DNA of 64,000 nt, taken from the IMG/VR virus record IMGVR_UViG_3300027714_000006, one strand, 5' to 3'. The notes under the pieces are model-generated. The model worked only from the letters and a program-made list of their open reading frames with translations. It made no database searches and was not told the DNA's origin. The translations under genes were made by a program, and so were the position numbers. Below, piece after piece: positions 1-64,000 of the stretch; positions within the stretch are counted from its first letter, which is position 1; each line of letters opens with the position of its first letter. Origin of the DNA: an uncultured virus (IMG/VR IMGVR_UViG_3300027714_000006) (taxonomy: Duplodnaviria > Heunggongvirae > Uroviricota > Caudoviricetes).

Positions 1-2
1 AT

Positions 3-3000
3 AACGGGTATGATGATTGGTTTGCTCCAAGTTATAACGAATGGTTAAAATTATGGTTTAATATAGGTCCAGGACAAGCTCTATTATCTCCATTGTATAA
101 TTTAGCCGACTTAGACGACTTAAAACCTTTTTCAGGTTCAACAGACCAACCACCAATATGGATTACTTCTAGTGAACATCCAGCCAACCCAGTATACGAT
201 ACAATTGCTATTGGACTCCCAACTACGTGGGGTACAACAATGCAGGTACTGCAGAAGAATTTCCTATTTATGTGGTTAAGACCTGTTAGGTCATATAATT
301 ACGCAACTTGTTCTGGATATACAACTACTGATTTATCTACTGTACCAATAGGTAATACATGGTTTGACCCATTATCTGGACAATGTTATGAAAGAATAGC
401 GTACCCAGGACCAACAAATTATAACGTCAATGTACCACTAAATGGACCTTATGATGATTGTGAGTGTTGTGAGATAACTCATAAGATAGTAGATGATTGT
501 GTTACAACTACTACAACAATATGGGACCCACCAAAAACAACCACCACAACAACTAATAGACCTACCACAACAACTACTACTCGTCCTCATATTTGTTATG
601 GTATTAAACCTTGTTGTTGTTTAACTGGACAAACATATAGTATAGGTGATACGGGACCAGCGGGTGGTGTTGTCTTCTATCATGATGGTCAAGGGAATTA
701 TTTGGAAGCTTCACCATATGATGTAAATTTATCTAACTATGATTTACCCCAAAATATAATAGCCGCAAACGCGACTGATTCAGCACATACATTTACAATG
801 TGGGGATGTATGAACCTTTATGTTAGTGGAACTTCAAGAGAAATATTCGCGGGTAGTGACAACACATCAAAAATAAATAATGCTTGTACACCAGACATTT
901 ACGGTTACCCGTGTTGTCCTTCATGTACTACTGATGTTAATTGGGCTAGAACAAACCCTTGTAGTGGTAATACAGTACCTTTTACATATGATTGTAAAGA
1001 TAAAAAGGCTGATGCTGGTGGTGGTTATTTGGATTGTACAAAAGAATACATAGGTAATAGTGTTTGGCCAAACCCTGGAAGTAATTTAGACGCTTCTAAT
1101 ATAACTCTTCATAGTGCAGCTCACATATGTTCTACATTCTCATTTAGTGGATACACAGATTGGTACTTACCTACCATTAAAGAAATGAATGAAATGTATA
1201 ATGGACTTGTTGGTTCTACTGGGGGTCAAACTATTGGTTTAGAAAACCCTCTAGCCGCAGGACCACCAAACGAAACTTTTTACTCTACATATAATTTTGC
1301 TGAAGGTGGGTATTACTGGACTTCTAGTGAATGTGATGCCAGTAGGGCGGAATACTTCCCAATGTTTAATGGGTTTAATAATATACATTTAAGTTTAGGT
1401 ATGTCTAATGGACCTAACTACCCTACAGGTACACCATGTTCGGGTAGAGACTCCATATTCCCTGAGTTATTTAGTTCAGAATTACATAGTAAATCTCTCA
1501 TACCTTACCCAGACATAAATAATAATATTATACAAGGTAGCCCAAAATATATTAGACCTGTTAGAAAGTTTACAACCACTAATGAAACTTGTTCTGGTTG
1601 TACTAAAACAGATTTAAGTTTTATGCCTATCGGTCAAGTGTTTTATGATGTGGGGACTAATATGTGTTATGAGAGAATAGAAATACCAGGACCGGACCTT
1701 TACAATATAAGTGTAGTGCCAAGTATATTCTACCAAGATTGTTTTTCTATTGGTGGATGTTTAGATACCCACCATATTGTATGTACGACAACCACAGTCC
1801 CACCAACAACAACCACAACAACAGCATGGTCAGCTACTACAACAACCTCAACAGTCCCACCAACCACAACAACCACAACATGTCAAGGTTTATCAGCTTG
1901 TTGTAAAACAAATAATATTGTGTTTGCTAGGTGGTGTGGTGATTTAACTAATCCAGCTTCAGGTTTAACTTCTTATAATGCTTTCTACGATACTCTTACA
2001 AATGAATGTTGGGAAACAATAGGTAGAGAACAGGGCCCAATAATTAGTATAAATTACCCACCTATACCACTTTATAGTTGTGCCGCGTGTGAGATTCCTT
2101 GTACTACAACCACTACTACCGTATGTCTACCTTTCGCGTTATCTGCTTGTTGTGAAGAGTATGTGTTCTCATTAACAGCTGATTGTAATACGATATTATC
2201 GTATCCAAATGACCAAACCGACATATTAGTAGGTCAAGGACTTTTGGGTACAATTAACGGGGTTCCTGGGTGTTATGTTGTTGTTCCAAGTGAACCGTCA
2301 GCACCAGTAGTTCCGGCTGGATTTACATATCAGTTTTGGTGTACTAATAGTGTCGCGGCAGGGGACCCACCTTGTATATGTTCAGGTTGTACGGAGACTA
2401 ATTTTAGTTGGTCTGTCCCTTGTCCCTCAACTACAACCACTACAACGAAAAGGTGTGCAGATTGTTTCTGTTTATCTGGTGTTTCTCACTTAGAAATATT
2501 TTACACTGGTACATCTACAAGTGTAGAGGATGATGTATGTTTAACATCAGCCGATGGTACGTACTGTTTAGATGAAATACAAGGAGGTAGTGCACCTGAT
2601 TATATCTACGTAAATCAAAATAACGCACCTGGTATTGGACACTACCAGATAGTTCCATTCCAATATGTGAATATACCACCACTTGAAATAGCATCGTGGG
2701 TAGTACAATGGTGTGATAATATTAACTGTGTTGGTGGTAACAACCCATACCAAATAGCCACAGCTTCAACTATTGTTAACACGTCTATACCGGCAAGTAA
2801 CCCAGCATGGGATTTAGGACAGACAGTATGGGAATATATAGACAACCAAATAGGACCTATATCGGTAAATCCTCGTAACGTTGATAAACAAGACCCATGT
2901 TACAATTATTCAGGTACAAGTCATACTGGTTGTTGTACGACATACGGACTATTAACATGTTGTTATGACCCAACTAACCCATATTGGGGGGAAAACCTAT

Positions 3001-4895
3001 GTTGTAATAAAAATCAAGTGTATTATAATACCGTATACGACATACCTAGTTTAGTTAGTGGTACCACAGGTAACCCAAGTATAGTACCAATAGATACTAT
3101 ACACACACCATGTCCTAATATGTGTCTTACTATTGTTGACGAAGCTATCCATACCTACGAACCAGTAGTGGGAGCACCTATGTTAACTTTAAATAACATA
3201 GATGATGTTTGGACAACGGATTATCCTTACGCTTGTATGATTTGTAGAGAAATGTACCAACCTTGTAGTTGTCCAACAACAACAACAACCACGGTACCAC
3301 CAACCACAACAACCACAACAGGACCAGTAACTACAACTACCACATCTTCTGGCCCATTAGGTTTAGAAAATTGTTGCGACCCTACCTTACAATTTGTAGC
3401 CGCAGGGACACTCTATACGATTCTAGCGGGGATGAATTTGGGTGACGCGTTTTATAGTACTATAATGCCATCCGATTATACTGGTTGTTGGAAAATAATA
3501 AATAACCCGGTTGGTATAATACAAACTAATATGTTTGCACCTTCTTTTGTATCATCATCATGTGCAGAATTAAATACAAATACCAATTACACTTTGTGTT
3601 GTCCAGTAACAACGACAACTACAATACCGGTATCCACAACTACTACAACACCATCCCCAACCTTAGGTGTTAGACAATGTTGTCCACCTTATGATGAGTA
3701 TATAGCTACAGGTGTGATATTAACTTGGTTAAACAGTAATTTAATATTAGGTGACGTAGTATATGGTAATATTATTACAGCACCATTCTCACTTCAAGAA
3801 GGGTGTTGGGAGTTCGTCTCAAACGTGAGTGGTCCAGGTGTAGCTGTTTCCATAACACCAGTTAATATCTACTCATCTCTTGTTTATCAGGACCCTTGTA
3901 ATATATGTGTACTTGATGAGGAAGCTCCCTGTACTACCACAACTACAATAGGTGGTACAATAGGTGTTGAGTCTTGTTGTATGGACCCAGTAACTGGGGC
4001 ATTTGACCAATATGTAGCGTTAGGAGCATTTGAAGTGTATCTTAATGGTCTAATCGTTGGTCAAGCGTTTAGTACCCAATTGGTAGATACTACTGGACTC
4101 ATTATAAGGGGATGTTTTAAAGTTATAAATAACCCTATTGGTTTGTCGGTATCAACTTTTACTACACCAGGAATAGTGTATAGTGATTGTTATACCTTAG
4201 ACCAAGCACTCCCATTAGGGTGTTGTGCCCCACTACCAACCACCACAACCACTACAACCCAAGAAGTACAATATGTAAAGCATTGTTGTACTGGGGATGT
4301 TTATGAATTAGTAGGTGACCCTGGTGCTGTATCTGGAGTTGCTGGATTGAACAATGACGATACCTTTAGATTGGTGGTTAGTGGTGGTCAATTTGACGGT
4401 ATGGCTTGTTGTTTCCATAAATGTGTTGGTTGTGCACCTATTGTAGGGACAATTAGTGGTACATTCTTATTCCCTATTTGGCCAGCCGGGTTGACAGACC
4501 AGTGTGACACATGTGAAGACAAAGGACAATCAGTCGGGTGTTGCCCAACCACAACAACAACAACTGTAAATGTAACTGGTAGAGGTTTGGAAGAGTGTTG
4601 TTCTGATACGAACGGAGTATTCCAACAATACGTAGCAATTGGAACACTACTTACTGATATAAATGGTTTAAGTTTAGGTTCCTCACACTTATTTATTATC
4701 AGTGGTGTACCGGTTTGTGCAAGAATAATAAATAGCCCAACCGGACCAACAGTGACAGGGGCCGTACTACTATCACCACCAGCACCAACACCGTGTGCTG
4801 GTCTCCAAGCTTGGTTACCTTATCAGAACCAAGACCCGACACTAAGGATACCATGTTGTCCAGTAACAACGACAACTACATGTACGCCTATTTAA
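3..4895 (+). CDS. Giant Cys-rich/poly-Thr modular protein (5'-truncated by window) with two DUF1566/Lcl-like domains; probable virion appendage protein
   Basis: The frame of ORF 93..4895 is open back to position 3 (NGYDDWFAPSYNEWLKLW...), so the true start lies upstream of the window. It has repeated GLExCC...C..C modules separated by TTTTT linkers. DUF1566-type motifs are IGDTGPAGGVVFY, GYTDWYLPTIKEM, YYWTSSE and IRPVRKF. Confidence 0.75.
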   Translation, partial: NGYDDWFAPSYNEWLKLWFNIGPGQALLSPLYNLADLDDLKPFSGSTDQPPIWITSSEHPANPVYDTIAIGLPTTWGTTMQVLQKNFLFMWLRPVRSYNYATCSGYTTTDLSTVPIGNTWFDPLSGQCYERIAYPGPTNYNVNVPLNGPYDDCECCEITHKIVDDCVTTTTTIWDPPKTTTTTTNRPTTTTTTRPHICYGIKPCCCLTGQTYSIGDTGPAGGVVFYHDGQGNYLEASPYDVNLSNYDLPQNIIAANATDSAHTFTMWGCMNLYVSGTSREIFAGSDNTSKINNACTPDIYGYPCCPSCTTDVNWARTNPCSGNTVPFTYDCKDKKADAGGGYLDCTKEYIGNSVWPNPGSNLDASNITLHSAAHICSTFSFSGYTDWYLPTIKEMNEMYNGLVGSTGGQTIGLENPLAAGPPNETFYSTYNFAEGGYYWTSSECDASRAEYFPMFNGFNNIHLSLGMSNGPNYPTGTPCSGRDSIFPELFSSELHSKSLIPYPDINNNIIQGSPKYIRPVRKFTTTNETCSGCTKTDLSFMPIGQVFYDVGTNMCYERIEIPGPDLYNISVVPSIFYQDCFSIGGCLDTHHIVCTTTTVPPTTTTTTAWSATTTTSTVPPTTTTTTCQGLSACCKTNNIVFARWCGDLTNPASGLTSYNAFYDTLTNECWETIGREQGPIISINYPPIPLYSCAACEIPCTTTTTTVCLPFALSACCEEYVFSLTADCNTILSYPNDQTDILVGQGLLGTINGVPGCYVVVPSEPSAPVVPAGFTYQFWCTNSVAAGDPPCICSGCTETNFSWSVPCPSTTTTTTKRCADCFCLSGVSHLEIFYTGTSTSVEDDVCLTSADGTYCLDEIQGGSAPDYIYVNQNNAPGIGHYQIVPFQYVNIPPLEIASWVVQWCDNINCVGGNNPYQIATASTIVNTSIPASNPAWDLGQTVWEYIDNQIGPISVNPRNVDKQDPCYNYSGTSHTGCCTTYGLLTCCYDPTNPYWGENLCCNKNQVYYNTVYDIPSLVSGTTGNPSIVPIDTIHTPCPNMCLTIVDEAIHTYEPVVGAPMLTLNNIDDVWTTDYPYACMICREMYQPCSCPTTTTTTVPPTTTTTTGPVTTTTTSSGPLGLENCCDPTLQFVAAGTLYTILAGMNLGDAFYSTIMPSDYTGCWKIINNPVGIIQTNMFAPSFVSSSCAELNTNTNYTLCCPVTTTTTIPVSTTTTTPSPTLGVRQCCPPYDEYIATGVILTWLNSNLILGDVVYGNIITAPFSLQEGCWEFVSNVSGPGVAVSITPVNIYSSLVYQDPCNICVLDEEAPCTTTTTIGGTIGVESCCMDPVTGAFDQYVALGAFEVYLNGLIVGQAFSTQLVDTTGLIIRGCFKVINNPIGLSVSTFTTPGIVYSDCYTLDQALPLGCCAPLPTTTTTTTQEVQYVKHCCTGDVYELVGDPGAVSGVAGLNNDDTFRLVVSGGQFDGMACCFHKCVGCAPIVGTISGTFLFPIWPAGLTDQCDTCEDKGQSVGCCPTTTTTTVNVTGRGLEECCSDTNGVFQQYVAIGTLLTDINGLSLGSSHLFIISGVPVCARIINSPTGPTVTGAVLLSPPAPTPCAGLQAWLPYQNQDPTLRIPCCPVTTTTTCTPI
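3597..4880 (+). repeat. Exact 27-nt direct repeat at module/linker junctions (3597-3623 and 4854-4880)
   Basis: TGTTGTCCAGTAACAACGACAACTACA at both sites. Confidence 0.85.
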
Positions 4896-4907
4896 TCATG
4901 ATGTGGG

Positions 4908-4914
4908 TATTTAT
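4908..4914 (+). promoter_or_regulatory. Putative late-promoter motif TATTTAT (representative of about 15 copies)
   Basis: Also at 10867, 12829, 15791, 27464(-), 29262, 31155, 34647, 37343, 38073, 39585, 41749, 53687, 58203 and 61943, each shortly upstream of a start codon. Confidence 0.75.
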
Positions 4915-4930
4915 TGTTAAATAATAAACT

Positions 4931-7900
4931 ATGGGATATAAAAAATATAGAGCTTGTTTTACTAGCGAACCTTTTAGTGTACCAGTCCCTTTCGATTGTA
5001 ATATTGGTAAATCCGGTTCGCCTCCAGGAAATACAATAGCTAACAATGAACATTTTCAGAATTATTATTACCAACAAAGTGCAGGGCATCAAATAGTACC
5101 TGGGGACTTTATTAGACTATACTCAACTCCATATCCACAATTTTGGACTTGTTTTGAGTATATAGGGGACTTCGCAACACCAGAAGCTATACATGTTGAA
5201 TATCTTGGTGGTCATTCTTTACAAAATTCTGGTTGGTTTATTGAACCATATGGTGATTGTGATGCGTGTGAAACCCAACCATCCGTTTTCGGACTCAATC
5301 ATTCTTGGCGTTATTGTGATAATTCACTCGCTTTTAATCCAGTACCAGTAGTTCCTACACCAGGGGCCCCGCCTTTAGGTTCATGTTTTTTACCAAATAC
5401 TGATACAAATAATCAGGCATTCCATAACCAGTTAACTGCTGCTATAGGGCCTATAAGTCAGGGTGATGTTATTCAATTATCTGATGGTACATGTATGTAC
5501 TATGAGGGTGACAGTCCCAGACCAACCAGTTATGATATAGATGTAAGTAATAATCCGGGTAGTGGTGATTGGCATACTGGGTATGTTGGAGGACAGTGTG
5601 GAAACACTTTTGGAACACCACCAACAAGAGGACTACTTGGTAGTGTTGTCGATTGTCAACAGTGCCCTATTATCACTATCACTACAACTGGAATACAACC
5701 CCTAACAACTACTACCACAACAGTAGCTCCTATAACCACAACTACAACCACATGTTATAATTGTTGTACCACTACAACTACTGGTGACCCTTGTGTGACA
5801 TGTGGGATAGAAAGTTGTTGTGTGGGTACTGGTGTACCAGTACAATATGGGGCCACAGGTAATTTATTACTATTACTTAATTCACTTAATTGTGATGATA
5901 ATTATGCCTTCCAAATACCAAACTTATTAGTGTCAGGTGGGATAGTACAAAATGAATGTTGGAAACCATTATGTAACCCTATTGTTGGTATACCTGTCGC
6001 TAATATGGTGGAGACCCAATCGGACCTAACATCAAACGGACTAATAAATATGCTAGGTTGTAATGCGTTATCTATAGCACTTATATCAGCTAATGGTATA
6101 CCTTGTTGTCCAGGGCAAACAACCACGTCCACCACGTTACCTGGTCAAACAACCACAACCACTACTAGTACCCCAACCACAACAACCACTACCGGACCAC
6201 TAACAACAACTACAACTACAGTGTGGTACGAATGCATAACACCACCATTAGCAACTATCACTAATGGTTCCTCCTGTGATAGTTTAACCCTAAAACCACA
6301 TGCTTCTATCTCCATTATTGGAGCGTGTGAATATTTAATGGATGAACAAATAAATGGGAATATCCCCATTAATGTAACCTGGGGCAGCTTTTATCATGAA
6401 ACCGGTACTCCACCGAATACCTTGGCAAACCAATGTGTGTCTGTTCCATCAACAAACCCATACGCACAGGGAGGTATGGGTTATAGTAAAGCTACACATA
6501 TTATAACTAACGCTGCAAATGTGCTTTATGTCGGTAGTGGTGCCATCAACAACTGGCAATCGTTTATAGATTATCTTAATAGTATCACACCAGGAGTTTT
6601 TACTTATATCGATTCTAGATTCACGGTTGTTATGTTAATACAACAGGAGTCAAATAACATGTCGGAGTCATGGAATACCTATGGGGGACCTTGTACATGT
6701 AACCAACCACCTTGTTTTTGTCAACCATGTTTCACACCTGGGGTCACACCTTGTATATTTAATGATTTTAGTATTTGTGATATCGCTGCTAACGCAATAC
6801 CATGTTGTCAACCAGTAACAACAACTTCCACAACACCAGGACCAACAACAACCACAACTACGACACTAGCGATAGGTGTGGAACTTTGTTGTCCACCTTA
6901 TGACCAATATATTATCCCTAGTGGTAATTTCTTATATAGTTTAATACAAGGGCTTAGTATTGGTAGTGCTCATATATTCGAGTTGACTTTACCTGACGGT
7001 TCGGTAATACAAACTTGTGCTGAAGTAATCAATAATCCATCACCCATAAATGTAATAAATAATGGGTTTTTGTGGTTATCACCTACTACCGATATGGGTT
7101 GTATTGATTTTAATATCGCTATAGTGGCAGGAACGTATTATTTTCCAGGTATGGAATTAGGGTGTTGTCCTCCAGATGATTGGCACGAATGTATTACACC
7201 ACCACCACTTGTACCCGGTATAGACGCAAACTGGTGTGGGGACCAATTCCCAACAACATACGTTATACCAGCCGGGATTAATGGTGGAAATACACCATAC
7301 CAAAATAGAGTTGAGGCTGTTAACCATATTACCCAGAATTTTGGTGCTGCAGCACTATACATGTTCTATCACTATATAAACCCAACAGCCACACTATCAC
7401 TAGCTGGTTGTGAAAATTTAAGTTTGTTGTATAGTGGTTTAGGTAGACATGAAAAGGTGGGTGAGATACAATTAAGTAATGCTAATATTTCCTACGTCTT
7501 CTCAGGTCAAACAACCACATTATCTACTTGGGCTATGCTTATAACGATTCTAAACGGTATAAACCAAACTAATGGATGGGCTCAAGATTTCGTAACGTCA
7601 GATACTTGGGACCAAGTTATTGTAAGAATGACTAACAATGCCGCTGGAGATACGTTATTAATAAATGTTGTAGAATGTGGTTGCTTTAACCCTTGTTTTT
7701 GTCAACCCTGTGTACCACCTGCATTAAATTGTGTCTATAGTAGTTACGTGTTATGTGATGTAGCAGCTCAAGGAAACCCATGTTGTCTACCAGTAACAAC
7801 AACCACAACAACAATTATTTGTGACAGACTGGGGTTAGAAGATTGTTGTTCACCATACAACCAATATACGGTCACATTGGGTAGTCCTTTATATGTTATA

Positions 7901-10864
7901 ATAGCAAATGCTGCTTACACTCCAGGACAAACGGTTCTTGCGTTGACAGTATCGGACCCTGCAGGGGTTGTCTTCACTTCTTGCTTTAAAATTATAGATA
8001 CCTCTTGCCCAAGTTGGGTAATACTTACGGGTGGTTTTACAACACCACCACTCCCACCCGCCGATTGGACAACAGGTCAACCTAACTGTGTTACCTGTTT
8101 AAGTTGGATTGCTCAATCACCATGGTACTTTCAATGTTCAGTAACAACAACTACAACACAGTGGTGGGAATGTGTTTCGTCACTTACACCAGTTCCAGGT
8201 GTAGACGCGATAGGTTGTGATAGCAGTGATACTGAACTTACACCACCTGGTATTACGACAGTTAATGGACAATACACTAATAATCAAATATATACAGATT
8301 ACTTGGTTGCTACATACGGAACTAGTGAAATCTTCGATAACTATTTCTTTATAAACCCTAGTATTGTTGTCGGTCAAAGTTACATATGTGAAAATACTGG
8401 TTCTTTATATAATGGTGACGGGTATTATTATAAAATTAACGGTTTTGTTTCATCCGCATCAAATGGGTCATATTTTTTATCAGGACCAGTAACAATTAAC
8501 GCTCATTGGGAAATGTTAATAGACGCGTTAAATGTAATAAACACAACTAATTCATGGCCTCAAGATTTTCTTTATAGTGACCACTGGAGTCAAGTGATAG
8601 GAAAAATGCACAATAATGCACCTAACGATATGTTATCTTGGGCTGGACGTTTGTGTCTTTGTACGGTTAATTGTTTTTGTCAACCCTGTAGTTCAGGACC
8701 TAACTGTATTTACCAATACGAACCAGATTGTCTGGTATCAGCGAACGCTACACCATGTTGTGAAACAACAACATACTCACCACCAACAACAACTACAACT
8801 ACTAGTGCTTTAGTTGGTCTTAAATTGTGTTGTGACCCTTATACGGAATATGAGGTAATTTATAATAGTTCACTTTATAACCTTATAGACTATAGTCTTC
8901 CACCATTTACTAGAGCTTTTGTAATGACAATAACATTACCTAATGGGACGGACCTTACAGCTTGTATGGAGATGGATATGAATATACCTTTATCTTCCCC
9001 TCAAGTACAAACGGGTCAGTTTGAATGGCTTTTTAGTCCTACGGTATACTCAAATGACTGTACTGATTTAAATGGTAACACACAACTTTACAACGGTTAT
9101 GGTTTCCCAGACCTTTTAAATGGTTGTTGTCCAGCTACCACAACCACAACCTCATCAAGTTTGTTAGGGCTAGAAGAATGTTGTTACCCTTTTACTCAGT
9201 ATGTGGTCACAGGTAACCTATTAGCGTTTATTCAAAGTTACAATATAGGCCAAGCCTTTTATGGTAGTTTAAGTAGTGCTTCGGTAACTACACCTAATCT
9301 TTGTTGGAATATCATAACTAACCCTAGTGGTCTTATAGTTGATACCGCGGTAGGATACTCAATGCAGAATGACTGTATCGAGTTAGATGCTTTCCTTGGT
9401 AATAATAATTTAGGTACTTGTTGCCCAACTACCACAACCACCACGTCACCAACAACAACCACCACAACCACAGCTCTATGTGATTCTTGTGGTGTATTAT
9501 TTGTAGATGGTTCAAATCCACCAGGCATTTACAATTATAACCATACGACAAATCAGACTAATTTATTATTTACAGCGACACAAAATCTAGGCTATAGTGC
9601 AGATATAGCAAGGTATGGTAATCTAATATGGGTATATTATAGTATAAAAATTCAAGAATATATTATAGACCCCGTTACTTGTAATGTTACATGGAACAGA
9701 GAGATTACGACTCCAGCTCAAATAGGTAATGGTTTAACGGCTATAGATTCTACTACTTTAATTGGGGGTAGTTCTTGGAACGCTACACCATGTATGGGGG
9801 ATATATGTAGCATAGATATAACCACCAATACAGCTGTACTATCTAGTTCTATAGCTTTAACAGGGAGTGATGTTGTTCAGGGGGATATATTATACTTAGC
9901 GGGGAGTAATACATTAATAGTCGCTTTAGCAACTAGTACAGGAAGTGAATTAGCTTATTATGATTTGAATACTGGTGTTCTATTAGGTACGGTTAATATG
10001 GGTGGGGTTGTAACCTTTGGGTTATATTGTTATAACCAAAACATTTATGGTGTTACCCAAGACAAAGACATTTATCCTATATATGTAACTTCTAGTTCAA
10101 TAAGTGCTGGTTCATCACTCCAGACCGTACCTAACCCACCACTATGGGTTTGGGGTGCAGCTTCAGACCCAGACTGTTGTTTAGGTAATACCACCACAAC
10201 CACATCAGTTGCAGTGGTATTAGGTATTAGAATGTGTTGTGCACCATATAAACACTATACCGCAACAGGGTCACTACTAACATACATCCAAGGACTGAAT
10301 GTGGGAGATACCTTTGCGGGTACCTTCAATATTCCTGTGGTTGGAGATAAAATTCTTTGTGTGGAGGTTATAGGTAATGCTACTACTTTAGTTAACGTTA
10401 ATAGTTTTGTTACTATCTGTAACCCTTCTCCCCATTCTTGTAGCCAGTTAAGTGCCCATTTAATCAGTTATAACCCACCAGGTCATGGTTATACTGAGTT
10501 AGCAGAGGGATGTTGTCCAGGTACCACAACCACCACAACTGAACCAGTATCTAGTAATCTTTTAATTAGAGCGTGTTGTCCAAAACTAGGTACTCTTTAT
10601 TACCAGGAATATAAACCTACTACGGGGAGTAATTTAGAAAATTTATTAACTTCATTTGTGGTTGGTACGGTAATAGAATTAATCTTATTACCGGTAGGTG
10701 GTAGTGCATTACAATCACAATGTTACCAAGTTATACCTACCTCTATGTCATACCTAGATACAGACGGGTATACTACGTTAAACCAAACATGGGCAAATTG
10801 TACTGAATGTAATGCTGGGTTGTTGGTGCCAATTCCAGCTAGCTGCCAAAGTCTACCGTTCTAA
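4931..10864 (+). CDS. Giant (1977 aa) Cys-rich/poly-Thr modular protein; probable virion appendage/adhesin
   Basis: ORF preceded by TATTTAT (4908) with no signal peptide. It contains repeated GxExCCxPYxxY modules, three WxEC...CFCQPC...PCC modules and a beta-propeller-like block at about 9480-10180. Confidence 0.75.
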   Translation: MGYKKYRACFTSEPFSVPVPFDCNIGKSGSPPGNTIANNEHFQNYYYQQSAGHQIVPGDFIRLYSTPYPQFWTCFEYIGDFATPEAIHVEYLGGHSLQNSGWFIEPYGDCDACETQPSVFGLNHSWRYCDNSLAFNPVPVVPTPGAPPLGSCFLPNTDTNNQAFHNQLTAAIGPISQGDVIQLSDGTCMYYEGDSPRPTSYDIDVSNNPGSGDWHTGYVGGQCGNTFGTPPTRGLLGSVVDCQQCPIITITTTGIQPLTTTTTTVAPITTTTTTCYNCCTTTTTGDPCVTCGIESCCVGTGVPVQYGATGNLLLLLNSLNCDDNYAFQIPNLLVSGGIVQNECWKPLCNPIVGIPVANMVETQSDLTSNGLINMLGCNALSIALISANGIPCCPGQTTTSTTLPGQTTTTTTSTPTTTTTTGPLTTTTTTVWYECITPPLATITNGSSCDSLTLKPHASISIIGACEYLMDEQINGNIPINVTWGSFYHETGTPPNTLANQCVSVPSTNPYAQGGMGYSKATHIITNAANVLYVGSGAINNWQSFIDYLNSITPGVFTYIDSRFTVVMLIQQESNNMSESWNTYGGPCTCNQPPCFCQPCFTPGVTPCIFNDFSICDIAANAIPCCQPVTTTSTTPGPTTTTTTTLAIGVELCCPPYDQYIIPSGNFLYSLIQGLSIGSAHIFELTLPDGSVIQTCAEVINNPSPINVINNGFLWLSPTTDMGCIDFNIAIVAGTYYFPGMELGCCPPDDWHECITPPPLVPGIDANWCGDQFPTTYVIPAGINGGNTPYQNRVEAVNHITQNFGAAALYMFYHYINPTATLSLAGCENLSLLYSGLGRHEKVGEIQLSNANISYVFSGQTTTLSTWAMLITILNGINQTNGWAQDFVTSDTWDQVIVRMTNNAAGDTLLINVVECGCFNPCFCQPCVPPALNCVYSSYVLCDVAAQGNPCCLPVTTTTTTIICDRLGLEDCCSPYNQYTVTLGSPLYVIIANAAYTPGQTVLALTVSDPAGVVFTSCFKIIDTSCPSWVILTGGFTTPPLPPADWTTGQPNCVTCLSWIAQSPWYFQCSVTTTTTQWWECVSSLTPVPGVDAIGCDSSDTELTPPGITTVNGQYTNNQIYTDYLVATYGTSEIFDNYFFINPSIVVGQSYICENTGSLYNGDGYYYKINGFVSSASNGSYFLSGPVTINAHWEMLIDALNVINTTNSWPQDFLYSDHWSQVIGKMHNNAPNDMLSWAGRLCLCTVNCFCQPCSSGPNCIYQYEPDCLVSANATPCCETTTYSPPTTTTTTSALVGLKLCCDPYTEYEVIYNSSLYNLIDYSLPPFTRAFVMTITLPNGTDLTACMEMDMNIPLSSPQVQTGQFEWLFSPTVYSNDCTDLNGNTQLYNGYGFPDLLNGCCPATTTTTSSSLLGLEECCYPFTQYVVTGNLLAFIQSYNIGQAFYGSLSSASVTTPNLCWNIITNPSGLIVDTAVGYSMQNDCIELDAFLGNNNLGTCCPTTTTTTSPTTTTTTTALCDSCGVLFVDGSNPPGIYNYNHTTNQTNLLFTATQNLGYSADIARYGNLIWVYYSIKIQEYIIDPVTCNVTWNREITTPAQIGNGLTAIDSTTLIGGSSWNATPCMGDICSIDITTNTAVLSSSIALTGSDVVQGDILYLAGSNTLIVALATSTGSELAYYDLNTGVLLGTVNMGGVVTFGLYCYNQNIYGVTQDKDIYPIYVTSSSISAGSSLQTVPNPPLWVWGAASDPDCCLGNTTTTTSVAVVLGIRMCCAPYKHYTATGSLLTYIQGLNVGDTFAGTFNIPVVGDKILCVEVIGNATTLVNVNSFVTICNPSPHSCSQLSAHLISYNPPGHGYTELAEGCCPGTTTTTTEPVSSNLLIRACCPKLGTLYYQEYKPTTGSNLENLLTSFVVGTVIELILLPVGGSALQSQCYQVIPTSMSYLDTDGYTTLNQTWANCTECNAGLLVPIPASCQSLPF

Positions 10865-13160
10865 ACTATTTATCACTAATGAATAAAATAATATAAAAAT
10901 ATGTCTTGGTACTGTCCCACAGAATTAACTTTAGCTAACCCAATACAAACACCTTATCCGTGTTGTGTCTTTGGGATAGCTCCAATTAATAATACAATTT
11001 ATGCTACACAACAATTGTGTCAAGATAATACGTCTTGTTGTAACAATGCCAACCAACCGGGTACAAGTAACTTAGACTCTTGTTGTGGTGGTTTAGACCA
11101 AGGTGAACCATGTAATTACTCTTATTGGTTAAGTCTATTACCATCAGCCAGAGACGCGATATGTCAATACTGTACCTCTTCAACACCAGGTCCACCTTGT
11201 GATTCGGAGGTTTCTTTATATTGTAGATGTTGTGATGGATGCAACCAAACTACAACAACCACAACAACAATAGTGGTAAATAGGGGTGTAAAAATGTGTC
11301 CACAATTTGGGACACTAGAATTTATGGCAACAGCAACAGGTGGACCAACCTTATATGCTATAGTATGGTCATACCCTATTGGTACAATCTTAGAATTGGA
11401 TGTGACTTATGTTAGCTTTTTCGATGGTAGTATTACTCACTATAGAGCTTGTTGGGAGATTATAGAATTTACAGCGAATTATGTATGTGCTGAAGCTGAC
11501 GGTACACTTATAAACCCTACCCCGGTAACGTGTAAGAGCTGTACTATTCCACCTGGTGATGTGTGTACCACTACAACCCTAACAACACAACCACCTAACC
11601 CATATTGGTGTGTGGAAAAGTGTTGTGACGGTTCAATCTATAGAGTAGAAGTGAACTTCCCGTATGATTGGACGGCTATCATATCTGGTATGGTTCCAGG
11701 AACGGTGTTTTTGGCTCAATCATGGAATAATTTAAATGGTACTGGGTTACAAGAATGTTATAAACTAATTGGTCCACCATGTAGTGGTTCTCCTTTAATT
11801 ACTTTGTCCCCACCAGTGTGGTCCACCCAACCAGGAGCTATTGATGGTTGTAATCTTTGTCTGACACAATATGAATGTAACCAAGTCGGGGATATATACC
11901 AATGGTTCCCACCAACCTTACCACCACCAGCTGGACAACCGGTTGATACTGGGATGAATGGTGATTTATGTCTTTGTACCACAACCTCAACCACGTCAAG
12001 TATATACGGTTGTACAGACCCAACAGCATGTAACTATGACCCAACCGCAATTATTGATGATGGTTCATGTATTTTACCTGACGGTTGTACAGATAGTCAA
12101 GCATGTAACTATGACCCAAATGCGATATGTGATGATGGTTCATGTGTAGCACTTGTATACGGTTGTATGGATGGTGGAAATTGTGTAGGGACAAATTGTC
12201 CAAATGCGGGCAGTTGTACTAACCCCACTGGTTGGTTTACGTCACCTTACCCTGGTTGTGAAGCATATAACTACTATGCTGGTGCTCAAATAGATTTAGG
12301 AACTTGTTTTGGTTATTGTAATTGTTTAGACCCAAATGGTGCTAATTATAATTTCACTGGAGAAATAGGTGTACCACCACCATCGTTACCCACTATGATA
12401 AATGGGCTTTATATTGATTGTGCTGGTGCATTACAAATGAATATTAATACTTTGCAATGGAATGGGAATGTTGGGGATACTTCTTGTTGTGGTGCTATAG
12501 TGACAACCACTACAACAGTATGTGTATTTGGATGTACAGACGCTACCTCATTCAATTATGACCCATCAGCTACTTGTGAGGACGGTTCTTGTATAGCTTT
12601 TATTTATGGTTGTATGGATGGTGGTTGTTGTACGACCGGTATAGCACCAGACCCACTTGTTGGTGATACTTGTACTGGTGGGTTCTTTGGTGTATATGGG
12701 TTGTGTCCAATGGGTGGGCCAAATGCACCTTCATATAATTCACCGATAGGTCCTCCTGGAGCATCGAATTATTATCCTGGAGCTAATTTAGATGATGGGA
12801 GTTGTTTGTAAAATAAGATTAATTAAAGTATTTATATAAAGATATGGCATGTAATTTAACAGGTATAACAATTAGTATGGGTGGTGGGGTATCACCTTAT
12901 AGTGTAAGTCTTTGTAACCAAGGATGTGAAACTGGGTGTAATAATGTAGCTACAACAAATTACGATTGTGTGTATTTTACAGCATGTTGTGGTACATACG
13001 GATTACAAATAATAGATGCTTCTGGATGTACAAGCTGTTCTGATTTGATAATCGATACTTGTTTTACTACTACTACGACCACAACCGCAGCTCCAGCTAC
13101 TACGACAACTACAACACAACCAGGTACCACAACGACAACAACATACTCACCACCAACAAC
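8765..13160 (+). repeat. Exact 26-nt linker repeat shared between two different genes (8765-8790 and 13135-13160)
   Basis: ACAACAACATACTCACCACCAACAAC at both sites. Confidence 0.85.
10901..12811 (+). CDS. Cys-rich/poly-Thr protein with GCTD...NYD...DDGSC repeats
   Basis: Repeats GCTDPTACNYDPTAIIDDGSC, GCTDSQACNYDPNAICDDGSC and GCTDATSFNYDPSATCEDGSC; TATTTAT at 10867. Confidence 0.75.
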   Translation: MSWYCPTELTLANPIQTPYPCCVFGIAPINNTIYATQQLCQDNTSCCNNANQPGTSNLDSCCGGLDQGEPCNYSYWLSLLPSARDAICQYCTSSTPGPPCDSEVSLYCRCCDGCNQTTTTTTTIVVNRGVKMCPQFGTLEFMATATGGPTLYAIVWSYPIGTILELDVTYVSFFDGSITHYRACWEIIEFTANYVCAEADGTLINPTPVTCKSCTIPPGDVCTTTTLTTQPPNPYWCVEKCCDGSIYRVEVNFPYDWTAIISGMVPGTVFLAQSWNNLNGTGLQECYKLIGPPCSGSPLITLSPPVWSTQPGAIDGCNLCLTQYECNQVGDIYQWFPPTLPPPAGQPVDTGMNGDLCLCTTTSTTSSIYGCTDPTACNYDPTAIIDDGSCILPDGCTDSQACNYDPNAICDDGSCVALVYGCMDGGNCVGTNCPNAGSCTNPTGWFTSPYPGCEAYNYYAGAQIDLGTCFGYCNCLDPNGANYNFTGEIGVPPPSLPTMINGLYIDCAGALQMNINTLQWNGNVGDTSCCGAIVTTTTTVCVFGCTDATSFNYDPSATCEDGSCIAFIYGCMDGGCCTTGIAPDPLVGDTCTGGFFGVYGLCPMGGPNAPSYNSPIGPPGASNYYPGANLDDGSCL

Positions 13161-14766
13161 TTCTACATTATTTAGACCATGTGATGGTCAAAGTGGGTGT
13201 ACACCTGGAAATATTATAACACCATCAATCGTAGGGGGTGGTGGTAGAATACAAATGACTATAAACGTCCAACCAACAGTCAGAGTTAAAGGAGCCACAA
13301 TATCTAGTGACCCTATATATTCTGGTTATACCGACTCTAACGGAATTGAACACCAATCCTATCATGATTATGTGGTAAACAAATATTCTGGTACATTCAC
13401 TTCCACAGGTCTAACATCTATGTACGTGGGACGAAAAATTACAAATAATGTGGATACTGAAATTTATTGTATTACTTTAAATGTAATAGAAAAGAAAAAC
13501 CTAAGTGAATTAAGTAATAGTGAATTATTGCCGTCAGAACTAGGAGGTATCCCAACAGATATATCAACTTCAAGTGAGATAGTATTACATTCTACATGTG
13601 TGTATGATAAAGCTTTAATACTAGCTGAAAGTACACAATGTAGTCCTAATTATGGTCCAGGTAATCTAGGTTATTGCAGTGGTAATATAACATCTATTAG
13701 TGTTCCTGCGTGTTCAGACCATGGTGTCGCTTATTATACACCTAGTAGTAACCAAAGAGCTATTCCTGGTGGTGTTAGTATTGGTACAACCTTAGTCCCA
13801 CCATCTATGGGTGGTTCGGGTAGTGGTACTTTAGGGTGGTTAGCCTACGATAATACCGATGATAAAATAGTTGGTGTGACTAATAATCATGTTATAGGTT
13901 ATAATTTTGCTTCAGCTGGGCTAAACGCGGACCCAATTAATTATCCTGGTATAGATTGTGGTTCTGCCGCTGGTGCAACTGCTAATGGTGGGTTACAAGG
14001 AGCAAATTGGTCAACAGGGTACGTAACACAACAACCTAGTTATCCTGATAATGGAAATTCAAGTGCGGGAGTACAGATGGGTTCAGTGAAAAGATTCCAC
14101 CCACTATGTTATAACTACACACAAAATAAAGTAGACGCTGCACTTATAGAATTAACAGAAGAGCCAACAACAACTATATTAGGTCTAGCTTGGGGACCAT
14201 ACCAACACGCTACAACAGCAGAAGTAAATGGGTTGGTGGGGAGTTATGTTTATAAAGTAGGTAGAAGTAGTGGTAACATCTTAAGTGTGAGTTATCCTGA
14301 CGTAGTAATAATAACAGTTAATGCTGCTAATATAAAATTAGGTAACCCTAATTTTATGTACGACCAACAAATATTATTCAAATCAGCTGGTGATGGTGAC
14401 CCATCTCCTGGTGTCGGAGGTGATTCCGGTGCAGCGATTTTATGTTGTGTAGGTGGAGCATTAAAAATAGTCGGAATTAATTTTGCTGGTAATTACCCAA
14501 GGTATATGTGTTGTGGAGCTTCATCTGGAGATATAAATAGTATTTGGCCTAATGGGTTTATTGGTATTGCCAATCGTATAGATGAGGTAGAATCTAAATT
14601 AAACATTTCTTCATGGGATGGTTCTTTAGTGGTAGCTCCTACCTCATCTAATTATATAAAAGTTAATGACAAGTGTTACTATAATGCAGGAAGTACTACC
14701 AGACCTATACAACACACTATAGACGCTTCTTACACGGATTGTGCGTCATGTAATTCTTCTATTTGA
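12844..14766 (+). CDS. Cys/Thr-rich protein with Nal1-like trypsin-fold serine protease
   Basis: Catalytic triad motifs GTLG...TNNHV (His 13888), VDAAL (Asp 14134) and GGDSGA (Ser 14425); Nal1-type N-domain VGRK...IEKK...LPSELGGIPTD; TATTTAT at 12829. Confidence 0.8.
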   Translation: MACNLTGITISMGGGVSPYSVSLCNQGCETGCNNVATTNYDCVYFTACCGTYGLQIIDASGCTSCSDLIIDTCFTTTTTTTAAPATTTTTTQPGTTTTTTYSPPTTSTLFRPCDGQSGCTPGNIITPSIVGGGGRIQMTINVQPTVRVKGATISSDPIYSGYTDSNGIEHQSYHDYVVNKYSGTFTSTGLTSMYVGRKITNNVDTEIYCITLNVIEKKNLSELSNSELLPSELGGIPTDISTSSEIVLHSTCVYDKALILAESTQCSPNYGPGNLGYCSGNITSISVPACSDHGVAYYTPSSNQRAIPGGVSIGTTLVPPSMGGSGSGTLGWLAYDNTDDKIVGVTNNHVIGYNFASAGLNADPINYPGIDCGSAAGATANGGLQGANWSTGYVTQQPSYPDNGNSSAGVQMGSVKRFHPLCYNYTQNKVDAALIELTEEPTTTILGLAWGPYQHATTAEVNGLVGSYVYKVGRSSGNILSVSYPDVVIITVNAANIKLGNPNFMYDQQILFKSAGDGDPSPGVGGDSGAAILCCVGGALKIVGINFAGNYPRYMCCGASSGDINSIWPNGFIGIANRIDEVESKLNISSWDGSLVVAPTSSNYIKVNDKCYYNAGSTTRPIQHTIDASYTDCASCNSSI

Positions 14767-14817
14767 TAATCCATTTACTATAGGTAAAAACAATTTAATT
14801 TTATATAAAAAATATAT

Positions 14818-15789
14818 ATGATTTTTATCTGTGCACAACCAGACGTACCATACTTTCATTGGCAAATAAGAATGTTATTCTTTAATTTTGAGAAATTTGG
14901 GATTATTAAAAAATGTAGAGCTATATTTGGTTTAATGAATGGAGCTCAAGAACCAAGTGAAGGGTTAAAAAAGTTACTAAGAGACTACCCTGATAATATT
15001 CATTTTTATAAAGATACTAGAACAAATAGGTCGTACATCCCAAGTATTAAACCACACTTAGTAAAACACTATTTAAAGGAATACCCACAAGATGGTAAGT
15101 GTATATTCTTAACTGATTCAGATATTTTATTTAGGAAACTACCGGATTTTGGGTCAATGTTACTTGATGATATAAGTTATGTTTCTGAATGTCCTGGTTA
15201 CATAGATTATAATTACATAAAAGGTTGTTGTGATAGGTATAAATCACAGCACCCACAACTAGGTGATATCGAATTATTGGAAGATATGGCAGATAAGGTT
15301 GGTGTATCAGTGGATGTAATAAAACAAAATAATAGTAAATCTGGGGGAGCACAATATCTTATAAAGGATACTGATTATCATTTTTGGCATAAGGTAGATA
15401 TTGATTGTAATAGGATATATGACGCTACTAAGAAGTTTGGGGACAAACACCCAATTCCCGCTCACATACAATTCTGGACTGCGGAAATGTGGTCCATATT
15501 ATGGAATATGTGGTATTTTGAAAAAGAAACAGCTTTACACCCTGAATTGGCTTTTAGTTGGGCCACTGACCCAGTTTCTAGATATGAAGAAAAAAACATA
15601 TTTCATTTAGCTGGAATACTAGATGAGATGAAAGGAGAAAAGTTTTATAAGGGTGAATTTATTAATAAATGTCCATTCACAGAGTACAAAAATAACCCAG
15701 AAAAGTTCCAAAATTACTCACCAGATTTCGGTGCAATAAAATATGTAGAAGAAATAAAGCGATTCGTTGAGTCGAAACGACCTTACTGA
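14818..15789 (+). CDS. GT-A fold glycosyltransferase, HPAT/SERGT1-like (putative protein O-glycosyltransferase)
   Basis: Motifs YIPSIKPHLVKHYL, IFLTDSDILF (DxD), GGAQYLI, WTAEMWS and IFHLAG occur in the order seen in peptidyl-Ser galactosyltransferase and Hyp arabinosyltransferase families. Confidence 0.7.
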   Translation: MIFICAQPDVPYFHWQIRMLFFNFEKFGIIKKCRAIFGLMNGAQEPSEGLKKLLRDYPDNIHFYKDTRTNRSYIPSIKPHLVKHYLKEYPQDGKCIFLTDSDILFRKLPDFGSMLLDDISYVSECPGYIDYNYIKGCCDRYKSQHPQLGDIELLEDMADKVGVSVDVIKQNNSKSGGAQYLIKDTDYHFWHKVDIDCNRIYDATKKFGDKHPIPAHIQFWTAEMWSILWNMWYFEKETALHPELAFSWATDPVSRYEEKNIFHLAGILDEMKGEKFYKGEFINKCPFTEYKNNPEKFQNYSPDFGAIKYVEEIKRFVESKRPY

Positions 15790-15818
15790 TTATTTATATA
15801 TAAATAAATAATTACTTT

Positions 15819-18800
15819 ATGGCCTATACAGGTAACGTACATGTTTCACTATATGCTAATCCAGATTACTGTAATCCGGGGGCTATATGGGCATCAGACC
15901 AAGAAAACCCACTACAACCAGGGGGTTCACTGACTTATATTTACAATAATGCTAGTAACGCATTTGGGTACCAACCACCATTTTTCGATGAAGGATATTA
16001 CTTTATTGGTGATACAATAAAAATGTCTGGTGATACTGGAGGTGATGGTGGACTATATGTTTCCGCGGCAAATTGGAATACACTTAGGTTCGGTCAACCA
16101 GCACACTCCCAATTTGACCACGCAATACGTACCATGCATTGGTTAAAGGCCTGTGAGTATACTAATGGTTCCGCGTTTACCCACACGTTATCTGGGGTTA
16201 CAAGTGGTGGTACCGGACCATATACTTACGAATGGGAACAACAAGCTTACCCATATACTGGAACTACTTTTAATCTAGCTACATTTGGTACCGCATACAC
16301 TTCTAGTGATTCTTGGGGTGGTTACAGTGGTCAATCATACCAATTTGTTGGTACAGGGGATACCGTGTACGGATTTTTTGATAATACATACGCACAAACT
16401 TACAAAGGACCATCAAGGGTCAAATTAACTGTTACCGATTTTACTGGGGGTACAGCTAGTACGTTTATGTCCTTAAGTTCTGGATGTACAACAATGCCAT
16501 GGTCAGCGGTAACAACAACCACAACAACCTCACCTCCGATAACAGGATATTGTTATACGATGAGAAATTGTTCAGCGAACGGTAATGTCGTACAATTTGA
16601 CCAGATTTTATCAGCATCCACACTATTAGGTGGGAGTTATTACGAGGTCTTATCACCACCAAACTCTAATGGTATAGAACACTGTAGACAAATTATTAGT
16701 GGTTGTGGGCAAACTATAGGTTCTAACATCCAAGGGTTGGTGATTAATGGTCCTTTTAGTGGGTGCTGTGACCCTACATCTAGTGGGGTGTGTTCGGATT
16801 TGTGTCCAACAACTACAACCACGACATACAACCCCCACCTCACCACAACAACAAGTTCTACCACATTAGTACCAACAACCACAACTACAACAACATGTAA
16901 ATTATTGTATAAGGTAGAACCATGTGTAAGTACAGGTGGGACGATTACAGTCGTTCTAACGGGTTCATCTTGTTTAGACATAACATTATCCGCTGACAGC
17001 TATTATCGTTTAGAGTCGGGATGGCCTGACTGTTCTACGGATTGTTATAGGGTAATTAGTGGGACAACCGGTTGGGGAGGTAGCCAAGCTACCATAATTG
17101 CTGGTGTATTTAGTTCTTGTACTCATTGTGACCAAGGATGGATAGGGGAAACAACAACGACAACAACCGCTTGGCCACCATTTACAACCACAACAACTTC
17201 ACCAGTTACAGAAACTACAACTTGTAGTTATTATGAATCTGACGTTACAGTGCATGTGGTAACACAAAGTGCAAGGACAGCTAATGACGTAATGAATATA
17301 TGGTCCATACTACCAAGTGGATTAACACATAGTCCGTACGATTATGACTGTCGTTTAAAATTAAAACCAGTTACTGGTTATAGTAGTTATAATATTAATT
17401 ACAGTATAACTAGTGCTACTGGTAGTTGTGAAGGTTATTATAATGAATTAAATGGTGGGTTCTATCAAGGATTCTACAAATTACAAGGTTACCCATATGA
17501 GGTACTACCAACAAGAGTGGAGTGTGGATGGACGGTGGAAACCATTATTAGGCCTAGGTGTAATAATATATGTGATGGGTACACATTAAATGATTTGTTC
17601 CCAGAAAATAAAGGGATATTCTTTTATATGGGTACAAGAGCTGAGAATAAATTTAGGATACCCTATTCTGGAGAAAATTGTATAGAAACTTGTGAACCGT
17701 CTTGTTCCGGTGATTCTATAACACTACAAACTGCGGGATGTAGTACCCATACTGATAACTGTGGGAACGTACATGAAGATTGTGTTTCAGCTTCAACGTA
17801 CCCTTACTATGTTGATTGTTGTAGTAATAATTTTGCTCTAATGTTAAGTGGTGATTGTGAAACAGGTTATAGGGTGGGATATAGGGCTTTATATTTCTCT
17901 GGTGGTTGTGTTGTTACGGGAACTACCGACGAAACAATACATTACGATAGATGTGGTCACCCATATAAAGTAGGTTCTGGTAACCCTAATTGTGGTACAG
18001 CTTTTACCTACATAACAGCATGTACTGTAGTAAATCGTTTTAGTGATGATATTATATGTGATTTTACCGGACAAACAGAAGCACCTTGGCTTTACGTTAG
18101 TGCTGTATTTGAAAGAGACTATTGTTGGGATTGTTGTGATTTAGAAAATAAAGGTGGTGTAAATGATTTAATACACGAACCGATACCTGGAGTAGATTCG
18201 GTATTTGGGTATAATGATATAGAACTACCTACCTATTTAAATTTTACAAAAAAATGGGTACAGGAAAAGAAATTTAGAATGGGTACATTAACAATTTATG
18301 TTAATGGTAGACCAGTTTTCGTGGATAGAAATTTTGAAGAAGTGATACCAAGACAACTTAATACAGCAAATCAATTACAAGTTGGGGTACCATTTAATAT
18401 TAGTTGGGGTGGTGGTTCACAAGGTTTATTAGAATCTTTTAGGTTTGATGGTTGTGATGGTTGTGATATAATTGTGGATTCCGAGGTAGATTGTATAACA
18501 GAAAATTTTGCAGGGACATTTATGGGGGCAATATCACAGTTTAGGTATTATTTAAAACCTTTAGGTGTGGATGAAATACAACATAATTTCTTAGTAGAAA
18601 AAGATAGATATGGTCTTATAGACTGTCAGTGTGGTGAAACACCGTGTAACCAAGGAAGAGCGGTATACTATACTGAAGGTGATTCTGTTGACGTAATGTT
18701 AAACTTTCCAGTACCAACAACAGTCTTAGATTTTGATGGATTTGACACTTATATAGACGTTACGAAGCATGAAGGTATTAAATTTAAATCGATTTTAGTG

Positions 18801-18974
18801 GACAATGTAAGTGCATTTACCATCAAGAGATACCCCAATTCGGTAATTACTGATGTTATAGTAGAAACTTTACCGTTCTGCGTTGGGCCAAACGATATAG
18901 TGCAAATAATTATTAATAGAGTAGACACCAATAAAAAAGCGAGTGCTACATTAATAGGTAACCTATATAAGTAA
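15819..18974 (+). CDS. Cys/Thr-rich virion protein with C-terminal LamG/ConA-like domain
   Basis: N-terminal PKD/SprB-like GGTGPYTYEW; poly-Thr-linked Cys modules; C-terminal TIYVNG...FMGAISQFRYYLKPL...EIQHNF; TATTTAT at 15791. Confidence 0.65.
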   Translation: MAYTGNVHVSLYANPDYCNPGAIWASDQENPLQPGGSLTYIYNNASNAFGYQPPFFDEGYYFIGDTIKMSGDTGGDGGLYVSAANWNTLRFGQPAHSQFDHAIRTMHWLKACEYTNGSAFTHTLSGVTSGGTGPYTYEWEQQAYPYTGTTFNLATFGTAYTSSDSWGGYSGQSYQFVGTGDTVYGFFDNTYAQTYKGPSRVKLTVTDFTGGTASTFMSLSSGCTTMPWSAVTTTTTTSPPITGYCYTMRNCSANGNVVQFDQILSASTLLGGSYYEVLSPPNSNGIEHCRQIISGCGQTIGSNIQGLVINGPFSGCCDPTSSGVCSDLCPTTTTTTYNPHLTTTTSSTTLVPTTTTTTTCKLLYKVEPCVSTGGTITVVLTGSSCLDITLSADSYYRLESGWPDCSTDCYRVISGTTGWGGSQATIIAGVFSSCTHCDQGWIGETTTTTTAWPPFTTTTTSPVTETTTCSYYESDVTVHVVTQSARTANDVMNIWSILPSGLTHSPYDYDCRLKLKPVTGYSSYNINYSITSATGSCEGYYNELNGGFYQGFYKLQGYPYEVLPTRVECGWTVETIIRPRCNNICDGYTLNDLFPENKGIFFYMGTRAENKFRIPYSGENCIETCEPSCSGDSITLQTAGCSTHTDNCGNVHEDCVSASTYPYYVDCCSNNFALMLSGDCETGYRVGYRALYFSGGCVVTGTTDETIHYDRCGHPYKVGSGNPNCGTAFTYITACTVVNRFSDDIICDFTGQTEAPWLYVSAVFERDYCWDCCDLENKGGVNDLIHEPIPGVDSVFGYNDIELPTYLNFTKKWVQEKKFRMGTLTIYVNGRPVFVDRNFEEVIPRQLNTANQLQVGVPFNISWGGGSQGLLESFRFDGCDGCDIIVDSEVDCITENFAGTFMGAISQFRYYLKPLGVDEIQHNFLVEKDRYGLIDCQCGETPCNQGRAVYYTEGDSVDVMLNFPVPTTVLDFDGFDTYIDVTKHEGIKFKSILVDNVSAFTIKRYPNSVITDVIVETLPFCVGPNDIVQIIINRVDTNKKASATLIGNLYK

Positions 18975-19264
18975 TGAGTTGTAATTGTAAAAATATAATA
19001 GAAGTTTTCCAAGGTGGGGACATACCCCTACCAACTACTTTCTATTCTAGCGTGACGTTAACTCAGTTATGTCACACTGTAGCGGGAACTAAAGACTTAC
19101 TAAAAATGTTAAGTCTAGGAGCTCACCCATCCCCACTCAAAGTTGGGGACACCTATTGCATCTTTGAAAACATGCAAACATTTCATGCGGATGAATATAT
19201 AAATCAAGGTGGTACTTTAGGTATAGATGGTGAACTAGTACTTTACGGAACAGACTTTGTATAA
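18974..19264 (+). CDS. Hypothetical small virion-associated protein
   Basis: 96-aa ORF translationally coupled (TAATG) to the upstream gene. Confidence 0.6.
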   Translation: MSCNCKNIIEVFQGGDIPLPTTFYSSVTLTQLCHTVAGTKDLLKMLSLGAHPSPLKVGDTYCIFENMQTFHADEYINQGGTLGIDGELVLYGTDFV

Positions 19265-19283
19265 AAAATAAAAATAAGAAAAA

Positions 19284-20033
19284 ATGCCAGCAATTATTAG
19301 AATCAAAAAAGAAGACCCTAGTGGTATAACAACACCACCTAGTGGCAACGCTACTATAATGGTAGGGTTTGACGTAGTATCAGGAATAGACTATAATGAC
19401 CATATAACACTTAAACTTGATAATGGTACGTTAAAACGTGCAGGTCAATGGTTAATAGAAGATGATATAACAAATTCAGCTGGATTACCATTTGCTGGTA
19501 ATGTTGATTTTAATGGGAATGTTACCATAGGTAATAGTTCTAGTGATAATTTAGCGGTTAGTGCGACATCAAGATTCGCTGAATACGCTACATTTGGTAA
19601 AGGGATATACGTCCAAAATGATATCGTACATTTGGGTGATACTGATACTAAAATAGCTTTTTCCACTAATTCTATTAATTTTTCTGCTGGTAATAAAACA
19701 CACCTAACTCTTACAACAACAGCGATAGAAGCTAATAAAGATAATTTAGATATAGATTTTGTCATTAGAACTATAAACAGTAATGATACGTTTTATGTTG
19801 ATGCCGCTAACGACAGTGTCGGTATAGGGACATCATCACCTGGAGTTACTAGTATACTGGATGTTTCGTCTACAACAAAAGGAATGTCAGTACCTAGAAT
19901 GACTACGGCTCAAATGAACTCAATAGTAGGCCCAACAGCGGGGATGGTTGTTTATGCAACAGATGGTGGTACCGGTAACGGTAAATTAATGATTAAAACT
20001 TCGGCATCTTGGGAGACAATAACATCTAGTTAA
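19284..20033 (+). CDS. Tail-fibre-like protein
   Basis: beta-rich fibre motifs VGIGTSSP, LDVSSTTKGMSVPRMTTAQ and GMVVYATD, as seen in Bacteroidota and phage fibre proteins. Confidence 0.65.
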   Translation: MPAIIRIKKEDPSGITTPPSGNATIMVGFDVVSGIDYNDHITLKLDNGTLKRAGQWLIEDDITNSAGLPFAGNVDFNGNVTIGNSSSDNLAVSATSRFAEYATFGKGIYVQNDIVHLGDTDTKIAFSTNSINFSAGNKTHLTLTTTAIEANKDNLDIDFVIRTINSNDTFYVDAANDSVGIGTSSPGVTSILDVSSTTKGMSVPRMTTAQMNSIVGPTAGMVVYATDGGTGNGKLMIKTSASWETITSS

Positions 20034-20045
20034 TAATAAATAATA

Positions 20046-20744
20046 ATGATACGTACTTCTTCTTTAGTTAGTGTAAAATATTTGAATCAGGCTTTTAAAA
20101 GTCTGAATGGTTTATATTTGCCTACATCCGGAGGGACAGAAACCGGTCAAGTGTATTTTTTAGAACCAATATACGCTAATCTAAGTGAGTCCCAAACACA
20201 AACCTACCCAATCACAACTGGTAGTACTGGTGTTGGTATTCCTGTGACTATTAGGTCATCTGTTGATAGTGGAAATAATAGAGCCTTTAGTGTATGGTCT
20301 AACGATTTTACTGGTACTACACATAATTTACAATTTGGGATTGATAGAAGTGGTGAGTTTAACATAGGGAATACTAATAATTTTTACCATCTAAACGCTA
20401 GTAGGGGTAGATTTGAAGTTAGAAGTAGTTTATCAGCATCAACATTTGTTGTTGATACTTTAACCGGGGCAAATAGGTACACAGTCACAGTCAATGGTAC
20501 TGTTTCAGCAGCGACAGGGTACCAAACAGGTAATATAGAAGCTGCTATTGATAAGTTACACGATATTGGTAAAGTAGCTATAAATCAAGGAAATTATAAG
20601 TATTCTCTGGAATCAGGGGATATTATGGAAATACCAAAAAATAACATACTAACACATAATACAAGTCTAGTTGGAGCTTTTGATGTGGGAGCGGGAGTAC
20701 TAGTATTAGGTGCGGGAGCATATTTAGACCAGATAGCTTGGTAA
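20046..20744 (+). CDS. Tail-fibre-like hypothetical protein
   Basis: YLPTSGGT fibre motif, Gly/Thr/Ser-rich, inside the fibre cluster. Confidence 0.5.
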   Translation: MIRTSSLVSVKYLNQAFKSLNGLYLPTSGGTETGQVYFLEPIYANLSESQTQTYPITTGSTGVGIPVTIRSSVDSGNNRAFSVWSNDFTGTTHNLQFGIDRSGEFNIGNTNNFYHLNASRGRFEVRSSLSASTFVVDTLTGANRYTVTVNGTVSAATGYQTGNIEAAIDKLHDIGKVAINQGNYKYSLESGDIMEIPKNNILTHNTSLVGAFDVGAGVLVLGAGAYLDQIAW

Positions 20745-20783
20745 AAAGACACAATTAAATGATATTTAATATATAAAGGACAT

Positions 20784-22316
20784 ATGGGAGCAATTAAATT
20801 TACAAAAGAAGCGTTTAGCGGAATTACAACACCGAGTCAGGCCAGCCAACTTACAATGTTTGTGGGTAATGGTAACGATAATGGGTTAGACCAACTCTAT
20901 TTTAGAACATCTGATGGTACAAATGTTAGAACCATGACAATGGCTAACAATAGTGATGGTGTTAAGATAGAAGACTTAACAGATAATTCTGATAAAAAAG
21001 TAACACAAATTAAAGGTGGTTATATAAAAATGACTGGAGCTACAAATTCTGGAATGACTTCTGGGATTAGTATGACATTAACGTGGAGTGGGATGACATA
21101 CGAAAAACAATTCAAAGGTCAGAAGTTGTATTCAGGTGTTACATGGGCTTCAGCTACCAGATATGTTGTAGGTGATATTGTTTACGCTGAAGATGTCTCA
21201 ACCAACAAATGGAATTATGGTGCGAAGGTAGGAACTTATTATAAGTGTTTATTAACTCACTGGTCATCAGAAAATCCAGGAGTAGAGGGAAGTGTTAGAG
21301 CAGGTGAACACACAACTAGTTGTTCTAATTGTTTCCCAGGGATTTATGATGGTATGAGAGACCAACAAGCGAACCCACCACAAGTTTGGGAGGTAGTAAG
21401 TAAAGTTGGTTTTGCTATAGGAGAACAAGCCATCCGAGAGATGACAATTGACCCAGGACCATATACTATGACTGGAAATACAGTACAAGTAACTGGTTGT
21501 ACAGATAATACAGCTCTTAATTATAATCCATTTGCACTTGCTGATTGTGGTGGTTATAGTTACGGCCCAGGTAACCAATGGAGTTGGGCTTATAACAATT
21601 GTTGTCAATACAGTGCTTCAACAGGAACAACAACAGGAGCTACATTTGGTATTTCAGGTTGTACAGATACGGTCGCAATAAATTACAATCCATTAGCTAC
21701 ATTTGGATGTTGGGGTTCAACAACTTTCTCAGGAGAAGGTGGTAGTTATAACGCTTACGCAGACCAAATAGCAGCATTCGGTGCTAATTGTTCAGGGGCT
21801 ACCTCGTATCAATTTACACAAAATTGTTGTTGTGATTATAGTGGTAATACGGGAATGACTACTTGGGTATCGTCAACTGGTATGACAGCAACTACACAAA
21901 CATGTCAATTATCAACACAAGATATTTTACCTTGTACAAATGGAGGGTATATTTCTATAGGGGGAGGTTATCCGTTACTTCCACCAACAAGTAATATTAG
22001 TCAGTTTGCGATTAAAGCAGATAATATACAGATTGGAAAGACTTCGCCCTGGAATCCAACAAGCTCTCTTAGCATGAATGCTGGGGTAATTGTAATGACC
22101 GTTAACAGTCCGAGCCCTACTCAACCTAATGGTATGGTAAAGATAACAACAGATGGATACCCATCAACACCTTTATTTTGTATTACCTATCCTGTGAATG
22201 TAACGTATACTAATGACCATCCTACGTCACCAATAGGAAGTATAAGTTGGACCGAAGATTATATATATGTTAAAACACAGGCTGGTTGGAAAAGAACAGC
22301 CTTAAGCTCATTCTAA
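20784..22316 (+). CDS. Tail-fibre-like protein with CBM5/12-like module and GCTD repeats
   Basis: WASATRYVVGDIVY...YKCLLTH; two GCTDxxAxNYNPxA repeats; C-terminal GSISWTEDYIYVKTQAGWKRTALSSF fibre tip; N-terminus (SGITTPS) resembles that of 19284..20033. Confidence 0.6.
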   Translation: MGAIKFTKEAFSGITTPSQASQLTMFVGNGNDNGLDQLYFRTSDGTNVRTMTMANNSDGVKIEDLTDNSDKKVTQIKGGYIKMTGATNSGMTSGISMTLTWSGMTYEKQFKGQKLYSGVTWASATRYVVGDIVYAEDVSTNKWNYGAKVGTYYKCLLTHWSSENPGVEGSVRAGEHTTSCSNCFPGIYDGMRDQQANPPQVWEVVSKVGFAIGEQAIREMTIDPGPYTMTGNTVQVTGCTDNTALNYNPFALADCGGYSYGPGNQWSWAYNNCCQYSASTGTTTGATFGISGCTDTVAINYNPLATFGCWGSTTFSGEGGSYNAYADQIAAFGANCSGATSYQFTQNCCCDYSGNTGMTTWVSSTGMTATTQTCQLSTQDILPCTNGGYISIGGGYPLLPPTSNISQFAIKADNIQIGKTSPWNPTSSLSMNAGVIVMTVNSPSPTQPNGMVKITTDGYPSTPLFCITYPVNVTYTNDHPTSPIGSISWTEDYIYVKTQAGWKRTALSSF

Positions 22317-22317
22317 A

Positions 22318-22704
22318 ATGGAATTTTTTGTAAGAAAAAATAGTAATGAACCGATACTGAAGATGCAATTGATTCAGGATGGGAGAAGTGACTTTAAACA
22401 CTTTCATGATAAATTAGCGAATGCTGATATTCGTTTTTCAATGAGGGATGTTGAGAATGGAGCTTATGTACTTTTAAATAAAGCTGCAGGAATAGTCGCT
22501 AAAACTACTATACATGAAACAGACCCACCAGAGTATTACATTTACTATAGATGGCAATCTAGTGACACAGAATTTACAGGTAGGTACCAAGGACAGTTCG
22601 CTATTAAATTTATAGAAGATTGTTCAGAATTAATAGTTCCGGTAAGGGACGATTTGTTTATTAATATTAATGATAGTTTTGTGGAAAGCAACTGCTCCTG
22701 TTAA
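22318..22704 (+). CDS. Conserved structural protein (BppU-like baseplate adaptor fold)
   Basis: IRFSM...YIYYRWQSSDTEFTGRYQGQF...LIVP pattern resembles BppU N-terminal domains. Confidence 0.5.
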   Translation: MEFFVRKNSNEPILKMQLIQDGRSDFKHFHDKLANADIRFSMRDVENGAYVLLNKAAGIVAKTTIHETDPPEYYIYYRWQSSDTEFTGRYQGQFAIKFIEDCSELIVPVRDDLFININDSFVESNCSC

Positions 22705-22733
22705 TTGACGTATTGAAGTTATTGTGTTATACT
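22705..22733 (+). promoter_or_regulatory. sigma70-like promoter upstream of polB
   Basis: TTGACG-N17-TATACT. Confidence 0.6.
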
Positions 22734-22759
22734 TACTGAGTATAATGAAATAACCAAAT

Positions 22760-25468
22760 ATGAATCCCACACCAAAAGAAATAGAAGAATTTTTACAAGG
22801 TAAAGACCCTGAAAAGTATATTGTCGCTGTAGAGTATGGTTGGAGAACCAATAAAATCTATAAAGTAATAGAAGACCCTGAACACGGTAAGAAAATAATT
22901 TCAGATACCTTTATCCCGTTTTGTTGGGTTGGTGACTTAAAAGATAAGAATTTTTATAGGGGTAACAAACAACAACAAAAAGAGGCCATATCCAAATATG
23001 GAATAGTTATTGAGAAGTTGGATACCCATGGGAACGAAAGGTTAGAACAAGGACTTACATTTTTAGTTAAATCCACAAAGACATATAGGGATTTAGTCTC
23101 ATTTTTTAAACAAGGTGGTGTGGACCCTTGGGCAAAGGAAAATAGAGATTCAATAACATTACTAACACCAGTAGAACAATACCTTATACAAAAACAAAAA
23201 AGATTATTTAAAGGCTTTAGTGATTATGATGAAGTACATAGGTTTATATTTGATTTAGAAACAACATCTTTAGACCCTAAAGATGGTAGAATCTTTATGT
23301 TCGGTATGAAGGATAATAGAGGGTTTGAAAAGGTTGTGGAAGCCATTGACGATGAAAGTGAAAGAAAAGGAATCATAGAATTTTTTGATACTATAGACAA
23401 ACTAAAACCCTCAATAATAGGTGGGTACAACTCATCCAACTTTGACTGGAATTGGATATTCGAAAGAGCTGAGATTCTAGGTCTAGACATAAAAAAAATA
23501 GCAAAAACATTAAACCCAAATACCCCTATATCGATTAAATCAGGGATGTTAAAATTAGGAGCTGAAGTAGAAGATTATAACCAAATAAAAATATGGGGGT
23601 ACAATAGTATTGATGTAGCACATTCGGTAAGGAGAGCTCAAACCATTAATTCAGACATAAAAAGTTGGGGACTAAAGTATATAACAGAATATATTGGAGC
23701 TAGTAAACCTAACAGGATTTATCTAGAAGGGGATAAGATTGCTTCGACATACAGAGAAAATAAAGAATTTTATTTAAACCCAGAAACTGGGGTGTATAAA
23801 GATATTGACACACCAGGATTGGAAAATCTACAAATGAGATTTCCTGATAAATATAAAAGAGTTAATGGTGAATATATCGTAGAAAGGTACCTTATGGATG
23901 ATTTGTGGGAAACCCAAGTTGTTGATGCCGAATATAACCAGGCTTCATTTTTATTAGCTGGACTAGTACCAACAACATATGAAAGGGTATCTACAATGGG
24001 TACAGCGACATTATGGAAAATGTTAATGTTAACTTGGTCGTACGGTAAAGGTTTGGCTATCCCTAAGAAAAAAGAAAAAAGACCTTTTGTTGGTGGTTTA
24101 TCTAGATTGTTAAAGGTTGGTTACGCGGTTAACGTACTTAAATTAGATTTTAGTTCTCTATACCCCTCCATACAATTAGTTCACGATGTTTTTCCAGAAT
24201 GTGATGTTACGGGGGCTATGAAAGGGATGTTAAAATATTTTAGAGATACTCGTATCATGTATAAAAATTTGGCATCAAAACACTACAAGAGTGACCCAAA
24301 ACTATCGAAATCGTTTGGAGCTAAACAACTACCAATAAAAATCTTTATTAACTCTATGTTTGGTTCATTGTCAGCACCACAGGTCTTCCCTTGGGGTGAT
24401 ATGGATATGGGTGAAAAAATCACATGTACTGGTAGACAATACCTAAGACATATGATTAAATTTTTTGATGACAGAGGTTACGAACCATTAGTGTTGGATA
24501 CGGATGGTGTGAATTTTTCAGCACCAGATAACGTATCGGAATTAAAATATGTAGGGAAGGGGTTAAATGAACTTGTAGTGAAAGATAAAGAATATTTGGG
24601 TACCGAGGCACATGTAGCTGAGTATAATGATTTATTTATGAAAGACGAAATGGGGTTAGACACTGACGGTGTTTGGCCAGCAGCTATAAATGTAGCGAGA
24701 AAAAATTACGCATTATTAACGGATACTGGTGGTGTAAAGTTGACAGGTAATTCCATAAAATCTAAAAAACTACAAGGGTATTTGGAAGAGTTTATAGATA
24801 AAGGTTTAAGGTTACTTTTAGCTGGTAAAGGTCAAGATTTTATAGAATATTATTATGAACATTTTGAAAAAATATACAATAAACAGATACCATTAATTAA
24901 AATAGCCAATAAAGCTAGAATTAAATTAAAAATACCAGATTATAAAAAAAGGTGTTTACAGGTTACTAAGTCTGGAAACCCTATGTCTAGACAAGCACAC
25001 ATGGAATTAGTTATTAGAGAAAATGTACAGGTAGATTTAGGACAAACAATCTATTATATAAATAATGGTACAGCTATGTCTCATGGTGACGTACAAAGAA
25101 AAAAAGCTAAAGATGGTAGTGTAGAAATTTTATTAAGGTGTTATTTGATAGATAAAGACGAATTAGATAAAAATCCTGAATTGACGGGGGAGTATAACAT
25201 AGCTAGATACATTAATGTATTTAATAAAAGAGTGGAACCATTATTAGTTGTTTTTCACCCTGATGTTAGAGAATCTTTATTAGTTAAAAAACCAGAAGAT
25301 AGACAATTTTTTACTAGTAAACAATGTGAATTAATAAAAGGTATACCTAGAAGAGAGTTTGACCAAGATACGTTCGAAGAGGTAATGAGTGTCTCTAAAG
25401 AAGAAAAAATATTTTGGGATAAGATGGGGTTGTCTGAAGACTCGTTCTTAGAAGTAATAACTAATTAG
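22760..25468 (+). CDS. polB: Family B DNA polymerase
   Basis: Exonuclease motifs FDLET, YNSSNFDW and YLMDD; polymerase motifs DFSSLYPS, KIFINSMFG and DTDG; no intein evident. Confidence 0.95.
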   Translation: MNPTPKEIEEFLQGKDPEKYIVAVEYGWRTNKIYKVIEDPEHGKKIISDTFIPFCWVGDLKDKNFYRGNKQQQKEAISKYGIVIEKLDTHGNERLEQGLTFLVKSTKTYRDLVSFFKQGGVDPWAKENRDSITLLTPVEQYLIQKQKRLFKGFSDYDEVHRFIFDLETTSLDPKDGRIFMFGMKDNRGFEKVVEAIDDESERKGIIEFFDTIDKLKPSIIGGYNSSNFDWNWIFERAEILGLDIKKIAKTLNPNTPISIKSGMLKLGAEVEDYNQIKIWGYNSIDVAHSVRRAQTINSDIKSWGLKYITEYIGASKPNRIYLEGDKIASTYRENKEFYLNPETGVYKDIDTPGLENLQMRFPDKYKRVNGEYIVERYLMDDLWETQVVDAEYNQASFLLAGLVPTTYERVSTMGTATLWKMLMLTWSYGKGLAIPKKKEKRPFVGGLSRLLKVGYAVNVLKLDFSSLYPSIQLVHDVFPECDVTGAMKGMLKYFRDTRIMYKNLASKHYKSDPKLSKSFGAKQLPIKIFINSMFGSLSAPQVFPWGDMDMGEKITCTGRQYLRHMIKFFDDRGYEPLVLDTDGVNFSAPDNVSELKYVGKGLNELVVKDKEYLGTEAHVAEYNDLFMKDEMGLDTDGVWPAAINVARKNYALLTDTGGVKLTGNSIKSKKLQGYLEEFIDKGLRLLLAGKGQDFIEYYYEHFEKIYNKQIPLIKIANKARIKLKIPDYKKRCLQVTKSGNPMSRQAHMELVIRENVQVDLGQTIYYINNGTAMSHGDVQRKKAKDGSVEILLRCYLIDKDELDKNPELTGEYNIARYINVFNKRVEPLLVVFHPDVRESLLVKKPEDRQFFTSKQCELIKGIPRREFDQDTFEEVMSVSKEEKIFWDKMGLSEDSFLEVITN

Positions 25469-26330
25469 ACTCCTTAATTCCGTCAGAAGATAAAATATAC
25501 CAGTTATTTTCATGGTGAACCAGTTCTACACTACTCTCCTCACCTAATTCAATCTCCGACCATTTTTCGTCGATTAAACCACTTAAAGGTTTTACCATGG
25601 TAGTGGTCATGGATTTTATGTAAATCCTACCATTTTTCTTATCATCTAACAATATTGTGGCACCACTTCCTTTGGTTATAATATAGTCTTCACCTTCAGA
25701 AGTATGTTCCCCACTAATAACTTTAGTAACCTTATTTTGGTTAAAATTAATAACATCTTTTTTTAGTAACTCTATAAGTCCTATAGCTAGATATTTGTAT
25801 TTTACGTTTCTAGGTGTTACCCCATCTAATTCATAACTTACAAAATCTTTAAGACCTAGGTCCTCCACCTCTTCCGCAATATACCCAAAGTCCTCCTCAC
25901 CTGTTTGTTTGTAATTGAAAAGCTTAGGTTCTAATAATAATAAATTATCTAAATTAGAAAAAGTGTGTGGTTCTATGTTAGTTTTAAACCTTCTAGAAGA
26001 CACAGTAATTCTAACATCACCATTACTTTCTAGTGTCATATCGTCTTGAGCTGTACCAGTCCTTACCGATGTTGGGTTTATTTGTATTGAAGACCTACCA
26101 CTTAGTACCGGGGCCATATTAACAGCGAGTACTGTGGTTACACCTGTATGGATACCAGCTACCTCAGTTAATCCACTTGTTGTTTCGGTTACACTAAAAT
26201 TATAAGTTTCACCACTAAAATAACCCACACTTAAATTATCACCCATATAGGTGGACCCTGACATGATAGCGGTTGTACCACATCTTTGGTATATTTGTCT
26301 TGAAAAATCTGCTTTTGTTCTGAATGCCAT
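25461..26330 (-). CDS. Structural protein with peptidase S74-like (intramolecular chaperone) domain
   Basis: SSRRFKTNI...EPKLFNYK...FGYIAEEVE...VKYKYL. Confidence 0.7.
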   Translation of the reverse strand: MAFRTKADFSRQIYQRCGTTAIMSGSTYMGDNLSVGYFSGETYNFSVTETTSGLTEVAGIHTGVTTVLAVNMAPVLSGRSSIQINPTSVRTGTAQDDMTLESNGDVRITVSSRRFKTNIEPHTFSNLDNLLLLEPKLFNYKQTGEEDFGYIAEEVEDLGLKDFVSYELDGVTPRNVKYKYLAIGLIELLKKDVINFNQNKVTKVISGEHTSEGEDYIITKGSGATILLDDKKNGRIYIKSMTTTMVKPLSGLIDEKWSEIELGEESSVELVHHENNWYILSSDGIKESN

Positions 26331-27448
26331 TATATCACGTATATACTTCCCGGATTCATAGGTCTGTACCCGAGAGATTTATTTAAATTTTCAGCTTCTG
26401 AAGCCTTACGTTCCAACATCTTGTCATTACGTAATCTTTCTAATCTTGCCATAAGCTCCTCAATTAATTTTGATTTCTCATCCTTAGCTTCAGTAAGTAA
26501 TGTGTCCCAATCCATGGTTAAATCAGCGTCAGGTACCTTTAAAGCACCCTGGTACTTACCCCTAACCCTACCAAGTGTTTCTTTACACATCGCAAAGAAG
26601 TAACGTCTTACCCATGCTCTAGCTGGAGCATTTAACTCATTCCATTGTATGTCATCAATAGGTACATCAGAAGGTAATCTCACCACATCAGGATTGTCAC
26701 TTAAACAGTTATCTCTATCAGTACAAGTTTCATAATACCAATACCAAACCTTAGATTGGTTTCTTTCCATATTACCGAAATCAAATCTACCACCTGGAGT
26801 GGAATATAGATGTAAAAATTTAGTACCTTCAGGTCCTGCTGTTATTCTATAAGTTAAGTCACCACCGATTAAACGATTTTTAAGGTTACGGTCACCCATC
26901 CTTAATAGGATATCGAAAGCTGGCATCATATAATAAGACCCCATAACACCCATCTGGGCTCCACCCATTCCACCACCTTGACCAATACCACCCATTCCAC
27001 CAAACCCACCAAGAAACGGGTCAATCATCATACTATCAAGTTCGGCCCTAGCAAACCATAAAACTTCATTCACTTCTCTACATTTTGGTATTTGGTAAAT
27101 TTGTTGTCCTGGAGATAACATAACAAAATCTTTTTTTAATTCCCACGGTCCCCCAGCCTGTAAACCAGCTATCTTAGAATACGCGTAAGTAAATGAGGTT
27201 TCAAAATCTAAACTTCTGGTTAGGAATGCCGAAGCTAAATCTACTTCACTAACATTAATACCAGCTACCCCAGCCCATTGATTTTCTATCAACCAATCCT
27301 GTACATACATCCCATAATCTAAAATAGATAAATCTAGTAGAGTGTCCATCATCTCCTCCTCCAATTCAATACCCCTTATAGGAGCACCTAATAAATGCTT
27401 TGCTTGGGTATATAATCTATTTCTTGCTGTACTATCGATATTAGCCAT
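26330..27448 (-). CDS. Neck/head-tail adaptor protein (T4 gp13-like)
   Basis: LGAPIRGIELEEE and WVRRYFFAMCKETLGRVRGKY motifs; TATTTAT upstream on the minus strand (27464-27470). Confidence 0.75.
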   Translation of the reverse strand: MANIDSTARNRLYTQAKHLLGAPIRGIELEEEMMDTLLDLSILDYGMYVQDWLIENQWAGVAGINVSEVDLASAFLTRSLDFETSFTYAYSKIAGLQAGGPWELKKDFVMLSPGQQIYQIPKCREVNEVLWFARAELDSMMIDPFLGGFGGMGGIGQGGGMGGAQMGVMGSYYMMPAFDILLRMGDRNLKNRLIGGDLTYRITAGPEGTKFLHLYSTPGGRFDFGNMERNQSKVWYWYYETCTDRDNCLSDNPDVVRLPSDVPIDDIQWNELNAPARAWVRRYFFAMCKETLGRVRGKYQGALKVPDADLTMDWDTLLTEAKDEKSKLIEELMARLERLRNDKMLERKASEAENLNKSLGYRPMNPGSIYVI

Positions 27449-27471
27449 ATTAGTTGTTTACTAATAAATAT

Positions 27472-29232
27472 CTAAAGTGTTTGGATTTCCGATAGTATCT
27501 CAGTAAATATGTCTTCTTCGGGTATATTGTCACCCATAACCGTATCTATTACTCGTTTTTTGTTTGCGAGAATATTATAAATTACCCTCTCTATCGTATT
27601 ATCAAATATTGGGTAAAAACAAGAAACATTCTTTTTTTGGCCTATCCTAAATGCTCTATCTTCTGCTTGGGAATGGTCAGAAGGAACAAATGATAAATCA
27701 TTCATTATTACCGCTTCAGCAGCTGTCAAAGTAATACCCACCCCACCAGCTTTAATGTTGGATATGAATATTTGGGTGTTTGGGTCAGTTTGGAAAGAAT
27801 CTACACTTTTTTGTCTATCTTCTTTACTCATTTGTCCGTATAAAAGGACAGAATTTTTTTCATACCTCCTACCTAATTCCAGTAAAGGGTCAGTAAAGTT
27901 ACAAAAAACAATTACTTTTTTTTCTTGCTCTATAGCTTGGTCAATAAGTTCACAGGTATAGTCTAATTTGTTCCAAGCTAGTATTTGTCTAATTTTTGTT
28001 AATTTAGATAAATGAACGGTTATACTTTGGTTAGAAGTTCTGGTATTCCAATCCAGATACTCACCGACCTCCTTTTCATAATCTTTAGATTTTAAATCTA
28101 GATATATTGGTGTTATAATTTTGTCTGGTAAATCTAACACATCTTCCTTTAATCTTCTTAATACTTTATTATTGGTCCTATCTCTTAATTCTTCTAGATT
28201 AGAGGCCCCATTAACGTTCCATATTTTTCTACCACCGTGAGCTCTAAATTGTCTACCTTCACAGTACCTTAGTACATAAGAACGCCAGTTTGCGGAAACC
28301 CTACTGCCTACTATTTTTAGTAAGTTATAGTAATTAATTGGTCTTGATGTCATAGGTGTACCACTAAGTAACCATACGTGTTGTACTTTTTTACAAATAT
28401 CATTAACTATTTTACTTCTTTGAGCTTTTCCATTAGAAATGTAGTGGGCTTCATCTATTATGATTAAATCAAAATCTTCTTCCAATATCTGACTCGTAAC
28501 TACCTCATCTTTTTTAGGTATAGAGTGAAAGTTTTTTAATATGTCATAATTTATTATTATGTATTTTGATGACTGCCATTTCTTACCCTCAACCAGTGAT
28601 ATTGAATCATCACTGTAGTTCCTAATCTCCCTTTCCCAGTTAATTTTTAATGAAGCTGGACATATTACTAATATTTTTTTAAATTCTTTAACTATAGAGG
28701 CGATTACAGCTGAAGTTGTTTTACCAAGACCCATATCGTCAGCTAGGATATATTTTTCATTCGCTACTAGTTTTTCTATAGCTTCTTTTTGGTGTATAAA
28801 AGGTTCTCTATGTTTAAATGGTTCATAATCCACATCTATAGGTTTTGATGTGTCTGAAACTATTTGTGATTTAGGTACCCATAAACAATTTAGTGTGTCA
28901 GCTGAAAACACTTTACCATATACGTGGTAAGCTTTATCTGTTTGAGTTAGAAGTTTTTCTATGTATAATTCTTTTGGTTTGTATGTTAGTAGTCTGGTTT
29001 CTTGTAATTGCTCACCAAAATAAGAATCTATCTCTACCCATTTTTTCGCTACTTTTGGTGTTGTTTCGTGGTGGGTAAGTATGTAATCTCTTTGACCTGT
29101 CCCCATCTTCCATCTACTATAGGTAAAAAGGTTTTTCTTCATCTGTAAGATGTAGTTATTAGCACCACTATACTCCTTTAAAATAGCTAGCGCTTTATGT
29201 TCCGGTATATTACTATCTATAGACATATCCAA
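27472..29232 (-). CDS. SNF2-family (SMARCAL1/HARP-like) helicase/ATPase
   Basis: ILADDMGLGKT, IIDEAH, LSGTP, GVGITLTAA and QAEDRAFRIGQ; the start may be the ATG at 29226. Confidence 0.92.
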   Translation of the reverse strand: MDMSIDSNIPEHKALAILKEYSGANNYILQMKKNLFTYSRWKMGTGQRDYILTHHETTPKVAKKWVEIDSYFGEQLQETRLLTYKPKELYIEKLLTQTDKAYHVYGKVFSADTLNCLWVPKSQIVSDTSKPIDVDYEPFKHREPFIHQKEAIEKLVANEKYILADDMGLGKTTSAVIASIVKEFKKILVICPASLKINWEREIRNYSDDSISLVEGKKWQSSKYIIINYDILKNFHSIPKKDEVVTSQILEEDFDLIIIDEAHYISNGKAQRSKIVNDICKKVQHVWLLSGTPMTSRPINYYNLLKIVGSRVSANWRSYVLRYCEGRQFRAHGGRKIWNVNGASNLEELRDRTNNKVLRRLKEDVLDLPDKIITPIYLDLKSKDYEKEVGEYLDWNTRTSNQSITVHLSKLTKIRQILAWNKLDYTCELIDQAIEQEKKVIVFCNFTDPLLELGRRYEKNSVLLYGQMSKEDRQKSVDSFQTDPNTQIFISNIKAGGVGITLTAAEAVIMNDLSFVPSDHSQAEDRAFRIGQKKNVSCFYPIFDNTIERVIYNILANKKRVIDTVMGDNIPEEDIFTEILSEIQTL

Positions 29233-29287
29233 GTATAACTAATCAAGACTAAAAAACAAACTATTTATAATATAGATAAATTTAATT

Positions 29288-29806
29288 ATGGAACAAAAGA
29301 AAATACCAATTAAAAGATTAAACAAGTTTTTTTCTAAAGAAGATTTTGATATTAATATCGATATGGGTAAAGAATATGTTGATGGTGATTTAAATTTTAC
29401 TTTAGTGTTGTTTAGGGTTGATAGAAAAAAGAGTGATGTTGATGCTGTGTATGCTGAATCAGGACCAGAGGAAATAAGGTTTTTTCCACCTGTAGAGTTT
29501 AATGTGGGGTCCCTAAAGATTGATACACCTAAAAACACTTCATACGCGGATGGTTTAGTGGAGTATAAAGAATCCGGAAATTTAACATTCTCTGTTTATG
29601 ATAAACATTTAAAAGAATTGTCCATCAATATTAGTTATGGTGATTATGTGGGTTATCCAGAAAAAGAAGATAGGGTGAGATATTTTGTGGTGGCGGATGA
29701 TGGTAGAATACAAAATGATAATGCACATACTATGGGTGGGTATAAAGCTTTTTTTAGAAGTATTATTTGTACCCCAGTATCAGAAAACGAATTTAAAGGA
29801 ATATAA
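29288..29806 (+). CDS. Neck/head-closure protein (gp14-like)
   Basis: DAVYAE...RFFPPVE...ISYGDYVG pattern; position among neck genes; TATTTAT at 29262. Confidence 0.55.
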   Translation: MEQKKIPIKRLNKFFSKEDFDINIDMGKEYVDGDLNFTLVLFRVDRKKSDVDAVYAESGPEEIRFFPPVEFNVGSLKIDTPKNTSYADGLVEYKESGNLTFSVYDKHLKELSINISYGDYVGYPEKEDRVRYFVVADDGRIQNDNAHTMGGYKAFFRSIICTPVSENEFKGI

Positions 29807-29807
29807 T

Positions 29808-30902
29808 ATGTTACCAAAAAAAGTTAAAAAAACATTAAATCCGTACCCGACAGTTAAGGGACAAAACGAATACCCTCATGGGTATGATGGTAGAACTACG
29901 CCAAAAAGAAGACAACAATTAGCAGAGTTTATACAAGATGACGGTACTTTCTTACCAAAAAGTGTGTTACACGAAGATTTAGATTTAGGGATGTTAGAAT
30001 TCGTTAAAGATAAATTAGAGTCGACAATCAATGGTAAAGAGATACCAGTAATAGACAGGATTCTAACAGCTCAAAGATGGGGTGAATTTACACAGACTTG
30101 GAAATTTTCTGATTTAGATAAAAATATTAAGTTACCTTTTATATCGGTAGTTAGAAGACCAGATGTTAATTTTGGTAGTAATCCTTCATTAAAGTACACC
30201 ATACCTAATCGTAAACAATTTCATTACGCAAAAGTCCCAACATGGGACGGACAAAGAAAAGGGATGGATTTGTATAAGATACCACAACCGGTACCTGTAG
30301 ATATTGTTTACGACGTAAGAGTTATTTGTAATAGGATGAGAGAAGTTAATTTATTTAACAGGGTTGTTATGCAAAGGTTCACTTCACGACAAGCCTACAC
30401 TTTTGTTAAAGGGCACTACATCCCGATAGTATTGGAAAATATAACAGACAGTTCCCAACTAACAGACTTAGAAAGTAGAAAATTCTACAGTCAAACCTAC
30501 CAATTCCAAATGCAGGGATTTTTGATAGATGAAGATGAGTTTGAAATAAGTCCAGCAATCAGTCGTACATTGACATTATTTGAGGTAAACACAAAAGTAC
30601 ATAAGGGAGAAAAACACAAAGTCCCAGAAAGTGATAACCCAAAAACAATATATATTGGGTTGAGTTTTGGTGATAATATAACTACGGCTTATTACTTATT
30701 TGATTTTACTTGTAAAATAGACATAGATGAGGCCTCAAACATAGGTGTAATAAACAATGTTTTTATTAAACCACAAGGTGGTGCTCAAATAGGGGTTAGT
30801 TTACCATTATATATAAATTCTGGTGATTTACTACAAATGGACATAACTAAAAGTGATATTACGGAAGATGCTTTACAGAGACTTAAAGTCACTTTAGACT
30901 AA
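29808..30902 (+). CDS. Tail terminator/sheath stabiliser (gp15-like)
   Basis: LPFISVVR...PVPVDIVYDVRV motif. The likely start is the ATG at 29808, directly after the upstream stop, rather than 29685. Confidence 0.6.
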   Translation: MLPKKVKKTLNPYPTVKGQNEYPHGYDGRTTPKRRQQLAEFIQDDGTFLPKSVLHEDLDLGMLEFVKDKLESTINGKEIPVIDRILTAQRWGEFTQTWKFSDLDKNIKLPFISVVRRPDVNFGSNPSLKYTIPNRKQFHYAKVPTWDGQRKGMDLYKIPQPVPVDIVYDVRVICNRMREVNLFNRVVMQRFTSRQAYTFVKGHYIPIVLENITDSSQLTDLESRKFYSQTYQFQMQGFLIDEDEFEISPAISRTLTLFEVNTKVHKGEKHKVPESDNPKTIYIGLSFGDNITTAYYLFDFTCKIDIDEASNIGVINNVFIKPQGGAQIGVSLPLYINSGDLLQMDITKSDITEDALQRLKVTLD

Positions 30903-31066
30903 TAATCTCCGTATACATCTTTTTTTTGTTCACATTTTTCAGATATGAGTTTTTCTACAAAAGCAAACATCTTTAGACCGTGTTTATCACAATACTCTTT
31001 TAGGAGCTTGTGAACCCTAGGTTTTATTTTAATATTTTTTGTTCTTATCGTCTTCAAATCTAACAT
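30899..31066 (-). CDS. Small ribbon-helix-helix-like DNA-binding protein (55 aa, absent from ORF track)
   Basis: Manual translation: MLDLKTIRTKNIKIKPRVHKLLKEYCDKHGLKMFAFVEKLISEKCEQKKDVYGDY*; beta-strand KNIKI followed by two helices. Confidence 0.7.
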   Translation of the reverse strand: MLDLKTIRTKNIKIKPRVHKLLKEYCDKHGLKMFAFVEKLISEKCEQKKDVYGDY

Positions 31067-31200
31067 TTTTTAATAAGTATGAAAAAAGTATTATTTAATT
31101 CCCACTTATTAGATATTATCCTACTTTAAGACGGTTTTTTTGAATTTTGTTCAATATTTATCTAAAGTAGAATTAAATTTTTAGACAAAAAACAAATTAA

Positions 31201-34200
31201 ATGGCAAGTAACAGTAATAGAGTATTCGTATCTCCAGGTGTGTATACCTCGGAAAAAGACTTAACATTCGTAGCACAGAGTGTTGGTGTAACAACATTAG
31301 GTTTAGCAGGTGAGACTTTAAGAGGTCCAGCTTTTGAACCTATTTTTATAACTAATTGGAGTGAGTTCTCATCTTATTTTGGTGCTACAAGTGCTGAAAA
31401 GTATGTGGACACAACATTCCCAAAGTATGAGTTACCTTACATAGCAAAGAGTTATCTAACCCAATCCAACCAGTTATTCGTAACTAGGGTATTGGGTTAC
31501 ACTGGTTATGATGCAGGTCCAGCGTGGCAATTATGTACACAAGGGGCTGTAGATTGTAATTCAGTAACTGGTCTAACATGTTCAGCTAGTTCGGTTTCAT
31601 TTGTACTTTCAGGTTCACCATGTACAGTGGTAGGATTAAGTGACGGTAAAATTTATACTGGTATAAATGAATGGTTATGGATGTTTAGTGGTGGGTCTTC
31701 AACAGCTGGAGACTATTCTACGAATCTAATCGCTAGAAGTATAGATAATAACATACCATTAGCTGATGGGGGAGCAACATCATTAAGAAAAGAAATAACT
31801 GCTTTCTTTGATGAGTTATGTAGTGAAGCTAGTCACCCAGGAGGTTTCGACCCTTCAGTATCTGGTGACCCAGCAAATTATCCAAACCAACCAATTAATT
31901 TACCGGGTACACCCCAATACGATAAATTCGTTAGTGCTGCTACAGCCTCTTACACTTTTGGTTGTACATCATCAGGTGATAGTTTAGAAGAAGTATTCCA
32001 AGGTGGTGGTATGAGTCCTTACTATAGTGGTGTTACTGCTCAGAACGCTCTTAGTACTAACTGTGACGATTGGTGTTCAACAGCATCCGAACCATGGTTA
32101 TACGGGTTATTTAATTATAATTCGGATAGTAATTACGACGGTATAGGGTTTAATATGTCTGTTTCCGGAATGACTGATGGTAGTTGGTCTGGTTCAACAG
32201 GTATATTCTCAGGTACAGTACAGTTCTCAACATGTGCATTCTCTGGACATTCATTTAAAGATTTTGATGGAAAGACAGTAGCGACCTTAAGGTCTCGTGG
32301 TCTTAGTAGTCTAGATTCTGGTGGTCCAGTATATGAAGTACCTACAAACGCTGCTTGGGCACACCCAAAATATGGTGGTGGAGCTGGAAGTCCAGGTATC
32401 TCTAGTACAGGTGTAACGTATAATTGTACAGGTGGTACATATAACGCATCACAATCTAACCCATTCGCTTCGTTTGGTTTGGATGTTATGAATGATGATG
32501 GAACTAATTTTGCTTTTAAAGTTTCTATGGGTCAAGGAAACGCTGATTACCTACCAAGAGTGTTAGGTAGAGCTCCTTTTGATAAAGATAGAAAAGAAGT
32601 CCCAATTTTTGTTGAAGAAATATACCCAAATTGGTTAACACACAGTTATAATCAAGGTAAGATTAAAGGAATAAGATGTGAGGCATTGTTTTCACCATCA
32701 GTACAAGAAGGTGGTTCCAACTCTATGGGGTACTACTTAGAAGAATTCCAAACACCAGCTACACCATATGTTGTTTCTGAATTAAGGGGTACAAATGTGT
32801 ATGACCTATTTAGAGTTATTACAATACCTGATGGTGACGCAGCTAACACAACAGTTAAAATATCTATAATTAATATAAGTCTAGAAAGAAGAGAGTTTGA
32901 TATACAAGTTCGTGATTTCTATGACACAGACGCAAACCCGATAGTATTAGAAAAATACACACGTTGTAGTATGAACCCAACACTTAACTCTTATGTGGCT
33001 AAAAGAGTAGGTACATCTAATGGGGAGTACGAACTTCTTAGTAGGTACATTATGTTACAAGTAGCTGACTATCATGAAGATGATGATACTAGATGGAACG
33101 CGGTACCAGAAGGGTTTAAAGGTTACATAACTAGAGCTAATGGTTGTGATGGTGTTTGTCCGATATATAAAACCCACTACGACCAACCAGGTGAATTAGT
33201 TCAGGACCCACCATTTGCAGCACCAACATATAGTTCAGGTGATAAGTTTAGAAGGATATATCTTGGGTTCTCAGATAATATGGGGATAGATAGTGACTTC
33301 TTACAATATAAAGGTAAACCGATGCCAGCTAACGGTAATCTATGTACAAACCAGACATTAAATGATTGGTCGATGCTTTGTAAAGGTTATCATATGGATA
33401 GTGGAGCAACAGTTGTTAAATTCACTTCTCCAGCTCCAGCAAGTATAACTGGAACATCGATGTTTGAAGTTGGTAACGCTTCTTTAGCTACAGAACCTAC
33501 ACAGTCAAACCATCCATACTATAACTTATTCTCACGTAAATTCACGTTCTTACCATATGGTGGGTTTGATGGATGGGATATATACAGAAAAACAAGAAGT
33601 AATGAAGACACTTACATGTTGTCACAAAGTGGATGGAACTACGGGGCATGTTCAACGTCACAATATCCAAACGCTTCAGGTTGGGGTATATTTAGAACTA
33701 GAGGAACAGATGCAGCGAATACAGATTACTACGCTTATTTAGACGCTATCAATACATTCCAAAACCCAGAAGCTGTGAACATAAATGTATTCGCTACACC
33801 AGGTATTGACTACATTAACCATAGTAACTTAGTTGAAGAAACTATAGAAATGATAGAAGCTGATAGAGCAGATTCGTTATATGTTACTACAACACCAGAC
33901 TATAGTATGAACGCTAATACGTTTAATGTAACTAATATTGTACAACCACAAGAAGCTGTAGATAATCTAGACGCTACAGGGATAGATTCAAACTATACAG
34001 CAACTTACTATCCTTGGGTACAACTTAGGGATAATGATAATAATGTTCAGTTATATCTCCCACCAACGTATGACGTAATGAGGAATATAGCATTAACAGA
34101 TAATATAGCCTTCCCATGGTTCGCATCGGCAGGTTATACAAGAGGTATAGTAAACGCGGTTAAAGCTAGAAAGAAATTGACTTTAGACGAGAGAGACATA

Positions 34201-34608
34201 TTATACAAAGGTAGAATCAATCCAATCGCTACTTATTCTGATGTGGGTACTATAATTTGGGGTAATAAAACACTACAAGTTAGAGAATCAGCTTTAGATA
34301 GAATTAATGTTAGAAGATTGTTACTACAAGCTAGAAAATTAATATCGGCAGTAGCTGTTAGATTACTATTCGAACAAAATGACGAACAAGTAAGAAACGA
34401 ATTCCTAGATTTAGTTAACCCAATTTTAGACTCTATAAGAAGAGAAAGGGGATTAACGGACTTTAGAGTTGTACTTTCGGATGACCCATCATTGATAGAC
34501 CAAAATACCCTATCAGGTAAAATATATATCAAACCAACAAGGTCATTAGAATTTATAGACATAGAATTCTTAATAACACCAACAGGTGCTAACTTTGAAG
34601 ATATATAA
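31201..34608 (+). CDS. Contractile tail sheath protein with large insertions
   Basis: FVSPGVYTSEKD N-terminus; C-terminal PWFASAGYTRG, YKGRINPI, WGNKTL, DRINVRRL and KPTRSLEFI. Confidence 0.95.
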   Translation: MASNSNRVFVSPGVYTSEKDLTFVAQSVGVTTLGLAGETLRGPAFEPIFITNWSEFSSYFGATSAEKYVDTTFPKYELPYIAKSYLTQSNQLFVTRVLGYTGYDAGPAWQLCTQGAVDCNSVTGLTCSASSVSFVLSGSPCTVVGLSDGKIYTGINEWLWMFSGGSSTAGDYSTNLIARSIDNNIPLADGGATSLRKEITAFFDELCSEASHPGGFDPSVSGDPANYPNQPINLPGTPQYDKFVSAATASYTFGCTSSGDSLEEVFQGGGMSPYYSGVTAQNALSTNCDDWCSTASEPWLYGLFNYNSDSNYDGIGFNMSVSGMTDGSWSGSTGIFSGTVQFSTCAFSGHSFKDFDGKTVATLRSRGLSSLDSGGPVYEVPTNAAWAHPKYGGGAGSPGISSTGVTYNCTGGTYNASQSNPFASFGLDVMNDDGTNFAFKVSMGQGNADYLPRVLGRAPFDKDRKEVPIFVEEIYPNWLTHSYNQGKIKGIRCEALFSPSVQEGGSNSMGYYLEEFQTPATPYVVSELRGTNVYDLFRVITIPDGDAANTTVKISIINISLERREFDIQVRDFYDTDANPIVLEKYTRCSMNPTLNSYVAKRVGTSNGEYELLSRYIMLQVADYHEDDDTRWNAVPEGFKGYITRANGCDGVCPIYKTHYDQPGELVQDPPFAAPTYSSGDKFRRIYLGFSDNMGIDSDFLQYKGKPMPANGNLCTNQTLNDWSMLCKGYHMDSGATVVKFTSPAPASITGTSMFEVGNASLATEPTQSNHPYYNLFSRKFTFLPYGGFDGWDIYRKTRSNEDTYMLSQSGWNYGACSTSQYPNASGWGIFRTRGTDAANTDYYAYLDAINTFQNPEAVNINVFATPGIDYINHSNLVEETIEMIEADRADSLYVTTTPDYSMNANTFNVTNIVQPQEAVDNLDATGIDSNYTATYYPWVQLRDNDNNVQLYLPPTYDVMRNIALTDNIAFPWFASAGYTRGIVNAVKARKKLTLDERDILYKGRINPIATYSDVGTIIWGNKTLQVRESALDRINVRRLLLQARKLISAVAVRLLFEQNDEQVRNEFLDLVNPILDSIRRERGLTDFRVVLSDDPSLIDQNTLSGKIYIKPTRSLEFIDIEFLITPTGANFEDI

Positions 34609-34637
34609 AAGAAAGTAGGGCTTAGGCCCTCTTTCTT
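34609..34637 (+). terminator. Hairpin terminator after the sheath gene
   Basis: AAGAAAG-T-AGGGC-TTAG-GCCCT-CTTTCTT inverted repeat. Confidence 0.65.
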
Positions 34638-34673
34638 ATTAATTTATATTTATTTGTAAACAAAAAAGAAATT

Positions 34674-35864
34674 ATGAAAGATTTTAAGTACTCAAAAGAG
34701 GAAATTGTAGAAAAAACTAGTGGAAAATTACAAGAAGGTGAAAAAACGTTCTCCGACTTACCACAAAATATTGTTGTAACTGAATCACAATTTGAAAGAT
34801 TAATGGAACAATGTTTAGGTGGTCCAGAAGGTTTTGCTAATTTAGATGGTATGATGATGGACCCTAACGGAATGGAAGGTGGAGACAATGATGGTGAAGA
34901 AATGGTTGATGACACAATTGTTTTGAGTCTAGAAGAAGAAGACGAATTAGATGAAATAGTGAATGAAGCTTACAGTTTAATTAGTGAAGCTATAAAAACT
35001 GAAAAAATCACACTTTTAGAGCAAGGACAATACAATAGAGACCCTGGAGTTGCAGCTGGAGAAGGTATAGAAAATATAATTAACCATGTTAAAAAAGCGT
35101 GGGAATATATTAAAGACCCATCAACAAAACAAAAACTAGAAAATAGTATAGTAAAACTTTCTAATTTTATGACAAAGACTGCAGAACTTATGGGTGCTGG
35201 AAAAGACCAAAGAGGTGTAAGACCAGACTCAGATATTCTACAAGACATACCTTATCCTGAACATGAAACGGGTTATATGGACAATGATGAAATGTTAGAG
35301 TCTATGGTAGATGATGGTTCTGATGAAGATATGGGAGAAATGTATGGAATGCATGACGAAGATATGGACGGTATGGAAGAAGATATGGAAGAAGGTAAAA
35401 AACCTAAACCAGATTACTTAGACTTAGATGGTGATGGTAACAAAAAAGAATCTATGAAGAAAGCAGCTAAAGGAATGTCCGAATCTGTAGAAAAAGAAAT
35501 AAAACTAATGAGTGAACAATGGCAAAGAGTAGTTGGAAATGCAGTTGGTACAGCCTTTGGTACAGCTTTAGCTAGTAAAGCGAGTGATAAAATTGGTCTA
35601 GGTGAAGACGATGAAGAGTTAGGGACTGGTATCTCAGATGACGAAGGTGAGGGTATGGAATACGCTTCTCCAGAAAGTGAAGCTGGTTTAAAAAGAGCCG
35701 TTGATGGTGGAGAATTTTATGAAGAACATGGAAATAGTGCTGAGTTTTACGAGGTTGATATGGACATGAATATGGAAGGAACTGAAATGGATGTAGAAGA
35801 CGAAGAAGAAGGATTACCTTCTGGAGATGACGGAGCTACAGATAATTCAGGAGCACGAACATAA
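34674..35864 (+). CDS. Highly acidic protein with EF-hand-like motif; putative internal head/scaffold-like protein
   Basis: D/E/M-rich; KPDYLDLDGDGNKKESMKKA; IVVTESQFERL motif; TATTTAT at 34647. Confidence 0.55.
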   Translation: MKDFKYSKEEIVEKTSGKLQEGEKTFSDLPQNIVVTESQFERLMEQCLGGPEGFANLDGMMMDPNGMEGGDNDGEEMVDDTIVLSLEEEDELDEIVNEAYSLISEAIKTEKITLLEQGQYNRDPGVAAGEGIENIINHVKKAWEYIKDPSTKQKLENSIVKLSNFMTKTAELMGAGKDQRGVRPDSDILQDIPYPEHETGYMDNDEMLESMVDDGSDEDMGEMYGMHDEDMDGMEEDMEEGKKPKPDYLDLDGDGNKKESMKKAAKGMSESVEKEIKLMSEQWQRVVGNAVGTAFGTALASKASDKIGLGEDDEELGTGISDDEGEGMEYASPESEAGLKRAVDGGEFYEEHGNSAEFYEVDMDMNMEGTEMDVEDEEEGLPSGDDGATDNSGART

Positions 35865-35882
35865 AAAAAATATAGTTATAAT

Positions 35883-35913
35883 AAAAAAGACCCTTATGGG
35901 TCTTTTTTTTTTT
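35883..35913. terminator. Bidirectional rho-independent terminator
   Basis: AAAAAAGACCC-TTAT-GGGTCTTTTTTTTTT between convergent genes. Confidence 0.85.
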
Positions 35914-36202
35914 AAAGAAGTTTTCCGCCGTTATATAGAAATAGGATAAAAATCATTGGAGCAAAGAAGGGGGCTTTTATAAAATGTACGACCACATATA
36001 GATTAAAACCAGACCCTACCTTTCTACACATTCTTTCATATCTAGAATTAGTTAATTCTCCATTTTTTACTAGTTCTAATAACCTATTGTTATATCTTGT
36101 GTTTATGTCACACATGTCTTGATATAGTTCATTTTTATTCATTTCGATAAAAACAATCATTAGAAGTATTGAGATGATGATGTATCCTATTAAGTAGTCC
36201 AT
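35912..36202 (-). CDS. Small membrane protein
   Basis: Hydrophobic N-terminal and C-terminal segments. Confidence 0.6.
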   Translation of the reverse strand: MDYLIGYIIISILLMIVFIEMNKNELYQDMCDINTRYNNRLLELVKNGELTNSRYERMCRKVGSGFNLYVVVHFIKAPFFAPMIFILFLYNGGKLL

Positions 36203-36260
36203 TTTTTTTTATGTTTTAAGGGTTATATTATATTATACGTTACTTTTTGGTGTTAGGTTA

Positions 36261-37268
36261 CTAAATTTTGTGAATTTTCCACACTTCCTCATTTCTTTTT
36301 ATTATGTAGGTACCTCTAGGTAGGTCAAAGTAAGAACAATTATATCTCCTACCTAATAAGTCATGGATAGTCTCTCCATTAAAATAAATATTAGGGTTGT
36401 ACTCAGTAGACTCTTCCGACTGGTCTTCTACTATACTCGTGACACCACCCACACCAACAGTTAGACAAAAAGTATCTCTAGTGAAATATTGTGGTGGAGT
36501 AATCATAATTCCGGTAGAATCGTATACACAAGACCAATCAATATAGTAACCACATGTTACCACACAGACTTCAAAGTAGAGTCCAGTTGTAGGCCATGTG
36601 TACCAGTAACCCCCACACCCACCAATAGATAAACAACTATCAATTAAAGTACCATTAACTGGGTCTTTAATAATCCAGACGGTCCAACACCCAAACGGGT
36701 CCCAATCTGGGTTGTAAGTGTTGGTGTTCCAAGAATCGAATAAAATCGTATTAGGTGGGTACATACCAGTTGTGTCGACCCACCAGTCGTAATGTGATTG
36801 ATATGGTGATGGTGGAGGTCCAACGGGTAGATTATTAACTAAAGTAAAATCATATATGTCAAAATAATTGGTGTCGTTATTAGATACAAATACCCCAGGC
36901 CAATAGTTGTCGTGTGTTATTACCCTGTAATGGGTTAATCCACTTGTGTCCCCACCTAAGTTTGTAAAAACAACAGTATCGTATGTGAAATTCATAGTAA
37001 AACTACCATTAGGGTTCAAAGTACTTAAAGGACTCTGTCCTAAAGGTACCCAACCGAAGGTAGAGTCCATCCATCTTTCTAATGTGTAATGGTAACCACC
37101 ACCACCACCATATGTCGAATAAACAGTAACTTTACCATCCGCCAAACCAACACAGGTAACACTATTATTTATCGTTACCGTGGTTACCATCGGGTTGGGG
37201 GAAAATTGTGATTTAACTAAGGTATTAAAGGAAAGTAAGAGAATAAGTAGTGATAATAGTTTTTTCAT
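36261..37268 (-). CDS. Secreted protein with Sec signal, SprB-like repeat and T9SS C-terminal-domain-like tail
   Basis: Signal peptide MKKLLSLLILLLSFNTLVKS|Q; SprB-like VTCVGLADGKVTV...GGYHYTL; C-terminus GVTSIVE...IHDLLGR...LPRGTYIIK...KIHKI. Confidence 0.7.
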   Translation of the reverse strand: MKKLLSLLILLLSFNTLVKSQFSPNPMVTTVTINNSVTCVGLADGKVTVYSTYGGGGGYHYTLERWMDSTFGWVPLGQSPLSTLNPNGSFTMNFTYDTVVFTNLGGDTSGLTHYRVITHDNYWPGVFVSNNDTNYFDIYDFTLVNNLPVGPPPSPYQSHYDWWVDTTGMYPPNTILFDSWNTNTYNPDWDPFGCWTVWIIKDPVNGTLIDSCLSIGGCGGYWYTWPTTGLYFEVCVVTCGYYIDWSCVYDSTGIMITPPQYFTRDTFCLTVGVGGVTSIVEDQSEESTEYNPNIYFNGETIHDLLGRRYNCSYFDLPRGTYIIKRNEEVWKIHKI

Positions 37269-37298
37269 GTTATTTGTGGGTTTAGTTAGTTAATACTA

Positions 37299-37329
37299 CA
37301 AAGATAATAAATTTTTATTTAATACACAA
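37299..37329 (-). promoter_or_regulatory. Bacteroidota housekeeping-type promoter for the T9SS-cargo gene
   Basis: Minus strand reads TTG-N20-TATCTTTG, matching the -33/-7 consensus TTG...TAnnTTTG. Confidence 0.65.
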
Positions 37330-37354
37330 CTTATATTTGGTATATTTATAGGGG

Positions 37355-38044
37355 ATGAAAAACATAGTAATTAATAACAAACAATTGTTATTTTTAGTAG
37401 AAAATATTAAAAATAAAAAAAATCTAAGTGAAATAGCTTCAGTTAATAGATTGATATTATTAGATGTGGACGATACTTTAGTGACCGCACAAGGCATTTA
37501 CATATATAGACAATTACCTACTGACGAGGAAGAAGTATCCTTAACACCACATGAGTACGCTAAAGAAGACGTTAGTTCAGAAACTAGACAGTATTATGAT
37601 TATAGAGATTTTGAAGACGTAGACTCTATAAAGAACTCAATAACCACAGGAAAACCAATAGTAGCTAATTTAGAGATTATGGATGATTTGTTAACTAGGG
37701 GTTATAAGTTAGGTATTTTGACTGCTAGAGGGATGGAAGACACTGTTTTTGAGGGTTTAAAAGAATTTTTAATGTATAAAAATAAAAATGGTGAGTTAAT
37801 AAAAATTGGTGATAAATTATCGAGAGATTTGGTATTTGCCATAAATGATATTGAAAGAGTTAAGGAGTTAGGTGGGGGTACAGACTATGAGAAAAAAGCG
37901 GAGGTGGTTAAAACGCTACTAGACACATTTGACCAGATAATATTTATAGATGACGACATAAAGAATATAAAAGCTATAAAGGAAATGAAGAGACATTTAC
38001 CTGATGAAGAAAAAAATAAGCTTTATGTTATGACAGCTAAGTAG
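37355..38044 (+). CDS. HAD-superfamily phosphatase with N-terminal leader
   Basis: LLDVDDTLV (motif I), ILTARG, EKKA and FIDDDIKNI; TATTTAT at 37343. Confidence 0.8.
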   Translation: MKNIVINNKQLLFLVENIKNKKNLSEIASVNRLILLDVDDTLVTAQGIYIYRQLPTDEEEVSLTPHEYAKEDVSSETRQYYDYRDFEDVDSIKNSITTGKPIVANLEIMDDLLTRGYKLGILTARGMEDTVFEGLKEFLMYKNKNGELIKIGDKLSRDLVFAINDIERVKELGGGTDYEKKAEVVKTLLDTFDQIIFIDDDIKNIKAIKEMKRHLPDEEKNKLYVMTAK

Positions 38045-38117
38045 AATTAGTGGAAAAAATACTATTAATGTATATTTATAGGTAATAAAAGATTAAATTA
38101 AAAAAAAAAATTAGACA

Positions 38118-38606
38118 ATGGCCGATTTATTGATGAAAATGCCTATTCCTTACGAACCAAAAAAGAAGAATAGGTTTATTATGAGATTCCCGTCATCACT
38201 TGGTATTAACGAGTGGTACGTTTCTACGACTACTAGACCACAAGTTACAGTTAATGCAGTGGAGATACCTTTCCTTAATACTTCTACGTATGTTGGGGGT
38301 AGATTTGTCTGGAATACTATAAATGTTACATTCAGGGACCCAATCGGTCCTTCTGCTTCACAAGCTTTAATGGAGTGGGTTAGATTACATGCCGAGTCAG
38401 TAACTGGTAGAATGGGTTACGCAGCTGGGTACAAAAAAGATTGTGACCTAGAAATGTTAGACCCTACAGGTGTTGTTGTTGAAAAATGGATACTACAAGG
38501 GTGTTTCTTAACGGATGTTAACTTTAATGATTTAGATTATAGTAATGATGGTATTGCTGATATTACAGCAACACTAAGACCAGACAGATGTATATTAGTT
38601 TACTAA
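38118..38606 (+). CDS. Tail tube protein (T4 gp19-like)
   Basis: EPKKKNRF, GRFVWNTINVTFRDPI, YKKD...LDPTG...EKWILQG...LDY. Confidence 0.9.
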   Translation: MADLLMKMPIPYEPKKKNRFIMRFPSSLGINEWYVSTTTRPQVTVNAVEIPFLNTSTYVGGRFVWNTINVTFRDPIGPSASQALMEWVRLHAESVTGRMGYAAGYKKDCDLEMLDPTGVVVEKWILQGCFLTDVNFNDLDYSNDGIADITATLRPDRCILVY

Positions 38607-38661
38607 TATATTGTTGACAATTACAAAATACATAGTATGTTAGTGTTAAAGAAAGTAATAA

Positions 38662-39417
38662 ATGGATAGCACAATGCCTACATATGAACCACAAGTCCCT
38701 TATGATGTTGTAGAACTTCCATCAAGGGGACTTTTCTACGCTACTAATAAAAGTAGTGTTAAGGTTACTTATTTGACCGCTTCAGACGAAAATATATTAA
38801 CTAGTCCTAATATTATTAATTCTGGTAGATTAATAGATACACTTATAAGAACTAAGATAGTTGATAGGGATATTAACGTTGATACCTTGTTAGAGTGTGA
38901 TAAAGAAGCTATCTTAGTGTTTTTAAGAAATACAGCTTACGGTCCGGAATACGATATTAACTTAATAGACCCAGGAACAAAAAAAGAATTCCCTACAACA
39001 GTGGACCTATCTTCTTTAGATTTTAAAAAAATAGATACTGTACCTGATGACAATGGTGAATTTAGTTTTGCGTTACCGGTTTCCAATAAAAAGGTAAAAT
39101 TTAAACTATTAACTGGTAAGGAAGTTGGAGAACTCGCGGATTTAGAAAAAGCCTACAAAGGGTTGGAGTACGCTCCAGTAAAAACTAAATTTTTAGAATT
39201 ATCTATAACTGAACTAGACGGTATGAGAGATAGGGAAAAAATATCTACAATGATTCCTTCTATGCCTATTAGAGATTCCCAAGAGTTAAGAAAATATATA
39301 ACAAAGACAGAACCAGGTTTAGATTTAGAAATTCCTGTAAAAACACCGTCCGGTAGTGTGGTTAAGACCAAGCTACAGTTTGGGACTGCCTTTTTTCGTC
39401 CTTTCTTCGGATTATAG
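38662..39417 (+). CDS. Baseplate hub assembly/tail chaperone (T4 gp26-like)
   Basis: VELPSRGLFY, LTASDENIL, LRNTAYG and C-terminal FF; lies between tube and tape measure. Confidence 0.75.
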   Translation: MDSTMPTYEPQVPYDVVELPSRGLFYATNKSSVKVTYLTASDENILTSPNIINSGRLIDTLIRTKIVDRDINVDTLLECDKEAILVFLRNTAYGPEYDINLIDPGTKKEFPTTVDLSSLDFKKIDTVPDDNGEFSFALPVSNKKVKFKLLTGKEVGELADLEKAYKGLEYAPVKTKFLELSITELDGMRDREKISTMIPSMPIRDSQELRKYITKTEPGLDLEIPVKTPSGSVVKTKLQFGTAFFRPFFGL

Positions 39418-39424
39418 GAGAGGT

Positions 39425-39583
39425 ATGCTCGAAGAGATTTACTATCTCGTCAGACACGCCAATTTTTCCCACAGTGACATTATGAAAATGCCTGTTTTTG
39501 AAAGGAGATTCTATGTTGAAAAACTGCTAGAAGAATTCCAAAAGCGTCAACAAAACATAGAAAAATCCAAAAACAAAAAATAA
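39425..39583 (+). CDS. gp51-like baseplate assembly catalyst (possibly the frameshift extension of the upstream gene)
   Basis: EIYYLVRHANFSHSDIMKMPVFERRFY resembles the gp51 core; ATG at 39425, with the frame open from 39356. Confidence 0.65.
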   Translation: MLEEIYYLVRHANFSHSDIMKMPVFERRFYVEKLLEEFQKRQQNIEKSKNKK

Positions 39584-39611
39584 GTATTTATAGTATATAA
39601 ACATTTGACTT

Positions 39612-41717
39612 ATGGCATATACAGCACCCGATGGTAATACGTACGGTTCAGCATCAGATTTTCTAAATCACCAAAATGAGATATTGGCCAATACCGCCGC
39701 CAATACATCTGAATACAAGAAGTTACAAAAGCAAATAAAAGAAACCCAGACGGAAATCGCTAAGGGTAATAAGGGTGTCGATGACCTTAACGCTTCTATT
39801 ACCGAATCCACTAAAGAACAATCCAAACTATGGACGTTTGCTGAAAGAAATTTCAAATCAGGAACCGAGGCCATTAAAAATTATAAGGACGCACTTAATG
39901 CGTTACAAAATGCTGACCCTGGAACAGCTATGTTGGCTTTAGCCCAAGAGGCTTTTGATTTCTTACAAAAAGAAGCTGATACTAGAGAATACATCATAGA
40001 ACAGATTAACACTACCGGTGTTGCTACAAAAATGATGACCGCTGACCTAATGCAAGCGGAATTAGAGACATTAAAGTGGGGAAGTACTTCAGAAGATTTA
40101 GCAAAAACAATGGGAGCCTTATCTTCCGATATGGGTAGAGCGTTCCAGATATCACCAAAAGCTATGGCTAGTCTAGACGCTTTAAGGGTAGGTTTAGATA
40201 TGTCTTCTTCAGATTTAAGTTCTTTAGTTAAACAATTTGACATAATGGGTATCGGTGTAGAAGGTGCCACTGGTCAGATTGAAGAAATGTCTAAGGTCGC
40301 TAGAGGTATGGGTCTTAACGTAAGTAAATTTATGGGTAGTGTTGCTGGTAACTTAAAAATGGCAAATACCTTTAAGTTTAGAGATGGTGTACAAGGGTTT
40401 ACAAGAATGGCTGCACAAGCTCAACGATTACATTTCGATATGAGTCAAATAAGTAAAATGGCGACAGATTTATTTGACCCTGAAGCTGCAATAGATATGG
40501 CAGCTAATTTCCAAATTATGGGTGGAGCTATGGGTGATTTAACTGACCCATTTAGATTAATGTATCTAGCTACAAATGATATAGGTGGTTTACAAGACGC
40601 GATAGTAGGTGCTGCCGAAGCTAGTGTCATGTTTAATAATGAGACAGGAGAATTTGATATTTCCTCAACAGAGTTAAGAAGGATGAAAGCAATGGCAGAC
40701 CAGTTAGGTATGAGTCTGGAAGATTTTGTTACAGCAGCGAAGAAATCTAAATCCCATACCATGGCCATGAAACAAATGGGTGGGATAGAACTTATTGACC
40801 CCAAATCTGGAGAAGACCTAAAAGAATTTGCTGCCAATATGTCCCAAATGAAAGGTGGTAAATTCATGATTGACTTACCAGAAATAGGGGAAATAGCACT
40901 TCAGGATATAGACACAAAATCAGAATTAGAGGCTTTAAGGAAACTACAAGACCAACAGGGGATGACCACACAAGATATAGCTATTAGTCAGTTATCACAA
41001 CAAGAAAAAATAGCTAACAACACTAAAGCTATGATAGGTGGTGTTACTTTAGGTGCTATGGGTGAGGGAAGTGAGATGAGAGGTTACATAGACGGGATGT
41101 TAAGTACAGTTGAAAAAGCGATAGGTGGTCCTATAATGAAAGAATTAGCCACAACTATTGGAAGGGCAGGTGCTGGAGTCGCTGAGGCTGTAATCAGTGG
41201 TAACGAAGAAGAAATGTTAAAACAATTTACAAGATTGGCAAAAAACTTAGAAAAAGTAGGGACAAGTTTAGAAGAGGGATTACTTACCGATTTACCTTTA
41301 CTAAATGGTGTCATACAAGAACTATTACTGGGGACAAATACTGGTGGTGCACCGATTGCACAAGATTTTATATCTCGACCAGGTTCATTTGAGAAATTCG
41401 CAGCAAATGATTTAGTAGTTGGAGTTAAAGAACAAAATTTCCGAGCTATGCCAGCAATGACCGAAGTTAATAGTGCCGTTAACACGTTTAATAACACCAA
41501 TAACCAAACAGTACAAAAGACGGGACCAATAGATATTAATTTAAATATGACAGGTAGGGCGGTATTAGATATGAAGGGGATAACTACTGACGTTACAGCA
41601 CAGAAACTACAAGAAATTATGGGGGAAAACCAATTCCAAATGTGGTTAATGTCACAAGTGGGAGAAAGGATATCACAAGGGGGCAACGCATTCGCAAACT
41701 ATGGTACCACAACATAA
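39612..41717 (+). CDS. Tape measure protein
   Basis: Helical, Ala/Gly/Met-rich, 701 aa, directly after the chaperone pair; TATTTAT at 39585. Confidence 0.75.
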   Translation: MAYTAPDGNTYGSASDFLNHQNEILANTAANTSEYKKLQKQIKETQTEIAKGNKGVDDLNASITESTKEQSKLWTFAERNFKSGTEAIKNYKDALNALQNADPGTAMLALAQEAFDFLQKEADTREYIIEQINTTGVATKMMTADLMQAELETLKWGSTSEDLAKTMGALSSDMGRAFQISPKAMASLDALRVGLDMSSSDLSSLVKQFDIMGIGVEGATGQIEEMSKVARGMGLNVSKFMGSVAGNLKMANTFKFRDGVQGFTRMAAQAQRLHFDMSQISKMATDLFDPEAAIDMAANFQIMGGAMGDLTDPFRLMYLATNDIGGLQDAIVGAAEASVMFNNETGEFDISSTELRRMKAMADQLGMSLEDFVTAAKKSKSHTMAMKQMGGIELIDPKSGEDLKEFAANMSQMKGGKFMIDLPEIGEIALQDIDTKSELEALRKLQDQQGMTTQDIAISQLSQQEKIANNTKAMIGGVTLGAMGEGSEMRGYIDGMLSTVEKAIGGPIMKELATTIGRAGAGVAEAVISGNEEEMLKQFTRLAKNLEKVGTSLEEGLLTDLPLLNGVIQELLLGTNTGGAPIAQDFISRPGSFEKFAANDLVVGVKEQNFRAMPAMTEVNSAVNTFNNTNNQTVQKTGPIDINLNMTGRAVLDMKGITTDVTAQKLQEIMGENQFQMWLMSQVGERISQGGNAFANYGTTT

Positions 41718-41772
41718 CCTTTATATGTTATAGTTTTATATACAAAACTATTTATGTAAAAAGAAAAAATAT

Positions 41773-44700
41773 ATGGCACTTGCACCAAGAGACGCATCAT
41801 CTTTATCCTTTATAGCAACTAATCAGTTAAGAGAAACACTTTTAACTAAAAATTTGCCTAGTCCATATGAAGTTTCAGATACGTTACCAATACAATTTGG
41901 TGAAAACTCCTATAGGTTAAGTAAACAAAATGAGTTTCAAGTAGTCAACCAGTTATCCGCTGAAGAAATGGCGGCTCCATTCATAGAAAAGAGGTATCTA
42001 GATAATAGGTATGGACCACCAGGTGGTTATGAGGACAGTATAGACATTAATGTTATTAGGTTGGAAGTGGATAAAAGAATGGCTTATCCATATTTTTCTG
42101 GTTTTTATTGTAACACATATACCGTAATGGGTATATTGTTAGGTGTTAACTCTGAAGGACAATTAAACACAGCTTTATTACCTGGAATTGATGACGATAG
42201 TCAACTAGCACAATTAGCAGCTAGAGAACTAAAAAAGGCTTACAACGCTAGAGTATCTCAAGAACTTTATGCTGAAACAGTAGGTAGACTTAATGTCTTA
42301 GATGCCTTCCAAGACCCGTTTGCTGCTGTTAGTATATTATCAGGTAGAGAAAGTCTAGTAGAAAAACAATGGAAACTCACGATGCCTAGAACGTTAGTGG
42401 GTAAGGGTTTGGATTTTGTAGCTAGACTACAAGGGTTGTATTTACCGGTATCTATAATACCAGGACAATTCTTTGGTCAAGAAGCTAACCCACAACAAGG
42501 GAGAAACGTTAGACCTGAAGCCCAATCTTTAATGGGTAAAATTTGGCAAGATGCAACAGCACTAGTAGGTAACGTAATAGGGGTACAACGTAGACCAGTG
42601 GTACCGTTAACTATGAGTGACAGACTTATAGATTTTACGGGTAGTGGACAAAAGTCGGTGATGTTTCGTAATTTAACATACAACAAATATAAACCTGAAT
42701 ATAGGAAATCCGCAACAATGGAAGCTTCTACCTCTCTAGGTAGGTTGGTACAAGTAGGTGTTGGGGTAGTAAAATCAGTTCTAGGTACTCAACCACCACA
42801 AGGACAATACTATGTTGGGACGAGAAAGAATGACCCAAAAAATATACCAGGACCAAACGAAGCTTTACCACAAAACGAATTTGGGGAATTAATTAATACT
42901 CCAGTATATGGACCTGACGCATTAGCTAAAGAGTTTGAAAATTTTGATGGTAATGAGGCATGGAGAACCCATAATTTTGGTTTGGCTGGAAAAGCTATCG
43001 CTGATGGGGGTGGTGTATCTGCCGGTTGGACTTGGTACGGTAAGGATAAAAACCCAAGACCAGGACAAACGGTAGGACCTAATGGTGCATCCGCTGGTGA
43101 AGAAGTAGATAATAATCCGGATTTTAGGAGTTACGCTTTACCAGATGACCAATATAATAATTCTAGGTCAGGTACTGATAAGTTATTTAGACCTGGTAGT
43201 ATTTTAGACGTTACACAAAGATTGGTCGAATCTGTACCTGAAGTTGGTGGGGCCCGCTTAGGGCATGTTGGGCACGCCATAGACCAAGTATCTAAAGTTT
43301 TTAATGATGGGTATAAAGAATTAACTAAAGGGTCAAGGGTAAGAAAATACGTAGACAGTAATGGTTCTTATAAAGGAGCGGAATACTGTAGAATATTCAC
43401 TAAGGACACACCATTTTACACATACGATAGGTTACAAAAGACACAACAAAACATTAGAAAAGAAAGTTATTCGGTCTTAGACAGTCCATATAATTTAAAT
43501 ATAGCTCCTTACAACGACGAAGACTCAACCAACATAATCAATAACCCACAAGATGGGGGTGTATCACATGTAAAAAAATATATGTTCTCTTTAGAAAATT
43601 TAGCATGGAGAACATCTAACGACCCAGGTTTATCGTATAGTGATTTAGCTGTGTGTGAAAGAGGGCCTAATGGTGGTAGGGTAATGTGGTTCCCACCTTA
43701 TGATATCGCGATTGATGATAATAGTTCAATTAGTTGGTCATCTAATAACTTCTTAGGTAGACCAGAACCTATATACACTTACAACTATACTGAAAGGATT
43801 GGAAATCTTAGATTTAAAGTGGTTGTTGACCACCCTTCAGTATTAAACAGAATAGTGGATAAAGAATTAGGTGGGTTAACGACAGAACAAGAAAATGAGG
43901 TTCTTAATTCGTTTTTTGCTGGATGTTACGAATATGATATTTTTGATTTATCTAGGACTTACCCGGATTTTGATAGAACAGAGTTGGAAACCATACTAAC
44001 AATAATAAACCAAAACCCACCGATAAAAGAAGAACTGGAGTTCGTGGCCTTTCAAGAAGGACAACCAGAAACTTTTACAGAAGATAGTGGAAGTCAAATA
44101 CCGGATTTATCAGCTTATGATAATCTTAGTTTTTATTTCGAGAACGATTACCCAGACCCAGGTACCCGTAGAACGACATCTACAGTACCTTATAGTAGCT
44201 TAGCTGAAGCAGGTGGTTCCAAATGGGGGAGTTATCTTGGAGATGATAGAAATGTCGGAACACTTAAGGTATATTATCAAAAACAACCAGATACACAAAA
44301 ACAGGAGGCATTACAAGCATTCTTTACTGAAGCAACAGAAGAGTATAATGTTAATTTCCCAGAACTAATGGTTAAATTGGAGGAAGTGTTATCTAGTGGT
44401 GAGTTTACGGTGGATATATCTTTTATTGGGAGTGCAAGTTCCCCTAACACTAAAGATTATAATGTGGACTTATCCAAAAGAAGGATAGATTCGGTTAGGA
44501 AAATGTTACTAGCCTACCAACTAGGTGGTAAGTTCCCATTCCGAAAAGCATATGATAAAGCGGATTTAAGGTTTCCAGAGTCCCAAGCTTCAGGAGAAGA
44601 GATTAATATAAACGGAATTAATTGTACAGCTGATTTATCATTACCAGATTCAGTATATTCTATTAACGCGGCCTACTGTAGAAGAGTACACGTAGAAACA

Positions 44701-46740
44701 ATTAAAATTGAACGTAAGGTAACAATAACAAAAAAACCAACAAAGAGACCTACATATAGACCAACTATAACCAAAGACAAAGTACCGGGTAATCTTCGTA
44801 GAAAAATAACTAAACAAGTGTTAGGTGTGGATGAATGTTCTTATTTTAAAATGATAAGAGGTGAAGATGAGATAGCTTTTGCGAGTATGAAAGAAAAATT
44901 AAAGTATTTTTCACCAGCTTTTCACTCTACCACACCAGAAGGTCTTAATACTAGATTGACATTTTTACAACAATGTTTAAGACCAGGTAAAACAATACCA
45001 GTAAAGGGGAGTGACGATAACGTATCCTCCAATCAACAAGCATCTAATACAGCTTTTGGTGCACCACCAGTATGTGTACTTAGAATTGGTGATTTTTATA
45101 ATACTAAAATTATTATAGATAATGTATCAATTAGTTATGACCCACTAGTTTGGGATTTAAACCCAGAAGGTATAGGGGTTCAACCAATGATTGCTAATGT
45201 AAGTATGAACTTTAAATATATTGGGGGTCAAGGACTTAAACAACCGGTAGAAAGACTACAAAACGCCCTATCATTCAACTACTACGCAAATACAGAAACC
45301 TTTGATGATAGAGCTCAATTTACTGTTTTCGACAGTGACCCAGATGAAAAAGCTTTCTTACAGGATTTATATGATAATCTAGGTACCCAAGGTAATGGAT
45401 TAGAGGAGGAACAGGAAGCCGTGGCCGATGAAGATACTACACCTAATGATGGTCAACCAATAGGTAATAAAATGAACCCAACCCTAACCACTAGTGGTGA
45501 AACTGGTGACATAGAATATAATCTAGTGTTTAACGATATGGTTAGTAAAGCTGGTGGATACATCAGTACTGTCATAAATGAGATAAAAATGATACAAAGG
45601 ACCCACGGGTATGGTGTGGTTCAGTTAATGTTCGCTCAAAGAGAATATGTGACAGGTAATTACGATTGTATAGATTGTAGTTCAGGTTCCGCTACACTAA
45701 CACCTTTTAATGGGAAATTGATAGGTAAGATTATGGGGGAAGAACGAGGTAACAATTTATTCGATGAGGTTCTTGATACGATAAAAGGTGATGGTACTAT
45801 AATACAGACAACATACATTAATGAGGTTTCTCCTAGTAATAGTAAAAAAAGAAAGTTAAGACGATTATTAAAAGAACAGGTAGAAGAAATTAGAGATAGT
45901 GTTATTCTTGACTTAGACTCTAGTGCATACAAGATTAATGAGGCACAAGTAGAGTACACTAAATTAGTAGATAAAATAAATACTGTTAATAATTTATGTG
46001 ATGGGTTTATCAATGACGGTAGCCACACATCATATAAACTATCTGGAACTACAGATGTGTTTAGTACAAGTAACCAAACCAGTACAGATTGTGAATTAGG
46101 ACACGACTATAAACTTTTAGCTAATTTAATGAATTACTTCACAGACACATTAAATGGGGTAATAGGGTTATGTTCTGATGACCCACCACAGTGTTATGCT
46201 CCAGTAGAGTTTCTTAAAGAAGGAAACTACCAAAGTCCAACATCTTGGGTAACTTCACCAGATTTTCACTGGTCGTCTTCACTTTCTTCGGTTGGTGGGT
46301 TATATCTTACTATAGGAAAAAAATTAGTAGACACAGACATTACACCTAGTGAGTATTTTGGTGATGACGGTAATTGGGCAGTAGATATGGATGATAGTGT
46401 GTGGGAAGCTATAAAAGATAAAGTACAGTCAGGTAATGTTTGGGATAGTCAGATACTGTTATGGTCTACAGAATACCCTAAACAAGAAAAATATTGGTTT
46501 GACCAATTAGAATTATTTGAAAAGAATTTAAAAGATAGATTTGTGACATCAGACAATAAAGTACCAAACGGATTAACAACACCTGACGAGTCTTCAGAAT
46601 TAGCGAAAATAGCTGAAGATGCTAAACATAAATTTAATTATGGAACTACCAGTAGTCCTTCTTGTGAAGAATCTATAACAAAAATAGCGGAAGAGAATCA
46701 AACTACAACTGATAATTTTAACTTTAAATATATACCATAA
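41773..46740 (+). CDS. Giant baseplate/tail-tube-initiator-like protein with OmpA-like peptidoglycan-binding insertion
   Basis: FLGRPEPIYTY...R and PPVCVLRIGDFY motifs; OmpA-like FYFEND...IGSAS...YNVDLSKRRIDSV...CRRV. Confidence 0.6.
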   Translation: MALAPRDASSLSFIATNQLRETLLTKNLPSPYEVSDTLPIQFGENSYRLSKQNEFQVVNQLSAEEMAAPFIEKRYLDNRYGPPGGYEDSIDINVIRLEVDKRMAYPYFSGFYCNTYTVMGILLGVNSEGQLNTALLPGIDDDSQLAQLAARELKKAYNARVSQELYAETVGRLNVLDAFQDPFAAVSILSGRESLVEKQWKLTMPRTLVGKGLDFVARLQGLYLPVSIIPGQFFGQEANPQQGRNVRPEAQSLMGKIWQDATALVGNVIGVQRRPVVPLTMSDRLIDFTGSGQKSVMFRNLTYNKYKPEYRKSATMEASTSLGRLVQVGVGVVKSVLGTQPPQGQYYVGTRKNDPKNIPGPNEALPQNEFGELINTPVYGPDALAKEFENFDGNEAWRTHNFGLAGKAIADGGGVSAGWTWYGKDKNPRPGQTVGPNGASAGEEVDNNPDFRSYALPDDQYNNSRSGTDKLFRPGSILDVTQRLVESVPEVGGARLGHVGHAIDQVSKVFNDGYKELTKGSRVRKYVDSNGSYKGAEYCRIFTKDTPFYTYDRLQKTQQNIRKESYSVLDSPYNLNIAPYNDEDSTNIINNPQDGGVSHVKKYMFSLENLAWRTSNDPGLSYSDLAVCERGPNGGRVMWFPPYDIAIDDNSSISWSSNNFLGRPEPIYTYNYTERIGNLRFKVVVDHPSVLNRIVDKELGGLTTEQENEVLNSFFAGCYEYDIFDLSRTYPDFDRTELETILTIINQNPPIKEELEFVAFQEGQPETFTEDSGSQIPDLSAYDNLSFYFENDYPDPGTRRTTSTVPYSSLAEAGGSKWGSYLGDDRNVGTLKVYYQKQPDTQKQEALQAFFTEATEEYNVNFPELMVKLEEVLSSGEFTVDISFIGSASSPNTKDYNVDLSKRRIDSVRKMLLAYQLGGKFPFRKAYDKADLRFPESQASGEEININGINCTADLSLPDSVYSINAAYCRRVHVETIKIERKVTITKKPTKRPTYRPTITKDKVPGNLRRKITKQVLGVDECSYFKMIRGEDEIAFASMKEKLKYFSPAFHSTTPEGLNTRLTFLQQCLRPGKTIPVKGSDDNVSSNQQASNTAFGAPPVCVLRIGDFYNTKIIIDNVSISYDPLVWDLNPEGIGVQPMIANVSMNFKYIGGQGLKQPVERLQNALSFNYYANTETFDDRAQFTVFDSDPDEKAFLQDLYDNLGTQGNGLEEEQEAVADEDTTPNDGQPIGNKMNPTLTTSGETGDIEYNLVFNDMVSKAGGYISTVINEIKMIQRTHGYGVVQLMFAQREYVTGNYDCIDCSSGSATLTPFNGKLIGKIMGEERGNNLFDEVLDTIKGDGTIIQTTYINEVSPSNSKKRKLRRLLKEQVEEIRDSVILDLDSSAYKINEAQVEYTKLVDKINTVNNLCDGFINDGSHTSYKLSGTTDVFSTSNQTSTDCELGHDYKLLANLMNYFTDTLNGVIGLCSDDPPQCYAPVEFLKEGNYQSPTSWVTSPDFHWSSSLSSVGGLYLTIGKKLVDTDITPSEYFGDDGNWAVDMDDSVWEAIKDKVQSGNVWDSQILLWSTEYPKQEKYWFDQLELFEKNLKDRFVTSDNKVPNGLTTPDESSELAKIAEDAKHKFNYGTTSSPSCEESITKIAEENQTTTDNFNFKYIP

Positions 46741-47060
46741 TGTCACAATACTACAATAGATACGCACAATTTTCCATCAATGGACAATCACAAACAGTGC
46801 CATTTGTTACTTTACCATCTAAAACTACCGATAAGAAGGTTATATATAAAATGGGAAAAAGTAGAATGGATAAATTTAGTGAAGAATATTACGGTTCCCC
46901 ATACTTTGGTTGGTTGATAATGGCAGCTAACCCTACATACGGTGGGTTAGAGTGGAATATTCCTGACGGAAGAATATTGATTATTCCTTATCCTCTAGTA
47001 GCTTCTTTACAAGACTATAAGCAGGCAGTCGAAAACCACTTCTTCTTTTATGGCAGATGA
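46740..47060 (+). CDS. Baseplate wedge protein (gp53/tail X, LysM-like)
   Basis: RMDKFSEEYYGSPYFGWLIMAANP...IPDGRILIIP. Confidence 0.8.
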   Translation: MSQYYNRYAQFSINGQSQTVPFVTLPSKTTDKKVIYKMGKSRMDKFSEEYYGSPYFGWLIMAANPTYGGLEWNIPDGRILIIPYPLVASLQDYKQAVENHFFFYGR

Positions 47061-50000
47061 AATAATTAATTCGGAAAATATTCTTGTTGAGTTTAACGAG
47101 AATAATATAATACTATGTGACCCCAATAAGGTTGTTAAGGATGGTAAGCCTGAGGCACGCCTTGCTCGACACGAAAATTTGGTTATCTACGCTAATTTAA
47201 GAGCTAAGATAGTACCTAGAAGTAAAATTATAGTTGGTGATGCGGTACAAGCGGAATCATTTGTGGATTTATTTGATGGGGAAGTTAGTTTTTTACGTGA
47301 ACAAAAAGCAGGACAACCTAGACAATACATGACCAGTGATTGGACAGAACAATTCACCAACCCAGAAGTCAACCAACAGAAAGTAGTTAACACCACAGAC
47401 CCAAATACCCAACAACAGGTACCAAGAGTACAGATTGATAATAAATTAGATACTGGTTCATTTGGTATAGAAAGCATACAAATTAGTATGAATTCTGCAT
47501 GGATACCAACTGTCACTATTAATTTTGTTGATGTTAGAGGTAAAACCTTATTCGAACAAGGTGCTAACTCACCATACTCTGTATTTTTCCATATGCCTTA
47601 CCCTTTATTTTTATTAACTATTAAGGGTTTTTATGGTAAGGCAGTGACCTATCAACTAATGATGCATAAATTTAATGCTAGTTTTGACCCAGGAAGTGGA
47701 AATTATAAAGTTACCTGTAATTTTGTAGGTAGGACTTACGCTCTTTTATCTGATATTACAGCGGCAGAGATTTTAAACGCTCCTTATATGTACTCTAGAA
47801 CATATGATTTTGCGTCTGAGGATGATGAAAATAAAAAGAGTTTGGTTAGTACAAGAGGTTACCAAACAATGAAAGAAATATATCAGATATATAAAAGAAA
47901 AGATATATTACCTGACGCTCTACCAGAACTTACAATATCGGAATTAGTACAAAGGATAGACTCTTTAGAGAAAGCGATAGAAGAAGGGTTAGATGATGTT
48001 GAGATGGACTCATTAGACGACGTAAAATCTTATGAAGCACATATTGACTCCTTAAGAGCTAGAATAATCGGTCCAGCTAGTTGGAGTTATAGAAATATGG
48101 CTACAACCGAACCACCAAACTACACTAGTATTGGTACAGGTGCTCTCTACTATACTTGGAAAGATAAAATAGGTGAAGACCCACAAAAAAGAAAAGACTC
48201 GTTAGATGAACTAAAAACTATTATAAGTGAAGGCGTCGGGAGACTAGAAAAAAACGCTACATTTGGGATAGGTAAAAAAGTTAACATTGATGGTAAGAAA
48301 CAAACATTAAAAATAGATGTGGATATAAGTTTTGAGGATATATTTTTAGGTGCGGACACTATTGATGGTGCTCCAGAGAACGTAGAATATTTTTTATTTA
48401 CTTTGGACCCTAATAGTTTTGATGAAAAATTAGCTAACATCTATGAAGAATTTAATAAAAAAAGACAATCTTTAGAAAAGGACGTTTCTAAAAGAATAAA
48501 CGCTATAGTGGAAAGTGATAAAGGCCTAGGTTTTTCCCCAACCATAAGAAATGTTTTTGGGATGTTATGTGCGTCTGTAGATACATTCCTTAGACTTATG
48601 GATGATGTACATACGGATTCTATGTCTGTTAGGGATGATAAAAAAAGGTTAGAAGTTGTTAATACTATGGGTACCACTAGTGTGGAACCTATACTACCTA
48701 AAGATAATTTTGTGTATCCATGGCCTAGTTATTACGTTAGGCAAGAAAATGAAAATGGGGGACAAGATTTTGTTTTAACATATCCCGCAGCTAGAAGTGT
48801 TATTAGACAAACCGAAGCTTATAAATTTGAAAAGTGGCCAGAGGTCGGGTTTGTCGAAGAATATTTACGAGCTTCAACCCTAAGGGGCAAAACACCAAAT
48901 CTTGGGTTAGACCAAGAAAGTGGTGAATCTTCAGGTTATGGACCTGTTACAGCTATAGGGTATGGGTTAGACGAGAATTTTTATGATAATATATCACAAG
49001 CACCGTTTATGTATGAGATATATGATAGGTCTGTAATGTGTTCTTTCTTTAGTGGTATTAACACAAGACTAGCTTCAGACTCTTCACTTTTAACTATGAG
49101 AGCTTTAGGGGGTTTAGAGTCGGTCAATATATCCAAACTATCCACCACTAGTTATAATTTACAAGAAAAATTAAAAAACCAAAATTTCGATTACCAAACA
49201 TTTCTAGATTACCTAAGAGAAATATCACCATTAACAAATTGGCCTTTATTGGTGAGGAATAACTACAGTACACCTTACATTAGGGAGGAGATTTTGGAGA
49301 GGAATTTTAGTATAACTTCGATTGATGATTTTAAAAAGTACAGGAATAGAGTAAAAGAAGATGATTCTTTGACACTAATAAAAAAGTTTATATCTAAACC
49401 TAAAATTAGAAACGATAAACAAATATACGATACGTATCCTTTTGTTTACCCACTAGACCCACAAGTAGCGGTAGGTGATTGGATAAAGAATAATTTAGCA
49501 AATTGTGAAGCACAATCAGGGTATGTTAAACCAAGTTACCAAGAGTTTTATAACATAGATAAAAATATAGATATAGATACAGAGTTTAATAAGTATGGTT
49601 TTTTCACAGATACACAATTAAAAATAGACGGTAACAAAACACAAAACTCCACATATTATACTGATAATTTCTTTAAAAATTGGACCAGTCTAATAAGTAG
49701 ACGTAATGAATTGATAACCCCAGGGTTATACGCTAATTGGCCGAAATACTATAAAGATACTGTTTTAGGGTGGAACACATTGGGTAATACCACAAAGGGT
49801 AAAAATCAGTTGAGGTTCTTAACTGAAGGAAAGATAACTTATAAGATAGGTGCTGGTGTCCCAGAAACTGATTCACCAGGTGTGGAAACAGAGTTTTCTA
49901 GATTGGGTACACAAATAGCTTCTATGTTGAATACTCCTTATTTTACAAATGCTATAAAAGAGGGTACTATAAACGAAATGAATGACTCGCCATATGCGTA

Positions 50001-53000
50001 CAAAAATGCAGCTTTCTTATTTGTAAATTCATTACCAGTACCGACAACTAGAGAAAAATTATTAGAATCTATAGATGATGTTAATATTATTAATGACAGA
50101 AAAATCACTTACGGTGATTATGCCTTCGCTAACCTAAATCAACTAGCAGCTGTACACAGAATACCATATGCGTGGATTCTAAAGTATGGTGCATTATGGC
50201 ATAGATACAAACAACATGTTAATTTTGGTACGGATACTTTAACTAGTGTATGGAAAGATTTCGACGCAGCAAAAGCCTTTAACCCTAATAGTGTAGCACC
50301 ACAACTATCACACCAATACACACTAAGTCTAGGTAATGGTGGAACACAAATATTGTTCAGTTCAGAAAGACCTATAGGTGGTAATTTTGAAAAAATAGAT
50401 TTAGGGTTTTATCCAGAAATGATAAATCTAACCAATTACTTCGTAACGGGTTCTTTATTATTTAGTACTAATTACACAAGTCCAGAAATAGATTTTTACA
50501 TTAACAATGACTTATTAAATGTTAAAAGAAGTGATGGTGTTACCATACTAGCCAATCCTGGTTTTGATACCAGTAACCCACAAAGAGATATGAGTTGTTC
50601 GTTTTGGTATAGTTACTACGATATGGAAAAAGATAGTCTGTATTCTGGGCACTCATCCTCATACCTACTATACCCCTCAACTGGAGGATTAAAATACGCT
50701 CAAACTAAAAATGAGTTTTTTGATTCCGTAGGTACATTAAAAAAAGAAATATATGGGTCGAAATCTACCCATAATGGAGCAACTAGATTCGCGTGGGGAT
50801 TATCACCTTATGGGTTCTTCGAGCATAATGAGACTAGTTTTCCACCACCAGATAGATATATTAAAAAAATAGACACAAAGCATAATTCACAAGATGATTT
50901 TGATATATTATTTTGTGAAAACGATAACGAATGTTATGACACTATAGAAGAAATATTTGACATATTTGATGATAACATATTAGATAATTTTGAAGAATAC
51001 TTCTTAAACTTCTCATCATCTTCTAGTAAATTTAATAATAATATGGCTGGTCTTAATCCTGGTAACCCAAATAGTGGTACTACGATTACGACACCATATG
51101 GTAACTTTGGGTCTGGGGATATAAAAAACTTCCAGTCACTAATGAGGAGTTTTATTATATTAGAGAAAGATAGGGTAGGTGCACCTAGTAATAATAGTAC
51201 TGATTTTGGTAAACAATTAGCTAATGCACAAACCAAGAAACTACATGAAAAGTTAAAGTTATTTTTAGGGATAAATGTCGCCCTAAGACTATCCAACCCA
51301 AACCAACTAGATTTACTAAGTCTAAGGTCTTTTGTTGGTGAAACAGATTATTATGATTTTGGTACGTATGGTTATAATTTACCACCAGATATTACATTAG
51401 CAGCATCAGAAACAAGTAACACTTTAGAGTTTAGAGCTTTAAGGACTAAACTAGGTTTCTTTAGTGACGACTTTTTAAAATATTCGGATACTGGTTCGTA
51501 TGTGTTTGATTTCTTTAGGGTTATGGACGTTGAATTCTCAACACCTAATATAGAAAGGTTGTATACCATTATAAGACAATATATCACATATGTTACTTTA
51601 AATGGTCCCATAACTAGAACAGAATTTATTGGTTACCTTAGTACTGGATTAGATGACCTATACCAAGGACAAATACAAATGCTGGAAGAGACTTTTTTGA
51701 AGGTAAAAGAAGTAATGCCTGACACACCAGAAGAAAAAGTTGGGGAATTTCAAAGTATGTTGGAGAGTGATGAACAAAAATTAGAATTATATCTACAATT
51801 CCAGACACTAAACAATAAATGGATTTCCGGTACTGATGTACAAAATAAAACTATTTTTGAAGACTTTATGTTTTTAGATAGGGCTAATAGAGATATTGGG
51901 TCCACAGCCATAATGGATGTGTACGCATTAAAGTCTTTCACTAACCCCGAAAATGCTGGTGCCTCATTCTATAACTTATTAGGTTCCTTACTAGATAGTA
52001 ATTATTTCTTATTCCTACCACTACCGACCTATATTAATTTTTACGGTACCCAAACAGTAAATAATGAAGCCTTATCTAGATTTACTAGTACTGAGGAAGC
52101 TAATAGTTTATTTGGGACACACTTAGAGGTTGATACGGTAGATACTGGACCTAAATTTATTTGTATGTATGTTGGTGAAAGGTCACAACATCCAGATATG
52201 CAAACAGACCAATATAGATATAAGACTGATTCTTTCTTATTAGGTCGTACAGCTGATAACCCTTTATTTAATGTGTGTGACAATCCTGGGAAATGTAATA
52301 AAGTTGTAGCTTTTGCTGTGGATTTTGGTTTGGAGAATCAAAACATGTTTAAAGGAATAAGTTTGGACCAAGCAGACTTCCAAAATACCTCGGAAACTTT
52401 TTCACTAACACAACAAATCGCAGATTCTCAGAGTGGTAGAGATATAGCAACACAAGGTACTAGTTTATTTAATGTATATAGAAGTAGGTCTTATACGTGT
52501 AAAGTAGAAGCTATGGGTAATGCTACCATACAACCAACAATGTATTTTATGTTAAGACATGTACCAATGTTTAATGGTCCATATCTAATAACAAAAGTAA
52601 CACATAGTATTACACCTAATGATATGAATACTAGTTTTGAGGGGGTAAGGTCACCTTTCTATAAATTACCAGACATTTCAAACCTAGTTGCTAGAGTTAA
52701 CAAAAGTTACCTAAATAGAGTTAAGAAAAAGAGAGAGATAGAGAGGTCACAAGGTGGATTTAACCCTGAAGGTACAAAATACACTGACCCACCAGGGTTT
52801 ACAAGTTCAAGTAAACCAGGACCAAACGGTTCTATTAGAATGATAGTTGTACATGTTACAGCGGGAGAAGATTATGGACCTAATCCGGTTATAGAGATAA
52901 ACCGACAACATATAAATCGAGGTTTCTCGGGGATAGGTTATCACTACCTAATATCTAGAGGGACCGGAGGTAGTCAACCAGACGGAGTTATTATGGCGGG

Positions 53001-53667
53001 AAGACCTTCAGATAAGGTAGGGGCACACACTAGAGGTAAAAATAGTATAAGTTATGGGATATCAATGGTAGCGAATTGTGCAAAAAAAGGTACATACGAT
53101 TCCACACCTACTGGTACTAACCCTTATGCTACTACAGCCCAGAAAGAGTCTTTAGTTAATCTATTAGTTTATCTTTTATTTAAATCTAGGATTTTAATTG
53201 TTGTGTATGGCCAAGCAATGCCGGGGTTATTGAGGGACGAGTCAGGTTCAACTCTAAGGATATTTTTCCCGGATGATACTGACCAAGAACACAAACAAGC
53301 TGATACGAATCCAATACCAGTAAGTTATTTAAAGAAAGTAATTTATGGTCATAACCAATTCGCTAGTAAAAGATGTCCGTGTTTTAAAGTACCTGACGCT
53401 TTAAATGGTAATTTCGGTACTGATTTACAAAATAAAATTATGGAATATATGTCAGCGGCTGTTAGTTGGACAACAAGTTACGGTGATAGTAGTATGAAAA
53501 TAGACGCAAAAGGGAATCCTTTAAATGAGACGGAAGCTACGTCGTTTTACACCGATAACGGATTTACCTATTTACCTTTTATGGGTGGATGGACCGTTAA
53601 CAGTCCAAAACCAGTGTTTTATAAGGATGGGGATTTCACATGGGAAAATAGAAGAGATATAACTTAA
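47050..53667 (+). CDS. Giant baseplate hub protein with C-terminal Amidase_2 (N-acetylmuramoyl-L-alanine amidase)
   Basis: Hub motifs FGIESIQI...FVDVRG and CKVEAMGNATIQP...YLITKVTHSI; amidase IVVHVTA...GIGYHYLI...GAHTRGKNS...GHNQF...KRCP. Confidence 0.75.
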   Translation: MADEIINSENILVEFNENNIILCDPNKVVKDGKPEARLARHENLVIYANLRAKIVPRSKIIVGDAVQAESFVDLFDGEVSFLREQKAGQPRQYMTSDWTEQFTNPEVNQQKVVNTTDPNTQQQVPRVQIDNKLDTGSFGIESIQISMNSAWIPTVTINFVDVRGKTLFEQGANSPYSVFFHMPYPLFLLTIKGFYGKAVTYQLMMHKFNASFDPGSGNYKVTCNFVGRTYALLSDITAAEILNAPYMYSRTYDFASEDDENKKSLVSTRGYQTMKEIYQIYKRKDILPDALPELTISELVQRIDSLEKAIEEGLDDVEMDSLDDVKSYEAHIDSLRARIIGPASWSYRNMATTEPPNYTSIGTGALYYTWKDKIGEDPQKRKDSLDELKTIISEGVGRLEKNATFGIGKKVNIDGKKQTLKIDVDISFEDIFLGADTIDGAPENVEYFLFTLDPNSFDEKLANIYEEFNKKRQSLEKDVSKRINAIVESDKGLGFSPTIRNVFGMLCASVDTFLRLMDDVHTDSMSVRDDKKRLEVVNTMGTTSVEPILPKDNFVYPWPSYYVRQENENGGQDFVLTYPAARSVIRQTEAYKFEKWPEVGFVEEYLRASTLRGKTPNLGLDQESGESSGYGPVTAIGYGLDENFYDNISQAPFMYEIYDRSVMCSFFSGINTRLASDSSLLTMRALGGLESVNISKLSTTSYNLQEKLKNQNFDYQTFLDYLREISPLTNWPLLVRNNYSTPYIREEILERNFSITSIDDFKKYRNRVKEDDSLTLIKKFISKPKIRNDKQIYDTYPFVYPLDPQVAVGDWIKNNLANCEAQSGYVKPSYQEFYNIDKNIDIDTEFNKYGFFTDTQLKIDGNKTQNSTYYTDNFFKNWTSLISRRNELITPGLYANWPKYYKDTVLGWNTLGNTTKGKNQLRFLTEGKITYKIGAGVPETDSPGVETEFSRLGTQIASMLNTPYFTNAIKEGTINEMNDSPYAYKNAAFLFVNSLPVPTTREKLLESIDDVNIINDRKITYGDYAFANLNQLAAVHRIPYAWILKYGALWHRYKQHVNFGTDTLTSVWKDFDAAKAFNPNSVAPQLSHQYTLSLGNGGTQILFSSERPIGGNFEKIDLGFYPEMINLTNYFVTGSLLFSTNYTSPEIDFYINNDLLNVKRSDGVTILANPGFDTSNPQRDMSCSFWYSYYDMEKDSLYSGHSSSYLLYPSTGGLKYAQTKNEFFDSVGTLKKEIYGSKSTHNGATRFAWGLSPYGFFEHNETSFPPPDRYIKKIDTKHNSQDDFDILFCENDNECYDTIEEIFDIFDDNILDNFEEYFLNFSSSSSKFNNNMAGLNPGNPNSGTTITTPYGNFGSGDIKNFQSLMRSFIILEKDRVGAPSNNSTDFGKQLANAQTKKLHEKLKLFLGINVALRLSNPNQLDLLSLRSFVGETDYYDFGTYGYNLPPDITLAASETSNTLEFRALRTKLGFFSDDFLKYSDTGSYVFDFFRVMDVEFSTPNIERLYTIIRQYITYVTLNGPITRTEFIGYLSTGLDDLYQGQIQMLEETFLKVKEVMPDTPEEKVGEFQSMLESDEQKLELYLQFQTLNNKWISGTDVQNKTIFEDFMFLDRANRDIGSTAIMDVYALKSFTNPENAGASFYNLLGSLLDSNYFLFLPLPTYINFYGTQTVNNEALSRFTSTEEANSLFGTHLEVDTVDTGPKFICMYVGERSQHPDMQTDQYRYKTDSFLLGRTADNPLFNVCDNPGKCNKVVAFAVDFGLENQNMFKGISLDQADFQNTSETFSLTQQIADSQSGRDIATQGTSLFNVYRSRSYTCKVEAMGNATIQPTMYFMLRHVPMFNGPYLITKVTHSITPNDMNTSFEGVRSPFYKLPDISNLVARVNKSYLNRVKKKREIERSQGGFNPEGTKYTDPPGFTSSSKPGPNGSIRMIVVHVTAGEDYGPNPVIEINRQHINRGFSGIGYHYLISRGTGGSQPDGVIMAGRPSDKVGAHTRGKNSISYGISMVANCAKKGTYDSTPTGTNPYATTAQKESLVNLLVYLLFKSRILIVVYGQAMPGLLRDESGSTLRIFFPDDTDQEHKQADTNPIPVSYLKKVIYGHNQFASKRCPCFKVPDALNGNFGTDLQNKIMEYMSAAVSWTTSYGDSSMKIDAKGNPLNETEATSFYTDNGFTYLPFMGGWTVNSPKPVFYKDGDFTWENRRDIT

Positions 53668-53707
53668 CATTTGTTTAATAACTGTATATTTATAATAAAA
53701 AGCAATT

Positions 53708-53914
53708 ATGTCAGAAAAATTAGAAAACACATTAAACAATTTTCTTGGTAACGAGAAAAGAAGAATTAAAGAAACCAACCTAGGTAATGGTATGACTGAA
53801 GTTTGTGATTTGGAGACAGGGGAATGTCACACAATCAAAACTAAAGATGGCTTAGTAGAAAAGGTTAATAAAACAATGATAACAGAAGATGGTAGGACTC
53901 TTTTAAATGGCTAA
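53708..53914 (+). CDS. Conserved small hypothetical protein
   Basis: 68 aa, VCDLETGEC...ITEDGRTLL; TATTTAT at 53687. Confidence 0.7.
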   Translation: MSEKLENTLNNFLGNEKRRIKETNLGNGMTEVCDLETGECHTIKTKDGLVEKVNKTMITEDGRTLLNG

Positions 53915-54680
53915 TATGAAAGTAGATAAAATTTTAACAGAAGAAATTAAAAGGTTTAATGAGATAGGTGGGTACGTAAACAACCTAGACGAAATGACTT
54001 TAGGTTTTGCCGCGGCAAACCCTTGGGGTAAAACTGAATTAGGTGAACAAGAAACTGATGCTCCTGAAGAAGATATGGATTTAGAAGATACTGAAGGTGG
54101 AGATGACTTAGAGATGTCATCGGTAGAAGTACCTGGTGGTGACGAAGAAATGGACATGGACATGGACATGGATGTTGAAGGTGGTGATGAAGAAATGGAG
54201 ACTGAAACTACTGACGATTCCGGTGGTACCGAAGAAGTGGATGTTACTGATATTGTGGATACAGCGAAAGAAGCAAGTGATAAGGCTGGTAAAGCATCTG
54301 AGGGGATAGATAAACAAAGTGGAAAAATCGATAGTTTATTGTCTAAATTAGATAACTTAGAATCTAAATTAGGTGATATGGACCAAGTTATGGCTAATAT
54401 AGAAGCCCTTGAAGGTCAAATTGAATCACTAAGACCCCCAACCCCAAAAGAAAGATTAGAAATGAGGTCATTGGATAGTGGGCCATTTAACCAAACACCA
54501 GATGACTTTTTTGCAGAAAAAAAGCCAGAGATGGAAAAGTCAGGAAAAAATGAGTATGTTTTAACACAAGAAGACGTAGAAAATTATAATGACGCTGAAA
54601 TAGAAGCTAGTTTAGATGGTCCAGAGAAAGAAGAAACTAATGAAAACGATTATGAAAGAAAGTTAAAAGTGTTTAGATAA
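53907..54680 (+). CDS. Acidic coiled-coil protein (scaffold/internal-protein-like)
   Basis: ILTEEIKRF N-terminus, DMDMDMD acidic tract, EEVDVTDIV and a coiled coil. Confidence 0.55.
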   Translation: MANMKVDKILTEEIKRFNEIGGYVNNLDEMTLGFAAANPWGKTELGEQETDAPEEDMDLEDTEGGDDLEMSSVEVPGGDEEMDMDMDMDVEGGDEEMETETTDDSGGTEEVDVTDIVDTAKEASDKAGKASEGIDKQSGKIDSLLSKLDNLESKLGDMDQVMANIEALEGQIESLRPPTPKERLEMRSLDSGPFNQTPDDFFAEKKPEMEKSGKNEYVLTQEDVENYNDAEIEASLDGPEKEETNENDYERKLKVFR

Positions 54681-54712
54681 TATTCTCGACAAAAAATAAT
54701 TTAAAATAATTG

Positions 54713-54741
54713 GACGGGGACTTTACCTCGTCTTTTTTTTT
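54713..54741 (+). terminator. Rho-independent terminator overlapping the next promoter
   Basis: GACGGGG-ACTTTA-CCTCGTC followed by a T-tract. Confidence 0.75.
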
Positions 54742-54750
54742 GTCTATATT
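54722..54750 (+). promoter_or_regulatory. sigma70-like promoter for the replication operon
   Basis: TTTACC-N17-TATATT upstream of SSB. Confidence 0.45.
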
Positions 54751-54800
54751 TTAAATAAAAATTCGAATATAAAATTAACTAATTAAAAAAAAACAAAATT

Positions 54801-55670
54801 ATGAGTAGCTTAGACGCAATCCTTAACCAGTACGAGAAAAACCAGACACCAAACACACAAAAGAAATTTGTGAGTAACGAAGATAGATTAAAAAAATACT
54901 TTGCCGCTTTCCTACCTAAAGGACAAAAAGATGGTGAAAAACAAGTAAGAATTCTACCGACAAAAGACGGGTCATCACCATTTAAAGAAGTGTGGTTCCA
55001 TGAAGTTCAAATTCAAGGAAGATGGCAAAAATTATACGACCCAGGTAAAAACGCAGATGGGTCACCTACTGGAGATAGAAGTCCTTTAAATGATGTTGAA
55101 GAGGCTTTAAAACTTACTGGTAATGCACAAGATAAAGATTTAGCTAGACAATACAGGTCTAGAAAGTTTTACATAGTTAAAGTTGTAGATAGACAAAATG
55201 AAGAAGATGGTGTTAAATTCTGGAGATTTAAACACAATTATAAAGGTGACGGTATTATGGATAAACTAGTACCACTATTCCAAAAAAGGGGTGATATTAC
55301 AGACCAAAAAGAAGGTAGAGACATCACACTAATCCTTAAACAAGTTAAATCACCAAACGGTGTAACATATACGTCAGTAAGTACTATTATGACAGAAGAC
55401 CCATCAACATTAAGTGATGACGCGACTTCAAGGGAAGAGTGGTTAGGTAATGACGAAGTTTGGAAAGATGTTTACGCACAGAAAACTGTAGAGTACTTAG
55501 AAGCTATCTCAAAAGGTGAAACACCAGAGTGGGATAGTGAACTTAAAAAATATGTGTATTCAGGCTCAGAACAAACAGAGATGAATACTGATACAAAACA
55601 AACAGAAACAGAAAAAGAAATTACGGACCCACAAAGTAATTCCCCACAAGATGAGGATTTACCATTTTAA
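54801..55670 (+). CDS. Single-stranded DNA-binding protein (gp32-like)
   Basis: VRILP...PFKEVWFH, GVKFWRF, DITDQKEGRDI and acidic C-terminus DEDLPF. Confidence 0.85.
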   Translation: MSSLDAILNQYEKNQTPNTQKKFVSNEDRLKKYFAAFLPKGQKDGEKQVRILPTKDGSSPFKEVWFHEVQIQGRWQKLYDPGKNADGSPTGDRSPLNDVEEALKLTGNAQDKDLARQYRSRKFYIVKVVDRQNEEDGVKFWRFKHNYKGDGIMDKLVPLFQKRGDITDQKEGRDITLILKQVKSPNGVTYTSVSTIMTEDPSTLSDDATSREEWLGNDEVWKDVYAQKTVEYLEAISKGETPEWDSELKKYVYSGSEQTEMNTDTKQTETEKEITDPQSNSPQDEDLPF

Positions 55671-55679
55671 TAAAAAGAT

Positions 55680-56675
55680 ATGGCAATAAAGAAAAAGAAT
55701 TTTTCAGAGATTAAACAAAAGTTTTCTAAGAAAGCAATATACAAAGCAGATAGGTTTTTTGATTTGGGTGAAGCCTTTATAGACGCGACCGGATTACCCG
55801 GTCCGGCTATGGGGCACATCAATATGATGTTAGGACATAGTGATACTGGTAAGACCACAGCATTAGTTAAAACAGCTGTTGATGCCCAGAAAAAAAACAT
55901 ATTACCAGTTTTTTTAATCACTGAACAAAAATGGGATTTCGACCACGCTAAATTAATGGGTCTAGATTGTGAAAAAACTGAGACTGGGGAATGGGACGGA
56001 TTTTTCCTCTTTAATAACGACTTCCAATACATAGAACAGATTACCGACTATATTAACGAACTTATCGACGCTCAACTTAAAGGTGAGTTAGAATACGACT
56101 TATTGTTTTTATGGGATTCTGTTGGTTCTGTACCTTGTCAAATGACTTTTGAAGGTAAAGGTGGGAAAATGCATAACGCGGCCGCATTAGCTGATAAAGT
56201 GGGCATGGGGATTAACCAAAGAATTTCAGGGAGTAGAAAGGAAAGTGCGAAATACATGAACACACTAGTGGTAGTAAATCAACCCTGGGTTGAACTACCA
56301 GACAACCCATTCGGTCAACCAAAAATAAAAGCTAAAGGAGGTGAAGCTCTTTGGTTAAACTCAACTCTAGTTTTCCTATTTGGGAATCAAAAAAACGCTG
56401 GTATAGGGAAAATAACGGCCACAAAAGAAAAAAGAAAGATTAAATTTGCTACTAGAAGTAAAGTTTCTGTTATGAAAAACCACGTTAATGGGTTAGGATA
56501 CGACGATGGTAAGATTTTAATAGTAGCACACGGGTTTTTAAAAGGTAGAGACAAAAAAGACGAAAAGGAATCTATTGATACGTATAAAGAACAAAATTCC
56601 TCATATTGGAATAGGATTATAGGTAGTGAAGGTGGATTCAACATCTCTGATGAAGAGACTGGAGAGTTGTACTAA
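55680..56675 (+). CDS. uvsX: RecA/UvsX-like recombinase
   Basis: Walker A GHSDTGKT, WDSVGS, VVNQ and KGGEAL. Confidence 0.88.
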   Translation: MAIKKKNFSEIKQKFSKKAIYKADRFFDLGEAFIDATGLPGPAMGHINMMLGHSDTGKTTALVKTAVDAQKKNILPVFLITEQKWDFDHAKLMGLDCEKTETGEWDGFFLFNNDFQYIEQITDYINELIDAQLKGELEYDLLFLWDSVGSVPCQMTFEGKGGKMHNAAALADKVGMGINQRISGSRKESAKYMNTLVVVNQPWVELPDNPFGQPKIKAKGGEALWLNSTLVFLFGNQKNAGIGKITATKEKRKIKFATRSKVSVMKNHVNGLGYDDGKILIVAHGFLKGRDKKDEKESIDTYKEQNSSYWNRIIGSEGGFNISDEETGELY

Positions 56676-56705
56676 AAATGTTGTTTAACCTATAAAAAAT
56701 TACCA

Positions 56706-57713
56706 GTGATACACACTCTTATTATTGACGGAAATTCCCTATTTAAAATAGGGTTCCATGGTGTAAAAAACTTTTACAATGACGAACAACATGTGGGGGC
56801 TATCTTTCATTTTGTCAACACAATTAAAAAAAGTTTGATAGATGATGGATACGATAAGGTTGTTGTTTTTTGGGATGGACAAAAACACAATGTTAAACGA
56901 AGAGAACTGTACCCACCTTATAAAGTTGGGAGAAAACGGGATATGGTCAGAGAAGATAGTGAATCCTTCCAATACCAACACAACAGAGTTAAAGAATACC
57001 TAGAAGATTTATTTATAAGACAAGGAGAGTATGAATATGCGGAAGCAGATGACTGTATAGCGTACTATTGTCAAAACTCCCCAGAAGAAAAAAAGACAAT
57101 TTATACTGTAGATAAAGATTTAACACAATTAATATCGGAAGATGTGAAAGTATATCTTGCGTCTACAAAAACTGAACTAACATATAAAGATAAAATACCT
57201 TTAAGACATATTTCTGTACCACCATGTAATATACCTTTAGTTAAAATTTTGGTAGGTGATAGTTCAGATAATTTTGGTGGTATAGAAAAGTTAGGTGAAA
57301 AAACTTTATTAAAAATGTTTCCAAAAGTTGTAGAAGAATACATTAATTTTGATTATATTTTTGATATTAGTAAGGAAATTATTAATGAATCTCCTAAGAA
57401 TGTTATAGCTAATAACATCCTTAATGGTAAAAGTAGAGAAGGTGAGTTTGGTTTGGATTTTTATTCTATGGGGACTAAATTAATAGATTTAAAAAAACCT
57501 ATACTAAAAGAAGAAAGTAAGAAGGAAATAGACGAATTGATTAACTCACCACTGGACCCAACAGGGAGACACTGGAAAAACGTTATGAAATTAATGATGG
57601 AAGATGGGTTATTTAGGTTTCTACCAAAAAAAGACGATGGTTGGTCAGAATACTTACAACCTTTTATAATATTAGGAAGAACAGAAAAGAAAAAATATAA
57701 AAAATTAAAATAA
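56706..57713 (+). CDS. 5'-3' exonuclease / RNase H (FEN-like)
   Basis: LIIDGNS, VFWDG, YKVGR, EADDCIA, DKDLTQL and GDSSDN...GEKT; GTG start. Confidence 0.9.
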   Translation: MIHTLIIDGNSLFKIGFHGVKNFYNDEQHVGAIFHFVNTIKKSLIDDGYDKVVVFWDGQKHNVKRRELYPPYKVGRKRDMVREDSESFQYQHNRVKEYLEDLFIRQGEYEYAEADDCIAYYCQNSPEEKKTIYTVDKDLTQLISEDVKVYLASTKTELTYKDKIPLRHISVPPCNIPLVKILVGDSSDNFGGIEKLGEKTLLKMFPKVVEEYINFDYIFDISKEIINESPKNVIANNILNGKSREGEFGLDFYSMGTKLIDLKKPILKEESKKEIDELINSPLDPTGRHWKNVMKLMMEDGLFRFLPKKDDGWSEYLQPFIILGRTEKKKYKKLK

Positions 57714-57721
57714 ACAATGCT

Positions 57722-58180
57722 ATGAAAATTAAGAATGATAATTTAAAAGATATAACAAAATTTGAGTTTCTATTAACCATTGACGACAACATTATTTGTC
57801 AAAGATACTTCAATGTTAGGAAATATAACTCAAAAACAATGGACAGTATTGATGTGCATGATACCATGTGTGACATATCAAGCGGGCTAGAAGAAGAGCT
57901 CATAAATAAGTCTATTGACAGACTTTATGACGAATATAACCCTTATCGGTTTAAGAAAGAATCTGATGACAAACTGACTATTGTTGATAAACCTACATTA
58001 TGGGATGAAAAATTTCATCTTATTTTAAAGCTAAATGGAAACGAGGTATACCACAGAATTTTACCTGCAGGGATATACCCACCCAAGGTAAGATATACTG
58101 TGGACATTAGACCTATCATACCTAGAATCTTGAATGAGTTATCGGACACTTTGTCACGTAAACAACTTAGCTATTATTAG
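57722..58180 (+). CDS. Hypothetical protein
   Basis: 152-aa ORF within the replication operon. Confidence 0.7.
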   Translation: MKIKNDNLKDITKFEFLLTIDDNIICQRYFNVRKYNSKTMDSIDVHDTMCDISSGLEEELINKSIDRLYDEYNPYRFKKESDDKLTIVDKPTLWDEKFHLILKLNGNEVYHRILPAGIYPPKVRYTVDIRPIIPRILNELSDTLSRKQLSYY

Positions 58181-58223
58181 CAGAGAATACACATACTAAA
58201 ACTATTTATTGTTACACTAAAAG

Positions 58224-59612
58224 ATGCACATGACTACTACTAATGAAAATTTTGGATACCTAGGAAATAACTTCCAACTCAAACTAATTAATCAAATAAT
58301 AACCGACAAAAAATTTGCAGCGATAATTCTCGATGTTATAGATTCTCGCTATTTTGATAATCAATATTATAGATTGATTATGCAGATGGTAAAAGAATAC
58401 TATGAGAAGTATCAAACCACACCTTCTTTCGAGGCTTTAGACCAAATCACTAGAATAGAAGTGACTTCTGAAATGGCACAAAGAAATATATTTGATATGT
58501 TGGTGGAAATTAAAAAAATATCATATGAAGACCATTTATGGGTACAAGAAAAATCTCTTAAATTCTGTAAACAACAAGAATTAAAAAAAGCTATTAAAAA
58601 AGTTAATAAAATTTTAGAGAAGGGGGATTTCGAATCCTATGATAAATGTGAAGAGTATATAAGGGATGCCATTCAGGTAGGTGAGGATGGTGAAGGAGCT
58701 ATGGATGTGTTTTCTAAGTTAGATGAGGCACTACAAGAAGATTTTAGACACCCAGTACCGACAGGAATAACTGGTATAGATAATTTATTAGATGGTGGTT
58801 TAGCTAAAGGTGAAATAGGTGTTTTTTTAGCACCAACCGGGGTTGGTAAAACAACAATGTTAACTAAAATAGCTAATGAAGCTTATAATGCTGGGTATAA
58901 TGTATTACAAATATTTTTTGAAGATAACCCTAAAATTATACAACGTAAACATATAACTTGTTGGACGAAAATACCATCAAAACAACAATCAGCAAAAAAA
59001 GAAGAGGTTTTAGAACTATTAGATAAAAGTAGGACAAAAGGTAGGTTAATATTGGAAAAATTACCATCAGATAGTATTACAATGAATAACATAAAAAATA
59101 AAATAAGAAAATTAGTATCAGAAGGTAATAAATTTGATGTGATAGTTTTAGATTATATAGATTGTGTTATACCTAGTAAAAGTTTTGAAAATGAATGGAA
59201 AGGTGAGGGGGCAGTTATGAGACAGTTCGAAACTATGTGCACAGAAATGGATATGGTGGGTTGGACAGCAGCACAAGGGAATAGAACTTCTATAGGTTCT
59301 GATGTTGTAACGACAGATATGATGGGTGGGTCGATAAAAAAAGCACAAGTTGGTCACGTAATCATATCTATTGCTAAGACATTACAACAAAAAGAATTAG
59401 GGTTAGCGACTATTGCAATAACTAAGTCAAGGATAGGTCAAGACGGTATCGTATTTGAAAACTGTAAGTTTGATAACGAGTTTTTGGAAATAGATACCGC
59501 ACAATCACAAACTTTCCTAGGTGTAGAAGAGGATAAGGAACAAAGAAATAGAGATAGGGTCTCTCAGGCTCTACAGAGAAGAGAACAAATAATTAATAAA
59601 AATAAAAGTTAA
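58224..59612 (+). CDS. dnaB: Replicative DnaB-like helicase (gp41-like)
   Basis: TGITGIDNLLDGG, APTGVGKT, LDYIDC, WTAAQGNR and KSRIG. Confidence 0.9.
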   Translation: MHMTTTNENFGYLGNNFQLKLINQIITDKKFAAIILDVIDSRYFDNQYYRLIMQMVKEYYEKYQTTPSFEALDQITRIEVTSEMAQRNIFDMLVEIKKISYEDHLWVQEKSLKFCKQQELKKAIKKVNKILEKGDFESYDKCEEYIRDAIQVGEDGEGAMDVFSKLDEALQEDFRHPVPTGITGIDNLLDGGLAKGEIGVFLAPTGVGKTTMLTKIANEAYNAGYNVLQIFFEDNPKIIQRKHITCWTKIPSKQQSAKKEEVLELLDKSRTKGRLILEKLPSDSITMNNIKNKIRKLVSEGNKFDVIVLDYIDCVIPSKSFENEWKGEGAVMRQFETMCTEMDMVGWTAAQGNRTSIGSDVVTTDMMGGSIKKAQVGHVIISIAKTLQQKELGLATIAITKSRIGQDGIVFENCKFDNEFLEIDTAQSQTFLGVEEDKEQRNRDRVSQALQRREQIINKNKS

Positions 59613-59617
59613 AATAT

Positions 59618-61537
59618 ATGGAAGTATCAAATAAAATTTTATCAGACATCACTGTTTATATGAAGTATGCGAAGTACATCCCGGAGTTAAATAGAAGAGA
59701 GACATGGGAAGAATTGGTAACACGTAATAAAAATATGCATATAAAAAGATACCCACACCTAGTGGATGATATCGAAGAAAAATATAAATTGGTATATAAT
59801 AAAAAAGTTCTACCATCAATGAGGAGTATGCAATTCGGTGGTAAACCAATTGAGATATCCCCAAACAGAATTTATAACTGTGCTTATCTACCTATAGACC
59901 ACGTGGATTCATTTTCAGAAACAATGTTCTTATTGTTAGGTGGTACAGGGGTAGGTTATTCAGTACAAAGACATCACGTATTAAAATTACCAGTAATTCA
60001 AAAACCGTACCCAAAGAAAAAAAGAAGATTTTTGATTGGGGACTCTATTGAAGGGTGGGCAGACGCAATTAAAGTTTTAATGAAATCATATATGAATGGT
60101 GGTGGTAGTAAAATAGAATTTGATTATTCGGACGTAAGACCAAAAGGAGCTAGATTAATTACCTCAGGAGGTAAAGCACCAGGACCACAACCACTAAAAG
60201 AATGTCTGGTTAAGATTGAAGGTACACTATCCCAAAAAGAAAATGGGGATAGGTTATCTACATTAGAAGTTCATGACATTATTTGTTATATAGCAGATGC
60301 TGTATTAGCTGGTGGTATTAGGAGAGCCGCACTAATTAGTTTATTCTCAGCTGATGACGACTCAATGATTGGTTGTAAATCAGGTAATTGGTGGGAACTT
60401 AACCCACAAAGAGGTAGAGCAAACAACTCAGCTTGTTTAATGAGACATAAAATCACTAAAGAATTCTTTATGGAGTTATGGAAGAGGGTTGAATTATCTG
60501 GAGCAGGGGAACCTGGAATTTATTTAAACAATGACAAAGATTGGGGAACAAACCCATGTTGTGAAATTGCCTTAAGACCATACCAATTCTGTAACCTATG
60601 TGAAGTTAATGTCTCAAATATTGAATCCCAAGAAGACCTAAATGAGAGAGTAAAAACAGCAGCATTTATCGGTACACTACAAGCAGGGTATACTGAATTT
60701 CATTATCTAAGAGACGTGTGGAGAGAAACAACAGAAAAAGAGGCTTTAATTGGTGTATCAATGACGGGTATTGGTTCTGGTAAAGTATTAAAGTATGATA
60801 TGAAAAAAGCCGCAAGTTTGGTTAAGAGAGAAAACACAAGAGTGTCTAAGTTATTAGGGATAAATCAGGCAGCAAGAACCACAACAGTTAAACCTGCAGG
60901 AACAACATCATTAACATTAGGTACATCATCTGGTATTCATGCATGGCATAACGAACATTATATTCGAAGAGTTAGGGTGGGTAAAAATGAAGCTATTTAT
61001 TCTTACTTAAACATTAATCACCCAGAACTTCTAGAGGATGATTACTTTAGACCACATGACACAGCAGTCATTAGTATACCACAAAAAGCACCAAAAAATT
61101 CCATACTAAGAACTGAATCACCATTTGATTTATTAGAAAGAGTAAAAAAAGTCGCTACTGAATGGGTAAGGTCAGGACATAGAAAAGGTTCTAATTCTCA
61201 CAATGTATCGGCTACCATATCATTAAAGGAAGACGAATGGGATTTGGCAGGAGAATGGATGTGGGCCAATAGAAAACACTACAATGGTTTATCGGTATTA
61301 CCTTATGATGGAGGTTCTTATATACAAGCACCATTCGAAGATATAACCGAAGAGAAATATAAAGAGATGTTGAAAACATTAATTGATATAGATTTATCTA
61401 GAGTTGTTGAATTAGACGATAATACTGATTTATCTGGTGAATTAGCTTGTGCAGGTGGTAGTTGTGAAATTGATGTTGATTTAAAAGAATTGAGTAAAGA
61501 TGGTTCTACAAAAGAAATTGGTGAAACACAAATATAG
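59618..61537 (+). CDS. nrdJ: Class II (adenosylcobalamin-dependent) ribonucleotide reductase
   Basis: NCAY, GTGVG, NPCCEI, TTVKPAGT and C-terminal ACAGGSC; no beta subunit adjacent. Confidence 0.88.
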   Translation: MEVSNKILSDITVYMKYAKYIPELNRRETWEELVTRNKNMHIKRYPHLVDDIEEKYKLVYNKKVLPSMRSMQFGGKPIEISPNRIYNCAYLPIDHVDSFSETMFLLLGGTGVGYSVQRHHVLKLPVIQKPYPKKKRRFLIGDSIEGWADAIKVLMKSYMNGGGSKIEFDYSDVRPKGARLITSGGKAPGPQPLKECLVKIEGTLSQKENGDRLSTLEVHDIICYIADAVLAGGIRRAALISLFSADDDSMIGCKSGNWWELNPQRGRANNSACLMRHKITKEFFMELWKRVELSGAGEPGIYLNNDKDWGTNPCCEIALRPYQFCNLCEVNVSNIESQEDLNERVKTAAFIGTLQAGYTEFHYLRDVWRETTEKEALIGVSMTGIGSGKVLKYDMKKAASLVKRENTRVSKLLGINQAARTTTVKPAGTTSLTLGTSSGIHAWHNEHYIRRVRVGKNEAIYSYLNINHPELLEDDYFRPHDTAVISIPQKAPKNSILRTESPFDLLERVKKVATEWVRSGHRKGSNSHNVSATISLKEDEWDLAGEWMWANRKHYNGLSVLPYDGGSYIQAPFEDITEEKYKEMLKTLIDIDLSRVVELDDNTDLSGELACAGGSCEIDVDLKELSKDGSTKEIGETQI

Positions 61538-61715
61538 TAAAGAAACATTATATCACTTTAACTGTGGTGAATGTAGTAAATGGTGGTCAATAGCTGACTA
61601 CCATTTCTTTTCTAAAGACGTACCAAAAAACAAAGAAAAGGTACCTAATTTATTAATATGTCCTCATTGTGGGTACAAAGAAGGAATAAAGGAGATAAAA
61701 GATGAAAAGAAGTGA
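61521..61715 (+). CDS. Small zinc-ribbon protein
   Basis: CGEC...CPHC; start is GTG 61521 or ATG 61500. Confidence 0.6.
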   Translation: MKHKYSKETLYHFNCGECSKWWSIADYHFFSKDVPKNKEKVPNLLICPHCGYKEGIKEIKDEKK

Positions 61716-61932
61716 CGATTTGATAACAAATTCATATCACCAGTTTTGTTTTCTAGAAACAAAAAAAGATTATTATTTAGAAAACGGAGATGTTATAATG
61801 ACGGAACAATACCATGTGAAAAGAGGTACTTGTTGTGGTAGTGGGTGTAGACATTGTCCTTTTTCACCACCCAACCAAAAAATGAATACACAATTAAGGG
61901 AAGGTATAGGAACTTATAAAGATAAAGAATAA
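61702..61932 (+). CDS. DUF5522-like Cys-rich protein
   Basis: YHVKRGTCCGSGCRHCPF. Confidence 0.75.
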   Translation: MKRSDDLITNSYHQFCFLETKKDYYLENGDVIMTEQYHVKRGTCCGSGCRHCPFSPPNQKMNTQLREGIGTYKDKE

Positions 61933-61962
61933 ACCTTTAAGGTATTTATAATAAAATAAACT

Positions 61963-62421
61963 ATGGCAACTAACGGTACATTTGGTATAAATTTTCCTTT
62001 TCGTGATAGTGCGAAGGGGTACTATATGGATATGACAGAATCTCCAGCGGCAGAAATACGAGCTGATTTTATACATTTATTGTTAACTAGAAAAGGTACA
62101 AGGTATTTTCTTCCTGATTTTGGTACAAGGCTATACCAATTCATTTTTGAACCTATGGATGGTCGTACCTTTGATGCTATAGAAGCTGAAATTAGAGATT
62201 CTGTTCAAAAATACATCCCTAATTTAAAAATAGATAAAATAACAATTACTCACGCAGCGGAAGCGGAAGATACTGAAGGGACTTTAGTTACAACTAACGA
62301 TGATAGGGTGTATAGGGTAGCTGGTGCTGGTACTGATGAATACACCGCGAAGGTATTAATAGAGTTTACAATAACAGAGAGTGCATTTGAAACCAGAGAT
62401 TTCATAATAATAAATTTATAA
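61963..62421 (+). CDS. Baseplate wedge subunit gp25-like
   Basis: LLLTRKGTRYFLPDFGTRLYQFIFEP; TATTTAT at 61943. Confidence 0.9.
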   Translation: MATNGTFGINFPFRDSAKGYYMDMTESPAAEIRADFIHLLLTRKGTRYFLPDFGTRLYQFIFEPMDGRTFDAIEAEIRDSVQKYIPNLKIDKITITHAAEAEDTEGTLVTTNDDRVYRVAGAGTDEYTAKVLIEFTITESAFETRDFIIINL

Positions 62422-62422
62422 G

Positions 62423-64000
62423 ATGGCAGAGAAAAAAATATCATACACTGAAAGAGATTTTTTAGGGTTAAGGAACGAACTATTAAGGTACACAAACGAC
62501 TATTACCCTGATTTAATTCAAAACGCTAACGACGCTTCATTATTTTCTGTATTTTTAGATTTAAATGCTGCGGTAGCGGATAACTTACATTATCATATCG
62601 ATAGAAGTGTCCAAGAAACCGTTCTACAATTTGCTCAAGAAAGAAGTTCTCTTTATAATATAGCAAGAACCTACGGTTTAAAAATACCAGGTAATCGACC
62701 TTCAGTGTCGGTAGTGGACTTTAGTATAAATGTCCCAGTAAGGGGTGATAAAGAAGATGCAAGGTATTTGGGTACCCTACAAAGAGGTGCACAATGTAAG
62801 GGGGCTGGACAGGTTTTTGAAACAGCAAGTGATGTTAATTTTGCTTCACCATACGACTCAAGTGGGTTCCCAAACAGAACAAAAGTCCCCAATTTCGACT
62901 CAAACGGGAATATTGTAGATTATACCTTAACTAAGAGAGAAGTTGTGGTAAATGGTGTTACAAAGGTATTTAAAAGGGTAATTACCGATACTGACGTTAA
63001 ACCGTTTTTAAAAGTTTATTTACCAGAAAGAAATGTTCTTGGTGTTGTTAGTGTGATACAAAAAGACGGTAATAATGTCCAAGCACTACCAAACCCAAGT
63101 GAATTTATATCATCACCTAATAAATGGTATAAAGTGGATGCGTTAGTAGATGATAAAGTTTTTATAGTTGATTCCACTAAACCTACGGGTAAAGCGGGTA
63201 TAAAGGTAGGGAAATATATAACCACCGATAATCGTTATATGACAGAATATACACCAGAAGGTTTTTTCTACTTAACTTTTGGTGGTGGATTATCCTCTAA
63301 CCAATCAACGCTAGATGATTTTATGAATCAGACTGGTTATAACCTAGATTTAAACAAATACATGGACAACCTATCTTTAGGGTTAGCACCTAAAGCTAAT
63401 ACCACCCTTTTTATACAATATAGGGTAGGTGGTGGAAAAAACACTAATTTAGGTAATAACGTTATTAATACATTAGGGTTGTATAATTTTTCATTAAATG
63501 GTCCTAACGGTAATATCAATAACTCAGTAGATAACTCCTTAAAGGTAACGAATATAACAGCAGCTATTGGTGGAGCTAGTATGCCTTCCATAGAAGAAGT
63601 TAGAAATTATGTTTCCTTTAATTTTGCAGCACAAAATAGAGCAGTAACAATTAATGATTACATCGCCCAGATAAGAAAAATGCCTAGTGAATTCGGAGCT
63701 CCAGCAAAGGTGGGGGTTGTAGAGGAAGAAAATAAAGTATTGGTTAAGTTATTATCTTATACTCCAGAAGGGGCACTAACTTCTAGTGTTCCCAGTGTCC
63801 TATCTCAAAACGTAGCTAATTATTTATCTGATTATAGGATGTTAAACGATTATATATCTGTGGGTTCTGCTGAAGTTATAGACCTAAGGTTAGAAATTTA
63901 CTTATACACAGATAAAGGGTTTAACCAAGGTCAAATAGTGACTAATGTGATTAATACTACAGCGGATTTCTTTGTACCGAGTAAAAGAGAGTTAGGTCAA
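62423..64000 (+). CDS. Baseplate wedge protein gp6-like (3'-truncated; absent from ORF track)
   Basis: Manual translation MAEKKISYTERDFLGLRNELL...AQERSSLYNIARTYG...FAAQNRAVTINDY; open to the end of the window. Confidence 0.88.
   Translation, partial: MAEKKISYTERDFLGLRNELLRYTNDYYPDLIQNANDASLFSVFLDLNAAVADNLHYHIDRSVQETVLQFAQERSSLYNIARTYGLKIPGNRPSVSVVDFSINVPVRGDKEDARYLGTLQRGAQCKGAGQVFETASDVNFASPYDSSGFPNRTKVPNFDSNGNIVDYTLTKREVVVNGVTKVFKRVITDTDVKPFLKVYLPERNVLGVVSVIQKDGNNVQALPNPSEFISSPNKWYKVDALVDDKVFIVDSTKPTGKAGIKVGKYITTDNRYMTEYTPEGFFYLTFGGGLSSNQSTLDDFMNQTGYNLDLNKYMDNLSLGLAPKANTTLFIQYRVGGGKNTNLGNNVINTLGLYNFSLNGPNGNINNSVDNSLKVTNITAAIGGASMPSIEEVRNYVSFNFAAQNRAVTINDYIAQIRKMPSEFGAPAKVGVVEEENKVLVKLLSYTPEGALTSSVPSVLSQNVANYLSDYRMLNDYISVGSAEVIDLRLEIYLYTDKGFNQGQIVTNVINTTADFFVPSKRELGQ

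What the first reader, a model, noticed from the sequence alone, without database searches (positions are those of the whole stretch)
3..18974. Candidate phage-encoded mucin-like glycoprotein coat: poly-Thr virion proteins flanking their own protein O-glycosyltransferase
Seen: five large genes (at least 1600, 1977, 636, 640 and 1051 aa) built from Cys-rich modules joined by dozens of T5-T9 or PTTTTTT linkers. The four whose starts are visible lack signal peptides and follow the late-type TATTTAT motif. The only gene interrupting the array is a 323-aa DxD glycosyltransferase. Known: its motifs (YxPxxKP, DxD, GG, WxxEM) match the HPAT/SERGT1 group, which in plants glycosylates hydroxyl residues of extensin-type low-complexity proteins. 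Virion glycosylation by phage-encoded GTs is known in some mycobacteriophages. Inference: this GT O-glycosylates the Thr tracts in the cytoplasm, giving stiff mucin-like stalks that display binding domains on the virion for adhesion, shielding or protease resistance.
Basis: partly seen in the sequence, partly recalled or inferred. Interest (0 to 1): 0.9.

Follow-up and report, generated by a model that had tools for sequence, protein, structure and literature searches.

The report
Phage sugar-transferase with poly-threonine fibre proteins
A giant marine phage devotes a tenth of its genome to huge cysteine-rich proteins joined by runs of threonine, with one sugar-adding enzyme among them whose relatives in unrelated phages occur only beside threonine-tagged particle proteins, so the phage probably sugar-coats these proteins, though no sugar has been measured.

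Summary
The window lies in a roughly 298-kb marine T4-like myophage. Five window ORFs carry 45 runs of four or more Thr and 4-9% Cys. The other 30 window ORFs carry none. The first ORF is really 4,512 aa, and two more Cys-rich genes lie upstream. The full cluster is 29.7 kb with 75 Thr runs, T4-T7 with T6 commonest. It holds every poly-Thr tract of the genome.

ORF 14818-15789 is a soluble DxD enzyme with a confident GT-A fold, nearest to GT8-type transferases. It belongs to the unnamed phage family phrog_4417.

My tests tie this family to poly-Thr tracts:
- 62 of 79 related loci have poly-Thr ORFs, against 0 of 120 controls.
- All 8 cultured phages checked show Thr tags on structural-module proteins.
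- Among 27 homologous Enterococcus-phage tail loci, 12 of 12 with the enzyme have Thr-tailed tail and capsid-like proteins. None of the 15 without it do.

Protein O-glycosylation of Thr tracts is therefore the best reading. It is untested biochemically. Virion location is inferred, and membership of HPAT/SERGT1 is not shown.

A 17-kb phage glycan-synthesis island lies 13.5 kb away.

This scan already found the same enzyme/poly-Thr pairing on at least 12 other genomes.

The parts
3..4895 (+). C-terminal 1,630 aa of a 4,512-aa Cys-rich modular protein (C4512). It has 18 T-runs in the window part and 45 in all. It contains an Lcl_C/DUF1566-like domain and four copies of a ~95-aa six-Cys module.
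4931..10864 (+). 1,977-aa poly-Thr protein (D1977) with 15 T-runs. Eight of its segments fall in the six-Cys module's BLAST cluster. It has a weak beta-propeller-like stretch (aa 1518-1749), the only part with homologues in related loci.
10901..12811 (+). 636-aa poly-Thr protein (E636), 9.4% Cys, with 3 T-runs and repeated Cys motifs.
12844..14766 (+). 640-aa poly-Thr protein (F640). It has an N-terminal Cys module and three T-runs. Its C-terminal half matches a PHROG protease family and carries S1-type triad-like motifs (TNNHV, DAALIEL, GDSGAA; the motif reading is recalled).
   Evidence: (phrog_20754, E 9.5e-13)
14818..15789 (+). 323-aa soluble GT-A glycosyltransferase with invariant D100-x-D102. 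It belongs to the unnamed phage family phrog_4417 and is the proposed priming Thr O-glycosyltransferase.
15819..18974 (+). 1,051-aa poly-Thr protein (G1051) with 6 T-runs. Its C-terminal 580 aa is a conserved phage domain with at least 819 homologues. A ConA/LamG-like nature is a lead only.
4908..4914 (+). TATTTAT promoter-like motif 23 nt before the D1977 start. The same motif lies at 10867-10873, 12829-12835 and 15791-15797, and before the sheath, tube and gp25 genes and two large tail-region ORFs.

Best explanation
ORF 14818-15789 is a cytoplasmic, metal-dependent (DxD) GT-A glycosyltransferase. It transfers a sugar from a nucleotide-sugar to the hydroxyl groups of the short poly-Thr runs (mostly T5-T7, often after Pro). 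These runs link the Cys-rich modules of seven neighbouring giant proteins, which hold 427 Thr in 75 runs.

The proteins have no signal peptides. They would be glycosylated in the infected cell, mounted on the particle as fibres or decoration, and released at lysis. Their many cysteines can then form disulfides in oxidising sea water. The glycosylated linkers would act as extended, protease-resistant, hydrated spacers. These spacers display variable modules: a protease-like domain, a DUF1566-like domain, a lectin-like candidate, and a six-Cys module with no solved-structure match.

Shown here: the sequence features, the GT-A fold, and the co-variation of this enzyme family with poly-Thr tags.
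Inferred: the Thr acceptor, the priming role, the virion location and the biological role.
For: Fold:
- AF2 model pLDDT 94.1.
- VIA-align: glycogenin-1 Z 14.8 (rmsd 3.5, 226 aligned), LgtC 14.0, Skp1 AgtA 13.5, UGGT 13.4, GlyE 12.2, PBCV-1 A64R 11.3.
- Foldseek top hits are UGGT catalytic domains, E 1.9e-6.
- D100 and D102 are invariant in 40 homologues and follow strand 95-98.

Co-variation:
- 62 of 79 IMG/VR loci with a homologue (the phage's own locus dropped) have an ORF >=150 aa with >=2 T4+ runs, against 0 of 120 control loci (one enzyme-bearing control dropped; Fisher 3e-36, not corrected for relatedness).
- The nearest such ORF is the adjacent gene in 18 loci and 1.4-2.3 kb away in 40 more.
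- By the looser T5+ criterion the counts are 76 of 79 against 9 of 120.
- Matched test: of 27 loci with homologues of the phiFL1A major tail protein, 12 carry the enzyme. All 12 have Thr-tailed tail and capsid-like proteins. 15 lack the enzyme and 0 of these have Thr tails. Both states occur in the 82-87% and the 65-68% identity classes.
- 8 of 8 cultured phages checked carry Thr tags on structural-module proteins (major capsid, major tail, portal-position or small ORFs) in the module that holds the enzyme gene. Hosts are Enterococcus (2), Lactobacillus (2), Staphylococcus, Arcanobacterium, Clostridium and Chryseobacterium.

This genome:
- All 57 coding-strand (ACN)6 matches in the 297,623-bp record fall in the 27-kb stretch 175,304-202,392 around the enzyme gene.
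- Thr codons in the runs are mixed: ACA 132, ACC 61, ACT 51, ACG 12.
- The partner proteins have no homologues in 79 related loci, apart from one D1977 segment found in 14. The enzyme stays at about 50% identity.

Virion context:
- TATTTAT lies upstream of the four poly-Thr genes and of the sheath, tube and gp25 genes. It is absent upstream of PolB, gp32, UvsX and RNR.
- In the relative L032, genes flanking the enzyme gene hit a Hoc-like head-decoration family.
Against: - No biochemical or proteomic datum exists. No sugar, donor or acceptor has been measured.
- The fold cannot name the acceptor. LgtC, a lipo-oligosaccharide enzyme, is tied with glycogenin within Z<1.
- The reverse test is weak. 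Only 7 of 123 poly-Thr (T9) loci carry the enzyme, against 1 of 121 acidic-tract controls (Fisher p=0.066). Many poly-Thr proteins therefore exist without this enzyme, although 5 of the 7 have it starting within about 45 bases of, or overlapping, the end of the poly-Thr ORF.
- 17 of 79 related loci fail the strict poly-Thr criterion, and 3 of 79 fail the loose one.
- The enzyme gene itself lacks the TATTTAT motif. DnaB and a HAD/PNK gene carry it, and its window-wide count equals chance.
- No PHROG or Pfam structural annotation places any of the seven proteins in the virion.
- The IMG/VR loci are related phages, so the counts overstate the number of independent events.
Confidence: 0.65

Rival explanations
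1. The enzyme glycosylates the poly-Thr proteins, but these are not particle components. They are released at lysis as free glycoproteins (protease, adhesins) that condition the surroundings or act as decoys.
For: None of the seven proteins matches a known structural family. F640 carries a protease-like domain. The six-Cys module is unknown elsewhere: 10 of 1.84 billion representatives.
Against: In the 8 cultured phages checked, the tagged proteins include major capsid or major tail proteins in six, and small structural-module ORFs in Semele and MA9V-3. The promoter-like motif is shared with the sheath, tube and gp25 genes. Neighbours in a relative hit a Hoc-like decoration family. Proteins of 1,000-4,500 aa are more typical of phage fibres than of soluble effectors (general knowledge).
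Confidence: 0.15
2. The poly-Thr runs are glycosylated, but this enzyme is not the priming transferase. It extends a glycan started by another phage or host enzyme, or it acts on only some tracts.
For: The genome has at least seven further ORFs with glycosyltransferase-family matches, plus sugar-nucleotide enzymes, 13.5 kb away. Several GT8-type relatives, such as GlyE and AgtA, extend glycans that are already on proteins (recalled).
Against: In the roughly 36-40-kb siphophages, phiFL1A and iLp84, this family travels with the Thr tags. No other gene annotated as a glycosyltransferase appears in the 13-28-kb stretches I read. The matched gain and loss involves this one gene.
Confidence: 0.1
3. 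The enzyme modifies something other than protein, such as host surface polysaccharide, lipo-oligosaccharide or teichoic acid, or phage DNA. The poly-Thr runs are then plain flexible linkers that lie next to it by chance.
For: LgtC is among the tied best structural matches. Phage glycosyltransferases for DNA and for serotype conversion are well known, as summarised in passages I read in PMC12619734.
Against: 12 of 12 against 0 of 15 co-variation with Thr tails among close tail-protein homologues. 62 of 79 against 0 of 120. The enzyme gene lies directly behind a Thr-tagged ORF in several unrelated cultured phages (phiFL1A, iLp84, MA9V-3, Semele, phiCTP1). All poly-Thr tracts of a 298-kb genome cluster around the gene.
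Confidence: 0.07

Closest known systems
Virion O-glycosylation of mycobacteriophages (Che8, Corndog, Myrna; Freeman et al. 2023, Cell Host Microbe). The paper is not held. I know it from passages of PMC12619734 and from recall.
   Same: Phage-encoded glycosyltransferases modify the phage's own structural proteins in the cytoplasm. The glycans sit on exposed tails of capsid and tail-tube subunits.
   Different: The Che8 enzymes are gp108 (GT2 plus methyltransferase) and gp110 (GT25-like). They do not match the profile of this family (scores below 0; Pfam) and lie far from the structural genes. The Che8 capsid and tail-tube C-termini are not poly-Thr. Here the acceptors are internal poly-Thr linkers of giant fibre-like proteins. 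The tube and sheath have no runs, and no (ACN)6 tract lies in the capsid-gene region.
Cytoplasmic glycosylation of serine-rich repeat adhesins in Gram-positive bacteria (GtfA/B, then GT8-type GlyE, GlyD and others)
   Same: Soluble enzymes O-glycosylate long Ser/Thr-rich low-complexity regions of large adhesins inside the cell, before they reach the surface. GlyE is a structural neighbour (Z 12.2, rmsd 3.8, 219 aligned).
   Different: The acceptor here is short pure Thr runs between folded Cys-rich modules, not hundreds of SASA-type repeats. There is no accessory Sec export. The enzyme is phage-encoded and shows no detectable sequence relation. The details of the SRRP pathway are recalled, not tested.
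Animal mucins and mucin-type O-glycosylation
   Same: Pro/Thr-rich tracts are flanked by Cys-rich domains. There are many potential O-glycosites (427 Thr in runs). The same genome encodes GT11 fucosyltransferase-like, GT7C galactosyltransferase-like and sulfotransferase-like genes.
   Different: The tracts are 4-7 residues long, not long tandem repeats. No GT27 (ppGalNAc-T) relation was seen among the listed structural matches. Glycosylation would occur in a bacterial cytoplasm.
Plant and algal HPAT (GT95, Pfam PF23452) and SERGT1 (GT96), the extensin O-glycosyltransferases
   Same: Both are DxD GT-A-type enzymes acting on hydroxyl groups of low-complexity structural proteins (recalled). One Atlas neighbour cluster of the phage family carries PF23452 on 10% of its members. 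Two earlier notes of this scan call the relation distant.
   Different: The Pfam HPAT model gave no match at E<=10 in 52 family members, and none in 5 phage records. The phage enzyme starts directly with strand 1 of the fold and has no membrane anchor. The acceptor would be Thr, not Hyp or Ser.
Glycosylated fibrils and capsids of giant viruses (Mimivirus fibrils; chlorovirus Vp54 with A64R)
   Same: The virus encodes its own sugar-nucleotide pathway and glycosyltransferases for its particle surface. A64R is a structural neighbour (Z 11.3).
   Different: Those are viruses of eukaryotes with other acceptor sites. Here it is a tailed phage with a Thr-run tag. The giant-virus facts are recalled, plus the search listing of PMC9614988.

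Membership tests
phrog_4417 (unnamed phage protein family) | Full-length match to the family profile | tested here: met
   E 1.2e-65, residues 1-295 on profile positions 1-276 of 293. 1,478 homologues at E<=0.001. 75 phage records by tblastn.
GT-A fold, DxD-dependent glycosyltransferases | Rossmann-like GT-A fold with a DxD motif after a central strand | tested here: met
   pLDDT 94.1. Z 14.8-12.2 to GT8-type and UGGT structures. D100 and D102 are invariant and follow strand 95-98.
CAZy GT8 / Pfam Glyco_transf_8 (PF01501) | Sequence match to the family model | tested here: not met
   No Pfam hit at E<=10 in 40 members. PF01501 found nothing in G001 at E<=0.01. The likeness is structural only.
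CAZy GT8 / Pfam Glyco_transf_8 (PF01501) | Retaining mechanism, Mn2+ dependence | not testable with these tools
   Needs an enzyme assay.
HPAT / SERGT1 (GT95, GT96; Pfam PF23452) | Match to the Pfam HPAT model | tested here: not met
   0 of 52 members at E<=10. 0 of 5 records (the controls were also silent, so that search is weak).
HPAT / SERGT1 (GT95, GT96; Pfam PF23452) | Remote homology (profile-profile) | tested here: inconclusive
   The only link is the Atlas lead: PF23452 on 10% of one neighbour cluster. No HPAT sequences were available for hhalign.
Mycobacteriophage virion glycosylation (Che8 type) | Homologous glycosyltransferases | tested here: not met
   Che8 gp108 and gp110 score below 0 against the family profile, and gp109 gives no hit. 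Their Pfam families differ.
Mycobacteriophage virion glycosylation (Che8 type) | Glycans demonstrated on virion proteins | not testable with these tools
   Needs mass spectrometry of virions.
Poly-Thr-tag / phrog_4417 pairing (as noted earlier in this scan) | The enzyme gene co-occurs with, and usually adjoins, genes with T>=5 runs. Tags are absent from close relatives that lack the enzyme. | tested here: met
   In this genome all tracts cluster around the enzyme gene.
T4-like contractile-tailed jumbo phage (context) | Sheath, gp19 tube, gp25 and gp6 baseplate, gp23 capsid, gp32, UvsX | tested here: met
   The nearest record is 297,623 bp and 93% complete.

The most novel reading that the evidence does not exclude
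This marine jumbo phage makes a true mucin-like glycoprotein coat entirely with its own genes. The phrog_4417 enzyme primes 427 Thr in 75 linkers of seven fibre proteins. A 17-kb phage island then builds fucosylated, aminated, methylated or sulfated O-glycans on them. The island holds two GDP-mannose dehydratases, an aminotransferase, epimerases, GT2, GT11, GT7C-like and TOD1-like transferases, a methyltransferase and a sulfotransferase. This would be a bacterial-virus counterpart of the glycosylated fibril layer of giant viruses. The poly-Thr coding linkers would also serve as joints for shuffling the displayed modules.
Probability: 0.25. Interest if true: 0.9.

Novelty: new variant of a known kind. 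Interest (0 to 1): 0.8.

Why it matters
Glycosylation of phage particles is documented, in the papers I could search, only for a few mycobacteriophages. There it affects antibody recognition.

A short, portable poly-Thr tag read by one dedicated and widespread phage enzyme family would make virion glycosylation a general phage trait, not a curiosity. The family has at least 1,478 homologues and infects hosts from Bacillota, Actinomycetota and Bacteroidota, alongside marine jumbo phages. That bears on phage therapy (immune clearance, stability), phage-mucus and phage-particle adhesion in the sea, and glyco-engineering (a genetically encodable O-glycosylation tag).

This window is the extreme case: 10% of a 298-kb genome, proteins up to 4,512 aa, and a full sugar-synthesis island. 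The idea can be tested directly in cultured Enterococcus, Lactobacillus and Staphylococcus phages that carry the same enzyme next to Thr-tailed capsid and tail proteins.

Tried and rejected
- HPAT/SERGT1 membership: no Pfam PF23452 hit. I could not obtain HPAT sequences for a profile-profile test.
- Sequence searches of the enzyme profile against PDB, Pfam and NCBIfam: nothing.
- Genome-contig scan: only 2 MAG contigs carry a relative.
- Megablast of 24 kb of the window against the phage collection: no match.
- Reverse enrichment (poly-Thr to enzyme): 7 of 123 against 1 of 121, not significant on counts alone.
- TATTTAT as a window-wide over-represented word: rejected, 40 against 42.7 expected.
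- Six-Cys module model against 48,161 solved chains: best Z 3.0, no clear match.
- G1051 C-domain profile against PDB and Pfam: nothing. F640 against PDB: nothing meaningful.
- Expression: no RNA holder listed among 23 runs.
- Laying contigs of 4 marine runs showed identical fragments of the phage. It also showed pile-ups and joints at poly-Thr and Cys-motif repeats. These may come from other organisms or from assembly, so I draw nothing from them.
- Literature searches found no paper on this enzyme family or on poly-Thr tags in phages. Freeman et al. 2023 is not held.
- Complex prediction was not used, because an enzyme-substrate pair is a poor case for it.
- In one search, two references (L085:1-2790 and L085:2800-4335) were arbitrary stretches inside the giant ORF, not separate genes. 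Their only hit repeats the phrog_4245 match.
Full report
**What the window is.** Pfam and PHROG scans of 35 ORFs show a contractile-tailed phage: sheath, gp19-type tube, baseplate hub, gp25 and gp6-like wedge, family-B DNA polymerase, gp32, UvsX, DnaB and class II RNR. GC is 32-40%. The nearest held record, G001, shares all sampled words with the window. It is 297,623 bp and 93% complete by CheckV, so this is a jumbo phage. Window base 1 is G001 base 192,470, in reverse orientation. Near-identical DNA occurs in marine water, sediment and sponge metagenomes from 14 studies. Pieces with no differences were laid from four of those runs. Upstream regions are A/T-rich with few Shine-Dalgarno-like sequences. 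This hints at a Bacteroidota host but is only an inference.

**The observation.** The five large ones hold 18, 15, 3, 3 and 6 runs of four or more Thr, and 4.1-9.4% Cys. The glycosyltransferase candidate and the 29 other ORFs hold no run.

In G001 the first ORF is complete at 4,512 aa. It is preceded by a 280-aa and a 399-aa Cys-rich ORF. The cluster therefore has seven poly-Thr or Cys-rich proteins totalling 9,495 aa, plus the enzyme. It spans 29.7 kb, a tenth of the genome.

It contains 75 Thr runs: 4 of T4, 22 of T5, 42 of T6 and 7 of T7. These hold 427 Thr, and 29 runs follow a Pro. Shuffles of the same proteins give about 2.7 runs in total. The codons are mixed, so the runs are kept at the protein level. 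A search for (ACN)6 in the whole record found 57 matches on the coding strand, all between 175,304 and 202,392. There were none on the other strand, and 2 and 8 for the reversed control pattern. Every poly-Thr tract of this genome therefore lies around the one enzyme gene. The N-termini are not hydrophobic.

**The enzyme.** ORF 14818-15789 has no Pfam or NCBIfam match. It matches PHROG 4417, of unknown function, at E 1.2e-65. It has at least 1,478 homologues, all unnamed.

The AlphaFold model is confident (pLDDT 94.1, pTM 0.91). It begins directly with a beta strand, so there is no membrane anchor. Foldseek and VIA-align place it in the GT-A fold. The nearest structures are glycogenin (Z 14.8), LgtC (14.0), the Skp1 galactosyltransferase AgtA (13.5), the UGGT catalytic domain (13.4), LARGE1 (13.0), GlyE of the pneumococcal serine-rich-repeat pathway (12.2) and chlorovirus A64R (11.3). 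Among predicted viral structures, the close matches are uncharacterised phage proteins, including Lactobacillus phage LP65 Orf49. GT8-annotated proteins follow. The top rows are tied, so the fold does not tell a protein acceptor from a glycolipid one.

The Pfam HPAT model gave nothing for 52 members or 5 records. The only trace of that relation is an Atlas neighbour cluster with HPAT on 10% of its members. I therefore do not file the enzyme under HPAT/SERGT1.

**Does the enzyme travel with poly-Thr?** I ran five tests.

1. Forward test. Of 79 IMG/VR loci with a homologue at 46-51% identity (the phage's own contig left out), 62 have an ORF of at least 150 aa with two or more T4+ runs within 10 kb. 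None of 120 control loci do. The controls were fetched with an acidic-tract pattern, and the one control that carried the enzyme was left out. That control also has a poly-Thr ORF. The nearest poly-Thr ORF is the adjacent gene in 18 loci and 1.4-2.3 kb away in 40 more. With a looser criterion, any T5+ run, the counts are 76 of 79 against 9 of 120. These loci are related phages, so the p-value overstates independence.

2. Reverse test. Of 123 loci fetched by a (ACN)9 pattern, 7 carry the enzyme. In 5 of these the enzyme ORF starts within about 45 bases of, or overlaps, the end of the poly-Thr ORF. Of 121 controls, 1 carries it. This is weak on counts (p=0.066) but striking in geometry.

3. Cultured phages. 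All 8 that I opened carry Thr tags on structural-module proteins, in the module that holds the enzyme gene:
   - Enterococcus phiFL1A: capsid and tail-tube proteins end in T5-T7 runs, and the enzyme gene follows the tail-tube gene.
   - Lactobacillus iLp84: capsid, tail-tube and a 129-aa poly-Thr ORF.
   - Enterococcus nattely, Staphylococcus SA2 and Arcanobacterium TPWB06: the tail tube and the annotated head-protease ORF carry T6-T9 runs. SA2 and TPWB06 also have a poly-Thr ORF overlapping the end of the tail-tube gene.
   - Lactobacillus myophage Semele: two small Thr-repeat ORFs directly upstream.
   - Clostridium phiCTP1: three Thr-tailed structural-module ORFs.
   - Chryseobacterium MA9V-3: two ORFs with long Thr/Ser tracts directly upstream.

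4. Matched test. I fetched 27 IMG/VR loci encoding homologues (65-100% identity) of the globular part of the phiFL1A tail-tube protein. Twelve have the enzyme gene immediately downstream. All twelve have Thr-tailed tail-tube and capsid-like proteins. Fifteen have no enzyme gene within 6 kb, and none of these has a Thr tail. Both states occur within the 82-87% and the 65-68% identity classes, so the pair was gained or lost together more than once.

5. Partner variability. The partner proteins of the window have no detectable homologues in the 79 related loci, except one D1977 segment found in 14. What stays constant next to the enzyme is the Thr run, not the protein.

**The partner proteins.** Splitting at the linkers gives 42 folded segments. 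Twelve segments, four in C4512 and eight in D1977, cluster by BLAST around a roughly 95-aa module with six conserved Cys (CC...C...C...CC). Its model is confident (pLDDT 91.4), but the best match to 48,161 solved chains is Z 3.0. The module is almost private to this phage group: 10 of 1.84 billion representatives, and 6 proteins in the 5.8-billion set.

Other segments:
- An Lcl_C/DUF1566-like domain.
- A PHROG protease match with S1-type triad-like motifs in F640.
- A weak beta-propeller signal in D1977.
- A 580-aa C-terminal domain of G1051. It has at least 819 homologues on phage contigs of up to 298 kb, no known family, and a ConA/LamG lead only.

The N-terminus of the first cluster gene (A399) resembles the consensus N-terminus of that G1051 family. 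In relatives, one protein carries both ends.

**Are they on the particle?** This is not shown. Four points favour it:
- TATTTAT lies 12-46 nt upstream of the four poly-Thr genes, the sheath, tube and gp25 genes, and two large tail-region ORFs. It is absent upstream of PolB, gp32, UvsX, exonuclease and RNR. DnaB and a HAD/PNK gene are exceptions, and the window-wide count is at chance.
- The proteins have no signal peptides, and their high Cys content suits an extracellular life.
- In the cultured phages, the tagged proteins include major capsid and tail proteins.
- In relative L032, two of the genes flanking the enzyme gene hit a Hoc-like head-decoration family.

**A glycan island.** 13.5 kb beyond the cluster, on the same strand, G001 carries a 17-kb block. 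It encodes two GDP-mannose 4,6-dehydratases, a DegT-type aminotransferase, further epimerase/dehydratases, a methyltransferase, an asparagine-synthase-like amidotransferase and a sulfotransferase. Its transferases are of GT2 (two), TOD1/MUCI70, GT11, GT7C-like and GT2_5 types. The gp23-type capsid gene follows. Five related jumbo records all have GT2 genes, and three have a GDP-mannose-dehydratase-like gene. Whether these sugars end up on the Thr tracts or on host structures is open.

**Comparison with the known.** The Che8 system, the documented case of phage virion glycosylation, uses GT2-type and GT25-like enzymes that do not match this family. Its capsid and tail tails are not poly-Thr. 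The closest mechanistic analogue is the cytoplasmic glycosylation of serine-rich-repeat adhesins. The closest architectural analogue is a mucin. I found no paper on this family or on poly-Thr tags in phages in seven full-text searches. The library lacks most subscription journals.

Earlier follow-ups of this scan reached the same pairing on at least 12 other genomes. My tests were run before I read them, and they agree.

**Verdict.** The enzyme is a GT-A, GT8-like, DxD glycosyltransferase of a large unnamed phage family. Its association with poly-Thr tags is strong and repeated in unrelated lineages. O-glycosylation of the Thr linkers is the best explanation (about 0.65 for the full statement, higher for the enzyme-tag link alone). 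Particle location and function are inferred. HPAT/SERGT1 membership is not supported.

Noticed in passing
G001 216,693-233,729 (outside the window; loci L361:13293-17917 and L362:620-12729, minus strand): A 17-kb phage glycan-synthesis island, followed by a gp23-type capsid gene. It encodes 2 GDP-mannose dehydratases, a DegT aminotransferase, epimerases, a methyltransferase, an AsnB-like amidotransferase, a sulfotransferase, and GT2 (two), TOD1/MUCI70-like, GT11, GT7C-like and GT2_5 transferases.
   Followed up: partly
L360:14537-15736 (-) and window 15819-18974: The N-terminus of the first cluster gene (A399) resembles the consensus N-terminus of the protein family whose C-terminal domain sits in the last cluster gene (G1051). 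In relatives, one protein has both ends.
   Followed up: no
window 11900-12700 (E636): Repeats of a Cys motif (G-C-T/M-D..A-C-N-Y-D..D-D-G-S-C). Contigs of four marine metagenomes pile up and join irregularly here. The motif therefore seems widespread in marine DNA.
   Followed up: no
window 3270-3345, 4546-4566, 6149-6220, 7796-7813, 16890-17155: Metagenome contigs join one poly-Thr coding linker to another (tables 5 and 5c). This could be assembly chimeras, other organisms, or real module shuffling at the linkers.
   Followed up: no
window 3345-4865, 5783-10522: A ~95-aa six-Cys module (twelve segments cluster around it). Its model is confident (pLDDT 91.4), with no solved-structure match above Z 3.0 and only 10 relatives among 1.84 billion representatives.
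   Followed up: yes
window 47050-53667: A 2,205-aa ORF with an N-acetylmuramoyl-L-alanine amidase domain near its C-terminus (aa 1927-2046). It sits among baseplate genes and is likely a virion-borne lysin or tape-measure-like protein.
   Followed up: no
window 25461-26330 (-): A 289-aa ORF with a Peptidase_S74 'chaperone of endosialidase' domain, typical of tail fibres or spikes. It lies on the opposite strand between the DNA polymerase and a SNF2 helicase.
   Followed up: no
L332:19649-19930 and L365:18921-19187: In Staphylococcus phage SA2 and Arcanobacterium phage TPWB06, a poly-Thr ORF overlaps the 3' end of the major tail protein gene in another frame. It may be a frameshift extension of the tail-tube protein.
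   Followed up: no
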